DNA of 32,000 nucleotides, taken from contig NC_009932.1 of assembly GCF_000018105.1 (NCBI RefSeq), positions 60,001 through 92,000 on the forward strand, written 5' to 3'. Below the pieces are notes generated by a model. The model had not been told where the DNA came from, made no database searches, and saw only the letters and a program-made list of their open reading frames with translations. This document shows positions 1 to 32,000 of the stretch, piece by piece; position 1 is the stretch's first letter, and every line of letters starts with the position of its first letter. Made by a program: the position numbers and the translations under genes. This DNA comes from Acaryochloris marina MBIC11017. Its GTDB lineage: Bacteria > Cyanobacteriota > Cyanobacteriia > Thermosynechococcales > Thermosynechococcaceae.

Positions 1-429
1 ATTTCATTAAATTTACTGAAGCAATTATTGATCGCGGTTAGGGAATTCAAAGTCTGTTCAATGCCTGCTTGTGCTCACATGTTTGTGGTGTGATGAGTAT
101 CTCTGTGATGTAGGCAGGGTGGCAGGATTTGTAAGTTTAATGCGGTGCTGCCTACCATAAATATGTGACCTCTTTCTAGGTTTAAGGCTCTCTAATCTTG
201 TTTCAAGGTGGACTAGGGGGCTGATTTGTTGTGTGAGTAGAGCTTTAGAGTTTCCTTTCGTTATACGCGAATGGTATCTGATTTAATACCAAGTTTAACT
301 TGTTTATATAGATTTTAGATCAATTCTATATAATTTAAAGCAATTAAAAACACTCTTTTCAATCTAACATCATTTAATTTGATTAGATTGCAGTAAAAGT
401 TGTGTAGTTTATGATTCGATGGGTACATC

Positions 430-705
430 GTGGTTAAGCAATTGATAACCTGGAAACTCAAAGAACACATGGCTGCAAACAAGATTTCCGTACCTCAGTT
501 GGCAGCCAGATTAGGAATTAGTGAAAACGCTGTAATCAATATGAGAAGGAGCGAGATGCCTCGTATTAATGGGGAACGATTAAATCAAATTATTGTGGCC
601 TTGAATGCAATGCGTAAGAAAGGTAAGAAACGTATACAGGTTCAAGACTTGATAGTTTTGACTTTCTCGATGGATGAAGCTGATGAAGCAAGGATCCACG
701 AGTGA
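430..705 (+). CDS. XRE/Cro-type helix-turn-helix DNA-binding protein (91 aa)
   Basis: GTG-start ORF. Residues ISVPQLAARLGISENAVINM fit the helix-turn-helix of Cro/C1-type repressors. It lies just downstream of an AT-rich, palindrome-containing leader. Family assigned from motif recollection only. Confidence 0.6.
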   Translation: MVKQLITWKLKEHMAANKISVPQLAARLGISENAVINMRRSEMPRINGERLNQIIVALNAMRKKGKKRIQVQDLIVLTFSMDEADEARIHE

Positions 706-765
706 TTTGTTTCCTATAGCCCACTCTCCCTACCCTTCCTGTGTACCTCATCGGTCACACAGAAA

Positions 766-1629
766 ATGCTCAAAACCACATTATTGTCACTTGGGCTGTT
801 AGCGATCACATCCGTGTCAGCCCTCGCCAATCCCGCCACCATTCCCATAGATCAAGCCTTCAAACAAACTCAAAAGCTAGAAGTCTCAGATGTGGATCAT
901 CTATTAGACTTCACGGATACCCGCTACCGAGTCATCAAAGCCTTTCCCAGTAACCCTCAACAGTTGCGGGCCTTAAGCCTGTCTCGTAACGATCATCAGC
1001 AACTCCTTCTCAAGTGGACCCCAAACGGCACAGCCAAGAAAGCTAGTGTTTTCCTTCGGGTCATGGGGCCAGGGGGAGAACAAACCATTACGCTCCTAGT
1101 GAAGCGGTCTGGCAACGAACCGGACAACATCAGAACAGCCTTCGTCCCCAGCCAAACCGTTTCCAAAGATGCAGTGATCGGGGAAGTATCGCAAGTTTCC
1201 ATCAAACCAACTGTTGCACCTATCCCAACCCAACTCATCCGCCCCAACAGGACCACCCAAAATCCACCCAAAACAGCACAGCCTGTTAAACCGCCCTTAA
1301 CCCTCACTCACCCGAAATCCCCACCCGTCATCAAACTCAGATCTTCTCCCAAGCCCATCCTCCAAATAGCCAAAGTCTCAACCACAGGTCGGCCCCTCAT
1401 CGACCGCTCCACATTGGACAACAAAGCCTTAGCCAACTACCTGATCAGAGGACTACACACCCCGAAGGGTCGGAAACAAGCCAACCGCCATCACGACCAC
1501 TACTGGTTTGCTCAGTCGATGGCTCGATATCTCAAACGTGGCGTATCCATTGATAAAGCCTTGCGCTGGTCTCGACTACCAGAGAAAACCTTTAATGACC
1601 TCCTCGGCCACGGTGGCGTTAGTCGCTGA
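766..1629 (+). CDS. secreted proline-rich protein, function unknown (287 aa)
   Basis: N-terminus MLKTTLLSLGLLAITSVSALA looks like a Sec signal peptide with an AxA site. It has a central P/T/K-rich linker and a basic C-terminal domain. No family recognised. Confidence 0.55.
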   Translation: MLKTTLLSLGLLAITSVSALANPATIPIDQAFKQTQKLEVSDVDHLLDFTDTRYRVIKAFPSNPQQLRALSLSRNDHQQLLLKWTPNGTAKKASVFLRVMGPGGEQTITLLVKRSGNEPDNIRTAFVPSQTVSKDAVIGEVSQVSIKPTVAPIPTQLIRPNRTTQNPPKTAQPVKPPLTLTHPKSPPVIKLRSSPKPILQIAKVSTTGRPLIDRSTLDNKALANYLIRGLHTPKGRKQANRHHDHYWFAQSMARYLKRGVSIDKALRWSRLPEKTFNDLLGHGGVSR

Positions 1630-1651
1630 AAAGCCCACCGTTAAAGCAAAC

Positions 1652-1681
1652 TTGCACCTTTAAAGCCATCTTACCTATGTT
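1652..1681 (+). promoter_or_regulatory. conserved promoter-like box, copy 1 (TTGCAC-N18-TATGTT)
   Basis: TTGCAC at 1652-1657 and TATGTT at 1676-1681, with an 18-nt spacer CTTTAAAGCCATCTTACC matching the other five copies. The box is intergenic, and ATG 1714 follows 32 nt later. Confidence 0.55.
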
Positions 1682-1713
1682 TCAACCATCCCCCTTTCGG
1701 AGATTGAATCCTC

Positions 1714-2370
1714 ATGCTATCCCCATGCCTTCAAACCGCACGGCACTATGCCCATAAACATGGACCACCCTGGTCAGCTCCCCTACTCTGCATCCTTCTC
1801 ACCCTCTGCCCCTTTATCCTCCCCCTCCCCCCAGGCACTCAGATCGCAGGGCTAGAGATTATGGCAATGGTTTGGTCCACCGCCCTCTTCCTCCACCTCT
1901 ACCAAACGCTCAACATCCAAACCAAGCTGGGCCTCTATCTCTTCTTCTCCGGGATGATCGCCCTAACCCCATCCATGGTGAAAGCCCAAAACGTCGGCAA
2001 TGCCCCCTCCAGTGCTTGTAACTCCGGTTTCTTCCTGATCGGCCCCATGCTCGGAGCCGTGGATACCTCCTTGGGCTGGTTTCTGGGTGGCGTCCTCGCT
2101 TACTCCCTTTGCGCCTTTATGATTGCCCTGATAATTGTCTTCTTCCTCGTTGTCATTGTCGGTTTAGTGATGGCTGGGGCAGAATCCCACAACAGCAAAC
2201 GCACCCTGTTTGAAGTCCTCTCCCAATACCTGAACGTGATCATCACCATGATGGTGATCGCCTCCTTGGTGACCGTCTTTAACCTGCAATTGAGTAATAA
2301 CGGCAACGCCGCTCCCATCCCCGTCGGTGGACAGAATCAGCCCCAAGGCGCAACCTCCGTACTGAACTAG
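1714..2370 (+). CDS. small polytopic membrane protein; VirB2/TrbC pilin-like candidate (218 aa)
   Basis: GGAG lies 11 nt upstream of the ATG. A long leader ending ...TPSMVKAQ is followed by 2-3 hydrophobic helices. The gene sits directly upstream of the VirB4-like gene. The assignment is topological and positional only. Confidence 0.5.
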   Translation: MLSPCLQTARHYAHKHGPPWSAPLLCILLTLCPFILPLPPGTQIAGLEIMAMVWSTALFLHLYQTLNIQTKLGLYLFFSGMIALTPSMVKAQNVGNAPSSACNSGFFLIGPMLGAVDTSLGWFLGGVLAYSLCAFMIALIIVFFLVVIVGLVMAGAESHNSKRTLFEVLSQYLNVIITMMVIASLVTVFNLQLSNNGNAAPIPVGGQNQPQGATSVLN

Positions 2371-2381
2371 GAGGTTGAGTC

Positions 2382-5300
2382 ATGAACCAGACCGAACAGA
2401 TTGAAAAAGAACTGCGCTACGGCAAAATCAACCCCTACATCGGCCCCACCCAATTCCAACTCCTGAGTGGACAGCAGATCATCACCCTCGCCGCCAGTGG
2501 CTGTATCTGCTTTATCCTCGGATTCTCCATTGGCTGGTTTATGGCCGCATTTCTATGGCTGGGCATCTTTGTCCTCACCGTATTGGCCCTGGGAAAAGAC
2601 TACTCCCGCATCTTCGCCCGTATGAGCAAACAGCGACGGTACTACAGTGACCGTCCCAACTATCAAGTCAAAGCAGGAATCCCCCTGATGGTGATTGAAC
2701 TACCTGAACCCTTCAAACTCAGTCAGCTTTTCCGTAGACAAACTAAGCAGAAAACCTTAAAGAAAATAGAACCCGAATTTGACCTGAGAGCCTATGGAGA
2801 AATGCTCCTCGGTGAAGACATTGGTTTTTACCTCGTCCATCAAGATAAACAGGACCGAGCCATGGTGATCTTCGGATTCACCCTCCAAGGCATCGACCCC
2901 ACCCTGTCAGAACAAGAAGCCATGGACTGGCTTCAAGCCATCGTCATGGCCCTCCAGAAAATCCCTGGCATCGAACTCAAATTCTTCTGGGACGTGGAAG
3001 GCTCTGCAGATCAAGTCCTTTTACATCAACATGATCTCGTCACCCACCATGACCTCGACCCCCTGAGTGAAAAGCTGATTAAAAGTGAGGCCCAAGTCGC
3101 CGTTGATTTAGCCGCAGACGGTAAACTCGTCCATTCCGTCATCCGGGTCTATGCCAAATACAGACTCAGCCTCGCTGATGACTATGCCGTCAAAGAAGAC
3201 CGCTTAGATAAGCTCCTGGCCCATACCCAGCCCCTAGTCGGCACCTTCCAAGAGTATCTCAACCCCCAACCCGAAGGCTTTAGCTCCAAACAAGCCTGGG
3301 AGAAAGTCTTAGACCGAGCCTATCAAGCCGGATATATTCCCACCGCCAAAGCGTTAACTCAAATGGGTGTCAAACCCCAGCCCATGACCAAAGAAGACCT
3401 GTGGGCCATCGACTGGGAAGACACCCATGCAGAACCCGCTGACCCCTGCCCCCAATCCATTACCTACAGTGAAGCGGGCCTCTCTCCCTTCAGCGAGAAT
3501 CAGCCTCTGCCCTATCACATCCTCGGAGAACTGTTCAGCCCCGAACGAGGGTTACCCGCCGTACCCACCCCCTACCTCTACACTCTCTATCACCCCATCA
3601 AGAATCAATGGGCTGCCCTCGTCAAAATCAATCAGCTCAGCACCTACAACAAGATCGATAACTTCCTCTCTATTGGCTATATGAAATTTCTCCTCCAAGC
3701 CCTAGAGGGATTTCATGGCTATCGCCTCATCTCAGAAATCACCCAGATTGAACCCGACTCCCGCCTGAAGCTCGTCAACTCCGCCATCAAAGAACGCAAC
3801 CGCAAAGCCATCGATGCTCAACTGCTCCACAGCACCCGCAACGTCCAAGCAGAAGCCGATGTGAATGAATTAGTGGATGCCTCCCGTGAACTCAGCTCCG
3901 GTCGCTGGCCCTTAAAAGTCAGCCTCGGTATCTGGGTCTATCGCAAAGATAAAGCCAGCCTTACCGCTGCTGTCCAAGACCTAATTCGCCGCTTGCCCAC
4001 CAGCAAGACCGAGCAAGTCAGCAATCACCTCATGACCCACTGGATCTCCAGTCATCCCTTCCACTGGCAAAGCCTGTTCTCCAAGCCCCAACTGCGGCGA
4101 GAAGAATATCAATGCAATCAGGGGGTTCCCCTGATGCCCCTCGTCCATCCCCAGACCATTGATCAGCAGGGCATCCCCTTTGTCTCCAGAGGCGTTGCCA
4201 TTCCCGTCCATCTCAACACAGCCCTGAAGAAGAACCTGATTGCCATCTTTGGACCTATGGGGGTAGGTAAGTCCGTATTGATGAACCGGATGATCCTAGA
4301 GAACATCATCCATCGCATCTTTACCGTCGTCATTGATGTGCCCCCCGGCAACGGCAAGAGTACCTATCAGCCGTTTATGATCCAGCTCCAACGAATTGGT
4401 GTCTCCGCAGCCTACTTCGACGTTAAATCCCACATCATCAATGGACTCGATGAAATCGATACAAGCTGGGCAGGTGACCTCCTCAGTGTCCAACTCCTCA
4501 AGAAAATCAAGCAAAACCATCTCAGTCTCCTGCGGGCCTTAGTCCTCGGTGACGACCTCGACCATCCTCTCTACAAAACCATCAAATCTGTCCTGGCCCT
4601 CAGCTATCAAGACTGGCGGGCCTTAGCGGACATTGACCAGCGCTATCGCATTGCCAAAGCTGCTGCTTTCGGCTCAGAAGACTCCAAACGAATGCCTATC
4701 CTCCAAGACTTCGTAGATTACTTTCCCCAGTGGGTAAAGCAATACAAACAGGATAAAGACTGTGAGGATTTAGAACTGCAGGCCATCGCCATGATCCGCA
4801 CGGAACTGGAAGCCGTCCTCACCACGGACCTCGGAGCCTCCATCAATGGCATTAACACCTTTAACTTCGACCTCCAAACCCTTGTCATTGGCCTGACGGA
4901 CTTGCAAGACCCCCAAGAGAGCGTCATCTATTCCATGGCAGCGATTAACTTGATGGAACTCCAGTCCTTTCGTTATCCCCGCTCCGCCATCTTTGGCGAT
5001 GAAATCTCCACCACCTTTAAGTACCGCTCCATCTCCATCCGCTTCGCTGAGACCTGCACCCGAGGCCGCAAAGAAGCCAAGAACGTTGTCATCGCGGGCA
5101 CAGAGGAAAACACCCTTGTCCAGTCTGAGGGAGGCCGAGATATCCTCAGCAACCTGGATGCCGTCTTCTATGGACACTGCAATCCCACCGCCGTAGAGAA
5201 CGCCGCTAAGCATCTGCGCCTCAAGCCCGAAATCCTCTCCAAATATGTCCGAGCCGAATATGCCCCCAACCTGGCGGAACTCTGCACCTCCTGGTATCTG

Positions 5301-5507
5301 CGTAAAGGGAATCAACACTATGAGCTGCTGTTCTACACCTCAGCCCTGATGATTGCTCTTGTCTGCACCCAACCCGAAGAAACCGCAGCCAGAGACCGGA
5401 TCCTGGCTCTCTATCCCGATAATCCCCTCCAGGGCTATATCAAATTTGGGCATCTGCTGAAACGGGCTTACAAACTCAACCTGCCCCTTTCCCTTATCGG
5501 AGCCTGA
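2382..5507 (+). CDS. virB4: VirB4/TrbE-family type IV secretion ATPase with N-terminal VirB3-like membrane segment (1041 aa)
   Basis: AGGAGG RBS. Two N-terminal TM helices (ITLAASGCICFILGFSIGWFMAAFLWLGIFVLTVLAL). Walker A GPMGVGKS at nt 4251-4274, Walker B-like AIFGDEIS, then RGRKEAKNVVIAGTE. Size and layout are typical of VirB3-VirB4 fusions. Confidence 0.8.
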   Translation: MNQTEQIEKELRYGKINPYIGPTQFQLLSGQQIITLAASGCICFILGFSIGWFMAAFLWLGIFVLTVLALGKDYSRIFARMSKQRRYYSDRPNYQVKAGIPLMVIELPEPFKLSQLFRRQTKQKTLKKIEPEFDLRAYGEMLLGEDIGFYLVHQDKQDRAMVIFGFTLQGIDPTLSEQEAMDWLQAIVMALQKIPGIELKFFWDVEGSADQVLLHQHDLVTHHDLDPLSEKLIKSEAQVAVDLAADGKLVHSVIRVYAKYRLSLADDYAVKEDRLDKLLAHTQPLVGTFQEYLNPQPEGFSSKQAWEKVLDRAYQAGYIPTAKALTQMGVKPQPMTKEDLWAIDWEDTHAEPADPCPQSITYSEAGLSPFSENQPLPYHILGELFSPERGLPAVPTPYLYTLYHPIKNQWAALVKINQLSTYNKIDNFLSIGYMKFLLQALEGFHGYRLISEITQIEPDSRLKLVNSAIKERNRKAIDAQLLHSTRNVQAEADVNELVDASRELSSGRWPLKVSLGIWVYRKDKASLTAAVQDLIRRLPTSKTEQVSNHLMTHWISSHPFHWQSLFSKPQLRREEYQCNQGVPLMPLVHPQTIDQQGIPFVSRGVAIPVHLNTALKKNLIAIFGPMGVGKSVLMNRMILENIIHRIFTVVIDVPPGNGKSTYQPFMIQLQRIGVSAAYFDVKSHIINGLDEIDTSWAGDLLSVQLLKKIKQNHLSLLRALVLGDDLDHPLYKTIKSVLALSYQDWRALADIDQRYRIAKAAAFGSEDSKRMPILQDFVDYFPQWVKQYKQDKDCEDLELQAIAMIRTELEAVLTTDLGASINGINTFNFDLQTLVIGLTDLQDPQESVIYSMAAINLMELQSFRYPRSAIFGDEISTTFKYRSISIRFAETCTRGRKEAKNVVIAGTEENTLVQSEGGRDILSNLDAVFYGHCNPTAVENAAKHLRLKPEILSKYVRAEYAPNLAELCTSWYLRKGNQHYELLFYTSALMIALVCTQPEETAARDRILALYPDNPLQGYIKFGHLLKRAYKLNLPLSLIGA

Positions 5508-5510
5508 GCC

Positions 5511-6656
5511 ATGAACCGTAAACAAGCCGTACTGTTTTCTCTAATCATTGTCTTCTCTAGCCCTCAGCTTACCCAAGCCCAGGTTTTCTCTGATGACATA
5601 ACCCTACCGACGAATGCCCCCACCTTCCCATCGGGTGTTCCCAATACCACCGGGGATGTCAGTGTCACCCAGGATAATCCCTTTGACGATAGCCCCAAAC
5701 CCAACTTCCTCAAAGACATCTTCTTGGGTACGAGCAACTATAGACCGATTCATTCCAGTACCTTGAAGTTGTTCGATATCCTCGGTAAAGCCCAGAAAGG
5801 CTTACAGACCTATAAGAACGTCAAAAAAGTCTATGACGGCATCCGAGGTAAGAATGCCAACAGCATTACCGATGGGGTGTTCAACGTCCTCGAACAGTAC
5901 GGCATCATTGACCCCCAAAAAGCCACCACTGCCTCGAATCGCTCCACCCCTATCCTCATCGGTCAAGGGAATCAAGGTCCCGCCTATGCCACAGCTGGCT
6001 CAATCGGAGCCTTAGAGCTAGAACCCAAAGAACCCTATGAATGGCGGGTCAAAGCCTTAAACGAAAACATCGTCTATAAAAACGCCATTCAAAAGACCGG
6101 GGACTTTATCTACTCCCCTGAAGCCCAAGAAATCCTCAAAGTCCAAGATCAAGTCGCCGCTGATGCCAGAGACGCTGCCGCTGCCGCTGCTCAAGGAGAG
6201 CTAGAATCCGTCCTCGCCTCGACCCAAGTCAAAGACCAGAGCATCTATGCCAGCACCGTTGTTGGTGAATACGGCACCTCAGCTCAAAGCGCTAAATCCA
6301 CCCAAGCCGTCAACAAACTTGAGACGAAGCAAAACACCGAGATTGCCAACATTCTGGCGGGCAATGCCTTTCAACTGAATGCCATCAACGAATCAATGGT
6401 CCGCAACACTTCAGCCTTGGGCAATATCGTCACTACCCAATCCATCCTCGTAGACAAACAGACCGTCTCCCAATACCTAGATGCCGCTCAACTCCGCCAG
6501 TCAGGTCAAATCTTCACCACCCTCAACAACCAATATTCCTATGAAAAGCGCAAGGACATGTATCGCCACCTGGCCGCAGCCGACACCAGTAACCTGCTTC
6601 ATTTCCCAGGTTTGGTGGAACCTCAACCGAATCTTTCAGGACAAACGCAACCGTAG
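5511..6656 (+). CDS. secreted protein, function unknown; VirB5/TrbJ-position candidate (381 aa)
   Basis: The ATG lies 3 nt after the VirB4-like stop. Signal peptide MNRKQAVLFSLIIVFSSPQLTQAQ. The C-terminal half is Ala/Gln-rich and helix-like. The VirB5 analogy rests on position only. Confidence 0.6.
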   Translation: MNRKQAVLFSLIIVFSSPQLTQAQVFSDDITLPTNAPTFPSGVPNTTGDVSVTQDNPFDDSPKPNFLKDIFLGTSNYRPIHSSTLKLFDILGKAQKGLQTYKNVKKVYDGIRGKNANSITDGVFNVLEQYGIIDPQKATTASNRSTPILIGQGNQGPAYATAGSIGALELEPKEPYEWRVKALNENIVYKNAIQKTGDFIYSPEAQEILKVQDQVAADARDAAAAAAQGELESVLASTQVKDQSIYASTVVGEYGTSAQSAKSTQAVNKLETKQNTEIANILAGNAFQLNAINESMVRNTSALGNIVTTQSILVDKQTVSQYLDAAQLRQSGQIFTTLNNQYSYEKRKDMYRHLAAADTSNLLHFPGLVEPQPNLSGQTQP

Positions 6657-6699
6657 ACTGATCATTGCCTTAATCTATGGCATCCTTATCGTCCTGCAT

Positions 6700-7959
6700 A
6701 TGGCAAGCCATGCCCATGCCGACTTTGCCGAAGACCTGATTAGCGATCTAGAACCGTCCGTTGCCCATGACGCATTTTGGGATGACCTCTGGAACGCCAC
6801 CTTTGACCGCTCCACGGTTATCAGTGGTGATACCCGAAGAATTGCCTTTGGATCCGTGAGCACTGTCGTTCGTTGGGTGACCCTGATTGCCCTATTCGTC
6901 GTCCTCCTCCATTACGGGTCAGGAATGATGTTCAGCGGCACCAGCTTGCGAAAAGGCAATGAATTCACCATCAAAAGTGTCTTTCCCGTCGTCATCATCC
7001 TCGCCCTTCTCGCCAATCAGTTTGCCGGGGTCCATGCCGTGGGGCTGTTCGTCAATCAGGCCCGCTTAGGGGTTATGGGAGAAGCCTATGCTCAAACAGA
7101 ATTCGCCACCACCTTCCGCAGTGCCATTAAAGACGCCTATCTGTCAGAGAAGTATCGAGAGAGCCTCGCCTTTCGGGCCAAGCAATGCAACCTGATTGAA
7201 ACCCCCATTACCACCATTCCTTCCCTAGAAGAACCCACCAACCCCGAGACGCCCCTGACGGATGAACAGCGTCAGTACTACAAAAAGCTTCAGTGCATCC
7301 AGTCCATGGTCACCTATATCCAAAGTCTGCAAGCGCAAGTGGCAGCAGAATGTGAAAAAGGCTGTGTGGGCACCAACGTTGCCATCGTCAAAGATCTCAA
7401 AAAGTATGGAGTCGATGGGGTTCCTGGAGTCGTAGCCGAGAACTTGGATATCTTCGTCATCCCCATTCAAAAATTAGGAGAACTGGCCGCTGATGGAGCC
7501 AGACATGGAGCCCAAGAAACCTATCGTCTGATCTTCCGAGCCATTCAATGGGCCTGGACCTCGTTTCTAAATATGGGATTCTATCTCACGGCAGTGGGAG
7601 CACCCATTACCTACGCCATATCCCTAATGCCCACCAAGCGACATTTTCTATTTGATTTGAACCTGTTCGCCCTGCTGATGTTCTCCCTAGCAGAGTTTGC
7701 CAATATCTTCTGCATTGGGATAGTGGCCCTGATGCTGCAACGACCCACCCTAGTGGACTTAGGTGGGTATATCTTCCCTTTGACCTATGGATTACTTGCA
7801 CCGATTGTGTCCGGTTCAATCTTCCTGGGTGGGTTTAAGGCCGCAGCCAGCTTTAGAGGGGGTGCCTTGGGTGTTGCCAGTGCAGCAGGAGGCATCGCTG
7901 GAGGGATTGCCACCTCAGTGATGATCTCAGCCCGGAACCGCCGAGAGCAATATTACTAA
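6700..7959 (+). CDS. polytopic inner-membrane protein, VirB6/TrbL-like candidate (start uncertain: 6541, 6658 or 6700)
   Basis: The frame is open from 6481. At least six hydrophobic helices are present (e.g. VVRWVTLIALFVVLLHY, FLFDLNLFALLMFSLAEFANIFCIGIVALML) plus a Gly/Ala-rich tail. The first non-overlapping ATG is 6700, but a signal-like segment is encoded upstream of it. Position after the VirB4- and VirB5-like genes matches VirB6. Confidence 0.55.
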   Translation: MASHAHADFAEDLISDLEPSVAHDAFWDDLWNATFDRSTVISGDTRRIAFGSVSTVVRWVTLIALFVVLLHYGSGMMFSGTSLRKGNEFTIKSVFPVVIILALLANQFAGVHAVGLFVNQARLGVMGEAYAQTEFATTFRSAIKDAYLSEKYRESLAFRAKQCNLIETPITTIPSLEEPTNPETPLTDEQRQYYKKLQCIQSMVTYIQSLQAQVAAECEKGCVGTNVAIVKDLKKYGVDGVPGVVAENLDIFVIPIQKLGELAADGARHGAQETYRLIFRAIQWAWTSFLNMGFYLTAVGAPITYAISLMPTKRHFLFDLNLFALLMFSLAEFANIFCIGIVALMLQRPTLVDLGGYIFPLTYGLLAPIVSGSIFLGGFKAAASFRGGALGVASAAGGIAGGIATSVMISARNRREQYY

Positions 7960-7965
7960 ACCGAT

Positions 7966-7995
7966 TTGCTGCTCAAAAGACATCTTGCCTATGTT
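7966..7995 (+). promoter_or_regulatory. conserved promoter-like box, copy 2
   Basis: TTGCTG at 7966-7971 and TATGTT at 7990-7995, with an 18-nt spacer CTCAAAAGACATCTTGCC. A GGGAGA RBS and ATG 8026 follow. Confidence 0.55.
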
Positions 7996-8025
7996 TATTG
8001 CAACCGTGACTAAAGGGAGAAAATC

Positions 8026-8505
8026 ATGCCCTTGTACCCAACCATCGCCGTTGTATTTATCGTCTTTGCCGTGTTGCTGATCATCATTCGTGGGGTCTTT
8101 GCAGATCTGACTCCCTTGGGTGGGTTGATGGCCTGCACCGTTCTCACCCTATTTGCGGGTTACCACCGCATCTTTGCTGGGGCAGATCAGCTTGCAGGGG
8201 TGGACTCCTTTTTCACCTTGGGCTTTGGATTGATCATTTGCCAGCTCTTTGTCCCAGACTTCCGATTCTGGTGGTCAGACTTCCGGTTTATCTACGGGAT
8301 GACGGTGCTGTTCTACTTTGCCTTCTGCTGGACCTTTGACCATGTGTACATCCTTTGGTTTTGGTTCACGGGATTCGTTCTGCTTCTCCTGGCAGTCCAA
8401 CTGCTGTTTAGCGCAGTGTCATCTGGGGGGCGTCCACCCCTGCATCCTGATTTAGATAAGGATTTCATGCTGTATGAAGACGAATGGCTCTTTGACGATG
8501 ACTAA
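8026..8505 (+). CDS. small integral membrane protein (about 4 TM), function unknown (159 aa)
   Basis: GGGAGA RBS. Four hydrophobic helices, an internal DFRFWWSDFRF repeat and an acidic C-terminus. First gene after box copy 2. Confidence 0.6.
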   Translation: MPLYPTIAVVFIVFAVLLIIIRGVFADLTPLGGLMACTVLTLFAGYHRIFAGADQLAGVDSFFTLGFGLIICQLFVPDFRFWWSDFRFIYGMTVLFYFAFCWTFDHVYILWFWFTGFVLLLLAVQLLFSAVSSGGRPPLHPDLDKDFMLYEDEWLFDDD

Positions 8506-8907
8506 GAAAATATCTCGCTTCCTCCCCCTATTAGTTGTTTCAGCCTTACTGCTGAATATCCTTGTCTGTTTTTCCTGGTTTACCCAAGGAGCCAGAGCGC
8601 AAGCCCCCTCTCAGGTGTATATCCAGACTGACTCCGGGTTAGTGGTCAAAGGTCAGCCCGTGGACCCCCTCTATCGCAGTGATGAAGTCGTGATGCGGTT
8701 TGCCCAGGAGTTTGTCTCCGTGGCCTACACCTGGCCGATGAATGGCGAGGGTCACCGTGAAGGCAAGCTGATCTACCCCCTGCCTATGTACACCCAAGCT
8801 TTCAAGATCCATCCTGATATTCGTTCCCAGTGGTTAGGGCGTCAGCATGTCGCCTATGCCAAAGCCAAAGATCCCTTTGCCAACTATGTAGGCCAGTCCC
8901 ACCATAC
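8498..8907 (+). pseudogene. 5' part of IS-disrupted bitopic membrane gene (VirB8/TrbF-like candidate)
   Basis: ATG 8498 overlaps the stop of the upstream gene (ATG 8474 is an alternative). Short N-terminus, one TM helix (FLPLLVVSALLLNILVCFSWF), then a soluble domain. The reading frame runs into the IS left IR and stops inside it at 8924-8926. Confidence 0.6.
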
Positions 8908-10299
8908 CCCTCTTTTATCACTTTAGACAGAGAGAAAATCAGGATGCTTGAGCAATTTCCTCACCAGTGGACAGCAAAATGCCTCCATCTTTGATGTGAG
9001 TTGCTCAAACCCCTTTTTCAAAGCACGGCTGGGAAAGACTTCTAACCAGCGCTTTAGAAGATTCCAACTGATTAACGGTTGAATGATCAAGCGCACATTA
9101 TTGAGCAGATTCTTCCACCCGTTTTGGTTATCCCACCAAGGATGCTGCGCAAAGTGTTGATGTGCCACTGGACAAGAGTCATTGAAGACATCAGCGAACA
9201 AACTCACCATCAAGAAAGCGCTCATCACTATCTCCCACCACTTTTCAATTTGTTCGTAGTGCGTCATGCGAAAATCAGCCCAACCCAAGGTATCTTTAGA
9301 CTGTTTGAGACCATACTCAATCCAAGTTCTGAAGCCATAGCAATCCCCAATTTCATCCAGCTTGATCTCGGGTGCCGCTGCCATGACATAAGAGGTTGAG
9401 TTCTCTGGTAGCGTTTGGGGGTCCGTGGTTAATAGCCAATAGCGCTTCTGGTGGTGTCGCTGGCCATAAATGATCTCTTGCCTGTAACGAGTTTCAGTGG
9501 TGCCATTGCTGAAGGTTCGTTCAAATGACTGCCACGGTTCGGCAAAGACTGCTTGTTCTGCGGGTAACCACACCGCATGATTGCTACGAATCGCTAGGAT
9601 ATAGGGCAGCTTTAACTCCTCTAAGACATTCACAAAGTTTGTTTGAGCTTCCCCATACAAGCTGTCAGCCAGGACGAGCTCAAAGCAAAAGCCCATCCCT
9701 TGCAACTGTCGGATCATTCCAGCAGCAATTTGGGGTTTGCTGAGATACTCATCCTCCTCTTTAAGACGTTCTCGGGGTTTGTACACTTCAAAGGACAAAG
9801 GCAAAATCATCCCTTGAAACAGCCCGTAGGCAGTGACTGCGACGATGCCATTCTCTTTCTTGCCCACATTGCCGATATACTGCCGTTTCACATAGTCGGT
9901 ACTCTTGCCTTTTTTGCAATCGCCCGTCTCATCGATCAATAGAATTAACCTGCGCCCATCCAGTATTTTCAAGATGATGTCCAATCTCTTGTCAGACAAA
10001 TGTGACGCTACCCAAGGTGATTCACTCAGAAAATGATGCAGGCTTTGATGGTTCTCCAAGCCCACTGCTCTTGCAATGGCGGGCAATGATTTACGTTTGA
10101 TATCACTAATCATCCCCAGATGGAGATGCTTGAAGGCTTCATAACTGCGGACTTGGGGAAATAACTCTGCAAATAGTTGGCAGTACTCATCAACAAAGCC
10201 AATGGTTGGTTCTGGACTTCTTGAAGCTGACATCACTCATTAGAAAAATAGAAACTGAGAATAGTCTATTTTTTATCTGTCTAAAGTGATAAAAGAGGG
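8908..10299 (-). mobile_element. IS701-family (IS4-superfamily) insertion sequence, 1392 bp, apparently intact
   Basis: Perfect 23-bp terminal inverted repeats: CCCTCTTTTATCACTTTAGACAG at 8908-8930 and its reverse complement at 10277-10299. They are flanked by a 4-bp direct duplication ATAC (8904-8907 and 10300-10303). A single transposase ORF fills the element. Confidence 0.85.
8923..10236 (-). CDS. IS701-type DDE transposase (437 aa)
   Basis: Full-length ORF between the IRs. Motifs LLIDETGD, LVLADSLYG and RTWIEYGLKQSKDTLGW resemble the D, D and E regions of IS701/IS4-type DDE transposases. Family assigned by recollection. Confidence 0.85.
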   Translation of the reverse strand: MMSASRSPEPTIGFVDEYCQLFAELFPQVRSYEAFKHLHLGMISDIKRKSLPAIARAVGLENHQSLHHFLSESPWVASHLSDKRLDIILKILDGRRLILLIDETGDCKKGKSTDYVKRQYIGNVGKKENGIVAVTAYGLFQGMILPLSFEVYKPRERLKEEDEYLSKPQIAAGMIRQLQGMGFCFELVLADSLYGEAQTNFVNVLEELKLPYILAIRSNHAVWLPAEQAVFAEPWQSFERTFSNGTTETRYRQEIIYGQRHHQKRYWLLTTDPQTLPENSTSYVMAAAPEIKLDEIGDCYGFRTWIEYGLKQSKDTLGWADFRMTHYEQIEKWWEIVMSAFLMVSLFADVFNDSCPVAHQHFAQHPWWDNQNGWKNLLNNVRLIIQPLISWNLLKRWLEVFPSRALKKGFEQLTSKMEAFCCPLVRKLLKHPDFLSV

Positions 10300-10571
10300 A
10301 TACAAAGACCACCATTACGGGTGCCAAGATTGAGCGATTAGATGCAGAAGCCCATGAATGGGATGTCAGGCTGTATGCCACCCAATACCGTTTTGATGGT
10401 CAAAACAACCTGATTTATAACCCCGTCAAGGTCAATAAAATCTTGACCTTACGAGCTGTGCAAGGGTTTAGGCCCAACTGGCAAATTGCCGATACGGACC
10501 TGGGCCGCATGATTGATGATGCCCTGCATTCAGAGCTATTGATTACCAACATTGTGGATCTGCCCACCTAG
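10300..10571 (+). pseudogene. 3' part of the IS-disrupted VirB8/TrbF-like gene
   Basis: Removing 8908-10303 joins ...CAC CAT AC to A AAG ACC... in frame (…SHHT-KTTITGAKIERLDAEAHEWDVRLYATQYRFDG…IVDLPT*). The frame stays open to TAG 10569-10571, giving a restored protein of about 225 aa. Confidence 0.7.
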
Positions 10572-10604
10572 AACAACCCAGAGAGCAAAGACAAGGAGCG
10601 AGAC

Positions 10605-11981
10605 ATGCCGACAGATAAACGCCAGGTCGAGGAAGCCAAAGCCATATTGTTGGATGACCCGGAACTCAATGAACTCTTAGAAGAGAACAAGATTTCTGAA
10701 GGTCGGCCCATCAACGATCTGGAGAAAATGGTCGATCCAGGGGATAAAGTCAAACACCCCTACTATCTCCAGCCCTGGTTCAGGATTGGGAGTATCGCCA
10801 TCCCCCTGATCATCATGGGGTTTGTGGGCTACAAGATTTGGGGACCCAAACCCCAGAAGGTGATGGCCTTGGGGGACAAGGATAAGCAGATTATCGAGCT
10901 GACGGAAAAGCTTCAGCAGTCTGAATTAGAGAAAGCCCAGCTCACCCAAGACAATATGGGATTGACTCAGGCCGCAGAGTTAGAGCCATTTAAACAGCAA
11001 CAGAAGCAGCTCAAGCAACAACAGCTCAAGCAGCAGGCTCAGAAACAACAAGCCAAACAGAAGAAACCCGTGCCCGTGCGTGGGAAACCCATTCAGCGCC
11101 AGAATACCGTTAGTATTCCTCGTCGGCTCTATCGCAACCCCACTCCCAAACGTAGCTATACTCCAGCTAAGCCCAGTCCTTCCCTACTGGCGAATTCTAA
11201 GCCTAGCGGCCCCTCCTTGAGTGAATGTGTGGGTTATGTAGAGCGGAATATCAACGTTCCAGGCTGTAACCGCTATCAGATCAGTCAAAAACCCCAGTCA
11301 TCATCTCAGACCGCTTCCATTGGCAAAAACCCGACAATCCCTCGTCCCGCCTATACCCCAAGACCCCAGACTAAGCCCGTTAAGTTGGCCTTTGCCAGTC
11401 AAAGCAAGGCCAAACCTCGAACTAAAGTAAAGCCTGACTATCAGGTGAACTTTATGGCAGGGGAGATTCAAACGGTGGATCAGTTTGAGGCTGAGTTCTA
11501 TGGTGCAGGCCAGAGCGCTGCTGCACCGACGCGCACCTCAATGAAGGCCAAAGTGATTGACCATGTGGAATGGATATCGCCCCAAGAAGCTCAACAGATG
11601 GTCATTCCTCTGAAAATTACCAGTGGACCCCACAAGGGCCAGACGGCTGAGGCCAAGATTCAGCAGATGAATGGTTTGCAGTTCACGGCTTATGTCACCC
11701 GCATCAATGGTCAAGAGATTGAACCAGGGACGATGGAAGTGAGGCGCAAGAATACCAAGTATCTGAGATCGCAACTGAAGCGTCAAGGAGGAGAGTCTTT
11801 CGGGGATAGAGTGATGGGGACAGTGGCTGCAATTGGTGGGGAGATTGCCACAGACCAGTTAGCGGATGTGCGGGGAGGGAATCACATTTCCCGACTGGTA
11901 TCTAATCCTCAGCGTAGGACCAGAGAGGTGACGCAGTATTGGCGGTTTGATGGGGAGGTGGAGTTGGTTCCAGTGGGGTGA
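10605..11981 (+). CDS. bitopic membrane protein with coiled-coil, Gln/Pro-rich linker and C-terminal globular domain; VirB10/TrbI-like candidate (458 aa)
   Basis: AGGAG RBS. One TM helix (IGSIAIPLIIMGFVGYKIW), a KQQ-rich coiled-coil stretch, a long Pro/basic linker and a ~140-aa C-terminal domain. Topology and position after the VirB8-like gene match VirB10. No diagnostic motif was verified. Confidence 0.5.
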   Translation: MPTDKRQVEEAKAILLDDPELNELLEENKISEGRPINDLEKMVDPGDKVKHPYYLQPWFRIGSIAIPLIIMGFVGYKIWGPKPQKVMALGDKDKQIIELTEKLQQSELEKAQLTQDNMGLTQAAELEPFKQQQKQLKQQQLKQQAQKQQAKQKKPVPVRGKPIQRQNTVSIPRRLYRNPTPKRSYTPAKPSPSLLANSKPSGPSLSECVGYVERNINVPGCNRYQISQKPQSSSQTASIGKNPTIPRPAYTPRPQTKPVKLAFASQSKAKPRTKVKPDYQVNFMAGEIQTVDQFEAEFYGAGQSAAAPTRTSMKAKVIDHVEWISPQEAQQMVIPLKITSGPHKGQTAEAKIQQMNGLQFTAYVTRINGQEIEPGTMEVRRKNTKYLRSQLKRQGGESFGDRVMGTVAAIGGEIATDQLADVRGGNHISRLVSNPQRRTREVTQYWRFDGEVELVPVG

Positions 11982-12154
11982 TTTGCAAATACTGAAGTAG
12001 TTTGACTATTCTGGGTTACATATTCCAAAATATATATTTTCTTCCCCCTCTTGAGATTAAGGTTAGGGAAGGGTTTCATTCTTCATTCCACTTCTGGTTA
12101 ATTTAATTTACACCTGGCTGCTTAATCTAAGACTGTCTGCGTTAAAGAAGCATT
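11901..12154 (+). repeat. repeat module copy a: 3' end of VirB10-like gene plus downstream spacer
   Basis: The last 27 codons (11901-11981) and the following spacer recur at 12745-12935 and, more divergent, at 16005-16221. The spacer includes a GGGAAGGGTTTCATT hairpin region. Confidence 0.75.
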
Positions 12155-12649
12155 ATGGCTAGAAAATCTAAGGATTTTAGTGAATTAATCCATCAGAAGC
12201 AGCGTCAAGAACAAAAAAACGCAGACTCATTTGAGCGGCTGCAGAACAAAGTCAAGGAAATTGCGGGAGAAGACGTTTCCCGAAACATGGTGTTCAACCC
12301 CCCGGATGTGAACAAGATGTCAGAAGTTTTGCAAGAATTAGTTGCACCATACGTACAGACAACCCCCAGTATTTCAGAGCTTGATAATTTTTTGAAAATT
12401 GCTGTTTTGGCTTGGAATATTGCCTTGACATCCCCGGAAGAGCGCCAAGTTGCACTAAAACAGATCTTTTCAGAAATGGCTTCTAGCACTGATCAGGACA
12501 TCATAGAGGGCTTGAAAAGCTTAGTCGAGGAACTGATTGAACGCAAAGACCACTATTTCTGGTCTTGCCAACGCAGTATTACTAGCTTTGATTTACAAGA
12601 TCAAGGGGATAGCTATTTTCTTTCAGTCGCCTCTACTCTTGAAGAATAG
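12155..12649 (+). CDS. 164-aa cytoplasmic protein, unknown family (paralogue 1)
   Basis: ATG ORF, colinear and roughly half identical by eye to ORF 16222-16716. Shared segments include MARKSK.FSEL, KMS.VL.E, IAV.AWNIAL, IERKD.YF and QGDSYFLSVAS. No TM helix or signal peptide. Confidence 0.65.
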   Translation: MARKSKDFSELIHQKQRQEQKNADSFERLQNKVKEIAGEDVSRNMVFNPPDVNKMSEVLQELVAPYVQTTPSISELDNFLKIAVLAWNIALTSPEERQVALKQIFSEMASSTDQDIIEGLKSLVEELIERKDHYFWSCQRSITSFDLQDQGDSYFLSVASTLEE

Positions 12650-12744
12650 ATTCCTGCTATATCAATAGATTTCCCTTCCAAGGGCCATTCTGTCTATCCT
12701 TTAACTCTGTCCAATTTTTCTGGGCCTACAAGCGTACCTTCTGT

Positions 12745-12935
12745 TCTAACCCTTAGCGTAGGACCAGGGAAGTGACGCAGTACTGGCGGTTCGATGGAGA
12801 GGTTGAGTTGGTTCCAGTGGGTTGAATAGCCTAAAAGAAGACAGCTTTTCTACCCTTCGATTTATTCTGGAAGTATGCATTCTTCTCCCTCCCTGACCAT
12901 GCGTTGGGAGGGATTTCGTTGCAGAGCCTCATTCC
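12745..12935 (+). repeat. repeat module copy b: orphan 3' end of a VirB10-like allele (pseudogene remnant) plus spacer
   Basis: 12745-12825 aligns codon for codon with 11901-11981 with 9 differences. Eight are synonymous third-position changes and one converts CAG to TAG. The downstream spacer aligns with 16053-16150, including the hairpin TCCCTCCC/GGGAGGGA (12886-12913). Confidence 0.75.
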
Positions 12936-13364
12936 GTTCAAAAAACCGTCCAACTTAAGGGTAATTGGACAGCAAGTTCTGTTGGATGTTTCCAAGATAT
13001 ATGTATCACAGGTTAGAAATTTTCAATACCTTTTGATTAGGACTAACTAAACAAAAACATAGCAAGAGAGATACTTGCTGAATATAGTGAAGTTTGATGC
13101 TCACGCGTTATATGTTCGGTTGGTTCGTCTTAAATTTTCAAGGAACCCCACGCTCACCATGTCAAGCAAGGTGGGGTATTAGCAGGTATCAGATTTATCG
13201 GACCTTTGAATTGTTACATCCATTGAATTCATAAAACCTTAAATTTTCTCGATAAATTAAATAAAAATATTCCTTCATTTTTAGGAATATATAGACACTA
13301 ATTCAGCTTCTCGATCTCAAACGCGAAATCTAAAAATACAACTCCTCTTGAAGGGAAGTATTGA

Positions 13365-13620
13365 TCAATGACGGGATGTCTTGAACTTCCGCAATGCTCT
13401 AAAGGGTCTAGTAAAAAGGTATTTCAGAAGATCTCCGAAAGGTAATTCGTATTTGGAATGAGAGTTGCTAGCGGATCCGTAGAATCTGCGTCCGCATGAT
13501 TTACAGCGATAAGGCTGAATCCGAAAAAAACAGAAGTACATTTTCATGGAATCCTCTGAGTCGAGATTCGGTAAGATAACGACTTCTACATCTAGGACAG
13601 CGCTTAACCACAGCTCTCAC
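13365..13620 (-). pseudogene. frameshifted double zinc-ribbon (CxxC...CxxC) small protein gene
   Basis: The upstream frame reads (V)RAVVKRCPRCRSRYLTESRLRGFHE. The downstream frame (ORF 13365-13547) reads ...FFRIQPYRCKSCGRRFYG.... The two join into one ORF if the A7 run at 13524-13530 (T7 on the coding strand) is shortened by one base. Confidence 0.45.
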
Positions 13621-13914
13621 TTTCGTACTTGGTTTAGGTAGCTTCGTTAATATTGTGGCAGTTGAGTATAGAAAGAGTCGTAATTTTCATGACATTCCTG
13701 TGTATTTTATTTGGAATGAAAGGAGTTTGAAGCACCAGTTTTATATCTCGGAGTATACTTCGAATAAGGGAAATATATTTTAAGGCACTCCATCGCTGGA
13801 CTGAGCGCTTTCTGTGTAGTGGATAAGTAAGAGTAGTTCTACCCGATGAAAATATCATCAGATTGATAGAGTTGGTGGAGTGATTGAAAGAAGCACAATT
13901 TGTCTCAATGAGCT

Positions 13915-14370
13915 ATGGCATATAACATTCAGACGCTATATGAAACAGATGTAGTCAAGTGGTCTTTGAAGCAGGCAAAACTACTGAAAGCTCGTAAGTT
14001 TGATTTGGTAGATCTTGAAAACCTAATTGAGGAAATAGAAGATGTGGCGAGAAGGTACAAGGACGTAATCGAAGGACAGATTGAAAATCTGCTGGTGCTC
14101 ATCCTTACTGTTAAATACAAGCCTCAGAAGCAAACAAAAAGTTGGGATAAAGACGTCCTGACCAGTCAAGCTGAAATCCATAAGTGGATTGAGAAAGAGC
14201 CCTCCCTGCATCGTCATGCTCTATCTAGTTTCAACTTTTGCTACAAGTATGCTCGAATAAAAGTATCTATTCTCCATCAGATTTCCCTTGCATCGATTCC
14301 TGAGGAATGCCCAGAAGATGTCAGGATAACAGCTTGGGAATTGATTAATAGAGATGATGGGATGGACTAG
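13915..14370 (+). CDS. DUF29-family protein (151 aa)
   Basis: The N-terminus LYETDVVKWSLKQAKLLKARKFDLVDLENLIEEIEDVARRYKD matches the remembered DUF29 signature (LYE.D...W...QA.LL....F..LD..NLIEEIE). Confidence 0.75.
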   Translation: MAYNIQTLYETDVVKWSLKQAKLLKARKFDLVDLENLIEEIEDVARRYKDVIEGQIENLLVLILTVKYKPQKQTKSWDKDVLTSQAEIHKWIEKEPSLHRHALSSFNFCYKYARIKVSILHQISLASIPEECPEDVRITAWELINRDDGMD

Positions 14371-14503
14371 CAACCTGCTGATCTACGAGAATTCAAGTTA
14401 TAGACCTTGATATGCAATCTGGCAGCCCTAAATTAGATTTACACCTCATGGGCTATTGAGTAGTCCTTCTCATGTACGCATTCATAGGATGCCTATTTTA
14501 GCC

Positions 14504-15244
14504 ATGTCTAATGATGGATATTTTGGTGAGGCAGTTGCTGAAACTTACGACAACGATGTAGATTCCTTTAACCCTGACGTAATTGAACCTGTCGTTGATT
14601 GCCTGAAAGAGCTTGCTGGGAATGGTAGGGTTCTTGAATTTGGCATTGGAATAGGCCGAATCGCATTACCCCTAGCAAAGCGAGGTGTTGAAGTTCATGG
14701 AATCGATCTTTCTGGGGCTATGCTCTCTAAACTTGCTGAAAAAACGGGTGGAGATCGTATTCCCGTCATTCAAGGAGATTTTGCTACCACGAAATGCGAA
14801 GGCTCATTCTCCCTGGTTTATCTGATATTCAATACCATCATGAATCTGACGACTCAAGATGCACAAGTTCAATGCTTCCAGAACGCAGCCGCTCATCTCG
14901 AACCTGGAGGACATTTCATTATCGAGGTTATAGTCCCTAGCCTTCAGCGAATACCCTTCGGTGAAACCAAGCATGTATTTGAATTCGGGGATGATCATTG
15001 GGGAATAGATGACTATGATTTCGTCTCTCAAACCTTAGAGTCGCATCACATGATGGTGAGAGATTCAAAAATAGAACTGTCCTGTATTCCATGTCGCTAT
15101 GTCTGGCCATCAGAACTAGATCTGATGGCGAGGATTGCCAATTTAGAACTGAAAGGAAGGTGGGGAGGCTGGAAGAACGAACCCTTTACAAATACCAGTC
15201 GTTCTCACGTCTCAGTTTGGGAAAAATCTAGTGATGGCGATTAG
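14504..15244 (+). CDS. class I SAM-dependent methyltransferase (about 246 aa; alternative starts 14456 TTG, 14489 ATG)
   Basis: Motif I VLEFGIGIGRIALPLA followed by the acidic loop HGIDLS, and motif post-II LVYLIFNT. This is a typical small-molecule Methyltransf_11/25-like layout. The substrate cannot be inferred. Confidence 0.8.
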   Translation: MSNDGYFGEAVAETYDNDVDSFNPDVIEPVVDCLKELAGNGRVLEFGIGIGRIALPLAKRGVEVHGIDLSGAMLSKLAEKTGGDRIPVIQGDFATTKCEGSFSLVYLIFNTIMNLTTQDAQVQCFQNAAAHLEPGGHFIIEVIVPSLQRIPFGETKHVFEFGDDHWGIDDYDFVSQTLESHHMMVRDSKIELSCIPCRYVWPSELDLMARIANLELKGRWGGWKNEPFTNTSRSHVSVWEKSSDGD

Positions 15245-15290
15245 ACGCCATTAGAAATTGCTGGCCTCAACCCCTGACATATCAACCCAT

Positions 15291-15320
15291 TTGCACCTCA
15301 AAGGTCATCCTGCCTATGTT
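15291..15320 (+). promoter_or_regulatory. conserved promoter-like box, copy 3 (orphan copy)
   Basis: TTGCAC at 15291-15296 and TATGTT at 15315-15320, with an 18-nt spacer CTCAAAGGTCATCCTGCC. It is nearly identical to copy 4 but is followed only by a gene remnant. Confidence 0.5.
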
Positions 15321-15354
15321 TCCTCTGTAGCTCATCTACAGGGAATTTCTGTTA

Positions 15355-15477
15355 GTGACCCTCACTGTTTTCAAGCGATGCCCTACTCCCATCGTTTCTC
15401 TGATTAACATGGTTTTCCAGACTCTTTATTCATCGATATCACACGTCAAAGGTTTTCCCTTTGCCACTGTTGAATAA
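15355..15477 (+). pseudogene. orphan 5' remnant of a hydrolase-gene allele (signal-peptide region only)
   Basis: GTG 15355 opens MTLTVFKRCPTPIVSLINMVFQTL..., compared with MTLTALKRCPTLIASILIAASQTL... at 17211. Nucleotide similarity runs from about 15285 to about 15430 and then stops. A stop codon occurs after 40 codons. Confidence 0.6.
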
Positions 15478-15985
15478 AATCAGGGAAGCCTGAGAACTGC
15501 TGTTTGGCTGCAGAGACAATTGAGTCACCCGTTGGCGGGCAATCGATACTTAGATTAGTAGCCAGCCAGTTACGCAATGGCTGAGTAGCGTTCCAACCTG
15601 AGGCTTTCTGGGTAAGGTCGTCCCACTCCAATTCGTCATATCCACAACCCAATAAGCGGCAGAATTCTAGCGAATTTGTAGCAAGAACCAGCAGTTCTCC
15701 CTCAGATCCAAGAACGATAACTGGAGCAAGCTCGGTATCGAGGTTATCTCGAAGCCAAAGAGCATATACGGAACCCGTAGAGCCACGGCCAAACACAGCA
15801 AACTGTTGCTGCATTGCCACGTCATTAGGAAACCAAGCCGCCATATCATCATCACCTATGGTACTAATCTCGAAGCAACCACTGATCGGATAACCATGAT
15901 TGTCCAAAAAGTCGCATAGGCAGCGGATTGGCCGTGGCATTATGACACCAGGTGGGAATTTTGATTCGACTTTATCTGCGAGCAT
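15446..15985 (-). CDS. SMI1/KNR4 (SUKH superfamily)-like protein (about 179 aa from ATG 15985)
   Basis: The core FAVFGRGSTGSVYALWL...APVIVLGSEGELLVLATNSLEFCRLL matches the remembered SUKH pattern (F..dG.G..y....... pV...dhE....va.sf.eFl). The longer ORF to 16066 would overlap repeat copy c, so ATG 15985 is preferred. Confidence 0.5.
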   Translation of the reverse strand: MLADKVESKFPPGVIMPRPIRCLCDFLDNHGYPISGCFEISTIGDDDMAAWFPNDVAMQQQFAVFGRGSTGSVYALWLRDNLDTELAPVIVLGSEGELLVLATNSLEFCRLLGCGYDELEWDDLTQKASGWNATQPLRNWLATNLSIDCPPTGDSIVSAAKQQFSGFPDFIQQWQRENL

Positions 15986-16004
15986 AATGGGCTGAAAAAG
16001 AAAG

Positions 16005-16221
16005 CAGGATTGGTGGTTTGATGGCGAGGTTGAGATTGTGCCGTTCTTTTGATTTGCTACTACCAAAGTAATTTGTCAGTTCTTGGATTTATTCTAAGAA
16101 TATGCGTTCTCCCCCTCCCTAACCATGCTTTGGGAGGGATTTCATTGCTCATTGCCAGTTCTTGTTAATCTAGTGTGCATCTGGCTGCTTAATTTCAAGA
16201 AGACTCATCAGAAGAACCATT
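16005..16221 (+). repeat. repeat module copy c: divergent orphan 3' end of a VirB10-like allele plus spacer
   Basis: 16005-16052 encodes QDWWFDGEVEIVPFF*, compared with QYWRFDGEVELVPVG* at the end of the 10605-11981 gene. The spacer carries the hairpin CCCTCCC/GGGAGGG (16113-16138) and ends ...CTGGCTGCTTAAT...CATT-ATG, as upstream of 12155. Confidence 0.65.
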
Positions 16222-16716
16222 ATGGCTAGAAAATCTAAAGGTTTTAGTGAATTACTCCATCAACAACAAGATGATGAACAAACAACCGTTCAATCCTTCA
16301 AGCGGTTGCAAAAAAAAGTACAGAAAACAACTGGAAAAGACCTTATTAAGGACATAGCCACTAGCCCAAAGGGCGTTGCCAAAATGTCTGACGTTTTGGA
16401 GGAATTTATTGATCCCTACAAAGAAACAACATCTAGTTTTGAAGATGTGAAATCCTTGCTGAGTATTGCTGTTTTTGCCTGGAATATCGCCTTATTACCC
16501 GATGAGGACCGCCAAGAAGCTATAGAAATTATTTTGTCAGAAGCTGCCTCTGGGATGAACCAAAAGAATCGAATGGAGTTGCAAACCTTAATCCATCAGA
16601 TGATTGAGCGTAAAGACTGTTATTTTTCAAGCTTTCAGCGCTATATTGCTAATTTTGACTTGCAGCCTCAAGGAGATAGTTATTTCCTTTCCGTTGCTTC
16701 TTCTCTCAAAGAATAG
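16222..16716 (+). CDS. 164-aa cytoplasmic protein, unknown family (paralogue 2)
   Basis: Same length and colinear with 12155-12649. The start contexts match (CATT ATG GCT AGA AAA TCT AA). Confidence 0.65.
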   Translation: MARKSKGFSELLHQQQDDEQTTVQSFKRLQKKVQKTTGKDLIKDIATSPKGVAKMSDVLEEFIDPYKETTSSFEDVKSLLSIAVFAWNIALLPDEDRQEAIEIILSEAASGMNQKNRMELQTLIHQMIERKDCYFSSFQRYIANFDLQPQGDSYFLSVASSLKE

Positions 16717-17085
16717 ACTTTATATTATCTTCTCAATCAGTGTGAATTAGATGAGCCTAATGCTATGGGCGCTGTGATGGGGAAGTTTAACCGTTCTCAG
16801 TTAGAAAAAGAGGAAACTTCTTTTTCCGCAATCACGGCAACGGTACGGTCTGATTCTGATAACCAATAGAAGCTTTTCAGCGCAGTTTTTATGTCTAGAC
16901 CGTTTTAGGGCAGTGCTATTACAGTGACTACATCTCTTAGCCATGAGTCTACCCAGACTTTTTATCTCAAGTCTAAAGGAAGAGCTAGATAGAGTCAGTT
17001 AAGAGTAATACACATACCTTTAAGCTGACTAAAATCTATGGGGTAATTTGCCTATCTTTCGTCATATATTTTTCTAGATTTTTTC

Positions 17086-17117
17086 ACCCACTCGTTGATT
17101 TCAGCGAGTGGGTTTTA
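17086..17117 (+). terminator. putative intrinsic terminator
   Basis: 9-bp stem ACCCACTCG (17086-17094) / CGAGTGGGT (17105-17113), a 10-nt loop, then TTTA. It lies about 370 nt after the 16716 stop and 30 nt before box copy 4. Confidence 0.45.
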
Positions 17118-17146
17118 TGCGGATATCTAGGTCACCAAGATTCAAT

Positions 17147-17176
17147 TTGCACCTCAAAGGCCATCTTACCTATGTT
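17147..17176 (+). promoter_or_regulatory. conserved promoter-like box, copy 4
   Basis: TTGCAC at 17147-17152 and TATGTT at 17171-17176, with an 18-nt spacer CTCAAAGGCCATCTTACC. It is followed by the hairpin at 17178-17200 and GTG 17211. Confidence 0.55.
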
Positions 17177-17210
17177 TCCTCTGTAGCCCAACTACAGGGG
17201 ATTTCTGTTT

Positions 17211-20200
17211 GTGACCCTCACTGCTCTCAAGCGATGCCCTACCCTCATCGCCTCCATCCTCATCGCCGCTTCCCAGACCCTTCCTGTCTGGAGTCAGACT
17301 CAACAAGTCGGGTACTATCCAGCCCCCGAACTTGCCAATGTTCCTGGGCTAATCTATGACCCACCCCCGGAAGCCCAAGAGGTTTCTTTCTCTAGTCTCC
17401 CCGGTGCCAGCTCTCCTGGTTGGGTTGTCGTGGATGACCCCAACCTCACCTATGACCCCAACCGTGCTTGGCCCGCTGGAGCCACACCAGATCGGATCAT
17501 CAAATTTGGAGACTTAAAGCAAAACCCTCAATTTGCAGGCTTCACTAAACACAGTCTTAGAGACTTTAACAATGCCATTGGCACCGACATCGGCGGAGTG
17601 CCCATCGGCCAGGTTGAACTAGTCAATGGCCTCAACCTCGAACAGGTCAAAGACATTTACAACAACGGCGATATCAAACTCAAAGACTCCGCTCCCCTAT
17701 TCCAAGCCGTCGTCGGAGTCGTCCTCGACCCCACAGGTGCCCAGAAGCAGCTTCAACGCAATGCCCTGAGTACAGGTAAGAAAGCTCTGATCAACGAACT
17801 GAATAAAAACCCAGCCCTCAAAGATATCCCCTTTGAAGACCTCCTAGATGGCAATTGGAAAGGGGCCATCAAAGAAGGTGAACAAGTCTTACTTCGAGAA
17901 ATTGGCAATGACATTCCCGCAGAGCTGCGCCGCTTACCCGTCGGTTCACTCACCATTGAAGTCATAGAAGGCAACTGGGAAACCGCCCGACAACGCGCCC
18001 AGAATTATGCCATTAATGAGATCCAAAACTTTACCCTCAATGAAATCATCAAAGAATTCCCCGAACTCAAGCGAGTACCGATTGGGGGCATCGTCCATAT
18101 CGCCAATCAGCCCCTAGACCAAGCCCTTCCTCAACTGGCAGATATGGCCCTAGAACAGTTCCCTGGCATAGAAGACAAGATCCTAGGATCAGTCCCTGGC
18201 CTCGGTGATACGGCCCTTGGGTCCATCGTCGCTCCCGTCATCATTACCCTGTTTAACAGAGATATCTTAGGTAAATTCGATGCGGCCCATAGTGGTCAGG
18301 ATGGGCCAGAAGAACATTATGGTAGGCCGATCAGTGGTGGCACCCCTGACGCCAAATTCAAGCCAGAACATGGGATTAAGAGTGCCACGAGCAGGAGCAA
18401 GCGACCAGAGCGAGGGTTCCCTCGGTTTGAGATGGCCCCTCTTGAACCAGGAACTACGATACTTGGTGATCCACTTCTAGGAAAAGAGTGGATGAGTCGA
18501 GATCAGGAAGTCCCAGGATGTAAAGGGTTTCTCTGTCTGTTTGGAAACAAAGAACGCGCAGGCATCAAACCCTTTGGCAATGGCTCTCTCACCAAATTCA
18601 GTCTGGGAGACATCACGGAATACGATGACAAACCCGCAGAAGCAAGGCTATGGATCGACTTTCAGATCTGCGTCACCATCCTATTTGAGAAGCACTGCAC
18701 GGCTCATATCTTTAGTTTCAAAACCCCGTGGAAAGTCAAAGTGGGGGGCATCTTCCCGATCCTCGCTCGTCGTAGAGTCCAAGATTACTTTCCAGGGATT
18801 AACGAGAAGACTAGAACCATTGACTTCTGCCAAGTCCCTGACTTCTTAGGGGGAACGACAACAGCGGGGAATAGTCCCCCACCGAATAACAATGCCCTCT
18901 ATGGTCACTTCGTCTATGCGGAAACCACAGGTCAATTGGTCAACGTGACCTCCGTCGATGGGGTACAGGAAACCTTAGCCCCAGATGCAGCCCAAGCCTT
19001 TGAGCAAATGGTGGCAGATGCAGCCGCTCAGGGATTGGATATCAAAGCGATTTCAGGCTTTAGGGACAATCAGACCCAACAGCAGCTATTCGACCTCCAG
19101 ACTCAAAGGCAAGGCTCTCCTGAAGCAGCGGCTAAAGTGTCAGCCCCCGCAGGTCACAGTGAACATCACACGGGGTTAGCCGTGGATGTGGGTACGAATG
19201 CCAACCCCACGCTTGAGACTCGTTTTGCGAATACACCTGAGTATGCCTGGATGCAACAGAATGCTGGGAAGTATGGGTTTGAGTTGAGCTTTCCAGAGAA
19301 CAATCGTCAGGGAATCAACTTTGAGCCGTGGCACTGGCGATTCGTGGGTACGAGTCAAGCCCAACAGACCTTTGCGAATGCTGCTGGAAGTCATACAGAC
19401 CATAATCAAGGCAATACTTCAACGCCTTCAGATCCTCAACATCGTTTGAGACAGTATCTCGCCCGTATAGCCTTGGGTGAATCATCTGGGGGAACGGATA
19501 TTGACGCCCATCCCAATACTGGGGCTTATGGGGAATATCAGTTTATCCCTGAGACTCGCAAAATAATATTGGATCGGTATGGTTTAGATGCTTGGTCCAC
19601 GAATAAAGCCGAACGCGATCAGGCGACCGTCGCATTGATCCAAGCCTTTGGTGACGAGATTGGGACAGACATTCTTGGGTTGATTGAGGCGGGTGAGTTT
19701 GAGCAAGCAGATCAATTGCTTGGTCAGCATGTCTACAGTCGAGCGGGGAATGTGATTCGGTATGGTCAGTTCACCTCTTTACCGGGTGGAGCTGAACAGC
19801 ATGACATCTGGAAAGACCCAGCAATTCTGGCTCAATATGGTCCGAATGGGAATGCAGGGCAGAATCCATTGTTGGCTGCAATCAATACGAATTCACAGCG
19901 GTGTAATCCTACGTTGTTGGTGAGTAATAGTCCCTTTGTTCAGGGTTCCGGTGTGGCCTCTGGGGAGTTACAAGATCCATTATCGGGTCAGCAATATAAG
20001 GTCACCAGCGATTATGGATATCGAACCGATCCAGTTTATGGAGGAACGGGCTTCCATTCAGGCATAGACTTAGCTTGGGATGCTGGGACACCTATAAAGG
20101 CGGCAGATGGGGGCGTAGTTGTTCGCTCAGAGTGGTTTGGAGGTTATGGCAACTATATCCTGATAGACCACGGAAATGGGTTGGCTACTTGGTATGGGCA

Positions 20201-20411
20201 CAATCAAAACAATTATGTGTCTGTAGGCGATAAAGTGGACCCAGGGCAAGTTATTGGAACTGTGGGTAGCACAGGGAAATCAACTGGGCCTCACATTGAC
20301 TTTGGAGTTAAAGAAGGTTTCGTGACTGGGGACCCAAATTCGGGCACCATCGTAAACCCAAGGAAATACGTTAACCTCCCCCCTTTAGGCGGTTACAGCC
20401 AACCATTCTGA
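17211..20411 (+). CDS. secreted multidomain peptidoglycan hydrolase: unknown N-terminal ~560 aa + VanY/M15B D-Ala-D-Ala carboxypeptidase + lysozyme/SLT-like + M23 endopeptidase (1066 aa)
   Basis: GTG start with a signal-like N-terminus. VanY motifs SEHHTGLAVD and EPWHWRFVG (about nt 18900-19350). LGESSGG...GAYGEYQF resembles the catalytic E-S region of lytic transglycosylases (about 19440-19800). M23 motifs FHSGIDL, WYGHN and STGPHIDF (about 20010-20330). Confidence 0.85.
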   Translation: MTLTALKRCPTLIASILIAASQTLPVWSQTQQVGYYPAPELANVPGLIYDPPPEAQEVSFSSLPGASSPGWVVVDDPNLTYDPNRAWPAGATPDRIIKFGDLKQNPQFAGFTKHSLRDFNNAIGTDIGGVPIGQVELVNGLNLEQVKDIYNNGDIKLKDSAPLFQAVVGVVLDPTGAQKQLQRNALSTGKKALINELNKNPALKDIPFEDLLDGNWKGAIKEGEQVLLREIGNDIPAELRRLPVGSLTIEVIEGNWETARQRAQNYAINEIQNFTLNEIIKEFPELKRVPIGGIVHIANQPLDQALPQLADMALEQFPGIEDKILGSVPGLGDTALGSIVAPVIITLFNRDILGKFDAAHSGQDGPEEHYGRPISGGTPDAKFKPEHGIKSATSRSKRPERGFPRFEMAPLEPGTTILGDPLLGKEWMSRDQEVPGCKGFLCLFGNKERAGIKPFGNGSLTKFSLGDITEYDDKPAEARLWIDFQICVTILFEKHCTAHIFSFKTPWKVKVGGIFPILARRRVQDYFPGINEKTRTIDFCQVPDFLGGTTTAGNSPPPNNNALYGHFVYAETTGQLVNVTSVDGVQETLAPDAAQAFEQMVADAAAQGLDIKAISGFRDNQTQQQLFDLQTQRQGSPEAAAKVSAPAGHSEHHTGLAVDVGTNANPTLETRFANTPEYAWMQQNAGKYGFELSFPENNRQGINFEPWHWRFVGTSQAQQTFANAAGSHTDHNQGNTSTPSDPQHRLRQYLARIALGESSGGTDIDAHPNTGAYGEYQFIPETRKIILDRYGLDAWSTNKAERDQATVALIQAFGDEIGTDILGLIEAGEFEQADQLLGQHVYSRAGNVIRYGQFTSLPGGAEQHDIWKDPAILAQYGPNGNAGQNPLLAAINTNSQRCNPTLLVSNSPFVQGSGVASGELQDPLSGQQYKVTSDYGYRTDPVYGGTGFHSGIDLAWDAGTPIKAADGGVVVRSEWFGGYGNYILIDHGNGLATWYGHNQNNYVSVGDKVDPGQVIGTVGSTGKSTGPHIDFGVKEGFVTGDPNSGTIVNPRKYVNLPPLGGYSQPF

Positions 20412-20421
20412 GCAAAAAGTC

Positions 20422-20802
20422 ATGAGAAAAACACTTATATTCACAACGTTTTTAATAGCAGGTCTGGCTAACCTATCCCCTGCCAAAGCCAACCCCGCTG
20501 CCGAGCAATGCCTAAATCAGATTAGGCTAAGCCAAGAGGAAGGTTCTCCGTCTGACTCAGCAAAGTTACTTGCTTCAATTGAGCACAATGGAAGCCAATA
20601 CCACTTGATTCGAGAGGGCTACAACCTTCCAGGTGTACCTAATGCGAGAACTTACCTCAGAACCAATGCCCAAGGAGACTGTCAGGAAGTGTTGTCATAT
20701 CTTGAAGGTTCCTACCCTTCTCAGAAAGTATATGAGGATCGGCTGGGCACAGCAGTCTTTAATAAACTAAGGCAAGCAGCTCGGTCGCAATCAGGGAAAT
20801 GA
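20422..20802 (+). CDS. small secreted protein, function unknown (126 aa)
   Basis: The ATG lies 10 nt after the hydrolase stop. Signal peptide MRKTLIFTTFLIAGLANLSPAKA. Two Cys residues in the mature part. Confidence 0.6.
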   Translation: MRKTLIFTTFLIAGLANLSPAKANPAAEQCLNQIRLSQEEGSPSDSAKLLASIEHNGSQYHLIREGYNLPGVPNARTYLRTNAQGDCQEVLSYLEGSYPSQKVYEDRLGTAVFNKLRQAARSQSGK

Positions 20803-21081
20803 TTTTGGCTGCCCGGTAAATCTTGTCTGTGGTTTCGTTAGTCTATTTCTAGCGTGTTCCCATGCAAATTACCGTTCAATCTCTCATGCTACCTAAAGAA
20901 CAGGTTGGACTCTGCCAAACCATCTGTTGTTCTGATTCAGAAAGGGGGCATGCCGAGATACGTGTAAAAACATGCAAGATGGTGCCAGAAGCTATATACA
21001 TCAGTGCTTTTGAAGATTTAGCTTTTAGACTTTTAGATCGCCTCATAGGATGTCAAACAGCTCCGAAAAGCTTTGCCTAGA

Positions 21082-21291
21082 CTAGATTTCGTCAAACTTA
21101 ATCGGTAGTTGAATGGCTTGTTCAAAAGGTACAGGTACGGTCTCCAGATCCAAGACAAAATCTCCAAACCGCTTCAACTGCTCAGTCAGATAAGGACTCA
21201 TCGTTGCCAGTGCCTCACGATCAATCGGATATCCCTCCGCACTGAGCTGTTGCAATGCCAGAGACATATCAACGGCATTCTGGAAAATCAC
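21082..21291 (-). pseudogene. Tn3-family transposase C-terminal remnant (left arm)
   Basis: SAVIFQNAVDMSLALQQLSAEGYPIDREALATMSPYLTEQLKRFGDFVLD aligns with the remembered Tn3 TnpA C-terminus NAICVWNTVYMEKAVEELKARGEF..L....PLGWEHINFLGEYKFE. Only about 70-110 codons remain and no N-terminal part is present. Confidence 0.6.
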
Positions 21292-21429
21292 AGCGCTGAT
21301 TAAATTACCACACAGCGGCTTTCTTTCAATCCCTCCAATACTTCTACTTCCTACTCCGCTAGGTAGTGGTTTGTGATGGTTTTCGACTGGCCAATGCCCT
21401 TCGGAGAGACAAGAACTGCCAAGTAAAGG

Positions 21430-21478
21430 TTGACAAGTGACTGGTGGTTGCTTATTATGTGACCAGTGGTTACTTATT
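21430..21478 (+). promoter_or_regulatory. sigma70-type promoter with tandem 20-bp operator-like repeats upstream of the TetR gene
   Basis: TTGACA (21430-21435), a 17-nt spacer, then TATTAT (21453-21458). The direct repeats GTGACTGGTGGTTGCTTATT (21437-21456) and GTGACCAGTGGTTACTTATT (21459-21478) match at 17 of 20 positions, have a 22-bp period, and overlap the -10 and the predicted start site. Confidence 0.55.
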
Positions 21479-21483
21479 TATCT

Positions 21484-22140
21484 ATGAGTTGGGCAAGAGC
21501 ACGGAGTCAAAGCCAAAAAGCTGCTAGGCGAGAGGAAATTCTTGAAGCAGCTCAGTCTCTTTTCTCTGAGCTGGCATATGAAGAAATTAGCCTCAACGGG
21601 ATTGCCCGTGAAGCAGGAATTAGCAAAGCCAATATTTATCGCTACTTCTCGACCCGAGAGGAGATTTTCTTAGTCATTTACGAAGCAGAACAAATTGTAT
21701 TTGTGCGCGCATTAATAAACCGACTTCAGCAAATGGCATCGGTGGATAACGTATCGGAAATGACTCAGGTTTGGGTCGAAACACTGCTGCAACATGAAAC
21801 ATTACTCAATCTGATTCCCCAACTTTCAATCTCCATGGAGCGTAATTCCTCCGTTGAGCAACTGATTAAATTCAAAAAACAAGGTTATACCACCTACCAA
21901 GAACTATTAGAGAGTTTGGTATCGGTGTTCCCCCGCCTCAATCAGCAGCAGTGGATCATGGTGATTCAATGCACCTACTCAATGATTGCTGGCCTTTGGC
22001 CCCTCTCTAATCCCAGTGAAAATTTGCTGGAAGCGCTGCGGCATCCAGAAGTCAATCAGCCCCCCTGGGAATTTGAATCGACGATGACGTATGGACTATC
22101 CGCGTTAATTCATGGGGCGATCGCAATCAATAACGAATAA
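21484..22140 (+). CDS. TetR/AcrR-family transcriptional regulator (218 aa; GTG 21466 is an alternative start)
   Basis: N-terminal HTH REEILEAAQSLFSELAYEEISLNGIAREAGISKANIYRYFSTREEIF is a canonical TetR_N signature. Confidence 0.85.
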   Translation: MSWARARSQSQKAARREEILEAAQSLFSELAYEEISLNGIAREAGISKANIYRYFSTREEIFLVIYEAEQIVFVRALINRLQQMASVDNVSEMTQVWVETLLQHETLLNLIPQLSISMERNSSVEQLIKFKKQGYTTYQELLESLVSVFPRLNQQQWIMVIQCTYSMIAGLWPLSNPSENLLEALRHPEVNQPPWEFESTMTYGLSALIHGAIAINNE

Positions 22141-22202
22141 TTTACCCGATAGCAAAGCCGTTCAATATCAACCCTCAATCACCACAATCAGGAGTCAAAC
22201 TC

Positions 22203-23048
22203 ATGAATCAGAAAACGGTCCTAATCACAGGGGCAAGTTCAGGATTTGGTAAACTGGCCGCCCTGAAGTTTCAGCAATCTGGCTGGAATGTGGTGGCTAC
22301 AATGCGTTCTCCGGAGCGCGAAACGGACCTCACACAACTTGAAAATGTAGTTGTAACCCGACTCGATGTAACTGAACCAGCCAGTATTGAAGTCGCGGTT
22401 AAATTGACAATCACCACCTTTGGCACCATTGATGTGCTGGTTAATAACGCAGGCTACGGTGGCCACTCCCTGTTTGAGCAAGCAACAGACGAAAACATTC
22501 GGGCAATGTTTGAAACCAACGTCTTTGGCGTCATGAATGTGTCCCGTGCCGTTTTGCCGTTTATGCGTCAACAAAAATCAGGCTGCATCATTAACGTAAC
22601 GTCCATGGCAGGTATGCTCGCCGCACCCACCATCTCAATTTACGCCTCAACCAAGCATGCTGTTCAGGGCCTCACGGAAGGTATGGCCTTTGATTACAAG
22701 CCATTTAACATTCGAGTAAAAAGTGTTCTACCTGGGGCCTATCCGACGACCCGGTTTAATGCCAATACCAGCGACATCCTTAAAGCTGGAGATGCCGAAC
22801 TAGTGGCTCATGCTGAGAAGTTGCATACTCACTTGCAAGACGTCGCTCAGAAGATGGCCAACCAGGGTGGCCAAGTTGCTGATCCTCAAGAAGTAGCCGA
22901 CAAAATTTTTGAATGTGCGACCCAAGACACCCCCATCAACAACCCGGTCGGTTCTGATGCAGAAATGCTAGCAGGGATGATCGCTAAAGCTGACTCTCGC
23001 CAGGCCTTTATCGACCAAGTTACCCCATTACTAATGCCGCCAGTGTAA
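22203..23048 (+). CDS. short-chain dehydrogenase/reductase (classical SDR, 281 aa)
   Basis: AGGAG RBS. TGASSGFG cofactor motif, NNAG, a catalytic Ser in the VTSMAG context, and YASTKHA (YxxxK). Confidence 0.9.
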   Translation: MNQKTVLITGASSGFGKLAALKFQQSGWNVVATMRSPERETDLTQLENVVVTRLDVTEPASIEVAVKLTITTFGTIDVLVNNAGYGGHSLFEQATDENIRAMFETNVFGVMNVSRAVLPFMRQQKSGCIINVTSMAGMLAAPTISIYASTKHAVQGLTEGMAFDYKPFNIRVKSVLPGAYPTTRFNANTSDILKAGDAELVAHAEKLHTHLQDVAQKMANQGGQVADPQEVADKIFECATQDTPINNPVGSDAEMLAGMIAKADSRQAFIDQVTPLLMPPV

Positions 23049-23112
23049 TAAGTCACCCGCCAACACAGTCATCACACGATTCAACGTCATCACGCTCATC
23101 AAGAGGTCAGAT

Positions 23113-23988
23113 ATGTTTGGCAATATGGTTTCCAATATGATGGTCAAGCCATCCCAGTCACCGTTGTTTGACAGTCCTACAGACTATGGACTCAACTACG
23201 AAAATGTGGAGTTCAAAGCGCGTGACGGTGTAACCCTGCGGGGCTGGTTGATCAAAGGAGGCACAGACCGCGTGATTGTGCAGAGCCATTTTGGTGTGCA
23301 ATGCAACCGTGGTGGCTGGTCTCCCAAAGGCAGAGGGCCGATCGCACCCTGGAAAGAAGACATCAAGTTTTTACGCCAGGCCAAATACCTTGCTGAGCAG
23401 GGCTATTCCGTATTGATGTATGACCTGCGGGGGCATGGAGAAAGCGACCTAGGTACGATTCCGTGGGTGAGCTGGGGGCCTGAAGAAGCTAAGGATGTCG
23501 TGGCAGCAGTAGACTTTGTTTCGGCTCGACCTGAGTTTGCCAATGCCAGTGTGGGGCTGCTTAGTATCTGCATGGGGGCTGCTTCCACCACCTATGCCTA
23601 CGGCTTAGCAGATGGGTTAGCCAGTCGTGACAAGGTAAAGGCGCTGGTTAACGTGCAGCCCCTGCTTTACAGCTACTTCGTCAAAGCACTGGGCATGCCT
23701 GGATTTATGGAGCGCGCTGGGGCCAAGGTCTCCCGCGATCGCCTTGGCTTCAATATGGCTGAGCCCAACTTTATCAACGATGCCCCTAAAATTTCAGTCC
23801 CCACATTGGTCCTTCAGAACCAGAACGATCCCTGGACCAATCTAGACATGGTGCGGTCCTACTACGATGCCCTGACCGTGGAAAAAGATCTGCGGATGCT
23901 GGACTTAGAAGCCAGCCGGTTTGCGGGCTACGACTATCTGGGACGGTCTCCAGAAGCGTTTGTGGGCTGGTTTGATCAGCACATCTAA
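23113..23988 (+). CDS. alpha/beta-fold hydrolase, apparently with a Cys at the nucleophile elbow (291 aa)
   Basis: YDLRGHGESD loop typical of alpha/beta hydrolases. The nucleophile-elbow position reads S-I-C-M-G (Cys codon 23569-23571) rather than GxSxG. A late NDPW segment is consistent with the acid-residue loop. Confidence 0.7.
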   Translation: MFGNMVSNMMVKPSQSPLFDSPTDYGLNYENVEFKARDGVTLRGWLIKGGTDRVIVQSHFGVQCNRGGWSPKGRGPIAPWKEDIKFLRQAKYLAEQGYSVLMYDLRGHGESDLGTIPWVSWGPEEAKDVVAAVDFVSARPEFANASVGLLSICMGAASTTYAYGLADGLASRDKVKALVNVQPLLYSYFVKALGMPGFMERAGAKVSRDRLGFNMAEPNFINDAPKISVPTLVLQNQNDPWTNLDMVRSYYDALTVEKDLRMLDLEASRFAGYDYLGRSPEAFVGWFDQHI

Positions 23989-24449
23989 TACGACCAGCAA
24001 CCTCAAGCGCCAAACCCCGGTGAATCCTTGGCTGAATATGTCAGGTGATTGCGTCTTGGTCAAGGTCTCAATCAGAAAGAGTTAACGGCTAAAGCAAATG
24101 TGCATCTGCAGAGTATTGGCAAGATTGAACGGGGGAAGACCACTAAACTTAATCACAAAACCAAGAATGGTCTTGCTTATGCCCTAGGCGTGCCAGCAGA
24201 GTACTTTGAGGCTGTATGTCGAGGGATTGCTGTGGAGGCGGCTTCTCGATTGAAGTTCTGCCAACTTGCTGAGTGCTGGGAACGATCCCGGATCCATTAC
24301 GGATGCCTCTAAGAGCAAAATACTGTTTTGCTTGTGCTGCTGAGCTAAGAAGTTGGTGTAGTCAATGCAATGAACCGATGCTTTCCCTCAAACATCGGTT
24401 CTGTTCCTTCTGTGGTCAAGCTTATAAATCCACTCCAGTCAACACATAA
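23989..24449 (+). pseudogene. degraded XRE-HTH / zinc-ribbon regulator gene
   Basis: The frame reads ...PNPGESLAEYVR-TGA(24046-24048)-LRLGQGLNQKELTAKANVHLQSIGKIERG (HTH). It stops at 24310-24312, and the Cys-rich tail (...CSQCNEPMLSLKHRFCSFCGQAYKS*) continues in another frame to 24449. There is no ATG upstream. Confidence 0.5.
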
Positions 24450-24464
24450 ATCGTGGTCGCTAGA

Positions 24465-25496
24465 TTATGACATTTCACGTACAATGTCGGGAGTTTTCCC
24501 CGTCCAGAGATGAAAGGCTCGGAAGAATGAACTGGGTTCACTATAGCCAAGCAGCAAGGATATTTCTGCACTTGAATAGGGTGTATTAACAAGATAGTGA
24601 TTAGCCAATTCCGCCCTTAAGCTGCTCAGTTCTTGCTTAAAGCTTGTATTTTCATCTTGCAGCCGTCGCTGTAAAGTGCGTGTGCTGACTGCCAGCCTTT
24701 TCGCGACATCAGCCATCGTGCATTGACCGCTGGCAAGAATTTCCATTAGACAAGCCCGAACGCGATCCCGAAAATGCGCATCTACTTCTAGATGCTGCAT
24801 ACGCTTGTGCAATTCAGGCTCGAAAATCGACCACATCCCAGCATTAGCGGTTAGAAATGGCTTTTGCGCATCTGCCGCTGAAAAGACAACACCATCAAGC
24901 TCACCGTTGTCCAGAGGTACACCGAAGAAAGCCTCATATTCTTTTGAACCGGGAATCGTGAAAGTACTTTGCACCTTAAGTGGAATAATGAAAGCGCGGG
25001 TCGCCAATCGAGTCAAATGCACGAGTAGCGCTAGCTCCATAGCAATGAGAGATTGGGGGATCGGTGGGTGTCCCGGAAGCTCTCCCAGGGCGATCTGAGT
25101 GTCATGGATAGTTTGTGTAACATCAAGGCGAAAAGGGCCAATCAATCGTTTATATAAGGCTAATCGCTGGATACCCTGATTGAGATTTTCGCTGCAAATA
25201 CAGGCAAAAATAGGTGGGCTGAAAGACTCTACGGTGATAGATTGAGCAATCCGTAACGGAAAAGTTGGATCCTTTAATAAAAGAGTTTCTAACCCTTCCC
25301 AAAAACGAAAATACTCCGTGGAAGTTAGGGCAGGAGTAGGCTGGCAGAATAGGTCTAGGGGTAAATTCGCTTGACGTAATATCGCCTGGGGAGACACACC
25401 CAAATCTTTCAGCAAGACTTGCCAGCCCGAATCCAATACGAATTTATGGTTTGTTGGGTTCATTGAAACGATATCCCTGCACAGTAGTCGAGCCAC
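24465..25496 (-). CDS. AraC/XylS-family transcriptional regulator with N-terminal AraC-type ligand-binding domain (343 aa; ATG 25463 is an alternative start)
   Basis: C-terminal double HTH: DVAKRLAVSTRTLQRRLQDENTSFKQ...AEISLLLGYSEPSSFFRAFHLWTGKTP. Last gene of the minus-strand SDR-SDR-AraC string. Confidence 0.85.
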   Translation of the reverse strand: MARLLCRDIVSMNPTNHKFVLDSGWQVLLKDLGVSPQAILRQANLPLDLFCQPTPALTSTEYFRFWEGLETLLLKDPTFPLRIAQSITVESFSPPIFACICSENLNQGIQRLALYKRLIGPFRLDVTQTIHDTQIALGELPGHPPIPQSLIAMELALLVHLTRLATRAFIIPLKVQSTFTIPGSKEYEAFFGVPLDNGELDGVVFSAADAQKPFLTANAGMWSIFEPELHKRMQHLEVDAHFRDRVRACLMEILASGQCTMADVAKRLAVSTRTLQRRLQDENTSFKQELSSLRAELANHYLVNTPYSSAEISLLLGYSEPSSFFRAFHLWTGKTPDIVREMS

Positions 25497-25499
25497 CAG

Positions 25500-26318
25500 T
25501 TAGCCAAATGCTCGGTTAATTATGAACTCGAAGGTTCCGTCACCTAACCATTTTCTGATAAACATCAGTGGCTTGGCCATGGAGCCTTTGACATATCTGC
25601 GCTTGGGGTTCTTGGAATTAACAGCTTCGACAAAAACCCTAGCTAAAACAATCGGTTCTGTGGCATTATCCATAGCCTTAGGATCTGCCATCATCCTGAG
25701 GTAAGGATCCATCTGTTTTTGATATGCACTGCTGTCGTAATACTTTTGCAATTGCTTACCTACGACATCGCCAAATTCAGTTTTGATACCACCAGGCTCC
25801 ACTAAGACAACCTGAATATTAAATGGCTTTGTCTCAATCCTTAGACAATCGGACCAGCCTTCCAAGGCATGTTTCGTAGCGTGGTACCAGGCTCCTAGCG
25901 GTGTATAAATTTTCCCACCCATAGAAGAGGTGTTGATAATCCTGCCTGACTTCTGTTGGCGCATATAGGGCAGCACGATTTGAGTCAAATGAGCCAATCC
26001 AAACAGGTTTACGTCAAATTGGTATTGTGCATCGTCTAAGGGTACATCTTCTACTGGTCCGTATAAGCCAAATCCAGCATTATTGATCAAGACATCAATT
26101 CGTCCTGCATCGGCAATAATTTGGTCAACAATCTTCTGATTATTTTCGCGATTGGTAACATCCATCTGTACCGGGATAATCCCTAGAGATCTAAGCGATT
26201 CCATGCGCTCAATCCTTCTTGCCCCGGCATATACTTTGTGGCCCTCTTGGGCAAGTAACTTAGCGGTCTCCAGCCCCATACCTGAAGATGCACCAGTGAT
26301 CAAGATGACTTTGCTCAT
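25500..26318 (-). CDS. short-chain dehydrogenase/reductase (272 aa from ATG 26318)
   Basis: AGGAGG (26324-26329 on the coding strand) lies 5 nt upstream of ATG 26318. TGASSGMG, NNAG, YHATKHA. Confidence 0.9.
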   Translation of the reverse strand: MSKVILITGASSGMGLETAKLLAQEGHKVYAGARRIERMESLRSLGIIPVQMDVTNRENNQKIVDQIIADAGRIDVLINNAGFGLYGPVEDVPLDDAQYQFDVNLFGLAHLTQIVLPYMRQQKSGRIINTSSMGGKIYTPLGAWYHATKHALEGWSDCLRIETKPFNIQVVLVEPGGIKTEFGDVVGKQLQKYYDSSAYQKQMDPYLRMMADPKAMDNATEPIVLARVFVEAVNSKNPKRRYVKGSMAKPLMFIRKWLGDGTFEFIINRAFG

Positions 26319-26341
26319 TATTATCCTCCTCAATGATTAGA

Positions 26342-27181
26342 CTAAAATTCACGTAGGGATTGACCCACTTGTTGTTGCAGAACAGGACTGAGATTCGTTC
26401 TGACGTCGTATCGAACATCCCCTTCGTAACGGGGAGCATATGTTGCATAAGCAGCGGCCAAAGCTTTTTGTTTTTGATGTAACATCACCACGTTGTAAGC
26501 ATGGCTGACAACATAGAATTCATTGGCTTTTAACTGAGGTATTGTTATACTCACAAACTGATCAGTCGGCATACCATACTGCATGTTCTCGGGTGGCCCC
26601 AATTCAGATACAACAAAGCCTGGACAAATTAAACTAACGTCAATAAAGTCTGGTAGCTCTTCTCTCAGTGAATGAGTAAAGGCCAGCACTCCATGCTTAG
26701 TAGCAACATAGGCACCATTAAAAGGCGTCCCATGGAAAAGAGAGTTTTCCGAGCCAATGTTATAGATAGCTGCTGGAGTGCCTTGATCAACAAAGCGCTT
26801 ACCAAATACTTTGGAACCAATGACGACACCAAACAGATTGACGTTGAAGATGGCATGAATATCTTCTAGGGGCATGTCTAGAACTGGCGCGTGATGCACC
26901 ATCATGCCAGCGTTATTGATGAGTACATCCACTTTGCCAAAACTATCCCAAGCAAAGTCGGCCAGTTTTTCAGTGTCTTCCAAGCTACTGGCATCTGCGA
27001 GGATAGCTTTGGCTTCAATGCCATTATTATTGAGCGCTGTTATCGCTTCTTGTAGTCGATTTTCTCGCCGACCACTAATCACAACCTTTGCGCCTTCTTT
27101 GCCAAATGCCTTGGCATAACCAAAGCCGATTCCGGTTGTTCCACCAGTAATGACGATGACTTTATTACTAAAGTTATCCAT
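26342..27181 (-). CDS. short-chain dehydrogenase/reductase (279 aa)
   Basis: TGGTTGIGFG, NNAG, YVATKHG. First gene of the minus-strand string. Confidence 0.9.
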   Translation of the reverse strand: MDNFSNKVIVITGGTTGIGFGYAKAFGKEGAKVVISGRRENRLQEAITALNNNGIEAKAILADASSLEDTEKLADFAWDSFGKVDVLINNAGMMVHHAPVLDMPLEDIHAIFNVNLFGVVIGSKVFGKRFVDQGTPAAIYNIGSENSLFHGTPFNGAYVATKHGVLAFTHSLREELPDFIDVSLICPGFVVSELGPPENMQYGMPTDQFVSITIPQLKANEFYVVSHAYNVVMLHQKQKALAAAYATYAPRYEGDVRYDVRTNLSPVLQQQVGQSLREF

Positions 27182-27454
27182 GTACTTTTACCTTACGGTT
27201 GAGATTATTGTTGTGAGATGGAAAGCTGCAAGTGCTTTCGTTTAGTGATGTTGCTCCCAGTCACTTTTGGATTGAGAGCTAATTCTGATTTCTTGAGAAC
27301 AGCATACGGGCTGAAAGTTTTTTGGGGAGTGACATAATGCGTCAATTTTGTAGCATTACACGCCAACTTTTTATACTCTCTAACCAACAGAGGAAAGCAA
27401 CAAGGAATATCGTTCTGTTCAATACTTTTGAGCAATCCTTGCTACTTGGCTTAG

Positions 27455-27648
27455 AACATCAATGACATCACGGGCATTGAGCAGAGTGGTTTCAAGTTGA
27501 AAGTGATTCCTTGGTTTCACAACTCTTTGCCACACCCCTATCTCACAGAGCAGTTGAAGCGATTTGGAGATTTTGTCTTGGACTTAGAGACTGTACCTGT
27601 ACCTTTTGAACAAGCCATTCAACTACCGATTAAGTTTGACGAAATCTA
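27455..27648 (+). pseudogene. Tn3-family transposase C-terminal remnant (right arm)
   Basis: The frame is open from the TAG at 27452. It ends ...YLTEQLKRFGDFVLDLETVPVPFEQAIQLPIKFDEI*, identical over the last 35 residues to the left-arm remnant but on the opposite strand. There is no start codon. Confidence 0.55.
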
Positions 27649-27850
27649 GTCTAGGCAAAGCTTTTCGGAGCTGTTTGACATCCTATAAGGTGATCAAGAA
27701 GTGAAAAAACTAGATCTCTAAAAGTCTTTCTATATATAGTTTCTGGGACCATCTTGAATGTTTTTACACGTATCTCGGCCAGACCTCAGAAATATTCAAA
27801 ATCGGGGAAGTAACTAAGAAAAAATGTAGGTATCGAGTTAAAAAGATTGT

Positions 27851-27866
27851 TGTTGACTAGTCAACA
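27851..27866. promoter_or_regulatory. perfect 16-bp palindrome TGTTGACTAGTCAACA upstream of the coupling-protein promoter box
   Basis: Self-complementary over all 16 nt and located 17 nt upstream of box copy 5. It is a candidate operator or oriT-type inverted repeat. Function not established. Confidence 0.4.
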
Positions 27867-27883
27867 GCCTGCAATCAATAAAT

Positions 27884-27913
27884 TTGCACCCCACCATACA
27901 ATCTGCCTATGTT
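27884..27913 (+). promoter_or_regulatory. conserved promoter-like box, copy 5
   Basis: TTGCAC at 27884-27889 and TATGTT at 27908-27913, with an 18-nt spacer CCCACCATACAATCTGCC (the most divergent spacer). An AGGA RBS and ATG 27945 follow. Confidence 0.5.
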
Positions 27914-27944
27914 CCCGTTAGCCCTACCTAGCAGGAATTTTCAT

Positions 27945-29747
27945 ATGCCCCAACAAACCACCCAACCCTCACCAGAATACAGAGGGTTCCACAACATTCC
28001 CATCAACTATGGCTGGCTCACTGTGGGCTTTCTCAGCATCGTCTTTATCATCTGGCTCAGTACCCTCAATCGATGCAGAACTCAAATTCCAGAGGGAATG
28101 CCAAATGCCAGAGAAGCCACCCCCAAAGAAATCAAAGAAGGGTCCAACAAAGCCAAACTGATCCGAGCTGAAGGCGACATCGAAAAGTCCGCGATCCAGC
28201 TCAACCCAGAAACAGGTATCACCCTTGGTCCCATTAATCCCGGTGGAATTGTCTCAGGTAAAAGCGGTGGCGGAAAAACTGAAAGCTTTGCCCTTCGCCT
28301 CATCGAATCCCTCGCGGAAGATGGAGCCTCCCTGATGATCAGTGACATCAAAGGCGAACTCATGGAGAAAACCGCTGCCTATCTTCATGACTTGGGTTAT
28401 GACCTTCACTTTCTTGCCCCTGGCATCAAAGAAACCTCAAAGTACTCCGCAGATAAACTCCCCTTCTCCGGTGGCCTCAACCTCCTCGACCTGATTGCCA
28501 ATGATGAAGACCTCGCAGGCACCCTTGAACTAACCCGAGGCATCAACATCAATGCTGCCGAGAACTATGAACGCAGACATCAATACTTCGGTCCCCAGTC
28601 TGACCTCCTACAACAGTCCATGATGCTCGGAGCCAAAAGCAGTGAATATGCTGACATGCTGATGGTCTGGGAACTGATGGGCCTCAACAACATCGCCGAA
28701 CGCTTAGCCGCAGCCAAAGACAACGACAAGATGGGGAAAGGACTCCCCTACTTTATGACTCACCTAAGCCGAGGACTGAGGACCGTCGCCAACAGCTCCA
28801 GCAGTGCAAACCCTGGCCCCACCATTCAATCCACCGCCAGCCAGAACTGGGTACAATTTCTCGACCCCGAGATTGCCAAATGCATGACCAAGACCACCAT
28901 CCCCTTGGACCTCACAGGCAAACAAGCCATCTTCTTCCGCATCAATGAAGACCAGCTAGAAGCCACCAAGACCTACCTCGCCGCCGCCCAACATATGCTG
29001 ATCAAGCGCAACATCAGCTATACCCGCAGACGCCAGAACAACCTAGGCGTGATCATCGAAGAAGCCAGTTTCACCCTCTATCCCAACGCCAAGAAATGGT
29101 CAGCCCTCGGACGGCAGAATGGTCTATTGATGTGGATGGTTTATCAACAAGAAGAACAGATGCAGGAACTTTATGGCGAGAAGCGCTGGGAAAGCATCGC
29201 CGCCAACCTGCCGACCCGGATCTATATGAACCAAGGATCTTATAAGAGTAATCAAGTCATCGCCAACCGCTTAGGCAAGAAAACCATCATCAGCACCACG
29301 GAAAACGAGTCCTTTGGTTCCAACCATTCACGGAGTCGCAACGACAGCTTTCAGCAAGTGGATTTGATGACGGCAGACCGTTTAGATGCCATGAAGAAAC
29401 CGGGGCAATGCATCATCGTCGATGCCTCCACCAACGGTCACCCGATCATCTATGAGAAGAAACAGCTTCCCTATAACGAGAACAGCCGTCAAGCCAGGAT
29501 AAGGAAGCAGTGTAAAGTCGCATGGCGAGAGGACATCCTACCCAGCCTCCAAGAAGAACATCAGAAGCACTTTGGAGAGATCAATATCCAAGTAGCAATG
29601 GAGAACAGAGCCGCAGCCGCAGAGGATCTACTCCCACCCCCAGAGTATTACGCCATTGAAGAAGAAGCCGCAGAAATTGATGCAGAAGAAGGCACTGAAG
29701 ACGCAACTGATGTAAACGAAATGGAGGAGATGGACGATGCAGCCTAG
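27945..29747 (+). CDS. virD4: VirD4/TraG-family type IV coupling protein (600 aa from ATG 27945)
   Basis: N-terminal TM helix (WLTVGFLSIVFIIWLS). Walker A GKSGGGKT at nt 28257-28280, Walker B-like GVIIEEASF, and an acidic C-terminal tail (EEEAAEIDAEEGTEDATDVNEMEEMDDAA). The upstream ATG 27909 overlaps the -10 hexamer and is disfavoured. Confidence 0.8.
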   Translation: MPQQTTQPSPEYRGFHNIPINYGWLTVGFLSIVFIIWLSTLNRCRTQIPEGMPNAREATPKEIKEGSNKAKLIRAEGDIEKSAIQLNPETGITLGPINPGGIVSGKSGGGKTESFALRLIESLAEDGASLMISDIKGELMEKTAAYLHDLGYDLHFLAPGIKETSKYSADKLPFSGGLNLLDLIANDEDLAGTLELTRGININAAENYERRHQYFGPQSDLLQQSMMLGAKSSEYADMLMVWELMGLNNIAERLAAAKDNDKMGKGLPYFMTHLSRGLRTVANSSSSANPGPTIQSTASQNWVQFLDPEIAKCMTKTTIPLDLTGKQAIFFRINEDQLEATKTYLAAAQHMLIKRNISYTRRRQNNLGVIIEEASFTLYPNAKKWSALGRQNGLLMWMVYQQEEQMQELYGEKRWESIAANLPTRIYMNQGSYKSNQVIANRLGKKTIISTTENESFGSNHSRSRNDSFQQVDLMTADRLDAMKKPGQCIIVDASTNGHPIIYEKKQLPYNENSRQARIRKQCKVAWREDILPSLQEEHQKHFGEINIQVAMENRAAAAEDLLPPPEYYAIEEEAAEIDAEEGTEDATDVNEMEEMDDAA

Positions 29748-30174
29748 TCAAGACCAGACCTTAGAACGGGATGCTGAGAAAGGAATGCACCTGGCCGAAG
29801 AAGGCGTAGAGAAAGCCGCCAGATTGACGGCTGAGACTCTACGAATACTCAAGGCACAACTCGCTAAATACAACAATCGCGTGTCCATCAAATTTGAGTC
29901 ACGAGCCGACGATATCGCCAACGTCAAAGCTGGGATGCAGGGAGGACTCAAGGGAGTACAGCTCAGGCAGATTGTCAGGGCGGGTGACTCGATCAAGGAA
30001 GTAGCTCAGCGAACCCAGTCAGCGGAGAAAGTGAAGCTGTATGAGGACCGGGTATTGTCCAGGGCACAACATGAACTGAATCGAGAGAAGGTAGAACATC
30101 GTCGATCTCAGCAAACGGATCAGTCCCAGAAGCAGAGTCAAAGGCAGTCTCAGTCACAGGATTTGGGGTTGTAA
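29737..30174 (+). CDS. small charged helical protein with SQ-rich tail, function unknown (145 aa)
   Basis: GGAGGAGA RBS. The ATG overlaps the end of the coupling-protein gene by 11 nt, consistent with translational coupling. The protein is highly charged with a C-terminal QSQKQSQRQSQSQ stretch. Confidence 0.6.
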   Translation: MQPSQDQTLERDAEKGMHLAEEGVEKAARLTAETLRILKAQLAKYNNRVSIKFESRADDIANVKAGMQGGLKGVQLRQIVRAGDSIKEVAQRTQSAEKVKLYEDRVLSRAQHELNREKVEHRRSQQTDQSQKQSQRQSQSQDLGL

Positions 30175-30182
30175 AATACCTC

Positions 30183-30377
30183 TTAATTTCCAAATTTACA
30201 TGCTTGTGGATTATAAATAGGATGGCATCCGATGGCATGTAATTCGGCATTATGACTTTGCTCAATATTGAGCTTGTCACCGAAAGACTTTTCTGTGATG
30301 TTTATTGAATTATTTATAGACATGAAGCCCATAGATAGACTCAACGCACTGGCAAGCCCAACTAAGCAGTATTTCAT
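30183..30377 (-). CDS. small secreted Cys-containing peptide (64 aa), paralogue A
   Basis: Signal-like N-terminus MKYCLVGLASALSLSMGFMS shared with ORF 30446-30628. AGGA lies 12 nt upstream. The region is AT-rich and the ORF is convergent with the upstream operon. Confidence 0.4.
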   Translation of the reverse strand: MKYCLVGLASALSLSMGFMSINNSINITEKSFGDKLNIEQSHNAELHAIGCHPIYNPQACKFGN

Positions 30378-30445
30378 GAGGTGTTAATCCTTTGTTATTT
30401 AAGTAACGGCAAATTCAAAGAAGGAAATATCTTGATTCACAGCAA

Positions 30446-30628
30446 TTATGGGTAAGGATCACAAGGGAAAAAAGTACAGATAAATGCAACCTGATTAATG
30501 TCTTGCGGATAATCAAATTTAAATGTTCTTTCGTCAGATTCTCTAGCTATTTCACTGGTGAAATTTATTGCTGTTAAACCTAGAGAAAGTCCAATAGTGC
30601 TTGCAAGGCCAATTAAGCAATATTTCAT
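30446..30628 (-). CDS. small secreted Cys-containing peptide (60 aa), paralogue B
   Basis: N-terminus MKYCLIGLASTIGLSLGLTA. The first ~20 codons are similar to paralogue A at nucleotide level, while the mature parts differ. Confidence 0.4.
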   Translation of the reverse strand: MKYCLIGLASTIGLSLGLTAINFTSEIARESDERTFKFDYPQDINQVAFICTFFPCDPYP

Positions 30629-30838
30629 GAGATTAAAACTCTAAAACGATTTAGAAAAACGGTATCACTGCATCTAGAAAAATCATCAATATTTTACGTT
30701 TATTGATACTAGCAACTTATATGAATTTCGATTGCCTATTTTTCTCTCTGCCCCAGAAAATTCTTTGATTTAGGTCTACGATCTCTCACCATCAGCACGA
30801 TAGATAACAGTCTTCAAACCCAATCCTCACATAACGAT

Positions 30839-30868
30839 TTGTCCCTCACAGGTCATCTTGCCTATGTT
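30839..30868 (+). promoter_or_regulatory. conserved promoter-like box, copy 6
   Basis: TTGTCC at 30839-30844 and TATGTT at 30863-30868, with an 18-nt spacer CTCACAGGTCATCTTGCC. A GAGGG RBS and ATG 30897 follow. Confidence 0.5.
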
Positions 30869-30896
30869 TCATAGGTAAACCTCGCGAGGGTTTGAA

Positions 30897-32000
30897 ATGT
30901 CTACCTTCAAAGACCTATACAACACAGCGAAGGAGGCCGAGGATGTCGCCTTTGCCGTGTCCCCGATCCCCCTTGGATTCATCAAGAGTGGGATTCAAAA
31001 TGTGGGGGTGCCATTAGTCGTAGCGGCTGCGGCCACCCATACCCCCTTTGTTGCTCCCCTAGCAGGCACAGCAATCAAGTGGGGGAGTGATGCCTTCCAG
31101 TCTGGCACCCATTCTCTGGCCCAACAAGCCATGAGCAACTTTGGGGAATCCGTGATGTCTGGCCTGCCAGCCTTTGGCGGGATTCAAACCAGCTTTAATT
31201 GGATTTCATCAGAATCTTCTCAGGTGATATTGGCAGGCCAGGATATGGTCACCCATGCCGTGGGATCTGTGGGTACTTCTCTGATGTTGGGCCGCACAGT
31301 GGCGAATTCTGCCGTCGTTGCCTTTCAGAAGATTCGACCCATGACCATCAATGAAATACTCGCCAATGGTCAACAGGCATTAGAGCGCTCTCAAGAATTT
31401 CTCACCAGTGTCGCCAGTCATATCCGTCAAATCGGCATCCATGCTGAATTATTTGTAGAACAGGAGTTTGCAAAATTGTCTAACAGCGAAGAACAGACTA
31501 CCCAGGTTCAGCCCACTGAATCTCCAGAGCAAGCAACCGTCTTGGCTATGGATAAAACTCAAGTCGAAGCAGAACCCCAACTCAAAGCTGCGGCTCAAGT
31601 CGAGTCAAACGGCACCCAGCCTGAGATCAACGTTCAGCCCTCAGAGAATGGCAATGGTCAATCAGAGCGAGGGACACAGGCCAATATCTTTGAGGCGGCA
31701 GTGGAGACGGCTGCTAATATGGTCAATCCGATTCGTTCTGAATCTTCTCAAGAAGCAGAAGATTATGTATTGGGTTTAGTGGACAAGTTAGCCGCTGGCA
31801 ATATGAACGTGGATCGGCTGTATATCAAGATGGATGGCATTGATATCTTCAAAATGAAGAACGGTGCCCCAGATCCATCCACCTCGATCACGGACTCTCA
31901 ACGAGATGCCTTGCAGCAAGCCTTGGAAGACCCCGCAGCCTTTGGGGGGAATCTGGTGATTAAGCAGGGGAATAAAGTCTTACTGAATATCAAAAAGGGT
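30897..32000 (+). CDS. large protein of unknown function, 5' partial (open to the window end, at least 368 codons)
   Basis: This ORF is absent from the ORF track because it has no stop in the window. My hand translation from ATG 30897 (MSTFKDLYNTAKEAEDVAFAVSPIPLGF...NKVLLNIKKG) found no stop through 32000. The promoter box and RBS lie at the same spacing as for the other operon starts. Confidence 0.6.
   Translation, partial: MSTFKDLYNTAKEAEDVAFAVSPIPLGFIKSGIQNVGVPLVVAAAATHTPFVAPLAGTAIKWGSDAFQSGTHSLAQQAMSNFGESVMSGLPAFGGIQTSFNWISSESSQVILAGQDMVTHAVGSVGTSLMLGRTVANSAVVAFQKIRPMTINEILANGQQALERSQEFLTSVASHIRQIGIHAELFVEQEFAKLSNSEEQTTQVQPTESPEQATVLAMDKTQVEAEPQLKAAAQVESNGTQPEINVQPSENGNGQSERGTQANIFEAAVETAANMVNPIRSESSQEAEDYVLGLVDKLAAGNMNVDRLYIKMDGIDIFKMKNGAPDPSTSITDSQRDALQQALEDPAAFGGNLVIKQGNKVLLNIKKG

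Follow-up and report, generated by a model that had tools for sequence, protein, structure and literature searches.

A divergent, transposon-broken and cargo-split type IV secretion cluster of the cyanobacteria-specific MPF-C class in Acaryochloris

The 32,000-nucleotide stretch of Acaryochloris DNA analysed here (the window) raised the question of whether a run of co-oriented genes around two ATPases represents a type IV secretion system (T4SS), and of which class. All ORFs named in the original prediction were found on the forward strand where it had placed them, with that at 30897 running past the window end, as were both Walker A strings. The co-oriented cluster is arranged in three blocks (766–11981, 17211–20802 and 27909 to past 32000), with the following features in and around them:

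430–705, forward strand: Cro/C1-type HTH regulator (Pfam HTH_26, E 3.1e-8), a cluster neighbour and not a demonstrated T4SS part
766–1629, forward strand: alr7211-like protein (VirB9 position), 287 aa (iterative HMM, hhalign)
1714–2370, forward strand: hydrophobic 218-aa protein, candidate pilin (VirB2 position), from its hydrophobic segments and its position just 5' of the ATPase
2382–5507, forward strand: VirB3-position/VirB4 fusion ATPase, 1041 aa (Walker A GPMGVGKS; family and profile comparison)
5511–6656, forward strand: alr7207-like protein (VirB5 position), 381 aa (hhalign), its sequence beginning with a signal-peptide-like segment
6700–7959 (ORF open from 6481), forward strand: polytopic membrane protein, VirB6/TrbL-like, alr7208 family (phmmer, profile comparison)
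8026–8505, forward strand: lineage-specific polytopic membrane protein, 159 aa (TM segments)
8498–8907, forward strand: alr7209-like bitopic gene (VirB8 position), 5' fragment left by the IS insertion
8908–10299, reverse strand: insertion sequence, 1392 bp (DDE_5 transposase at 8923–10236, Pfam E 2.4e-34)
10304–10571, forward strand: alr7209-like gene (VirB8 position), 3' fragment, continuing 8498–8907
10605–11981, forward strand: VirB10/TrbI-like bitopic protein (alr7210 family), 458 aa, with a Pro/Gln-rich linker (hhalign)
17211–20411, forward strand: cell-wall hydrolase, 1066 aa, with an alr7212-like orphan N-domain (about 53–516), VanY (587–713) and M23 (948–1035)
20422–20802, forward strand: small protein 3' of the hydrolase, 126 aa, its sequence beginning with a signal-peptide-like segment
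27909–29747, forward strand: type IV coupling protein (VirD4/TraG family), 612 aa (Walker A GKSGGGKT; Pfam)
29737–30174, forward strand: 145-aa protein 3' of the coupling protein, its position conserved in pREC4, pREC1 and pMB04
30897–32000, forward strand: first 367 residues of a ~500-aa protein, cut at the window end (in-frame reading)

The cluster is real and not a chance arrangement, since the gene order around the ATPase was the same on 13 other cyanobacterial plasmid loci that were fetched and compared. The range had been drawn from 430; the ORF at 430–705, whose homologs lie elsewhere on pREC1 and pREC4, encodes the HTH regulator and is not a T4SS part. The statement that most components were unrecognisable did not hold: seven T4SS ORFs (six of the ten listed in the prediction, and the hydrolase through its N-terminal half) belong to pCC7120alpha-type families, namely the fused VirB3-position segment and the alr7207-, VirB6-, alr7209-, VirB10-, alr7211- (VirB9-position) and alr7212-like families, and profiles for the MPF-C class have existed since 2014 (PMC4027160). 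The locus is thus a divergent yet recognisable member of a cyanobacteria-specific T4SS class already defined by sequence. The window is very probably part of an Acaryochloris plasmid that carries an MPF-C gene set together with its own coupling protein.

The assignment of the 612-aa protein as coupling protein was unambiguous, with scores above the Pfam gathering thresholds for TraG-D_C (2.4e-25), T4SS-DNA_transf (2e-18) and TrwB_AAD_bind (6e-13), and a TM segment at its N-terminus. This, and the homology of the 1041-aa ATPase to alr7206 of pCC7120alpha (tblastn E 1e-47; phmmer E 5e-57; only ~22% identity), the VirB4 that serves as MPF-C reference (PMC8600333), bore out the predicted T4SS of cyanobacterial lineage. 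Matches to the ATPase (tblastn, 84–97% of its length) were present on 126 plasmid records, all records named being cyanobacterial. The expected match to T4CP profiles was thus obtained for the 612-aa protein, whereas the 1041-aa protein fell below every curated VirB4 cut-off (Pfam/NCBIfam), although its family aligned best with VirB4: against the MPF-T VirB4 profile, hhalign gave 97.7% (E 1.5e-12, 527 columns), the longest and best profile match, compared to 82% over 309 columns against VirD4. VirB4-type models were also the commonest NCBIfam matches across the family (TraC-F-type in 8 of 9 members, VirB4_CagE in 5 of 9). Residues 6–92, at the N-terminus, matched the alr7205-like small protein (97.9%) and two TM segments were found at this end, so that the proposed B3/B4 fusion was reproduced by profile comparison, as were the B6 and B10 assignments. 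The predicted structure of the ATPase, with a mean pLDDT of 30, gave no fold-level confirmation.

Regarding the channel, the prediction that no VirB9-like gene was present had overlooked 766–1629, a VirB9-position candidate with a signal-peptide-like N-terminus read from its sequence. Profile comparison identifies it as corresponding to the alr7211-like MPF-C family, with the gene relocated to the 5' end of the operon: iterative HMM searches matched its N- and C-terminal segments to alr7211-like genes (E 3.6e-8 and 8e-8), and hhalign gave 94% over the C-terminal 65 residues, with a weak link for the N-domain (35%). While canonical alr7211-like members matched the VirB9 N-domain (91.9%), the family of 766–1629 alone reached just 2.5% against VirB9, and the putative VirB9 link in this Acaryochloris lineage rests mainly on a C-terminal 65-residue domain foreign to VirB9. 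The VirB6-like product had phmmer homologs in pLBX, pMB04 and pREC1 (E about 1e-21) and in pCC7120gamma (5.9e-6); one member of its family matched Pfam TrbL (8.1e-8), its family matched VirB6 at 77.8% with the runner-up below 1%, and several TM segments were detected. For the VirB10-like product, hhalign against canonical MPF-C VirB10 gave 97.1% in the N-terminal region, and a C-terminal-only profile matched the TrbI region of the canonical family (89.9%, 133 columns); alr7210 itself matched Pfam TrbI (3.7e-14), no direct Pfam TrbI match was obtained for the window's protein, and its single TM segment lies at 61–79.

The B5, B8 and B2 assignments stood as to position, topology and MPF-C family homology, while profile–profile comparison did not reproduce a relationship of these proteins to VirB5, VirB8 and VirB2 themselves. 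The product of 5511–6656 matched the canonical post-VirB4 family (hhalign 95.6%, E 1.1e-8, 175 columns) and had VirB5 as its top match, yet at only 6.5%, and may occupy the VirB5 role. The VirB8-position protein matched alr7209 (phmmer 3.5e-6) and, by profile, all loci (1e-8 to 1e-23), and carries one N-terminal TM segment; its family reached 0.9% against VirB8, and its score against Pfam DotI/IcmL was 0.012, under the cut-off. The 1714–2370 product, a putative pilin, has homologs in the same position in pREC4, pMB04, pREC1 and pREC2 and reached 37% (hhalign) against the alr7204-like family, for which VirB2 was the top match, yet at only 28–35%. At 8026–8505, the sole sequence homolog was found in pREC4; the positional counterparts in pMB04 and pREC1 were without significant similarity. 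Overall, the predicted topologies are compatible with the roles assigned to the cluster parts.

The 1066-aa hydrolase carries VanY (E 1.2e-41) and Peptidase_M23 (E 4.4e-31) domains, and its N-domain matched the alr7212-like family (99.7%, E 4.8e-27, 327 columns). A VirB1-type identity, as originally assigned, was discarded, the protein showing no similarity to VirB1/SLT and consisting of an orphan alr7212-like domain to which VanY and M23 are fused. In every Acaryochloris-type locus, the next gene after the hydrolase is of about this small size; sequence similarities are weak, with hhalign giving 77% between the 20422–20802 product and its Leptolyngbya counterpart.

Downstream of the coupling protein, no Pfam family match was obtained for the 29737–30174 product. 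Homologs of the 30897 ORF follow the coupling protein in pREC4, pMB04, pREC1 and pLBX; no significant Pfam match was found in six counterparts (three Acaryochloris-type, that of pLBX and two positional ones from other loci), the pLBX protein and the two positional counterparts giving sub-threshold coiled-coil-type matches only. Neither a relaxase, an origin of transfer nor VirB11 was found within the window, in agreement with the prediction as far as VirB11 is concerned. The reported lack of a relaxase is likewise true inside the window, but it is probably a window-edge effect, with the gene just past the right end, because MobF lies ~4 kb beyond the last cluster gene in the closest complete relative and directly downstream of the cluster in pREC1, pLBX and pCC7120gamma.

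The integrity of this copy is a separate matter. The ORFs at 8498 and 10300, listed as a pair, both exist and are in fact one gene split by the IS: joined, 8498–8907 and 10304–10571 encode 225 aa that are colinear with the product of the undisrupted gene in pREC4, where the empty site was found. The element has perfect 24-bp inverted repeats (CCCTCTTTTATCACTTTAGACAGA) and a 4-bp target duplication (ATAC at 8904–8907 and 10300–10303). Two cargo islands also interrupt the cluster, one of them a 6.8-kb block that separates the coupling protein from the hydrolase block and shares 98.6% identity with part of another plasmid. The IS and both insertions suggest decay, and since the IS splits the VirB8-position gene, this copy is probably unable to work alone unless complemented by a paralogous cluster on a co-resident plasmid. 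That the cluster is a non-autonomous remnant inactivated by IS and cargo, the plasmid moving, if at all, only with the help of co-resident Acaryochloris T4SS clusters, has a chance a little short of even. The clean insertion within an otherwise conserved gene, the cargo, and the related clusters on at least three plasmids of A. marina MBIC10699 (pREC1, pREC2 and pREC4) all speak for it; however, the remaining cluster genes are all full length compared to pREC4, the insertion seems recent from its perfect repeats, and operon blocks set apart by cargo can still be expressed.

A machine for protein secretion or cell–cell interaction, and not for conjugative DNA transfer, is unlikely. The window lacks a relaxase, relaxase-less T4SS in cyanobacteria have been noted (Guglielmini et al., 2011; PMC3158045), and in the hydrolase N-domain family two of the 66 representatives contain a toxin domain, Ntox50 in one and CdiA_C in the other, but the window encodes a coupling protein that includes a TraM-recognition domain, MobF relaxases adjoin the cluster in four relatives and the homologous loci found were all on plasmids. 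Less probable still, to the point of being nearly negligible, is that the ATPase is another FtsK/HerA-superfamily translocase within a different envelope machine resembling a T4SS. Its direct Pfam matches were generic P-loop models only, such as AAA_22 and DUF87, and a PDB sequence search with a nine-sequence profile found no VirB4 chain and matched TcpA, FtsK and TrwB solely in the region of the Walker A motif; against this stand the VirB4 profile and NCBIfam matches described above and the presence in the same cluster of a separate coupling protein and of genes resembling TrbI, TrbL and VirB9.

For the preferred MPF-C reading, a mechanism can be drawn by analogy with VirB/D4. The VirB3–VirB4 fusion ATPase would act at the inner membrane with the VirB6-like polytopic and VirB8-position bitopic proteins, the VirB10-like bitopic protein would span the periplasm with its proline-rich linker, and the outer part of the channel would consist of this protein and the secreted alr7211-like one (VirB9 position). 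The thick cyanobacterial peptidoglycan would be opened by the large secreted enzyme, whose T4SS-specific N-domain would bear DD-carboxypeptidase (VanY) and endopeptidase (M23) modules, and the coupling protein would feed the channel with single-stranded DNA bound to the relaxase; this enzyme (MobF in relatives) is probably encoded just past the right end of the window. Conjugative plasmids belonging to the cyanobacterial VirB4 clade were listed for Acaryochloris, among other genera, in 2011 (PMC3158045), and PMC8600333 notes a report of in vivo transmissibility for pCC7120alpha; no data on the transfer of Acaryochloris plasmids were found, and neither PMC3548315 nor PMC4027160 reports experiments on how MPF-C systems work or what they are composed of.

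Compared to the VirB/VirD4 systems (MPF-T: R388 Trw, Ti plasmid VirB), the window shares the order B3/B4, B5-position, B6, B8-position, B10, and is alike at profile level in VirB4 and VirB6, in VirB9 via the canonical MPF-C family and in VirB10 via Pfam TrbI; it differs in having no VirB11, VirB7 lipoprotein or SLT-type VirB1, and in that VirB2, VirB5 and VirB8 are undetectable by sequence. Several peptidoglycan-cleaving modules in one large T4SS-encoded protein, which fits a thick wall, are also known from multi-domain cell-wall hydrolases of Gram-positive T4SSs, such as PrgK of pCF10, which combines LytM, SLT and CHAP domains, whereas the window's hydrolase has a presumably unrelated carrier domain and the enzyme set VanY and M23.

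The established MPF-C model is pCC7120alpha of Nostoc sp. PCC 7120 (alr7204–alr7213; Guglielmini et al., 2012, 2014), likewise on a cyanobacterial plasmid and with the same core gene order, which has in common with the window the ATPase, the coupling protein and the VirB6-, alr7209-, VirB10-, alr7207-, alr7211- and alr7212-like families. In contrast to it, the window has its VirB3-position protein fused to VirB4, its alr7211-like gene at the operon start and not after VirB10, an alr7207-like protein with ~140 additional residues, a further polytopic membrane gene that separates the VirB6-like gene from the VirB8-position one, an alr7212-like domain fused to VanY and M23, a TrbI domain too diverged for Pfam, and MobF, not MobV, in its relatives. 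The paralogous Acaryochloris clusters (pREC1, pMB04 and S15 unnamed8) have the same parts list and order; the ATPase fusion, the long hydrolase and the genes that follow the coupling protein are among the shared parts, and identity to the window at the ATPase is 28–31%. The locus had been proposed as a useful template; since its VirB8-position gene is split and two cargo islands interrupt it, this copy is a poor one, whereas the paralogous clusters are contiguous, without IS or cargo, and in pMB04 and pREC1 the hydrolase and coupling protein follow directly. Proteins of pREC1 are presumably shared with pREB1 of MBIC11017. Directly upstream of these paralogous clusters is a sigma-70-family gene, which in two cases forms one ORF with the alr7211-like protein.

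The window locus was classified, from its sequence, as a probable member of the known cyanobacteria-specific mating-pair-formation class MPF-C, in which it would represent a divergent Acaryochloris sub-lineage. We regard the class as a known one because MPF-C had been defined and profiled, and Acaryochloris listed, in earlier work: it was set up from VirB4 phylogeny (PMC3548315); it comprises eight profiles with pCC7120alpha of Nostoc sp. PCC 7120 as the model, of which five were linked to VirB3, B6, B8, B9 and B10, and no VirB2 homolog was found (PMC4027160); and Acaryochloris was already among the genera with conjugative plasmids of the cyanobacterial VirB4 clade (PMC3158045). In the window, the ATPase is homologous to cyanobacterial VirB4s, MPF-C-specific families are co-located with this VirB4-type ATPase and the host is a cyanobacterium, which bears out the main thrust of the original prediction, namely that of a type IV secretion or conjugation cluster of the MPF-C kind.

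The type IV secretion genes lie in three plus-strand blocks (766-11981, 17211-20802 and 27909 to beyond 32000), with two cargo islands between them, and all the ORFs singled out in the original prediction were recovered, each on the plus strand. The three blocks belong together because the same gene set is found uninterrupted on pMB04 and pREC1. The window is 85–88% identical at the nucleotide level to plasmids of A. marina MBIC10699 (pREC4), A. marina S15 and Acaryochloris sp. 'Moss Beach', and the cluster genes other than the one at the VirB8 position are full length when compared with pREC4. No RNA genes turned up when the window was scanned with Rfam and for tRNAs. The features are as follows.

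Features of the window (coordinates, strand where noted, description)
766-1629, plus: alr7211-like gene, VirB9 position
1714-2370, plus: hydrophobic ORF of conserved position
2382-5507, plus: ATPase of 1041 aa, candidate VirB4
5511-6656, plus: alr7207-like gene, VirB5 position
6700-7959, plus: alr7208-like, VirB6-like gene
8026-8505, plus: fast-evolving polytopic membrane protein, seen in this lineage only
8498-8907 and 10304-10571, plus: alr7209-like bitopic gene, VirB8 position
8908-10299: insertion sequence (IS), transposase ORF on the minus strand
10605-11981, plus: VirB10-like gene
about 12.0-17.2 kb: island 1, with two paralogous 164-aa genes, a DUF29 protein and a methyltransferase
17211-20411, plus: wall hydrolase of 1066 aa
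20422-20802, plus: small gene after the hydrolase, position conserved, no family assigned
about 20943-27788: island 2, with TetR, a short-chain dehydrogenase (SDR), alpha/beta hydrolase, AraC and two further SDR genes
27909-29747, plus: coupling protein of 612 aa
29737-30174, plus: gene after the coupling protein, position conserved, no family assigned
30897 to beyond the window end, plus: last ORF, position conserved, no family assigned

The comparison set consisted of 13 further cyanobacterial plasmid loci around ATPase homologs, the ORFs of which were compared by iterative HMM search and hhalign; unrelated family pairs, used as negative controls for hhalign, all gave values below 1%. Since hhalign lacked sensitivity when the target was a single R388 or F protein (even the Pfam-positive canonical VirB10 failed), we employed MPF-T (VirB/VirD4-type) reference profiles built here from seven MPF-T systems, with 6–7 sequences each.

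With regard to the ATPase, the expectation that it would match VirB4 profiles failed at curated thresholds but held by remote homology. The best NCBIfam model, VirB4_plasma, scored 21.8 bits where the cut-off is 590, the Pfam scan returned generic P-loop models with no VirB4-specific model among the matches, and a 9-sequence family profile found no VirB4 chain in the PDB, only Walker-A-level matches to TcpA, FtsK and TrwB. The same family aligned to the MPF-T VirB4 profile at 97.7% (E 1.5e-12) over 527 columns, compared with 82% over 309 columns for VirD4 and 90% for VirB11, the latter over just 78 columns around the P-loop. The NCBIfam models that the nine family members matched most often were of the VirB4 type: TraC-F-type (8/9, best 2.9e-13), VirB4_CagE (5/9, 7.5e-13), CD1110-type VirB4 and TrbE; coupling-protein models were rarer and weaker. 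These data support a remote-homology assignment of the ATPase to VirB4, ahead of the other MPF-T ATPase profiles. The protein is 100% identical to an A. marina protein, and homologs covering 84–97% of its length were detected on 126 plasmid records, all the named ones being cyanobacterial; they include the pCC7120alpha protein encoded at 214524-217343, i.e., alr7206, the VirB4 taken as the MPF-C reference (PMC8600333). Residues 6-92, which contain two transmembrane segments, aligned at 97.9% to the small alr7205-like protein encoded just upstream of the canonical MPF-C VirB4, and because of this match the proposed reading of the gene as a B3/B4 fusion was right. We infer that the VirB3 homolog reported in MPF-C (PMC4027160) is this small upstream gene. 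An AlphaFold2 model of the ATPase based on a 5-sequence alignment was unusable (mean pLDDT 30); only five close homologs were available for modelling, a repeat with the 9-sequence alignment gave the same five, and a search with a concatenated query found none.

Profiles linked window genes to the alr7205-, 7207-, 7208-, 7209-, 7210-, 7211- and 7212-like families, and weakly (37%) to the alr7204-like family. The VirB6-like gene matched its homologs on pLBX, pMB04 and pREC1 (phmmer E about 1e-21); its own product had no direct Pfam match, one member of the family matched Pfam TrbL (8.1e-8), the family aligned to VirB6 at 77.8% (hhalign) and the topology is polytopic. The gene at the VirB8 position reached alr7209 (phmmer E 3.5e-6), with profile matches of 1e-8 to 1e-23 to other loci. 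A VirB8 link has been reported for MPF-C (PMC4027160); here, this family aligned to VirB8 at 0.9% (hhalign), and the window gene matched Pfam DotI/IcmL at 0.012, under the cut-off. For the VirB10-like protein, the N-terminal transmembrane/coiled-coil region aligned at 97.1% to the canonical MPF-C VirB10 and the C-terminal profile at 89.9% over 133 columns to its TrbI region, and the protein shows a bitopic topology with a proline-rich linker. Pfam detected the TrbI domain in alr7210 (3.7e-14) and in neither the window protein nor four other Acaryochloris proteins. PDB sequence-profile searches with the VirB10-like, VirB6-like and VirB8-position families gave no meaningful match. The gene at the VirB5 position aligned at 95.6% over 175 columns to the gene following VirB4 in canonical loci, and the top MPF-T match of its family was VirB5, at only 6.5%.

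The original prediction found no VirB9-like gene, and on this point it was probably wrong: the product of 766-1629 matched the gene following VirB10 in canonical loci (E 3.6e-8 and 8e-8), and therefore a VirB9-position candidate exists, at the 5' end of the operon and not after VirB10. By hhalign, the match to the alr7211-like family was 94% over a C-terminal helical segment of 65 residues and weak (35%) over the N-domain; the canonical family aligned to the VirB9 N-domain at 91.9%, compared with 2.5% to VirB9 for the window family alone. A sigma-70-family gene lies directly upstream of the T4SS operon in the comparison loci of pMB04 (L003, 17536-19242), S15 unnamed8 (L009, 12009-14069) and pREC1 (L006, 12874-15196), and in two of these three paralogous loci it shares a single uninterrupted ORF with the alr7211-like protein; the gene may encode a dedicated sigma factor or a membrane-tethered fusion, or the annotation may be an artefact. 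As for the pilin, 430-705 was ruled out, as it encodes an HTH regulator; the alr7204-like family, to which 1714-2370 is weakly related, had VirB2 as its top match (28–35%), and our guess is that this hydrophobic ORF encodes the pilin. In agreement with the prediction that VirB11 is lacking, no T2SS/T4SS-type hexameric ATPase was matched among the scanned window ORFs, and the annotations of the 13 related loci contain no VirB11 either.

The 612-aa protein matched coupling-protein profiles, as predicted, with three Pfam models above their gathering scores (TraG-D_C, 2.4e-25; T4SS-DNA_transf, 2e-18; TrwB_AAD_bind, 6e-13). Together with an N-terminal transmembrane segment and the Walker A motif GKSGGGKT, these matches identify it as a type IV coupling protein (VirD4/TraG/TrwB). 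The proteins encoded after it gave sub-threshold Pfam matches only, mostly to coiled-coil-type families. Directly 3' of the coupling-protein gene, pCC7120alpha carries a 163-aa gene (L002, 25833-26324) with a MobA/VirD2 relaxase nuclease domain (E 4.2e-9); no such match was obtained for the window gene in the same position, 29737-30174. Pfam relaxase models matched none of the 20 window ORFs scanned, a set that takes in the whole window but for four ORFs of the cargo islands and the incomplete last one. The predicted absence of a relaxase stands for the 20 scanned ORFs and probably reflects where the window ends: on pREC4, a MobF gene lies on the opposite strand about 4 kb past the homolog of the truncated last ORF, and MobF adjoins the cluster in pREC1, pLBX and pCC7120gamma.

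The 1066-aa hydrolase carries VanY and M23 domains (Pfam), and its earlier description as VirB1-type was not sustained, since Pfam found no SLT domain and hhalign against the VirB1 profile gave 0.0–0.1%. Functionally it is an analogue of VirB1, but it lies outside the VirB1 family. Its residues 53-516 aligned at 99.7% (E 4.8e-27) to the alr7212-like family, whose gene lies just before that of the coupling protein in canonical MPF-C loci. When residues 1-560 were used as the query of an exhaustive search, about 113 cluster representatives (50% identity) were recovered; in the 66 of these 113 representatives covered by the domain counts, the alr7212-like N-domain was fused to M23 in 29, VanY in 11, GH19 in four, Hydrolase_2 (SleB-like) in two, and Ntox50 and CdiA_C in one each. 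Ntox50, a polymorphic toxin domain, and CdiA_C occur in two different representatives, replacing or beside wall hydrolases. In the conserved core, Asp, Glu and Gln residues are invariant and Cys residues nearly so; the core has no relative in Pfam or, by sequence, in the PDB. A 14-sequence AlphaFold2 model of it was beta-rich and moderately confident (mean pLDDT 69.7, pTM 0.68), and Foldseek found no neighbour in the PDB and BFVD (viral) sets (best E 0.25, TM 0.22 or lower). We tentatively raise, as a rather doubtful proposal, that this half is a structural/enzymatic module specific to cyanobacterial T4SSs, without a relative of known structure, which docks interchangeable M23, VanY, GH19 or SleB-like and occasionally toxin domains; if so, MPF-C would breach the wall with a component of its own and not with a VirB1-type enzyme. 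A modular wall hydrolase fits the thick cyanobacterial peptidoglycan. In the closest relative (L001, 32201-35263), most of the VanY segment is missing (gap at residues about 563-675) and the hydrolase is annotated as M23 only. The nearest copy of the adjacent gene 20422-20802 is on S15 unnamed8, not pREC4. Both observations indicate mosaic recombination in this block.

The IS (1392 bp) splits the VirB8-position gene and is apparently intact, with 24-bp perfect inverted repeats, a 4-bp ATAC target duplication and a DDE_5 transposase ORF of 437 aa; pREC4 has an empty site at this point. By size and duplication length, it presumably resembles the IS701 family. Island 1 is bracketed by the 164-aa paralogs (12155-12649 and 16222-16716), which are 53% identical and have no family match. 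Island 2 shares 98.6% identity with a region of pREC2, a different plasmid from A. marina MBIC10699, and for part of its length 97.9% identity with pREC1. The relatives from S15 and Moss Beach lack it between their hydrolase and coupling-protein genes. This pattern suggests that replicons have recently exchanged cargo. A large share of the Acaryochloris accessory genome is plasmid-borne, and the several divergent copies of the machine on co-resident plasmids suggest a route by which blocks such as the 98.6% identical one are exchanged. With the VirB8-position gene split and the cluster cut by both islands, the window copy is less suited as a template than had been proposed.

The cited MPF-C literature contains no experimental or structural study of how this machine is built or works, and a parts list common to distant cyanobacterial lineages helps to tell the conserved core from lineage-specific additions. 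The conserved set comprises VirB3/4, the alr7207-like protein, the VirB6-like protein, the alr7209-like protein, the VirB10-like protein, the alr7211-like protein, the alr7212-like domain and the coupling protein. What is known of conjugation stays as it was; the gain is a refined annotation of a sequence-defined class. Compared with pCC7120alpha, the window locus has an ATPase that is only about 22% identical. In addition, VirB3 and VirB4 are fused, the alr7211-like gene is relocated, there is one more membrane gene, the alr7207-like protein is longer and the alr7212-like domain forms part of a hydrolase fusion.

What the first reader, a model, noticed from the sequence alone, without database searches (positions are those of the whole stretch)
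1652..30868. Six copies of a ~36-nt promoter/operator box with fixed geometry in front of every secretion-system transcription unit
Consensus aTTTGCACCTCAAAGGnCATCTTGCCTATGTTTC occurs at 1652-1681, 7966-7995, 15291-15320, 17147-17176, 27884-27913 and 30839-30868.

In all six copies:
- The -35-like hexamer and TATGTT are exactly 18 nt apart.
- The spacer itself is conserved (CTCAAAGG.CATCTTGCC).
- The box is intergenic and on the + strand.
- A start codon follows 28-34 nt after TATGTT (1714, 8026, the 15355 remnant, 17211, 27945, 30897).

A housekeeping promoter does not need a conserved spacer. The box therefore looks like a promoter fused to an operator for one dedicated regulator or an alternative sigma factor. 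That would define a compact regulon for the whole apparatus. The XRE protein at 430-705 is an obvious but unproven candidate regulator. None of the accessory genes has the box.
Basis: seen in the sequence. Interest (0 to 1): 0.8.

Follow-up and report, generated by a model that had tools for sequence, protein, structure and literature searches.

The report
Shared promoter box of plasmid backbone
A 33-base promoter-like box sits at a fixed distance in front of every conjugation operon of a family of Acaryochloris (cyanobacterial) megaplasmids, and of their relaxase and partition genes, and it occurs only on plasmids that carry one peculiar plasmid-borne sigma-factor gene, so the plasmid backbone probably runs on its own promoter class.

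Summary
Six copies sit at the stated coordinates, all on the + strand and intergenic, 28-34 nt before a start codon. They score 42-59 bits; the next best site in the window scores 12.

Orthologous copies are kept in every related Acaryochloris plasmid. Homology starts abruptly at ATTTG. Position +7 after TATGTT is a purine in 37 of 37 distinct copies. The box is bipartite, directional and non-palindromic, with ATTTG-N12-CA-N3-T-N-CCTATGTT nearly invariant. It matches the sigma-70 consensus in only 7 of 12 positions.

The regulon is wider than the secretion system. On complete relatives the box also precedes mobF, parM and other backbone genes.

In PLSDB the box occurs on exactly six plasmids. 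The same six carry full-length orthologues of an Acaryochloris-only sigma-70-family gene next to the CyRepA1 replication gene.

The XRE at 430-705 is absent from complete box-bearing plasmids, and an RHH gene takes its place in others. It is therefore not the box reader.

Best reading: a backbone-wide promoter class, probably read by the plasmid sigma (inferred, not shown). It is a new variant of a known kind. Interest 0.6.

The parts
127..158 (+). Variant box (ATTTG-N12-GG-N3-T-G-CC-TACCAT) in the region that lies between the sigma gene and the XRE/RHH gene in relatives. It points towards the XRE gene.
   Evidence: The same variant and its downstream sequence are conserved in L019, L022, L065 and L067, and pattern matches occur in L021, L002 and L066. 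It scores low with the main matrix. Its function is inferred.
430..705 (+).
   Evidence: Pfam HTH_26, E = 3e-8. It is 93% identical to the HTH gene that lies divergent from the sigma gene in pREC1. It is absent from the complete plasmid pMB06 and from pMB08. An RHH_5 gene takes its place elsewhere.
705..736 (+). Box A, the seventh copy. It is decayed in the window (-10-like TACCCT). Predicted start near 743, before ORF 766.
   Evidence: The orthologues in L002, L003 and L066 are full boxes of 57-61 bits.
766..1629 (+). First gene of the cluster: a 287-aa protein with an N-terminal hydrophobic segment.
   Evidence: It is homologous over its full length (33% identity, E = 6e-35) to the C-terminal half of the sigma-70/membrane-segment fusion proteins that head the type-2 clusters. 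Hydrophobic segment.
1652..1681 (+). Box B. Predicted start at 1688. It precedes 1714-7959, which includes the VirB4-like ATPase at 2382-5507.
   Evidence: VirB4-like assignment.
7966..7995 (+). Box C. Predicted start at 8002. It precedes 8026-11981; one gene of this unit is split by an IS.
   Evidence: Orthologues also occur on Acaryochloris MAG contigs L008 and L014. IS split.
15291..15320 (+). Box D remnant: a 138-nt duplicate (15289-15426) of box D plus the 5' end of the peptidase gene.
   Evidence: (repeat D3, 82% identity).
17147..17176 (+). Box D. Predicted start at 17183. It precedes the VanY + M23 peptidoglycan hydrolase (17211-20411) and 20422-20802.
17177..17201 (+). Inverted repeat with a 10-bp stem directly after the -10 of box D, followed by a T-rich run. 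Similar repeats follow boxes A (739-762) and E (about 27913-27937).
   Evidence: One compensatory pair each in A and E. The role is unexplained, because the 5' arm lies upstream of the predicted start.
27884..27913 (+). Box E. Predicted start at 27920. It precedes the type IV coupling protein (27945-29747) and 29737-30174.
30839..30868 (+). Box F. Predicted start at 30875. It precedes a conserved gene of about 500 aa that starts at 30897 and runs off the window.

Best explanation
**Proposal.** The box is the core promoter of the backbone transcription units of a family of Acaryochloris conjugative megaplasmids. The proposed layout is:
- -35 region: ATTTGCAC
- spacer: 18 nt
- extended -10: CA-N3-T-N-CC-TATGTT
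- transcription start: the purine 7 nt downstream
- leader: 22-28 nt

**What the box controls.** It heads each conjugation (type IV secretion) unit and the coupling-protein unit. On complete relatives it also heads the mobF relaxase, parM and other backbone genes.

**Why a dedicated reader is likely.**
- The box is a poor match to the housekeeping consensus.
- It carries invariant bases outside the two hexamers.
- It is found only on plasmids that encode one Acaryochloris-specific sigma-70-family protein: regions 2-4 plus a conserved C-terminal domain with one hydrophobic segment, encoded beside the CyRepA1 replication gene.

The most likely reader is RNA polymerase carrying that plasmid sigma factor. 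The backbone would then be a single sigma-dependent regulon, kept separate from host and cargo genes.

**Shown:** the motif, its geometry, its conservation, its distribution and the co-occurrence.

**Inferred:** promoter activity (about 0.85), a dedicated plasmid factor (about 0.6), and that this factor is the sigma (about 0.45).
For: **Motif and geometry.**
- Six copies are far above chance.
- All are on the + strand, with 28-34 nt between the hexamer and the start codon.

**Conservation.**
- Orthologous boxes are present before the same genes in L001, L002 and L003.
- For units A, D and E, homology begins abruptly at ATTTG and the upstream flank is unalignable; unit F keeps a short conserved stretch just upstream of the box.
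- Among 37 distinct copies, ATTTG, CA, T, CC and TA...T are invariant or nearly so. The upstream half of the spacer varies. Position 40, the 7th nt after the hexamer, is a purine in 37 of 37.

**Poor match to the housekeeping consensus.**
- The sigma-70 consensus scan does not list any box.
- By my own comparison with TTGACA/TATAAT the match is 7 of 12.
- A cargo gene (TetR) has an 11 of 12 promoter.

**Whole-plasmid scans.** Further copies lie before mobF, parM and other backbone genes. None lies before a cargo gene.

**Distribution.**
- The box is on only 6 of 72,556 plasmids, all Acaryochloris.
- Hits in 185,579 genomes and in the metagenome collection are at chance level, apart from three Acaryochloris MAG contigs.
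- Full-length sigma orthologues are on exactly the same 6 plasmids.
- The sigma family has about 22 members in 5.8 billion proteins, and every named member is from Acaryochloris.
- Three further sigma-bearing contigs also carry boxes.
- A type-2 cluster on a plasmid without the sigma orthologue has no box.

**Sigma protein.** Regions 2, 3 and 4 are recognisable. The region 4.2 motif S-x-E-R-x-R-Q-L is invariant. This fits the invariant TTG.
Against: - No transcription start or binding data exist for any of this.
- The sigma gene lies outside the window, so its presence on this replicon is only inferred. The inference rests on the sigma-XRE intergenic homology of window 145-710.
- The co-occurrence is confounded by shared plasmid ancestry. 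The six plasmids also share CyRepA1 and other backbone genes.
- The two sigma subgroups are 44-46% identical and differ in region 2.4, yet their boxes are the same.
- The region 4.2 motif is also that of housekeeping sigmas, so TTG does not discriminate between them.
- The inverted repeats after boxes A, D and E begin 1-3 nt after the hexamer, that is, upstream of the predicted start. This is unexplained.
- Complete Acaryochloris chromosomes could not be scanned.
Confidence: 0.5

Rival explanations
1. Promoter fused to an operator. Host RNA polymerase with a host sigma uses TTGCAC/TATGTT. The conserved spacer is the binding site of a plasmid-encoded repressor or class II activator that coordinates the backbone, as KorA/KorB, ArdK/StbA or SetCD/AcaCD do on other elements.
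For: - Global repressors or activators with one motif before every backbone operon are the rule in well-studied plasmids and ICEs (PMC3937220, PMC4542580).
- Several copies carry a small dyad, (A)CCT-N3-AGG(T), in the upstream half of the spacer.
- A weak promoter (7 of 12 by my own count) would suit activation.
Against: - The dyad is missing in box E and in the mobF and parM copies. The upstream spacer is the least conserved part of the box.
- The invariant positions are asymmetric and hug the -10.
- Nothing upstream of -38 is conserved.
- No DNA-binding gene other than the sigma is shared by all box-bearing replicons that were examined.
Confidence: 0.28
2. The XRE protein encoded at 430-705 binds the box and controls the regulon.
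For: - It is a Cro/C1-type HTH protein encoded directly upstream of the cluster.
- Homologues lie beside the sigma gene in pREC1, pREC4, NIES-2412 contigs and a MAG.
Against: - There is no homologue on the complete box-bearing plasmid pMB06 or on pMB08 (complete but for 444 nt), and none in the L002 or L019 regions.
- In L003, L019 and L069 an unrelated RHH_5 gene holds the same position, yet the boxes are identical.
- The box has no dyad symmetry of the kind XRE dimers use.
Confidence: 0.05
3. The boxes are ordinary host-read promoters. Their similarity is only inherited from duplication of one promoter cassette, with no dedicated factor.
For: - Box plus 5' gene fragments do get duplicated: window 15289-15426, L001 34721 and L002 27689.
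- Boxes A and D share leader sequence.
Against: - Paralogue flanks are at random identity while the box is 75% identical.
- Each paralogue keeps its own variant across plasmids, so there is no ongoing homogenisation.
- Specific positions are invariant across at least 14 paralogue groups while neighbouring positions vary. This is the pattern of purifying selection.
Confidence: 0.1
4. The box is not a promoter at all. It is a dispersed repeat or MITE, a recombination site or an RNA-level element.
For: - The boxes lie at the junctions of backbone and cargo, and remnants flank the cargo inserts.
- Inverted repeats follow some copies.
Against: - There are no terminal inverted repeats or target duplications.
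- The box is always co-oriented with the next gene and at a fixed distance from it.
- It is absent outside this plasmid family.
- The upstream flank is not conserved, so the box is unlikely to lie inside a longer conserved transcript.
Confidence: 0.05

Closest known systems
SetCD / AcaCD-dependent promoters of SXT/R391 ICEs and IncA/C plasmids (PMC4542580)
   Same: One conserved motif lies at a fixed position in the promoters of the transfer operons and of other mobility functions of a conjugative element. This gives an element-wide regulon.
   Different: - Those motifs are bound by FlhDC-like class II activators and stand in for a missing -35 of sigma-70 promoters.
- Here no FlhC or FlhD family matched any window protein scanned.
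- The motif spans both the -35 and an extended -10.
- The only factor shared by all carriers is a sigma-family protein.
Global repressor networks of R388 (ArdK, StbA, KorA) and RP4 (KorA, KorB) (PMC3937220)
   Same: All backbone promoters, but not cargo promoters, share regulatory sites. Transfer, partition and establishment genes are coordinated.
   Different: - Those plasmids have strong consensus-like promoters that are shut down by repressors binding repeats.
- Here the promoter itself is non-consensus (7 of 12 by my own count).
- The conserved positions are asymmetric, with no consistent repeat.
Plasmid- or phage-encoded sigma factors with their own promoter class, for example SigN of Bacillus subtilis pBS32 (PMC6751061)
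   Same: A sigma-70-family gene on a large plasmid together with a distinct promoter consensus on that plasmid.
   Different: [quoted passage not shown]
- To my knowledge no conjugative type IV secretion system has been shown to depend on a plasmid sigma.
- The Acaryochloris protein has a conserved C-terminal extension of about 180 aa with a hydrophobic segment.
- Its activity is untested.
Heat-shock (sigma-32) and other group 3 promoters with a CC-extended -10 (from my own knowledge)
   Same: The layout is TTG at -35 plus a -10 preceded by conserved C residues: CCCCATnT compared with CCTATGTT.
   Different: The resemblance is from memory and was not tested. The spacing is longer here, and there is no evidence of a shared sigma lineage beyond group 3-like features.

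Membership tests
Bipartite sigma-70-family promoter (-35 / spacer / -10) | A -35-like element with TTG, a fixed spacer of 16-19 nt, and a -10 of the form TAnnnT | tested here: met
   TTG, TA and the last T are invariant in 37 distinct copies. The spacing is 18 nt in every detected copy.
Bipartite sigma-70-family promoter (-35 / spacer / -10) | Co-oriented with a gene and a short distance upstream of it, with a purine at the expected start | tested here: met
   Gaps to the start codons are 28-34 nt. The base 7 nt after the hexamer is a purine in 37 of 37 copies. One weak extra site, L064 46495, has C there.
Bipartite sigma-70-family promoter (-35 / spacer / -10) | Transcripts start there | not testable with these tools
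   No 5'-end data were available. None was found in the papers searched.
Housekeeping (SigA / sigma-70 consensus) promoter | Close match to TTGACA-17-TATAAT | tested here: not met
   TTGCAC matches 3 of 6 and TATGTT 4 of 6 (my own count), with an 18-nt spacer. None of the boxes is listed by the consensus scan, which needs 9 of 12.
Regulon of a plasmid-encoded alternative sigma factor | A sigma gene on the same replicons as the promoter class, and absent where the promoters are absent | tested here: met
   - The same six PLSDB plasmids carry both.
- Three more sigma-bearing contigs carry boxes.
- L020, which lacks the orthologue, lacks boxes.
- The association is confounded by shared ancestry.
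- The sigma gene of the window's own replicon lies outside the window.
Regulon of a plasmid-encoded alternative sigma factor | The sigma directs core RNA polymerase to these promoters | not testable with these tools
   This needs in vitro transcription or genetics.
Regulon of a plasmid-encoded alternative sigma factor | DNA-reading regions conserved among orthologues that share the promoter | tested here: inconclusive
   The region 4.2 helix is invariant, but region 2.4 differs between the two subgroups.
Operator of a dimeric repressor (XRE, RHH, KorA-like) | Dyad symmetry or direct repeats shared by all copies | tested here: not met
   Only a 3-4 bp dyad, CCT-N3-AGG, is seen in some copies. 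It is absent in box E and in the mobF copies. That part of the spacer has the lowest information content.
Operator of a dimeric repressor (XRE, RHH, KorA-like) | The cognate regulator gene is present wherever the operator is | tested here: not met
   The XRE is absent from pMB06 and pMB08. RHH_5 takes its place in L003, L019 and L069.
SetCD/AcaCD-type class II activator boxes | FlhC/FlhD-family activator genes on the element | tested here: not met
   No such Pfam family matched the window proteins scanned. The relatives were not searched exhaustively.
Dispersed repeat / MITE | Terminal inverted repeats, target duplications, either orientation, many genomic contexts | tested here: not met
   - There are no terminal repeats.
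- The box is always co-oriented with the next gene.
- It is found only on this plasmid family.
   - Coupling protein: TraG-D_C, E = 2e-25; VirD4-like CD1115 family, E = 2.5e-31, 109 bits, below its 250-bit curated cut-off.
- The VirB4-like assignment is weak by profile (E = 3e-5), but 126 cyanobacterial plasmids hold homologues, some annotated DUF87 or T4SS.
- The MobF relaxase is present in the relatives, outside the window.

The most novel reading that the evidence does not exclude
The whole transfer-and-maintenance backbone of these cyanobacterial megaplasmids may be transcribed from a private promoter class.

The first gene of the secretion cluster (766-1629) would be the split-off outer domain of such a sigma. 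In sister clusters it is fused to the sigma. This would link the state of the mating apparatus or the cell envelope to backbone transcription.
Probability: 0.3. Interest if true: 0.8.

Novelty: new variant of a known kind. Interest (0 to 1): 0.6.

Why it matters
Almost nothing is known about how cyanobacterial conjugative plasmids are regulated, or whether their divergent type IV systems are active.

**What the box offers.**
- It gives a ready-made map of the backbone transcription units of a whole plasmid family.
- It gives a clean test: seven promoters in 32 kb, one candidate sigma and one candidate repressor.
- It separates backbone from cargo in silico.

**If the sigma link holds.**
- It would be, to my knowledge, the first conjugation system driven by its own sigma factor.
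- It would be an orthogonal promoter/sigma pair usable for engineering cyanobacteria.
- The same sigma family shows membrane-segment fusions to a secretion-cluster protein. This hints at signal transduction from the envelope to transcription.

Tried and rejected
1. **Wider distribution of the box.** Degenerate-pattern scans of 185,579 species genomes and of the metagenome collection gave only single hits at chance level outside Acaryochloris. Those hits had low matrix scores and no type IV secretion neighbours.
2. **An alternative register.** I tested CAnnnT as the -10, with the start inside TATGTT. This would place the leader hairpins fully in the RNA. I rejected it because it leaves only 9-11 nt to ATTTG/TTGCAC and does not explain the invariant purine 7 nt after TATGTT.
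3. **Sigma-54 reading.** I rejected it: TTGCAC-N13-TTGCC has the wrong spacing and lacks the GG.
4. **An analogous box in a sister cluster.** A type-2 cluster without the sigma orthologue (L020) has no such box.
5. **The window's own replicon.** I tried to fetch it to see the sigma gene upstream. The proteins of 766-1629 and 1714-2370 are not on record. Look-ups of P0007 and P0011 also failed.
6. **RNA structure in the leaders.** The inverted repeats are conserved, with one compensatory pair each in A and E. The sample is small and the 5' arms precede the predicted start.
7. **PDB sequence search with the VirB4-like protein.** It gave no hits.
8. **Literature.** Papers on Acaryochloris plasmids and on CyRepA1 mention no such motif and no role for the sigma.

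Full report
**What the window is**

The window is a conjugation region of an Acaryochloris (cyanobacterium) megaplasmid. It is 85-89% identical over the secretion genes to three plasmids:
- pREC4 of A. marina MBIC10699 (locus L001)
- an unnamed plasmid of A. marina S15 (L002)
- pMB06 of Acaryochloris sp. 'Moss Beach' (L003)

The genes that could be identified are:
- a type IV coupling protein at 27945-29747
- a VanY + M23 cell-wall hydrolase at 17211-20411
- a large ATPase at 2382-5507 that is VirB4-like only weakly by profile. It has homologues on 126 plasmids, and the named genera are all cyanobacteria

A MobF relaxase follows in the relatives, beyond the end of the window. The cargo in the window comprises an IS, a DUF29 gene, a methyltransferase, and a TetR/SDR/hydrolase/AraC block flanked by 244-nt inverted repeats.

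**Check of the observation**

They are on the + strand and intergenic, with TTGCAC and TATGTT 18 nt apart. A start codon follows 28-34 nt after TATGTT.

| Measure | Result |
|---|---|
| Weight-matrix score of the six copies | 42-59 bits |
| Next best site in the window | 12.4 bits |
| Maximum in 20 shuffled windows | 11.9 bits or lower |
| Identity among paralogous copies, inside the box | 75% |
| Identity in their flanks | 28% and 33% |

- ORF 766-1629 is a seventh unit. Its box at 705-736 has decayed to TACCCT in the window and in L001. It is a full box in L002, L003 and L066.
- A variant box lies at 127-158 (described below).

**Comparative anatomy**

In L001-L003 every box is present before the orthologous gene. 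For units A, D and E the sequence upstream of the box cannot be aligned between plasmids. Homology begins abruptly at ATTTG and continues through the leader into the gene. Unit F keeps a short conserved stretch just upstream of the box.

Each paralogue keeps its own spacer variant across plasmids. Box E, for example, always reads CCCACCATACAATCTGCC. The copies are therefore not being homogenised, and the shared positions are under selection.

From 37 distinct copies the profile is as follows:
- ATTTG is invariant or nearly so.
- The next 12 nt are only moderately conserved.
- CA follows, then three variable bases, T, mostly G, CC, and TATGTT with TA and the last T invariant.
- The 7th base after the hexamer is a purine in 37 of 37 copies, although its neighbours vary.

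These copies fall into at least 14 paralogue groups, so the purine is unlikely to be there by descent alone. The motif is bipartite, directional and non-palindromic, and it occupies the span an RNA polymerase holoenzyme would contact (-38 to -7). This is the signature of a promoter, with the start at window positions 743, 1688, 8002, 15327, 17183, 27920 and 30875.

The match to the housekeeping consensus is poor. By my own count it is 3 of 6 plus 4 of 6, with an 18-nt spacer. The consensus scan does not list any box, whereas the cargo TetR gene has an 11 of 12 promoter.

**The regulon is wider than the secretion system**

I scanned pMB06 completely (140.5 kb), pMB08 completely but for 444 nt (89.7 kb), and a further 50 kb of pREC4. 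Additional boxes lie before these genes:
- the MobF relaxase (L064 48140, L002 45979, L003 44318)
- parM or a ParM-like gene (L063 1745, L064 45653)
- other backbone genes (L061 1326, L063 3255, L064 44283, L060 17077)

Each is co-oriented with the next gene. For the sites where I computed it (mobF and the ParM-like gene in L064; parM, L063 3255 and L061 1326 in pMB06) the gap from hexamer to start is about 29-44 nt. The annotated start after L060 17077 lies about 80 nt away. No cargo gene has a box. The box therefore marks the plasmid backbone, not only the apparatus.

**Distribution**
- A blastn search of the box against 72,556 plasmids finds it on six, all Acaryochloris.
- Three of the six carry the window's type of cluster.
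- The other three (pMB04, pMB08, pREC1) carry a sister cluster whose ATPase is only about 30% identical. In the regions fetched that cluster has one or two boxes, all at its head.
- Those head boxes sit in remnants of the window-type units A and B, so they arrived by recombination.
- Pattern scans of one genome per species and of the metagenome collection gave only hits at chance level, apart from three Acaryochloris MAG contigs.

**Who reads the box**

All relatives carry a sigma-70-family gene of 426-465 aa beside the CyRepA1 replication gene.
- Full-length orthologues (42-100% identity) occur on exactly the same six plasmids that hold the box.
- The family has about 22 members in 5.8 billion proteins, and every named member is from Acaryochloris.
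- Two NIES-2412 contigs and one metagenome contig that carry the gene also carry boxes.
- A sister cluster on a plasmid without the orthologue (L020) has no box.
- The protein has regions 2, 3 and 4 and an invariant region 4.2 helix. Its C-terminal domain is even better conserved and has one hydrophobic segment.

The window stops just short of where the gene should lie. Window 145-710 is homologous to the sigma-XRE intergenic region and XRE gene of pREC1.

This is correlation within one plasmid lineage, not proof. Region 2.4 differs between the two sigma subgroups although their boxes are identical.

**The XRE**

The protein of 430-705 is 93% identical to the HTH gene that lies divergent from the sigma gene in pREC1, and 45% identical to one in pREC4. 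There is no homologue on pMB06 or pMB08.

In L003, L019 and L069 the same position holds an RHH_5 (CopG-like) gene instead. The box is the same in replicons with XRE, with RHH or with neither, so its spacer cannot be the operator of these proteins.

A variant box (ATTTG ... CCTA(C/T)CAT, window 127-158) is conserved in the sigma-XRE/RHH intergenic region and points at the small gene.

**An unexpected link**

The first gene of the cluster (766-1629) is homologous over its whole length (33% identity, E = 6e-35) to the C-terminal half of the protein that heads the sister clusters. The N-terminal half of that protein is a sigma-70 domain, followed by a hydrophobic segment. A sigma-like module is therefore physically tied to this secretion system in two ways.

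**Unexplained**

Boxes A, D and E are followed by conserved inverted repeats that begin 1-3 nt after the hexamer.
- The D repeat has a 10-bp stem plus a T-run and looks like a terminator.
- A and E each show one compensatory pair.
- With a start 7 nt after the hexamer, half of the 5' arm would not be transcribed.
- The repeats may act on DNA, or the start may be closer than usual. Only 5'-end mapping can tell.

**Verdict**

The promoter reading is well supported by comparative evidence (about 0.85). The idea of a dedicated factor is plausible (about 0.6), and the plasmid sigma is the best candidate (about 0.45). The XRE as box reader is unlikely (about 0.05).

The closest known systems are listed below. 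None matches in mechanism as inferred here.
- SetCD/AcaCD activator boxes (PMC4542580)
- the R388 and RP4 repressor networks (PMC3937220)
- plasmid sigma SigN of pBS32 (PMC6751061)

No paper found in the library describes this box.

Noticed in passing
window 705-736: A seventh, decayed copy of the box (-10-like TACCCT) lies before ORF 766. Its orthologues in L002, L003 and L066 are full boxes. The same TATGTT-to-TACCCT change recurs in L001 and in one pREC1 copy.
   Followed up: yes
window 127-158 (conserved sequence continues to about 215): A variant box with TACCAT/TATCAT, plus a conserved downstream stretch (GCTCTCTAATCT), lies in the region between the sigma gene and the XRE/RHH gene. It points at the small regulator gene. 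It is conserved in L019, L022, L065 and L067, with pattern matches in L021, L002 and L066.
   Followed up: partly
window 766-1629; L019 17536-19242: The first cluster gene is homologous to the C-terminal half of a fusion protein (sigma-70 domain plus hydrophobic segment) that heads the sister type IV clusters (33% identity, E = 6e-35).
   Followed up: partly
L001 8296-9576, L002 6306-7646, L003 4587-5942 and others: An Acaryochloris-only sigma-70-family protein lies next to CyRepA1. It has a C-terminal domain of about 140 aa that is better conserved than the sigma part, and one hydrophobic segment. It may be membrane-anchored.
   Followed up: partly
window 8905-10302: An IS (DDE_5 transposase, 35-nt inverted repeats) splits a secretion-cluster gene: aa 1-137 lie at 8498-8908 and aa 135-225 at 10296-10568. 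This copy of the system may be defective.
   Followed up: yes
window 20952-27779: A cargo block (TetR, SDRs, hydrolase, AraC) is flanked by 244-nt inverted repeats (89% complementary). About 98% identical segments occur on pREC2 and pREC1. It looks like a composite mobile unit inserted between units D and E.
   Followed up: no
window 15289-15426; L001 34721-34990; L002 27689-27760: Duplicated 'box plus 5' end of gene' remnants lie on the far side of cargo inserts in three plasmids. This suggests that cargo enters by recombination at or near the boxes.
   Followed up: partly
window 17177-17201, 15323-15343, 739-762, about 27913-27937: Conserved inverted repeats begin 1-3 nt after the -10 hexamer. 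The one after box D is terminator-like, with a T-run. The 5' arms lie upstream of the predicted transcription start.
   Followed up: partly
window 11933-12649 versus 16004-16716, and 12745-12922: Segmental duplications: the 3' end of gene 10605-11981 plus a 164-aa gene (paralogues at 12155 and 16222). A decayed box-like site lies at 12668-12707.
   Followed up: no
window 21430-21466: The TetR cargo gene has a near-consensus promoter (TTGACA-17-TATTAT) that ends 7 nt before its GTG, so its mRNA would be leaderless. This contrasts with the box promoters.
   Followed up: no
L003 6587-6772, L019 7952-8122, L069 6358-6543: An RHH_5 gene holds the position, divergent from the sigma gene, that the XRE/HTH_26 gene holds in the window, pREC1, pREC4 and NIES-2412. 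This is a non-orthologous replacement of a small DNA-binding protein.
   Followed up: partly
window 1677, 17172, 30864 and the other boxes: The ATG inside TATGTT opens four-codon mini-ORFs after boxes A, D and F (for example ATG TTT CCT CTG TAG). After box E it is in frame with the coupling-protein gene. This is probably incidental.
   Followed up: no

Follow-up and report, generated by a model that had tools for sequence, protein, structure and literature searches.

HS1–HS5 of the SXT/R391 ICEs are examples of variable-region hot spots of conjugative elements. At the 3' ends of tRNA and tmRNA genes, genomic islands can stand in tandem, with the target 3' end recurring between the insertions. 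Displacement arrays are found at the V. cholerae T6SS effector-immunity loci, for which an upstream homologous anchor combined with a downstream illegitimate join has been proposed, and where exchanges are mostly clean replacements and relic-leaving events form a rarer class (Kirchberger et al. 2017, PMC5361080). C-terminal displacement in rhs and CDI loci is attributed in that paper to Jackson et al. 2009.

The window, by which we mean the whole 32,000-nt stretch of Acaryochloris marina MBIC11017 DNA that was analysed, carries a conjugative transfer cluster, as indicated by a coupling protein at 27909–29747 (TraG-D_C, T4SS-DNA_transf); PLSDB typing of close relatives gives MOBF / MPF_T. Within this T4SS cluster, the segment 11982–17144 is an accessory-gene hot spot of an Acaryochloris plasmid, probably built by displacement with segments of sister plasmids. 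The region contains the following features:

10605–11981, plus strand: intact VirB10-like gene, 458 aa (open reading frame); its final 81 nt are tail a
11982–12154, plus strand: spacer a, with a variant hairpin at about 12039–12073, 5' of 164a (from alignment)
12155–12649, plus strand: 164-aa gene, copy a (164a), a conserved cyanobacterial plasmid protein
12745–12825, plus strand: tail relic b, displaced VirB10-like 3' end with an in-frame TAG at 12754–12756, 89% identical to tail a
12826–12935, plus strand: spacer b, with a CCCTCCC/GGGAGGG hairpin at about 12886–12913 followed by AUUUCGUU, terminator-like
13365–13611, minus strand: zinc-ribbon gene b, carrying a frameshift within a T7 run (three-frame translation)
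13915–14370, plus strand: DUF29 gene, cargo (Pfam PF01724, E 6e-31)
14456–15244, plus strand: class I SAM-dependent methyltransferase gene, cargo (Pfam Methyltransf_25, E 5e-15)
15264–15394, plus strand: head relic b, which reaches 13 codons into a hydrolase allele from the GTG at 15355
15446–15988, minus strand: SUKH-like gene, 180 aa from an internal ATG, flanked by head relic b and tail relic c
16004–16052, plus strand: tail relic c, 49 nt from a VirB10-like allele of greater divergence, reading QDWWFDGEVEIVPFF* (E 6e-9)
16053–16221, plus strand: spacer c, with the same hairpin as b at about 16113–16138 and a conserved region 5' of 164c
16222–16716, plus strand: 164-aa gene, copy c (164c), intact, 53% identical to 164a in amino acids
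16801–16944, minus strand: zinc-ribbon gene c, 47 aa, intact
17145–17250, plus strand: functional head c, with box at 17147–17180, leader hairpin at 17177–17201 and GTG start at 17211
17211–20411, plus strand: intact cell-wall hydrolase gene, the right conserved flank (Pfam VanY E 1e-41, Peptidase_M23 E 4e-31)

As in the T6SS and rhs arrays, displaced 3' fragments of other functional alleles stand behind the intact gene in its own orientation, together with accompanying genes, and in this the array matches the 'sequential displacement' arrays of both systems. It differs from them in that the displaced gene encodes a structural secretion-channel protein and no toxin, the relics are the conserved last 49–96 nt with a hairpin where those systems have variable toxin tips, displacement has also affected the other flank (hydrolase 5' end and promoter), and the hosts are multi-plasmid cyanobacteria. 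The cargo consists of DUF29, methyltransferase and 164-aa proteins instead of effector-immunity pairs; we found no toxin tip with cognate immunity, and only the SUKH-like gene, itself weakly supported, resembles an immunity gene. The locus resembles SXT/R391 HS1–HS5 in placing unrelated accessory genes at a fixed intergenic backbone position with the backbone genes undisrupted, but here stacked relics of the flanking genes record the exchanges and no element-encoded recombination system was found. The direct repeats of a target 3' end between successive insertions recall tRNA/tmRNA islands, from which the window differs in having no integrase, variable relic boundaries and relics of the other flank. 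Like an integron cassette array, it has gathered unrelated genes in order at a single site, the older ones lying farther from the entry point, but it has no intI, attI or attC-like sites and its repeats are pieces of neighbouring genes.

The left flank was identified by fold and location. The AlphaFold model of the 458-aa protein is confident at residues 310–400 and 443–456 and shows a confident C-terminal beta domain and a terminal beta hairpin, and Foldseek matched it in the PDB to the T4SS outer-membrane core complex (7spj/7spc) and the Dot/Icm dome (9ngw_A) with E 2e-4 and probability 1.0. The top four matches (7spj, 7spc, 9ngw and 7muq), whose chains we take to be VirB10 homologues, have E values of 2e-4 to 9e-3, probabilities of 0.99–1.0 and target TM-scores of 0.38–0.46. 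Searches of this protein against Pfam, including TrbI, gave no family at E ≤10, and a seven-sequence profile found no match among PDB sequences. Membership of the VirB10/TraB/DotG type is thus indicated by fold and location but not by sequence profile. The hydrolase gene (VanY/M23) is syntenic across all relatives. The gene immediately 5' of the VirB10-like gene is now split by an IS, and the sole transposase (8923–10236) is part of an IS that is distinct from the array and bounded by inverted repeats of its own. Because of this split gene, the transfer cluster may be decaying, and part of the structure could therefore be neutral debris.

Self-BLAST of the window together with a repeat search identified four repeat pairs. 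The VirB10-like 3' end is present three times (11901–11981, 12745–12825 and 16004–16052) and the promoter box with the hydrolase 5' end twice (15264–15394 and 17145–17250), as a first-pass annotation of this DNA had proposed. Tails a and b align over their full 81 nt (E 1e-23), 12777–12922 is 73% identical to 16004–16148 over 148 nt, and 15289–15394 is 90% identical to 17145–17250 over 106 nt. The remaining pair, 11933–12650 and 16004–16717, is 68% identical over 728 nt, and the a/c repeat therefore spans the spacer and the entire 164-aa gene. The annotation was right that tails and spacers are repeated but ended these repeats too early, at 12154 and 16221, and the 164-aa genes, which it gave as slot fillings, are not independent cargo. 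As members of the duplicated unit, the 164-aa gene and probably also the zinc-ribbon gene look like resident slot genes. The two zinc-ribbon copies are homologous once b is frame-corrected (45% over 44 aa, E 1e-8); the frameshift in b may reflect either a pseudogene or a homopolymer sequencing error. Of the three slot fillings that had been suggested, only b is a complete tail-to-head allele, a has no head, and the SUKH-like gene assigned to c in fact lies outside any such interval. There is also a possible fourth micro-relic at 16764–16786, 3' of 164c.

A codon check of tails a and b bore out the reported 9 differences in 81 nt, eight being synonymous at the third position and one a CAG>TAG change (position 11910 in copy a, 12754 in copy b). 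Because all eight non-stop differences are synonymous, a and b diverged inside working genes. Tail relic b was recovered by nhmmer (E 1e-14), and its nearest real tail is that of the related cluster L023 (94%), whereas relic c is nearest to the tails of L021/L026 (85%). These comparisons support the view, already advanced for b in the annotation, that b and c are what is left of diverged alleles that once functioned. Head relic b comprises an upstream motif, an intact promoter box (15291–15324) and a leader hairpin (15323–15343), and shares 90–91% identity with the functional heads found in the window and in the related clusters pREC4 and S15. All independent tail relics retain ≤96 nt of the 1377-nt gene (81, 49–60, 96 and about 22 nt).

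The CCCUCCC/GGGAGGG stem of the spacers, 7–9 bp long, is kept in six of eight spacer copies, and five of the eight fold better than shuffled sequences. The spacer b hairpin has a predicted dG of -22.8 kcal/mol (z -2.1), whereas that of spacer a folds no better than shuffles. The U tract 3' of the hairpins is interrupted (AUUUCAUU), and a consensus terminator scan of the window did not list them, because their loops exceed the limit of the scan. The 34-nt promoter box occurs five times on the plus strand of the window, against 0.01 occurrences expected by chance. In close relatives this box precedes every transfer operon, and a search at ≤5 substitutions did not find it in the empty-slot lineages described below.

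Short-read contigs of relatives often end about 300–400 nt 3' of the VirB10-like gene, which could point to repeats that were collapsed or made chimeric in assembly. Against this, the array copies share just 68–90% identity, and the independent short-read contigs L014 and L015 match 11531–12784 at 100%, spanning the joint between 164a and tail b (the L014 contig was found again in eight samples). The orthologous head-SUKH-tail composite is moreover present in a complete plasmid record from A. marina S15. An assembly artefact is effectively refuted by these observations.

We surveyed the same junction in 12 related T4SS clusters that have the same two backbone genes on either side. In four distant clusters (pREC1, pMB04, pMB08 and L010), whose VirB10-like proteins are 38–54% identical to that of the window, the junction is empty (60–170 nt). 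In all eight close clusters (pMB06, pREC4, S15, L009, L021, L023, L024 and L018) it is filled with unrelated genes, and all-against-all BLASTP of the cargo proteins found only the SUKH-like and 164-aa proteins to be common to different elements. The same position is thus occupied by unrelated content in several relatives and exists in an empty state, in agreement with the defined cargo hot spot of the annotation; neither invariant content in relatives nor an assembly artefact, which it had named as fatal to its reading, was found.

Single clean flanks are present in five filled slots (pMB06, pREC4, L009, L023 and L024), and relics in the window, S15, L018, pREC2 and pMB05. Positions 15264–16149 of the window are collinear with 7907–8707 of the complete S15 plasmid at 75–81% identity, and S15 has orthologues of the head relic, of the SUKH-like gene and of the tail relic. 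This conservation shows the b/c joint to be old, and at least this joint did not originate in the present element. Further evidence that the joint arose elsewhere comes from the Logan contig L018, in which the methyltransferase and SUKH-like modules occur in the opposite order, with a tail relic in decay and 177 nt left of a hydrolase 5' end. The slot-c module is also found on pREC2 at 92–97% identity, outside any transfer cluster and with just about 20 nt of its tail and about 19 nt of its box remaining, and pMB05 carries a tail and 164-aa gene module, likewise outside any conjugation cluster.

From these end states, rather than from observed recombination events, we infer a displacement mechanism. 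The permissive junction would lie between the terminator-like hairpin at the end of the VirB10-like gene and the promoter-like box of the hydrolase, both with putative functions. Because the hairpin ends the one gene and the other has its own box, insertions should spare transfer-gene expression. Sister plasmids carry diverged copies of both flanking genes, and in the usual case one crossover in each flank would swap the content and produce the clean slots. Occasionally a homologous crossover at one end, in the VirB10-like or hydrolase gene, would be accompanied by an illegitimate join at the other, through homology-facilitated illegitimate recombination or unequal exchange between co-resident plasmids. 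A new gene end would then arrive with the incoming DNA, and the resident one, terminator or promoter included, would be pushed inward as a dead relic. Recombination through the flanks alone, which the annotation had invoked to stack the fillings, can only replace content; each stacking needs an illegitimate join.

In the order of events that we infer, tail c would have been displaced by a segment whose end was the SUKH-like gene, a state similar to that of L018. An entire slot allele, running from tail b and its hairpin through the zinc-ribbon, DUF29 and methyltransferase genes to head b, would then have been joined at the SUKH-like 3' end, giving a state common to the S15 plasmid, and tail b would finally have been displaced by tail a with its spacer and 164a. 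Displacement is supported by retention of the hairpin 3' of the stop codon in most copies; against it stand the possible decay of the transfer cluster and the lack of any change of identity along the VirB10-like gene that would mark a crossover point. Random illegitimate joins do not predict uniformly short relics, whose shortness may reflect some constraint or a favoured site. The relics of neighbouring gene ends would thus record successive recombination with sister plasmids, and the pile-up of cargo at the junction is real and well documented, yet an ordinary kind of plasmid evolution.

The repeated gene ends could also have arisen if islands entered the VirB10-like 3' end by site-specific integration and brought a replacement end, as at tRNA genes, in which case the tail copies would represent the attL/attR repeats that flank tandem islands. 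Successive segments are indeed bounded by direct repeats derived from the end of a gene, every relic is short, and pREC4 has a gene for a 200-aa tyrosine recombinase immediately 3' of the tail. However, a scan of slot genes, those of the window included, revealed no recombinase domain, the left ends of the relics vary (-81, -49 to -60, -96 and about -22 nt) with no common core, att-like direct repeats are absent around the cargo of pREC4, pMB06, L023 and L024, and the head relics, being derived from the 5' end of the opposite flank, would be left unexplained. We consider such integration highly unlikely. It is also improbable that the tail-to-head segment was duplicated in tandem in situ and then diverged neutrally, with gain and loss of cargo and no input from other plasmids. 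The recurring unit order (tail, hairpin, in some units a 164-aa gene, minus-strand zinc-ribbon gene, head) and the possible fourth micro-relic would fit such a history, but the differences between a and b, all synonymous apart from the stop, would not. In addition, 164c is nearer in nucleotide identity to the pREC2 copy (97%) than to 164a (67%), 164a is 73% identical to the pMB05 copy, and tail c has its nearest real tails in other elements, so that the present small sample points to window copies grouping with those of other plasmids.

Two further ideas concern what the relics do rather than how they arose by displacement. Retention of the relics for function, which is compatible with displacement, is a tentative possibility: tail-hairpin copies might terminate or insulate cargo transcription, and the head b promoter might act antisense into the SUKH-like gene. 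In favour of this, the coding part has decayed but the hairpin survives in b, c, the relic of S15, pREC2 and the first of the L018 copies, the head b box has no mismatches to the consensus pattern and its leader hairpin is retained, and the bias towards short relics would be explained if selection acts only on the terminator-proximal part. On the other hand, the hairpin has decayed in pMB05 and the second L018 copy, and only one compensatory pair was seen among the copies. More doubtful is the idea that the tail-hairpin and box-head repeats serve as portable homology handles for RecA-type recombination of cassettes, at which the reversed module order of L018, the modules outside clusters on pREC2 and pMB05 and the shortness of the relics hint. 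Such handles, if real, would duplicate, reorder and export cassettes among the many co-resident Acaryochloris plasmids, as a recombinase-free analogue of the integron made from two transfer-gene ends.

Among the slot genes, 164a conforms to every one of the 17 columns that are invariant in an alignment of 27 family sequences; against Pfam it gave one sub-cutoff match and nothing reaching threshold, and the fold of the 164-aa protein found no match in the PDB. The SUKH-like protein is 77% identical in amino acids to its S15 orthologue, which is located alike, and has homologues at 55–70% identity in Planctomycetes, one of which UniRef calls SMI1/KNR4. Neither the window protein nor its close homologues matched Pfam PF09346 (SMI1_KNR4), and the distant homologue P0063 (40% identical) scored E 1e-4, with 23.3 bits against a cut-off of 25.4. 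The methyltransferase has a copy with 87% identity in contig L018, where the arrangement differs.

The window lies on an A. marina plasmid, its 164-aa and VirB10-like proteins being identical to A. marina entries at NCBI. Among annotated plasmids, the nearest relatives come from A. marina and Acaryochloris sp. and are of type MOBF / MPF_T. Synteny with the Acaryochloris plasmids pREC4 and S15 and with the compared contig L024 places the transfer backbone at 747-8907, 10302-11983, 17145-20400, 27881-30173 and 30816-32000, with the following interruptions:

8908-10301, insertion sequence (IS)
11984-17144, slot array under study
20.4-27.9 kb, second cargo block

The array fills the slot between a VirB10-like gene and a hydrolase gene. 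The left flank (10605-11981) has neither a Pfam match nor a PDB sequence match, and because its predicted C-terminal beta domain resembles T4SS outer-membrane core chains (7spj, 7spc, 9ngw and 7muq; E 2e-4 to 9e-3), the name VirB10-like is a reasonable one. The last 16 residues of this protein form a confident beta hairpin in the structure model, and they are kept even in lineages that are only 38-50% identical. The right flank is a 1066-aa hydrolase with VanY and M23 domains (Pfam). In pMB06 (locus L001, ~4240-4372) the annotated VirB10-like gene ends early, at 4341, and only with a frameshift does it extend to the conserved tail, whose end is at 4372. The IS of the window encodes a DDE_5 transposase (8923-10236, -), has inverted repeats of 35 nt and shows what looks like a target duplication, ATAC. 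It cuts a 225-aa gene that directly precedes the VirB10-like gene (halves 8498-8908 and 10302-10568), and the transfer system of the window is probably inactivated by this insertion.

A repeat search and self-comparison of the window recovered all the repeats named in the first-pass annotation. Two small zinc-ribbon ORFs that proved homologous (b and c, both -; E 1e-8) are a further duplicated component. Read along the + strand, the array consists of:

tail a (3' end of the intact VirB10-like gene), spacer, 164a (first 164-aa gene)
tail b (relic, with stop), hairpin, zinc-ribbon b (frameshifted, -), DUF29, methyltransferase, head b (relic hydrolase 5' end)
SUKH-like gene (15446-15988, -), between head relic b and tail relic c
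tail c (relic), hairpin, 164c (second 164-aa gene), zinc-ribbon c (-), head c, leading into the hydrolase gene

Allele b is the only one in the window that runs in full from tail to head. Tails a and b are 89% identical over 81 nt, tails b and c 73% over 148 nt, and heads b and c 90% over 106 nt. The a/c duplication extends for 728 nt at 68% identity; it starts 49 nt ahead of the stop codon, crosses the spacer and takes in the whole 164-aa gene. A codon comparison of tails a and b returned precisely the nine differences claimed earlier, eight of them synonymous and one CAG>TAG. No third, decayed 164-aa gene was found in slot b by tblastn. A 23-nt stretch downstream of 164c (16764-16786) agrees with tail a in 19 of its 23 positions, a score reached in 0 of 2000 shuffles, and on this similarity may be a fourth, nearly erased tail relic; it was not recovered by an nhmmer profile of real tails, and nor were the decayed L018 and pREC2 copies. 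If it is a true relic, the duplicated composite would comprise tail, 164-aa gene, tail, zinc-ribbon gene and head. The zinc-ribbon gene b (13365-13611, -) lies in two frames that meet at a T7 run (13525-13531), either as a true pseudogene or through a homopolymer sequencing error.

The spacer after the tails contains a hairpin, CCCTCCC...GGGAGGG followed by AUUUCAUU, which b, c and most of the copies on other plasmids possess and which is altered in a; a tail copy therefore comprises the gene end and its likely terminator. A head copy comprises a 34-nt box, a leader hairpin, the start codon and 13 codons. The box (TTGCAC-N17/18-TATGTT, TTGCACCTCAAAGGyCATCyTgCCTATGTTTC) occurs five times in the window:

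1652-1685, +, 34-nt box
7966-7999, +, 34-nt box
15291-15324, +, 34-nt box
17147-17180, +, 34-nt box
30839-30872, +, 34-nt box

It stands upstream of each transfer operon in the window and in all close relatives, was not found in the distant clusters with empty slots, and looks like a family-specific promoter or operator. Two of those clusters, pMB04 and pMB08, begin with a sigma-70-family factor gene. No RNA family reached the Rfam gathering threshold anywhere in the window.

The relics have their closest counterparts elsewhere. Among real tails, that of L023 (94%) comes closest to tail b, followed by those of pREC4 and L024 (92%); tail c comes closest to the L021/L026 type '...EIVPVF*' (85%) and has since undergone Y>D, R/K>W and V>F substitutions. 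Of the 164-aa genes, 164c clusters with the copy on pREC2 and 164a with the one on pMB05, and both window genes retain all invariant residues of their family. These affinities and the intact family residues argue that the window copies come from different alleles and are not a drifted local duplication, in keeping with the earlier proposal that the relics derive from diverged, once-functional alleles. Duplication in situ is opposed both by the synonymous-only divergence of tails a and b, the new stop aside, and by the affinity of each copy to other plasmids. An assembly artefact, which the first-pass annotation had named as one of the outcomes that would overturn its reading, is ruled out by the divergence of the copies, by two independent contigs that are identical across the a/b joint and by the orthologous composite in S15. 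Site-specific integration was also rejected: the window slot contains no recombinase, the boundaries vary and att-like repeats are absent elsewhere, with none that is convincing around the cargo of pREC4, pMB06, L023 or L024. A 17-nt inverted match between the tail end and the box in L024 was judged to be at chance level.

The b/c joint is an old one, and the modules have also travelled. The stretch at 15264-16149, made up of head relic, SUKH-like gene, tail relic and hairpin, is collinear with S15 7907-8707 at 75-81% identity; b was therefore stacked on c before these plasmids diverged, and both sub-slots have changed content since. The L018 locus reads tail, hairpin, ~550 nt, SUKH-like gene, decayed tail relic and decayed hairpin, then a 177-nt hydrolase 5' relic without a box, a methyltransferase 87% identical to that of the window, and a box; the same modules are thus present in another order, with the hydrolase flank displaced too. 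Between a helicase gene and metE, pREC2 carries window 16030-17163 (92% identity overall, rising to 97% within 164c); this is the content of slot c cut down to ~20 nt of tail and ~19 nt of box. In pMB05, a tail relic of 96 nt, containing a TAG in frame, and a 164-aa gene lie between toxin-antitoxin pairs.

We surveyed the same junction in 12 other clusters. It is empty (60-170 nt, without the box) in pREC1, pMB04, pMB08 and L010, whose VirB10-like proteins are 38-54% identical to that of the window, and filled in every close relative (62-92% identical), each time with different content:

pMB06: DUF4062 / COR / LRR genes
pREC4: short tyrosine recombinase, RecB-like nuclease, VapC pair, three hypotheticals
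S15: hypothetical, alpha/beta hydrolase, SUKH-like gene, small M23 ORF
MAG contig L009: 534-aa ORF
NIES-2412 (L021): 263-aa ORF and LRR gene
L023: pentapeptide-repeat gene
L024: two small ORFs
L018: SUKH-like gene and methyltransferase

All-against-all BLASTP found only the SUKH-like protein (S15 versus window, 77%) and 164a/164c in common. The variable content at this position that the first-pass annotation had predicted for a cargo hot spot is therefore present, as unrelated cargo at the same junction in close relatives. Relics are the minority outcome: they are present in the window, S15, L018, pREC2 and pMB05, and flanks are single and clean in pMB06, pREC4, L009, L023 and L024. Three independent short-read contigs of relatives (L022, L025 and L026) end 285-401 nt past the VirB10-like gene, which may reflect repeats or strain-level polymorphism at the junction. 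Species-representative genomes gave no match to a single-protein query and only three MAG contigs to a profile query; JGI metagenomes gave none to the tail DNA pattern and protein profile. A comparison of Acaryochloris plasmids (PMC9324425) does not mention the region.

A double crossover in both conserved flanks would swap the content cleanly; stacking would arise from one homologous and one illegitimate join (homology-facilitated illegitimate recombination). In the window, a segment ending in the SUKH-like gene would have displaced tail c, a full b allele would then have been joined to the SUKH-like gene at its 3' end, and tail a with 164a would finally have displaced tail b. The stronger decay of c than of b fits this order. 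The same mechanism, termed 'sequential displacement', has been proposed for the orphan arrays found in T6SS and rhs loci (PMC5361080), which the window array resembles in this respect. The observation behind the earlier interpretation is confirmed. Its main points hold, namely relics of diverged functional alleles and a cargo hot spot supplied through recombination among related elements; the unit boundaries, the age of the joints and the need for an illegitimate join are to be corrected. The junction probably tolerates insertions owing to its position between a terminator-like hairpin and a promoter-like box; lineages with the two genes 60-170 nt apart and no box carry no cargo. Tail relics span at most 96 nt of the 1377-nt gene in every independent case, which would be very unlikely if joins fell uniformly along the gene (by our own estimate, ~(96/1377)^4). 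This could reflect selection for the part next to the terminator, selection against longer repeats or a preferred site of joining. No fixed core was found at the tail-relic boundaries, and sliding identity along the VirB10-like gene gave no clear break marking a crossover point.

These results locate the entry point, and a rough route, of accessory genes into the transfer region of Acaryochloris plasmids, which hold much of the niche-adaptive gene content of the genus. They provide a dated series of recombination scars usable for reconstructing exchanges between plasmids, and highlight two conserved uncharacterised elements, the 34-nt promoter-like box and the 164-aa plasmid protein family. 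This is no new class of mobile element or mechanism; it is a known kind of locus newly documented in a little-studied plasmid family.

The 164-aa family (motif MARKSKGF...KMSEVL...AWN...LSVAS) occurs in cyanobacteria, among them four Nostocales strains that carry it on plasmids; on a Dolichospermum plasmid the gene lies directly 3' of parAB. Its members here are:

12155-12649, 164a
16222-16716, 164c
6001-6501 of L013, 164-aa gene

No family reached the Pfam threshold for this protein, and its confident model (pLDDT 78) had no PDB fold match. PADLOC identified no defence system among the cargo proteins, only a generic methyltransferase, a Cas4-like nuclease and candidate-family domain matches. 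The 534-aa ORF of L009 (8269-9873) has no Pfam or PADLOC match; by eye, its N terminus resembles DUF4157-type toxin-associated domains. Homologues of the SUKH-like protein on Planctomycetes chromosomes (Pirellulaceae, Thalassoglobus and Blastopirellula) are 55-70% identical, which suggests a recent transfer of the gene between phyla. In the methyltransferase gene (14807-14967), stretches of ~90-160 nt are 71-79% identical at the DNA level to methyltransferase genes of Sinorhizobium and Rhizobium megaplasmids.

The second cargo block (20943-27788) separates the hydrolase operon from the coupling-protein gene, and carries genes for TetR, SDR, alpha/beta hydrolase, AraC and two more SDR proteins. 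Its ends are 244-nt inverted repeats (20952-21195 and 27536-27779; 89%). The block matches, at 98.6% identity, a pREC2 segment at whose end a transposase is annotated, and it resembles a transposable unit.
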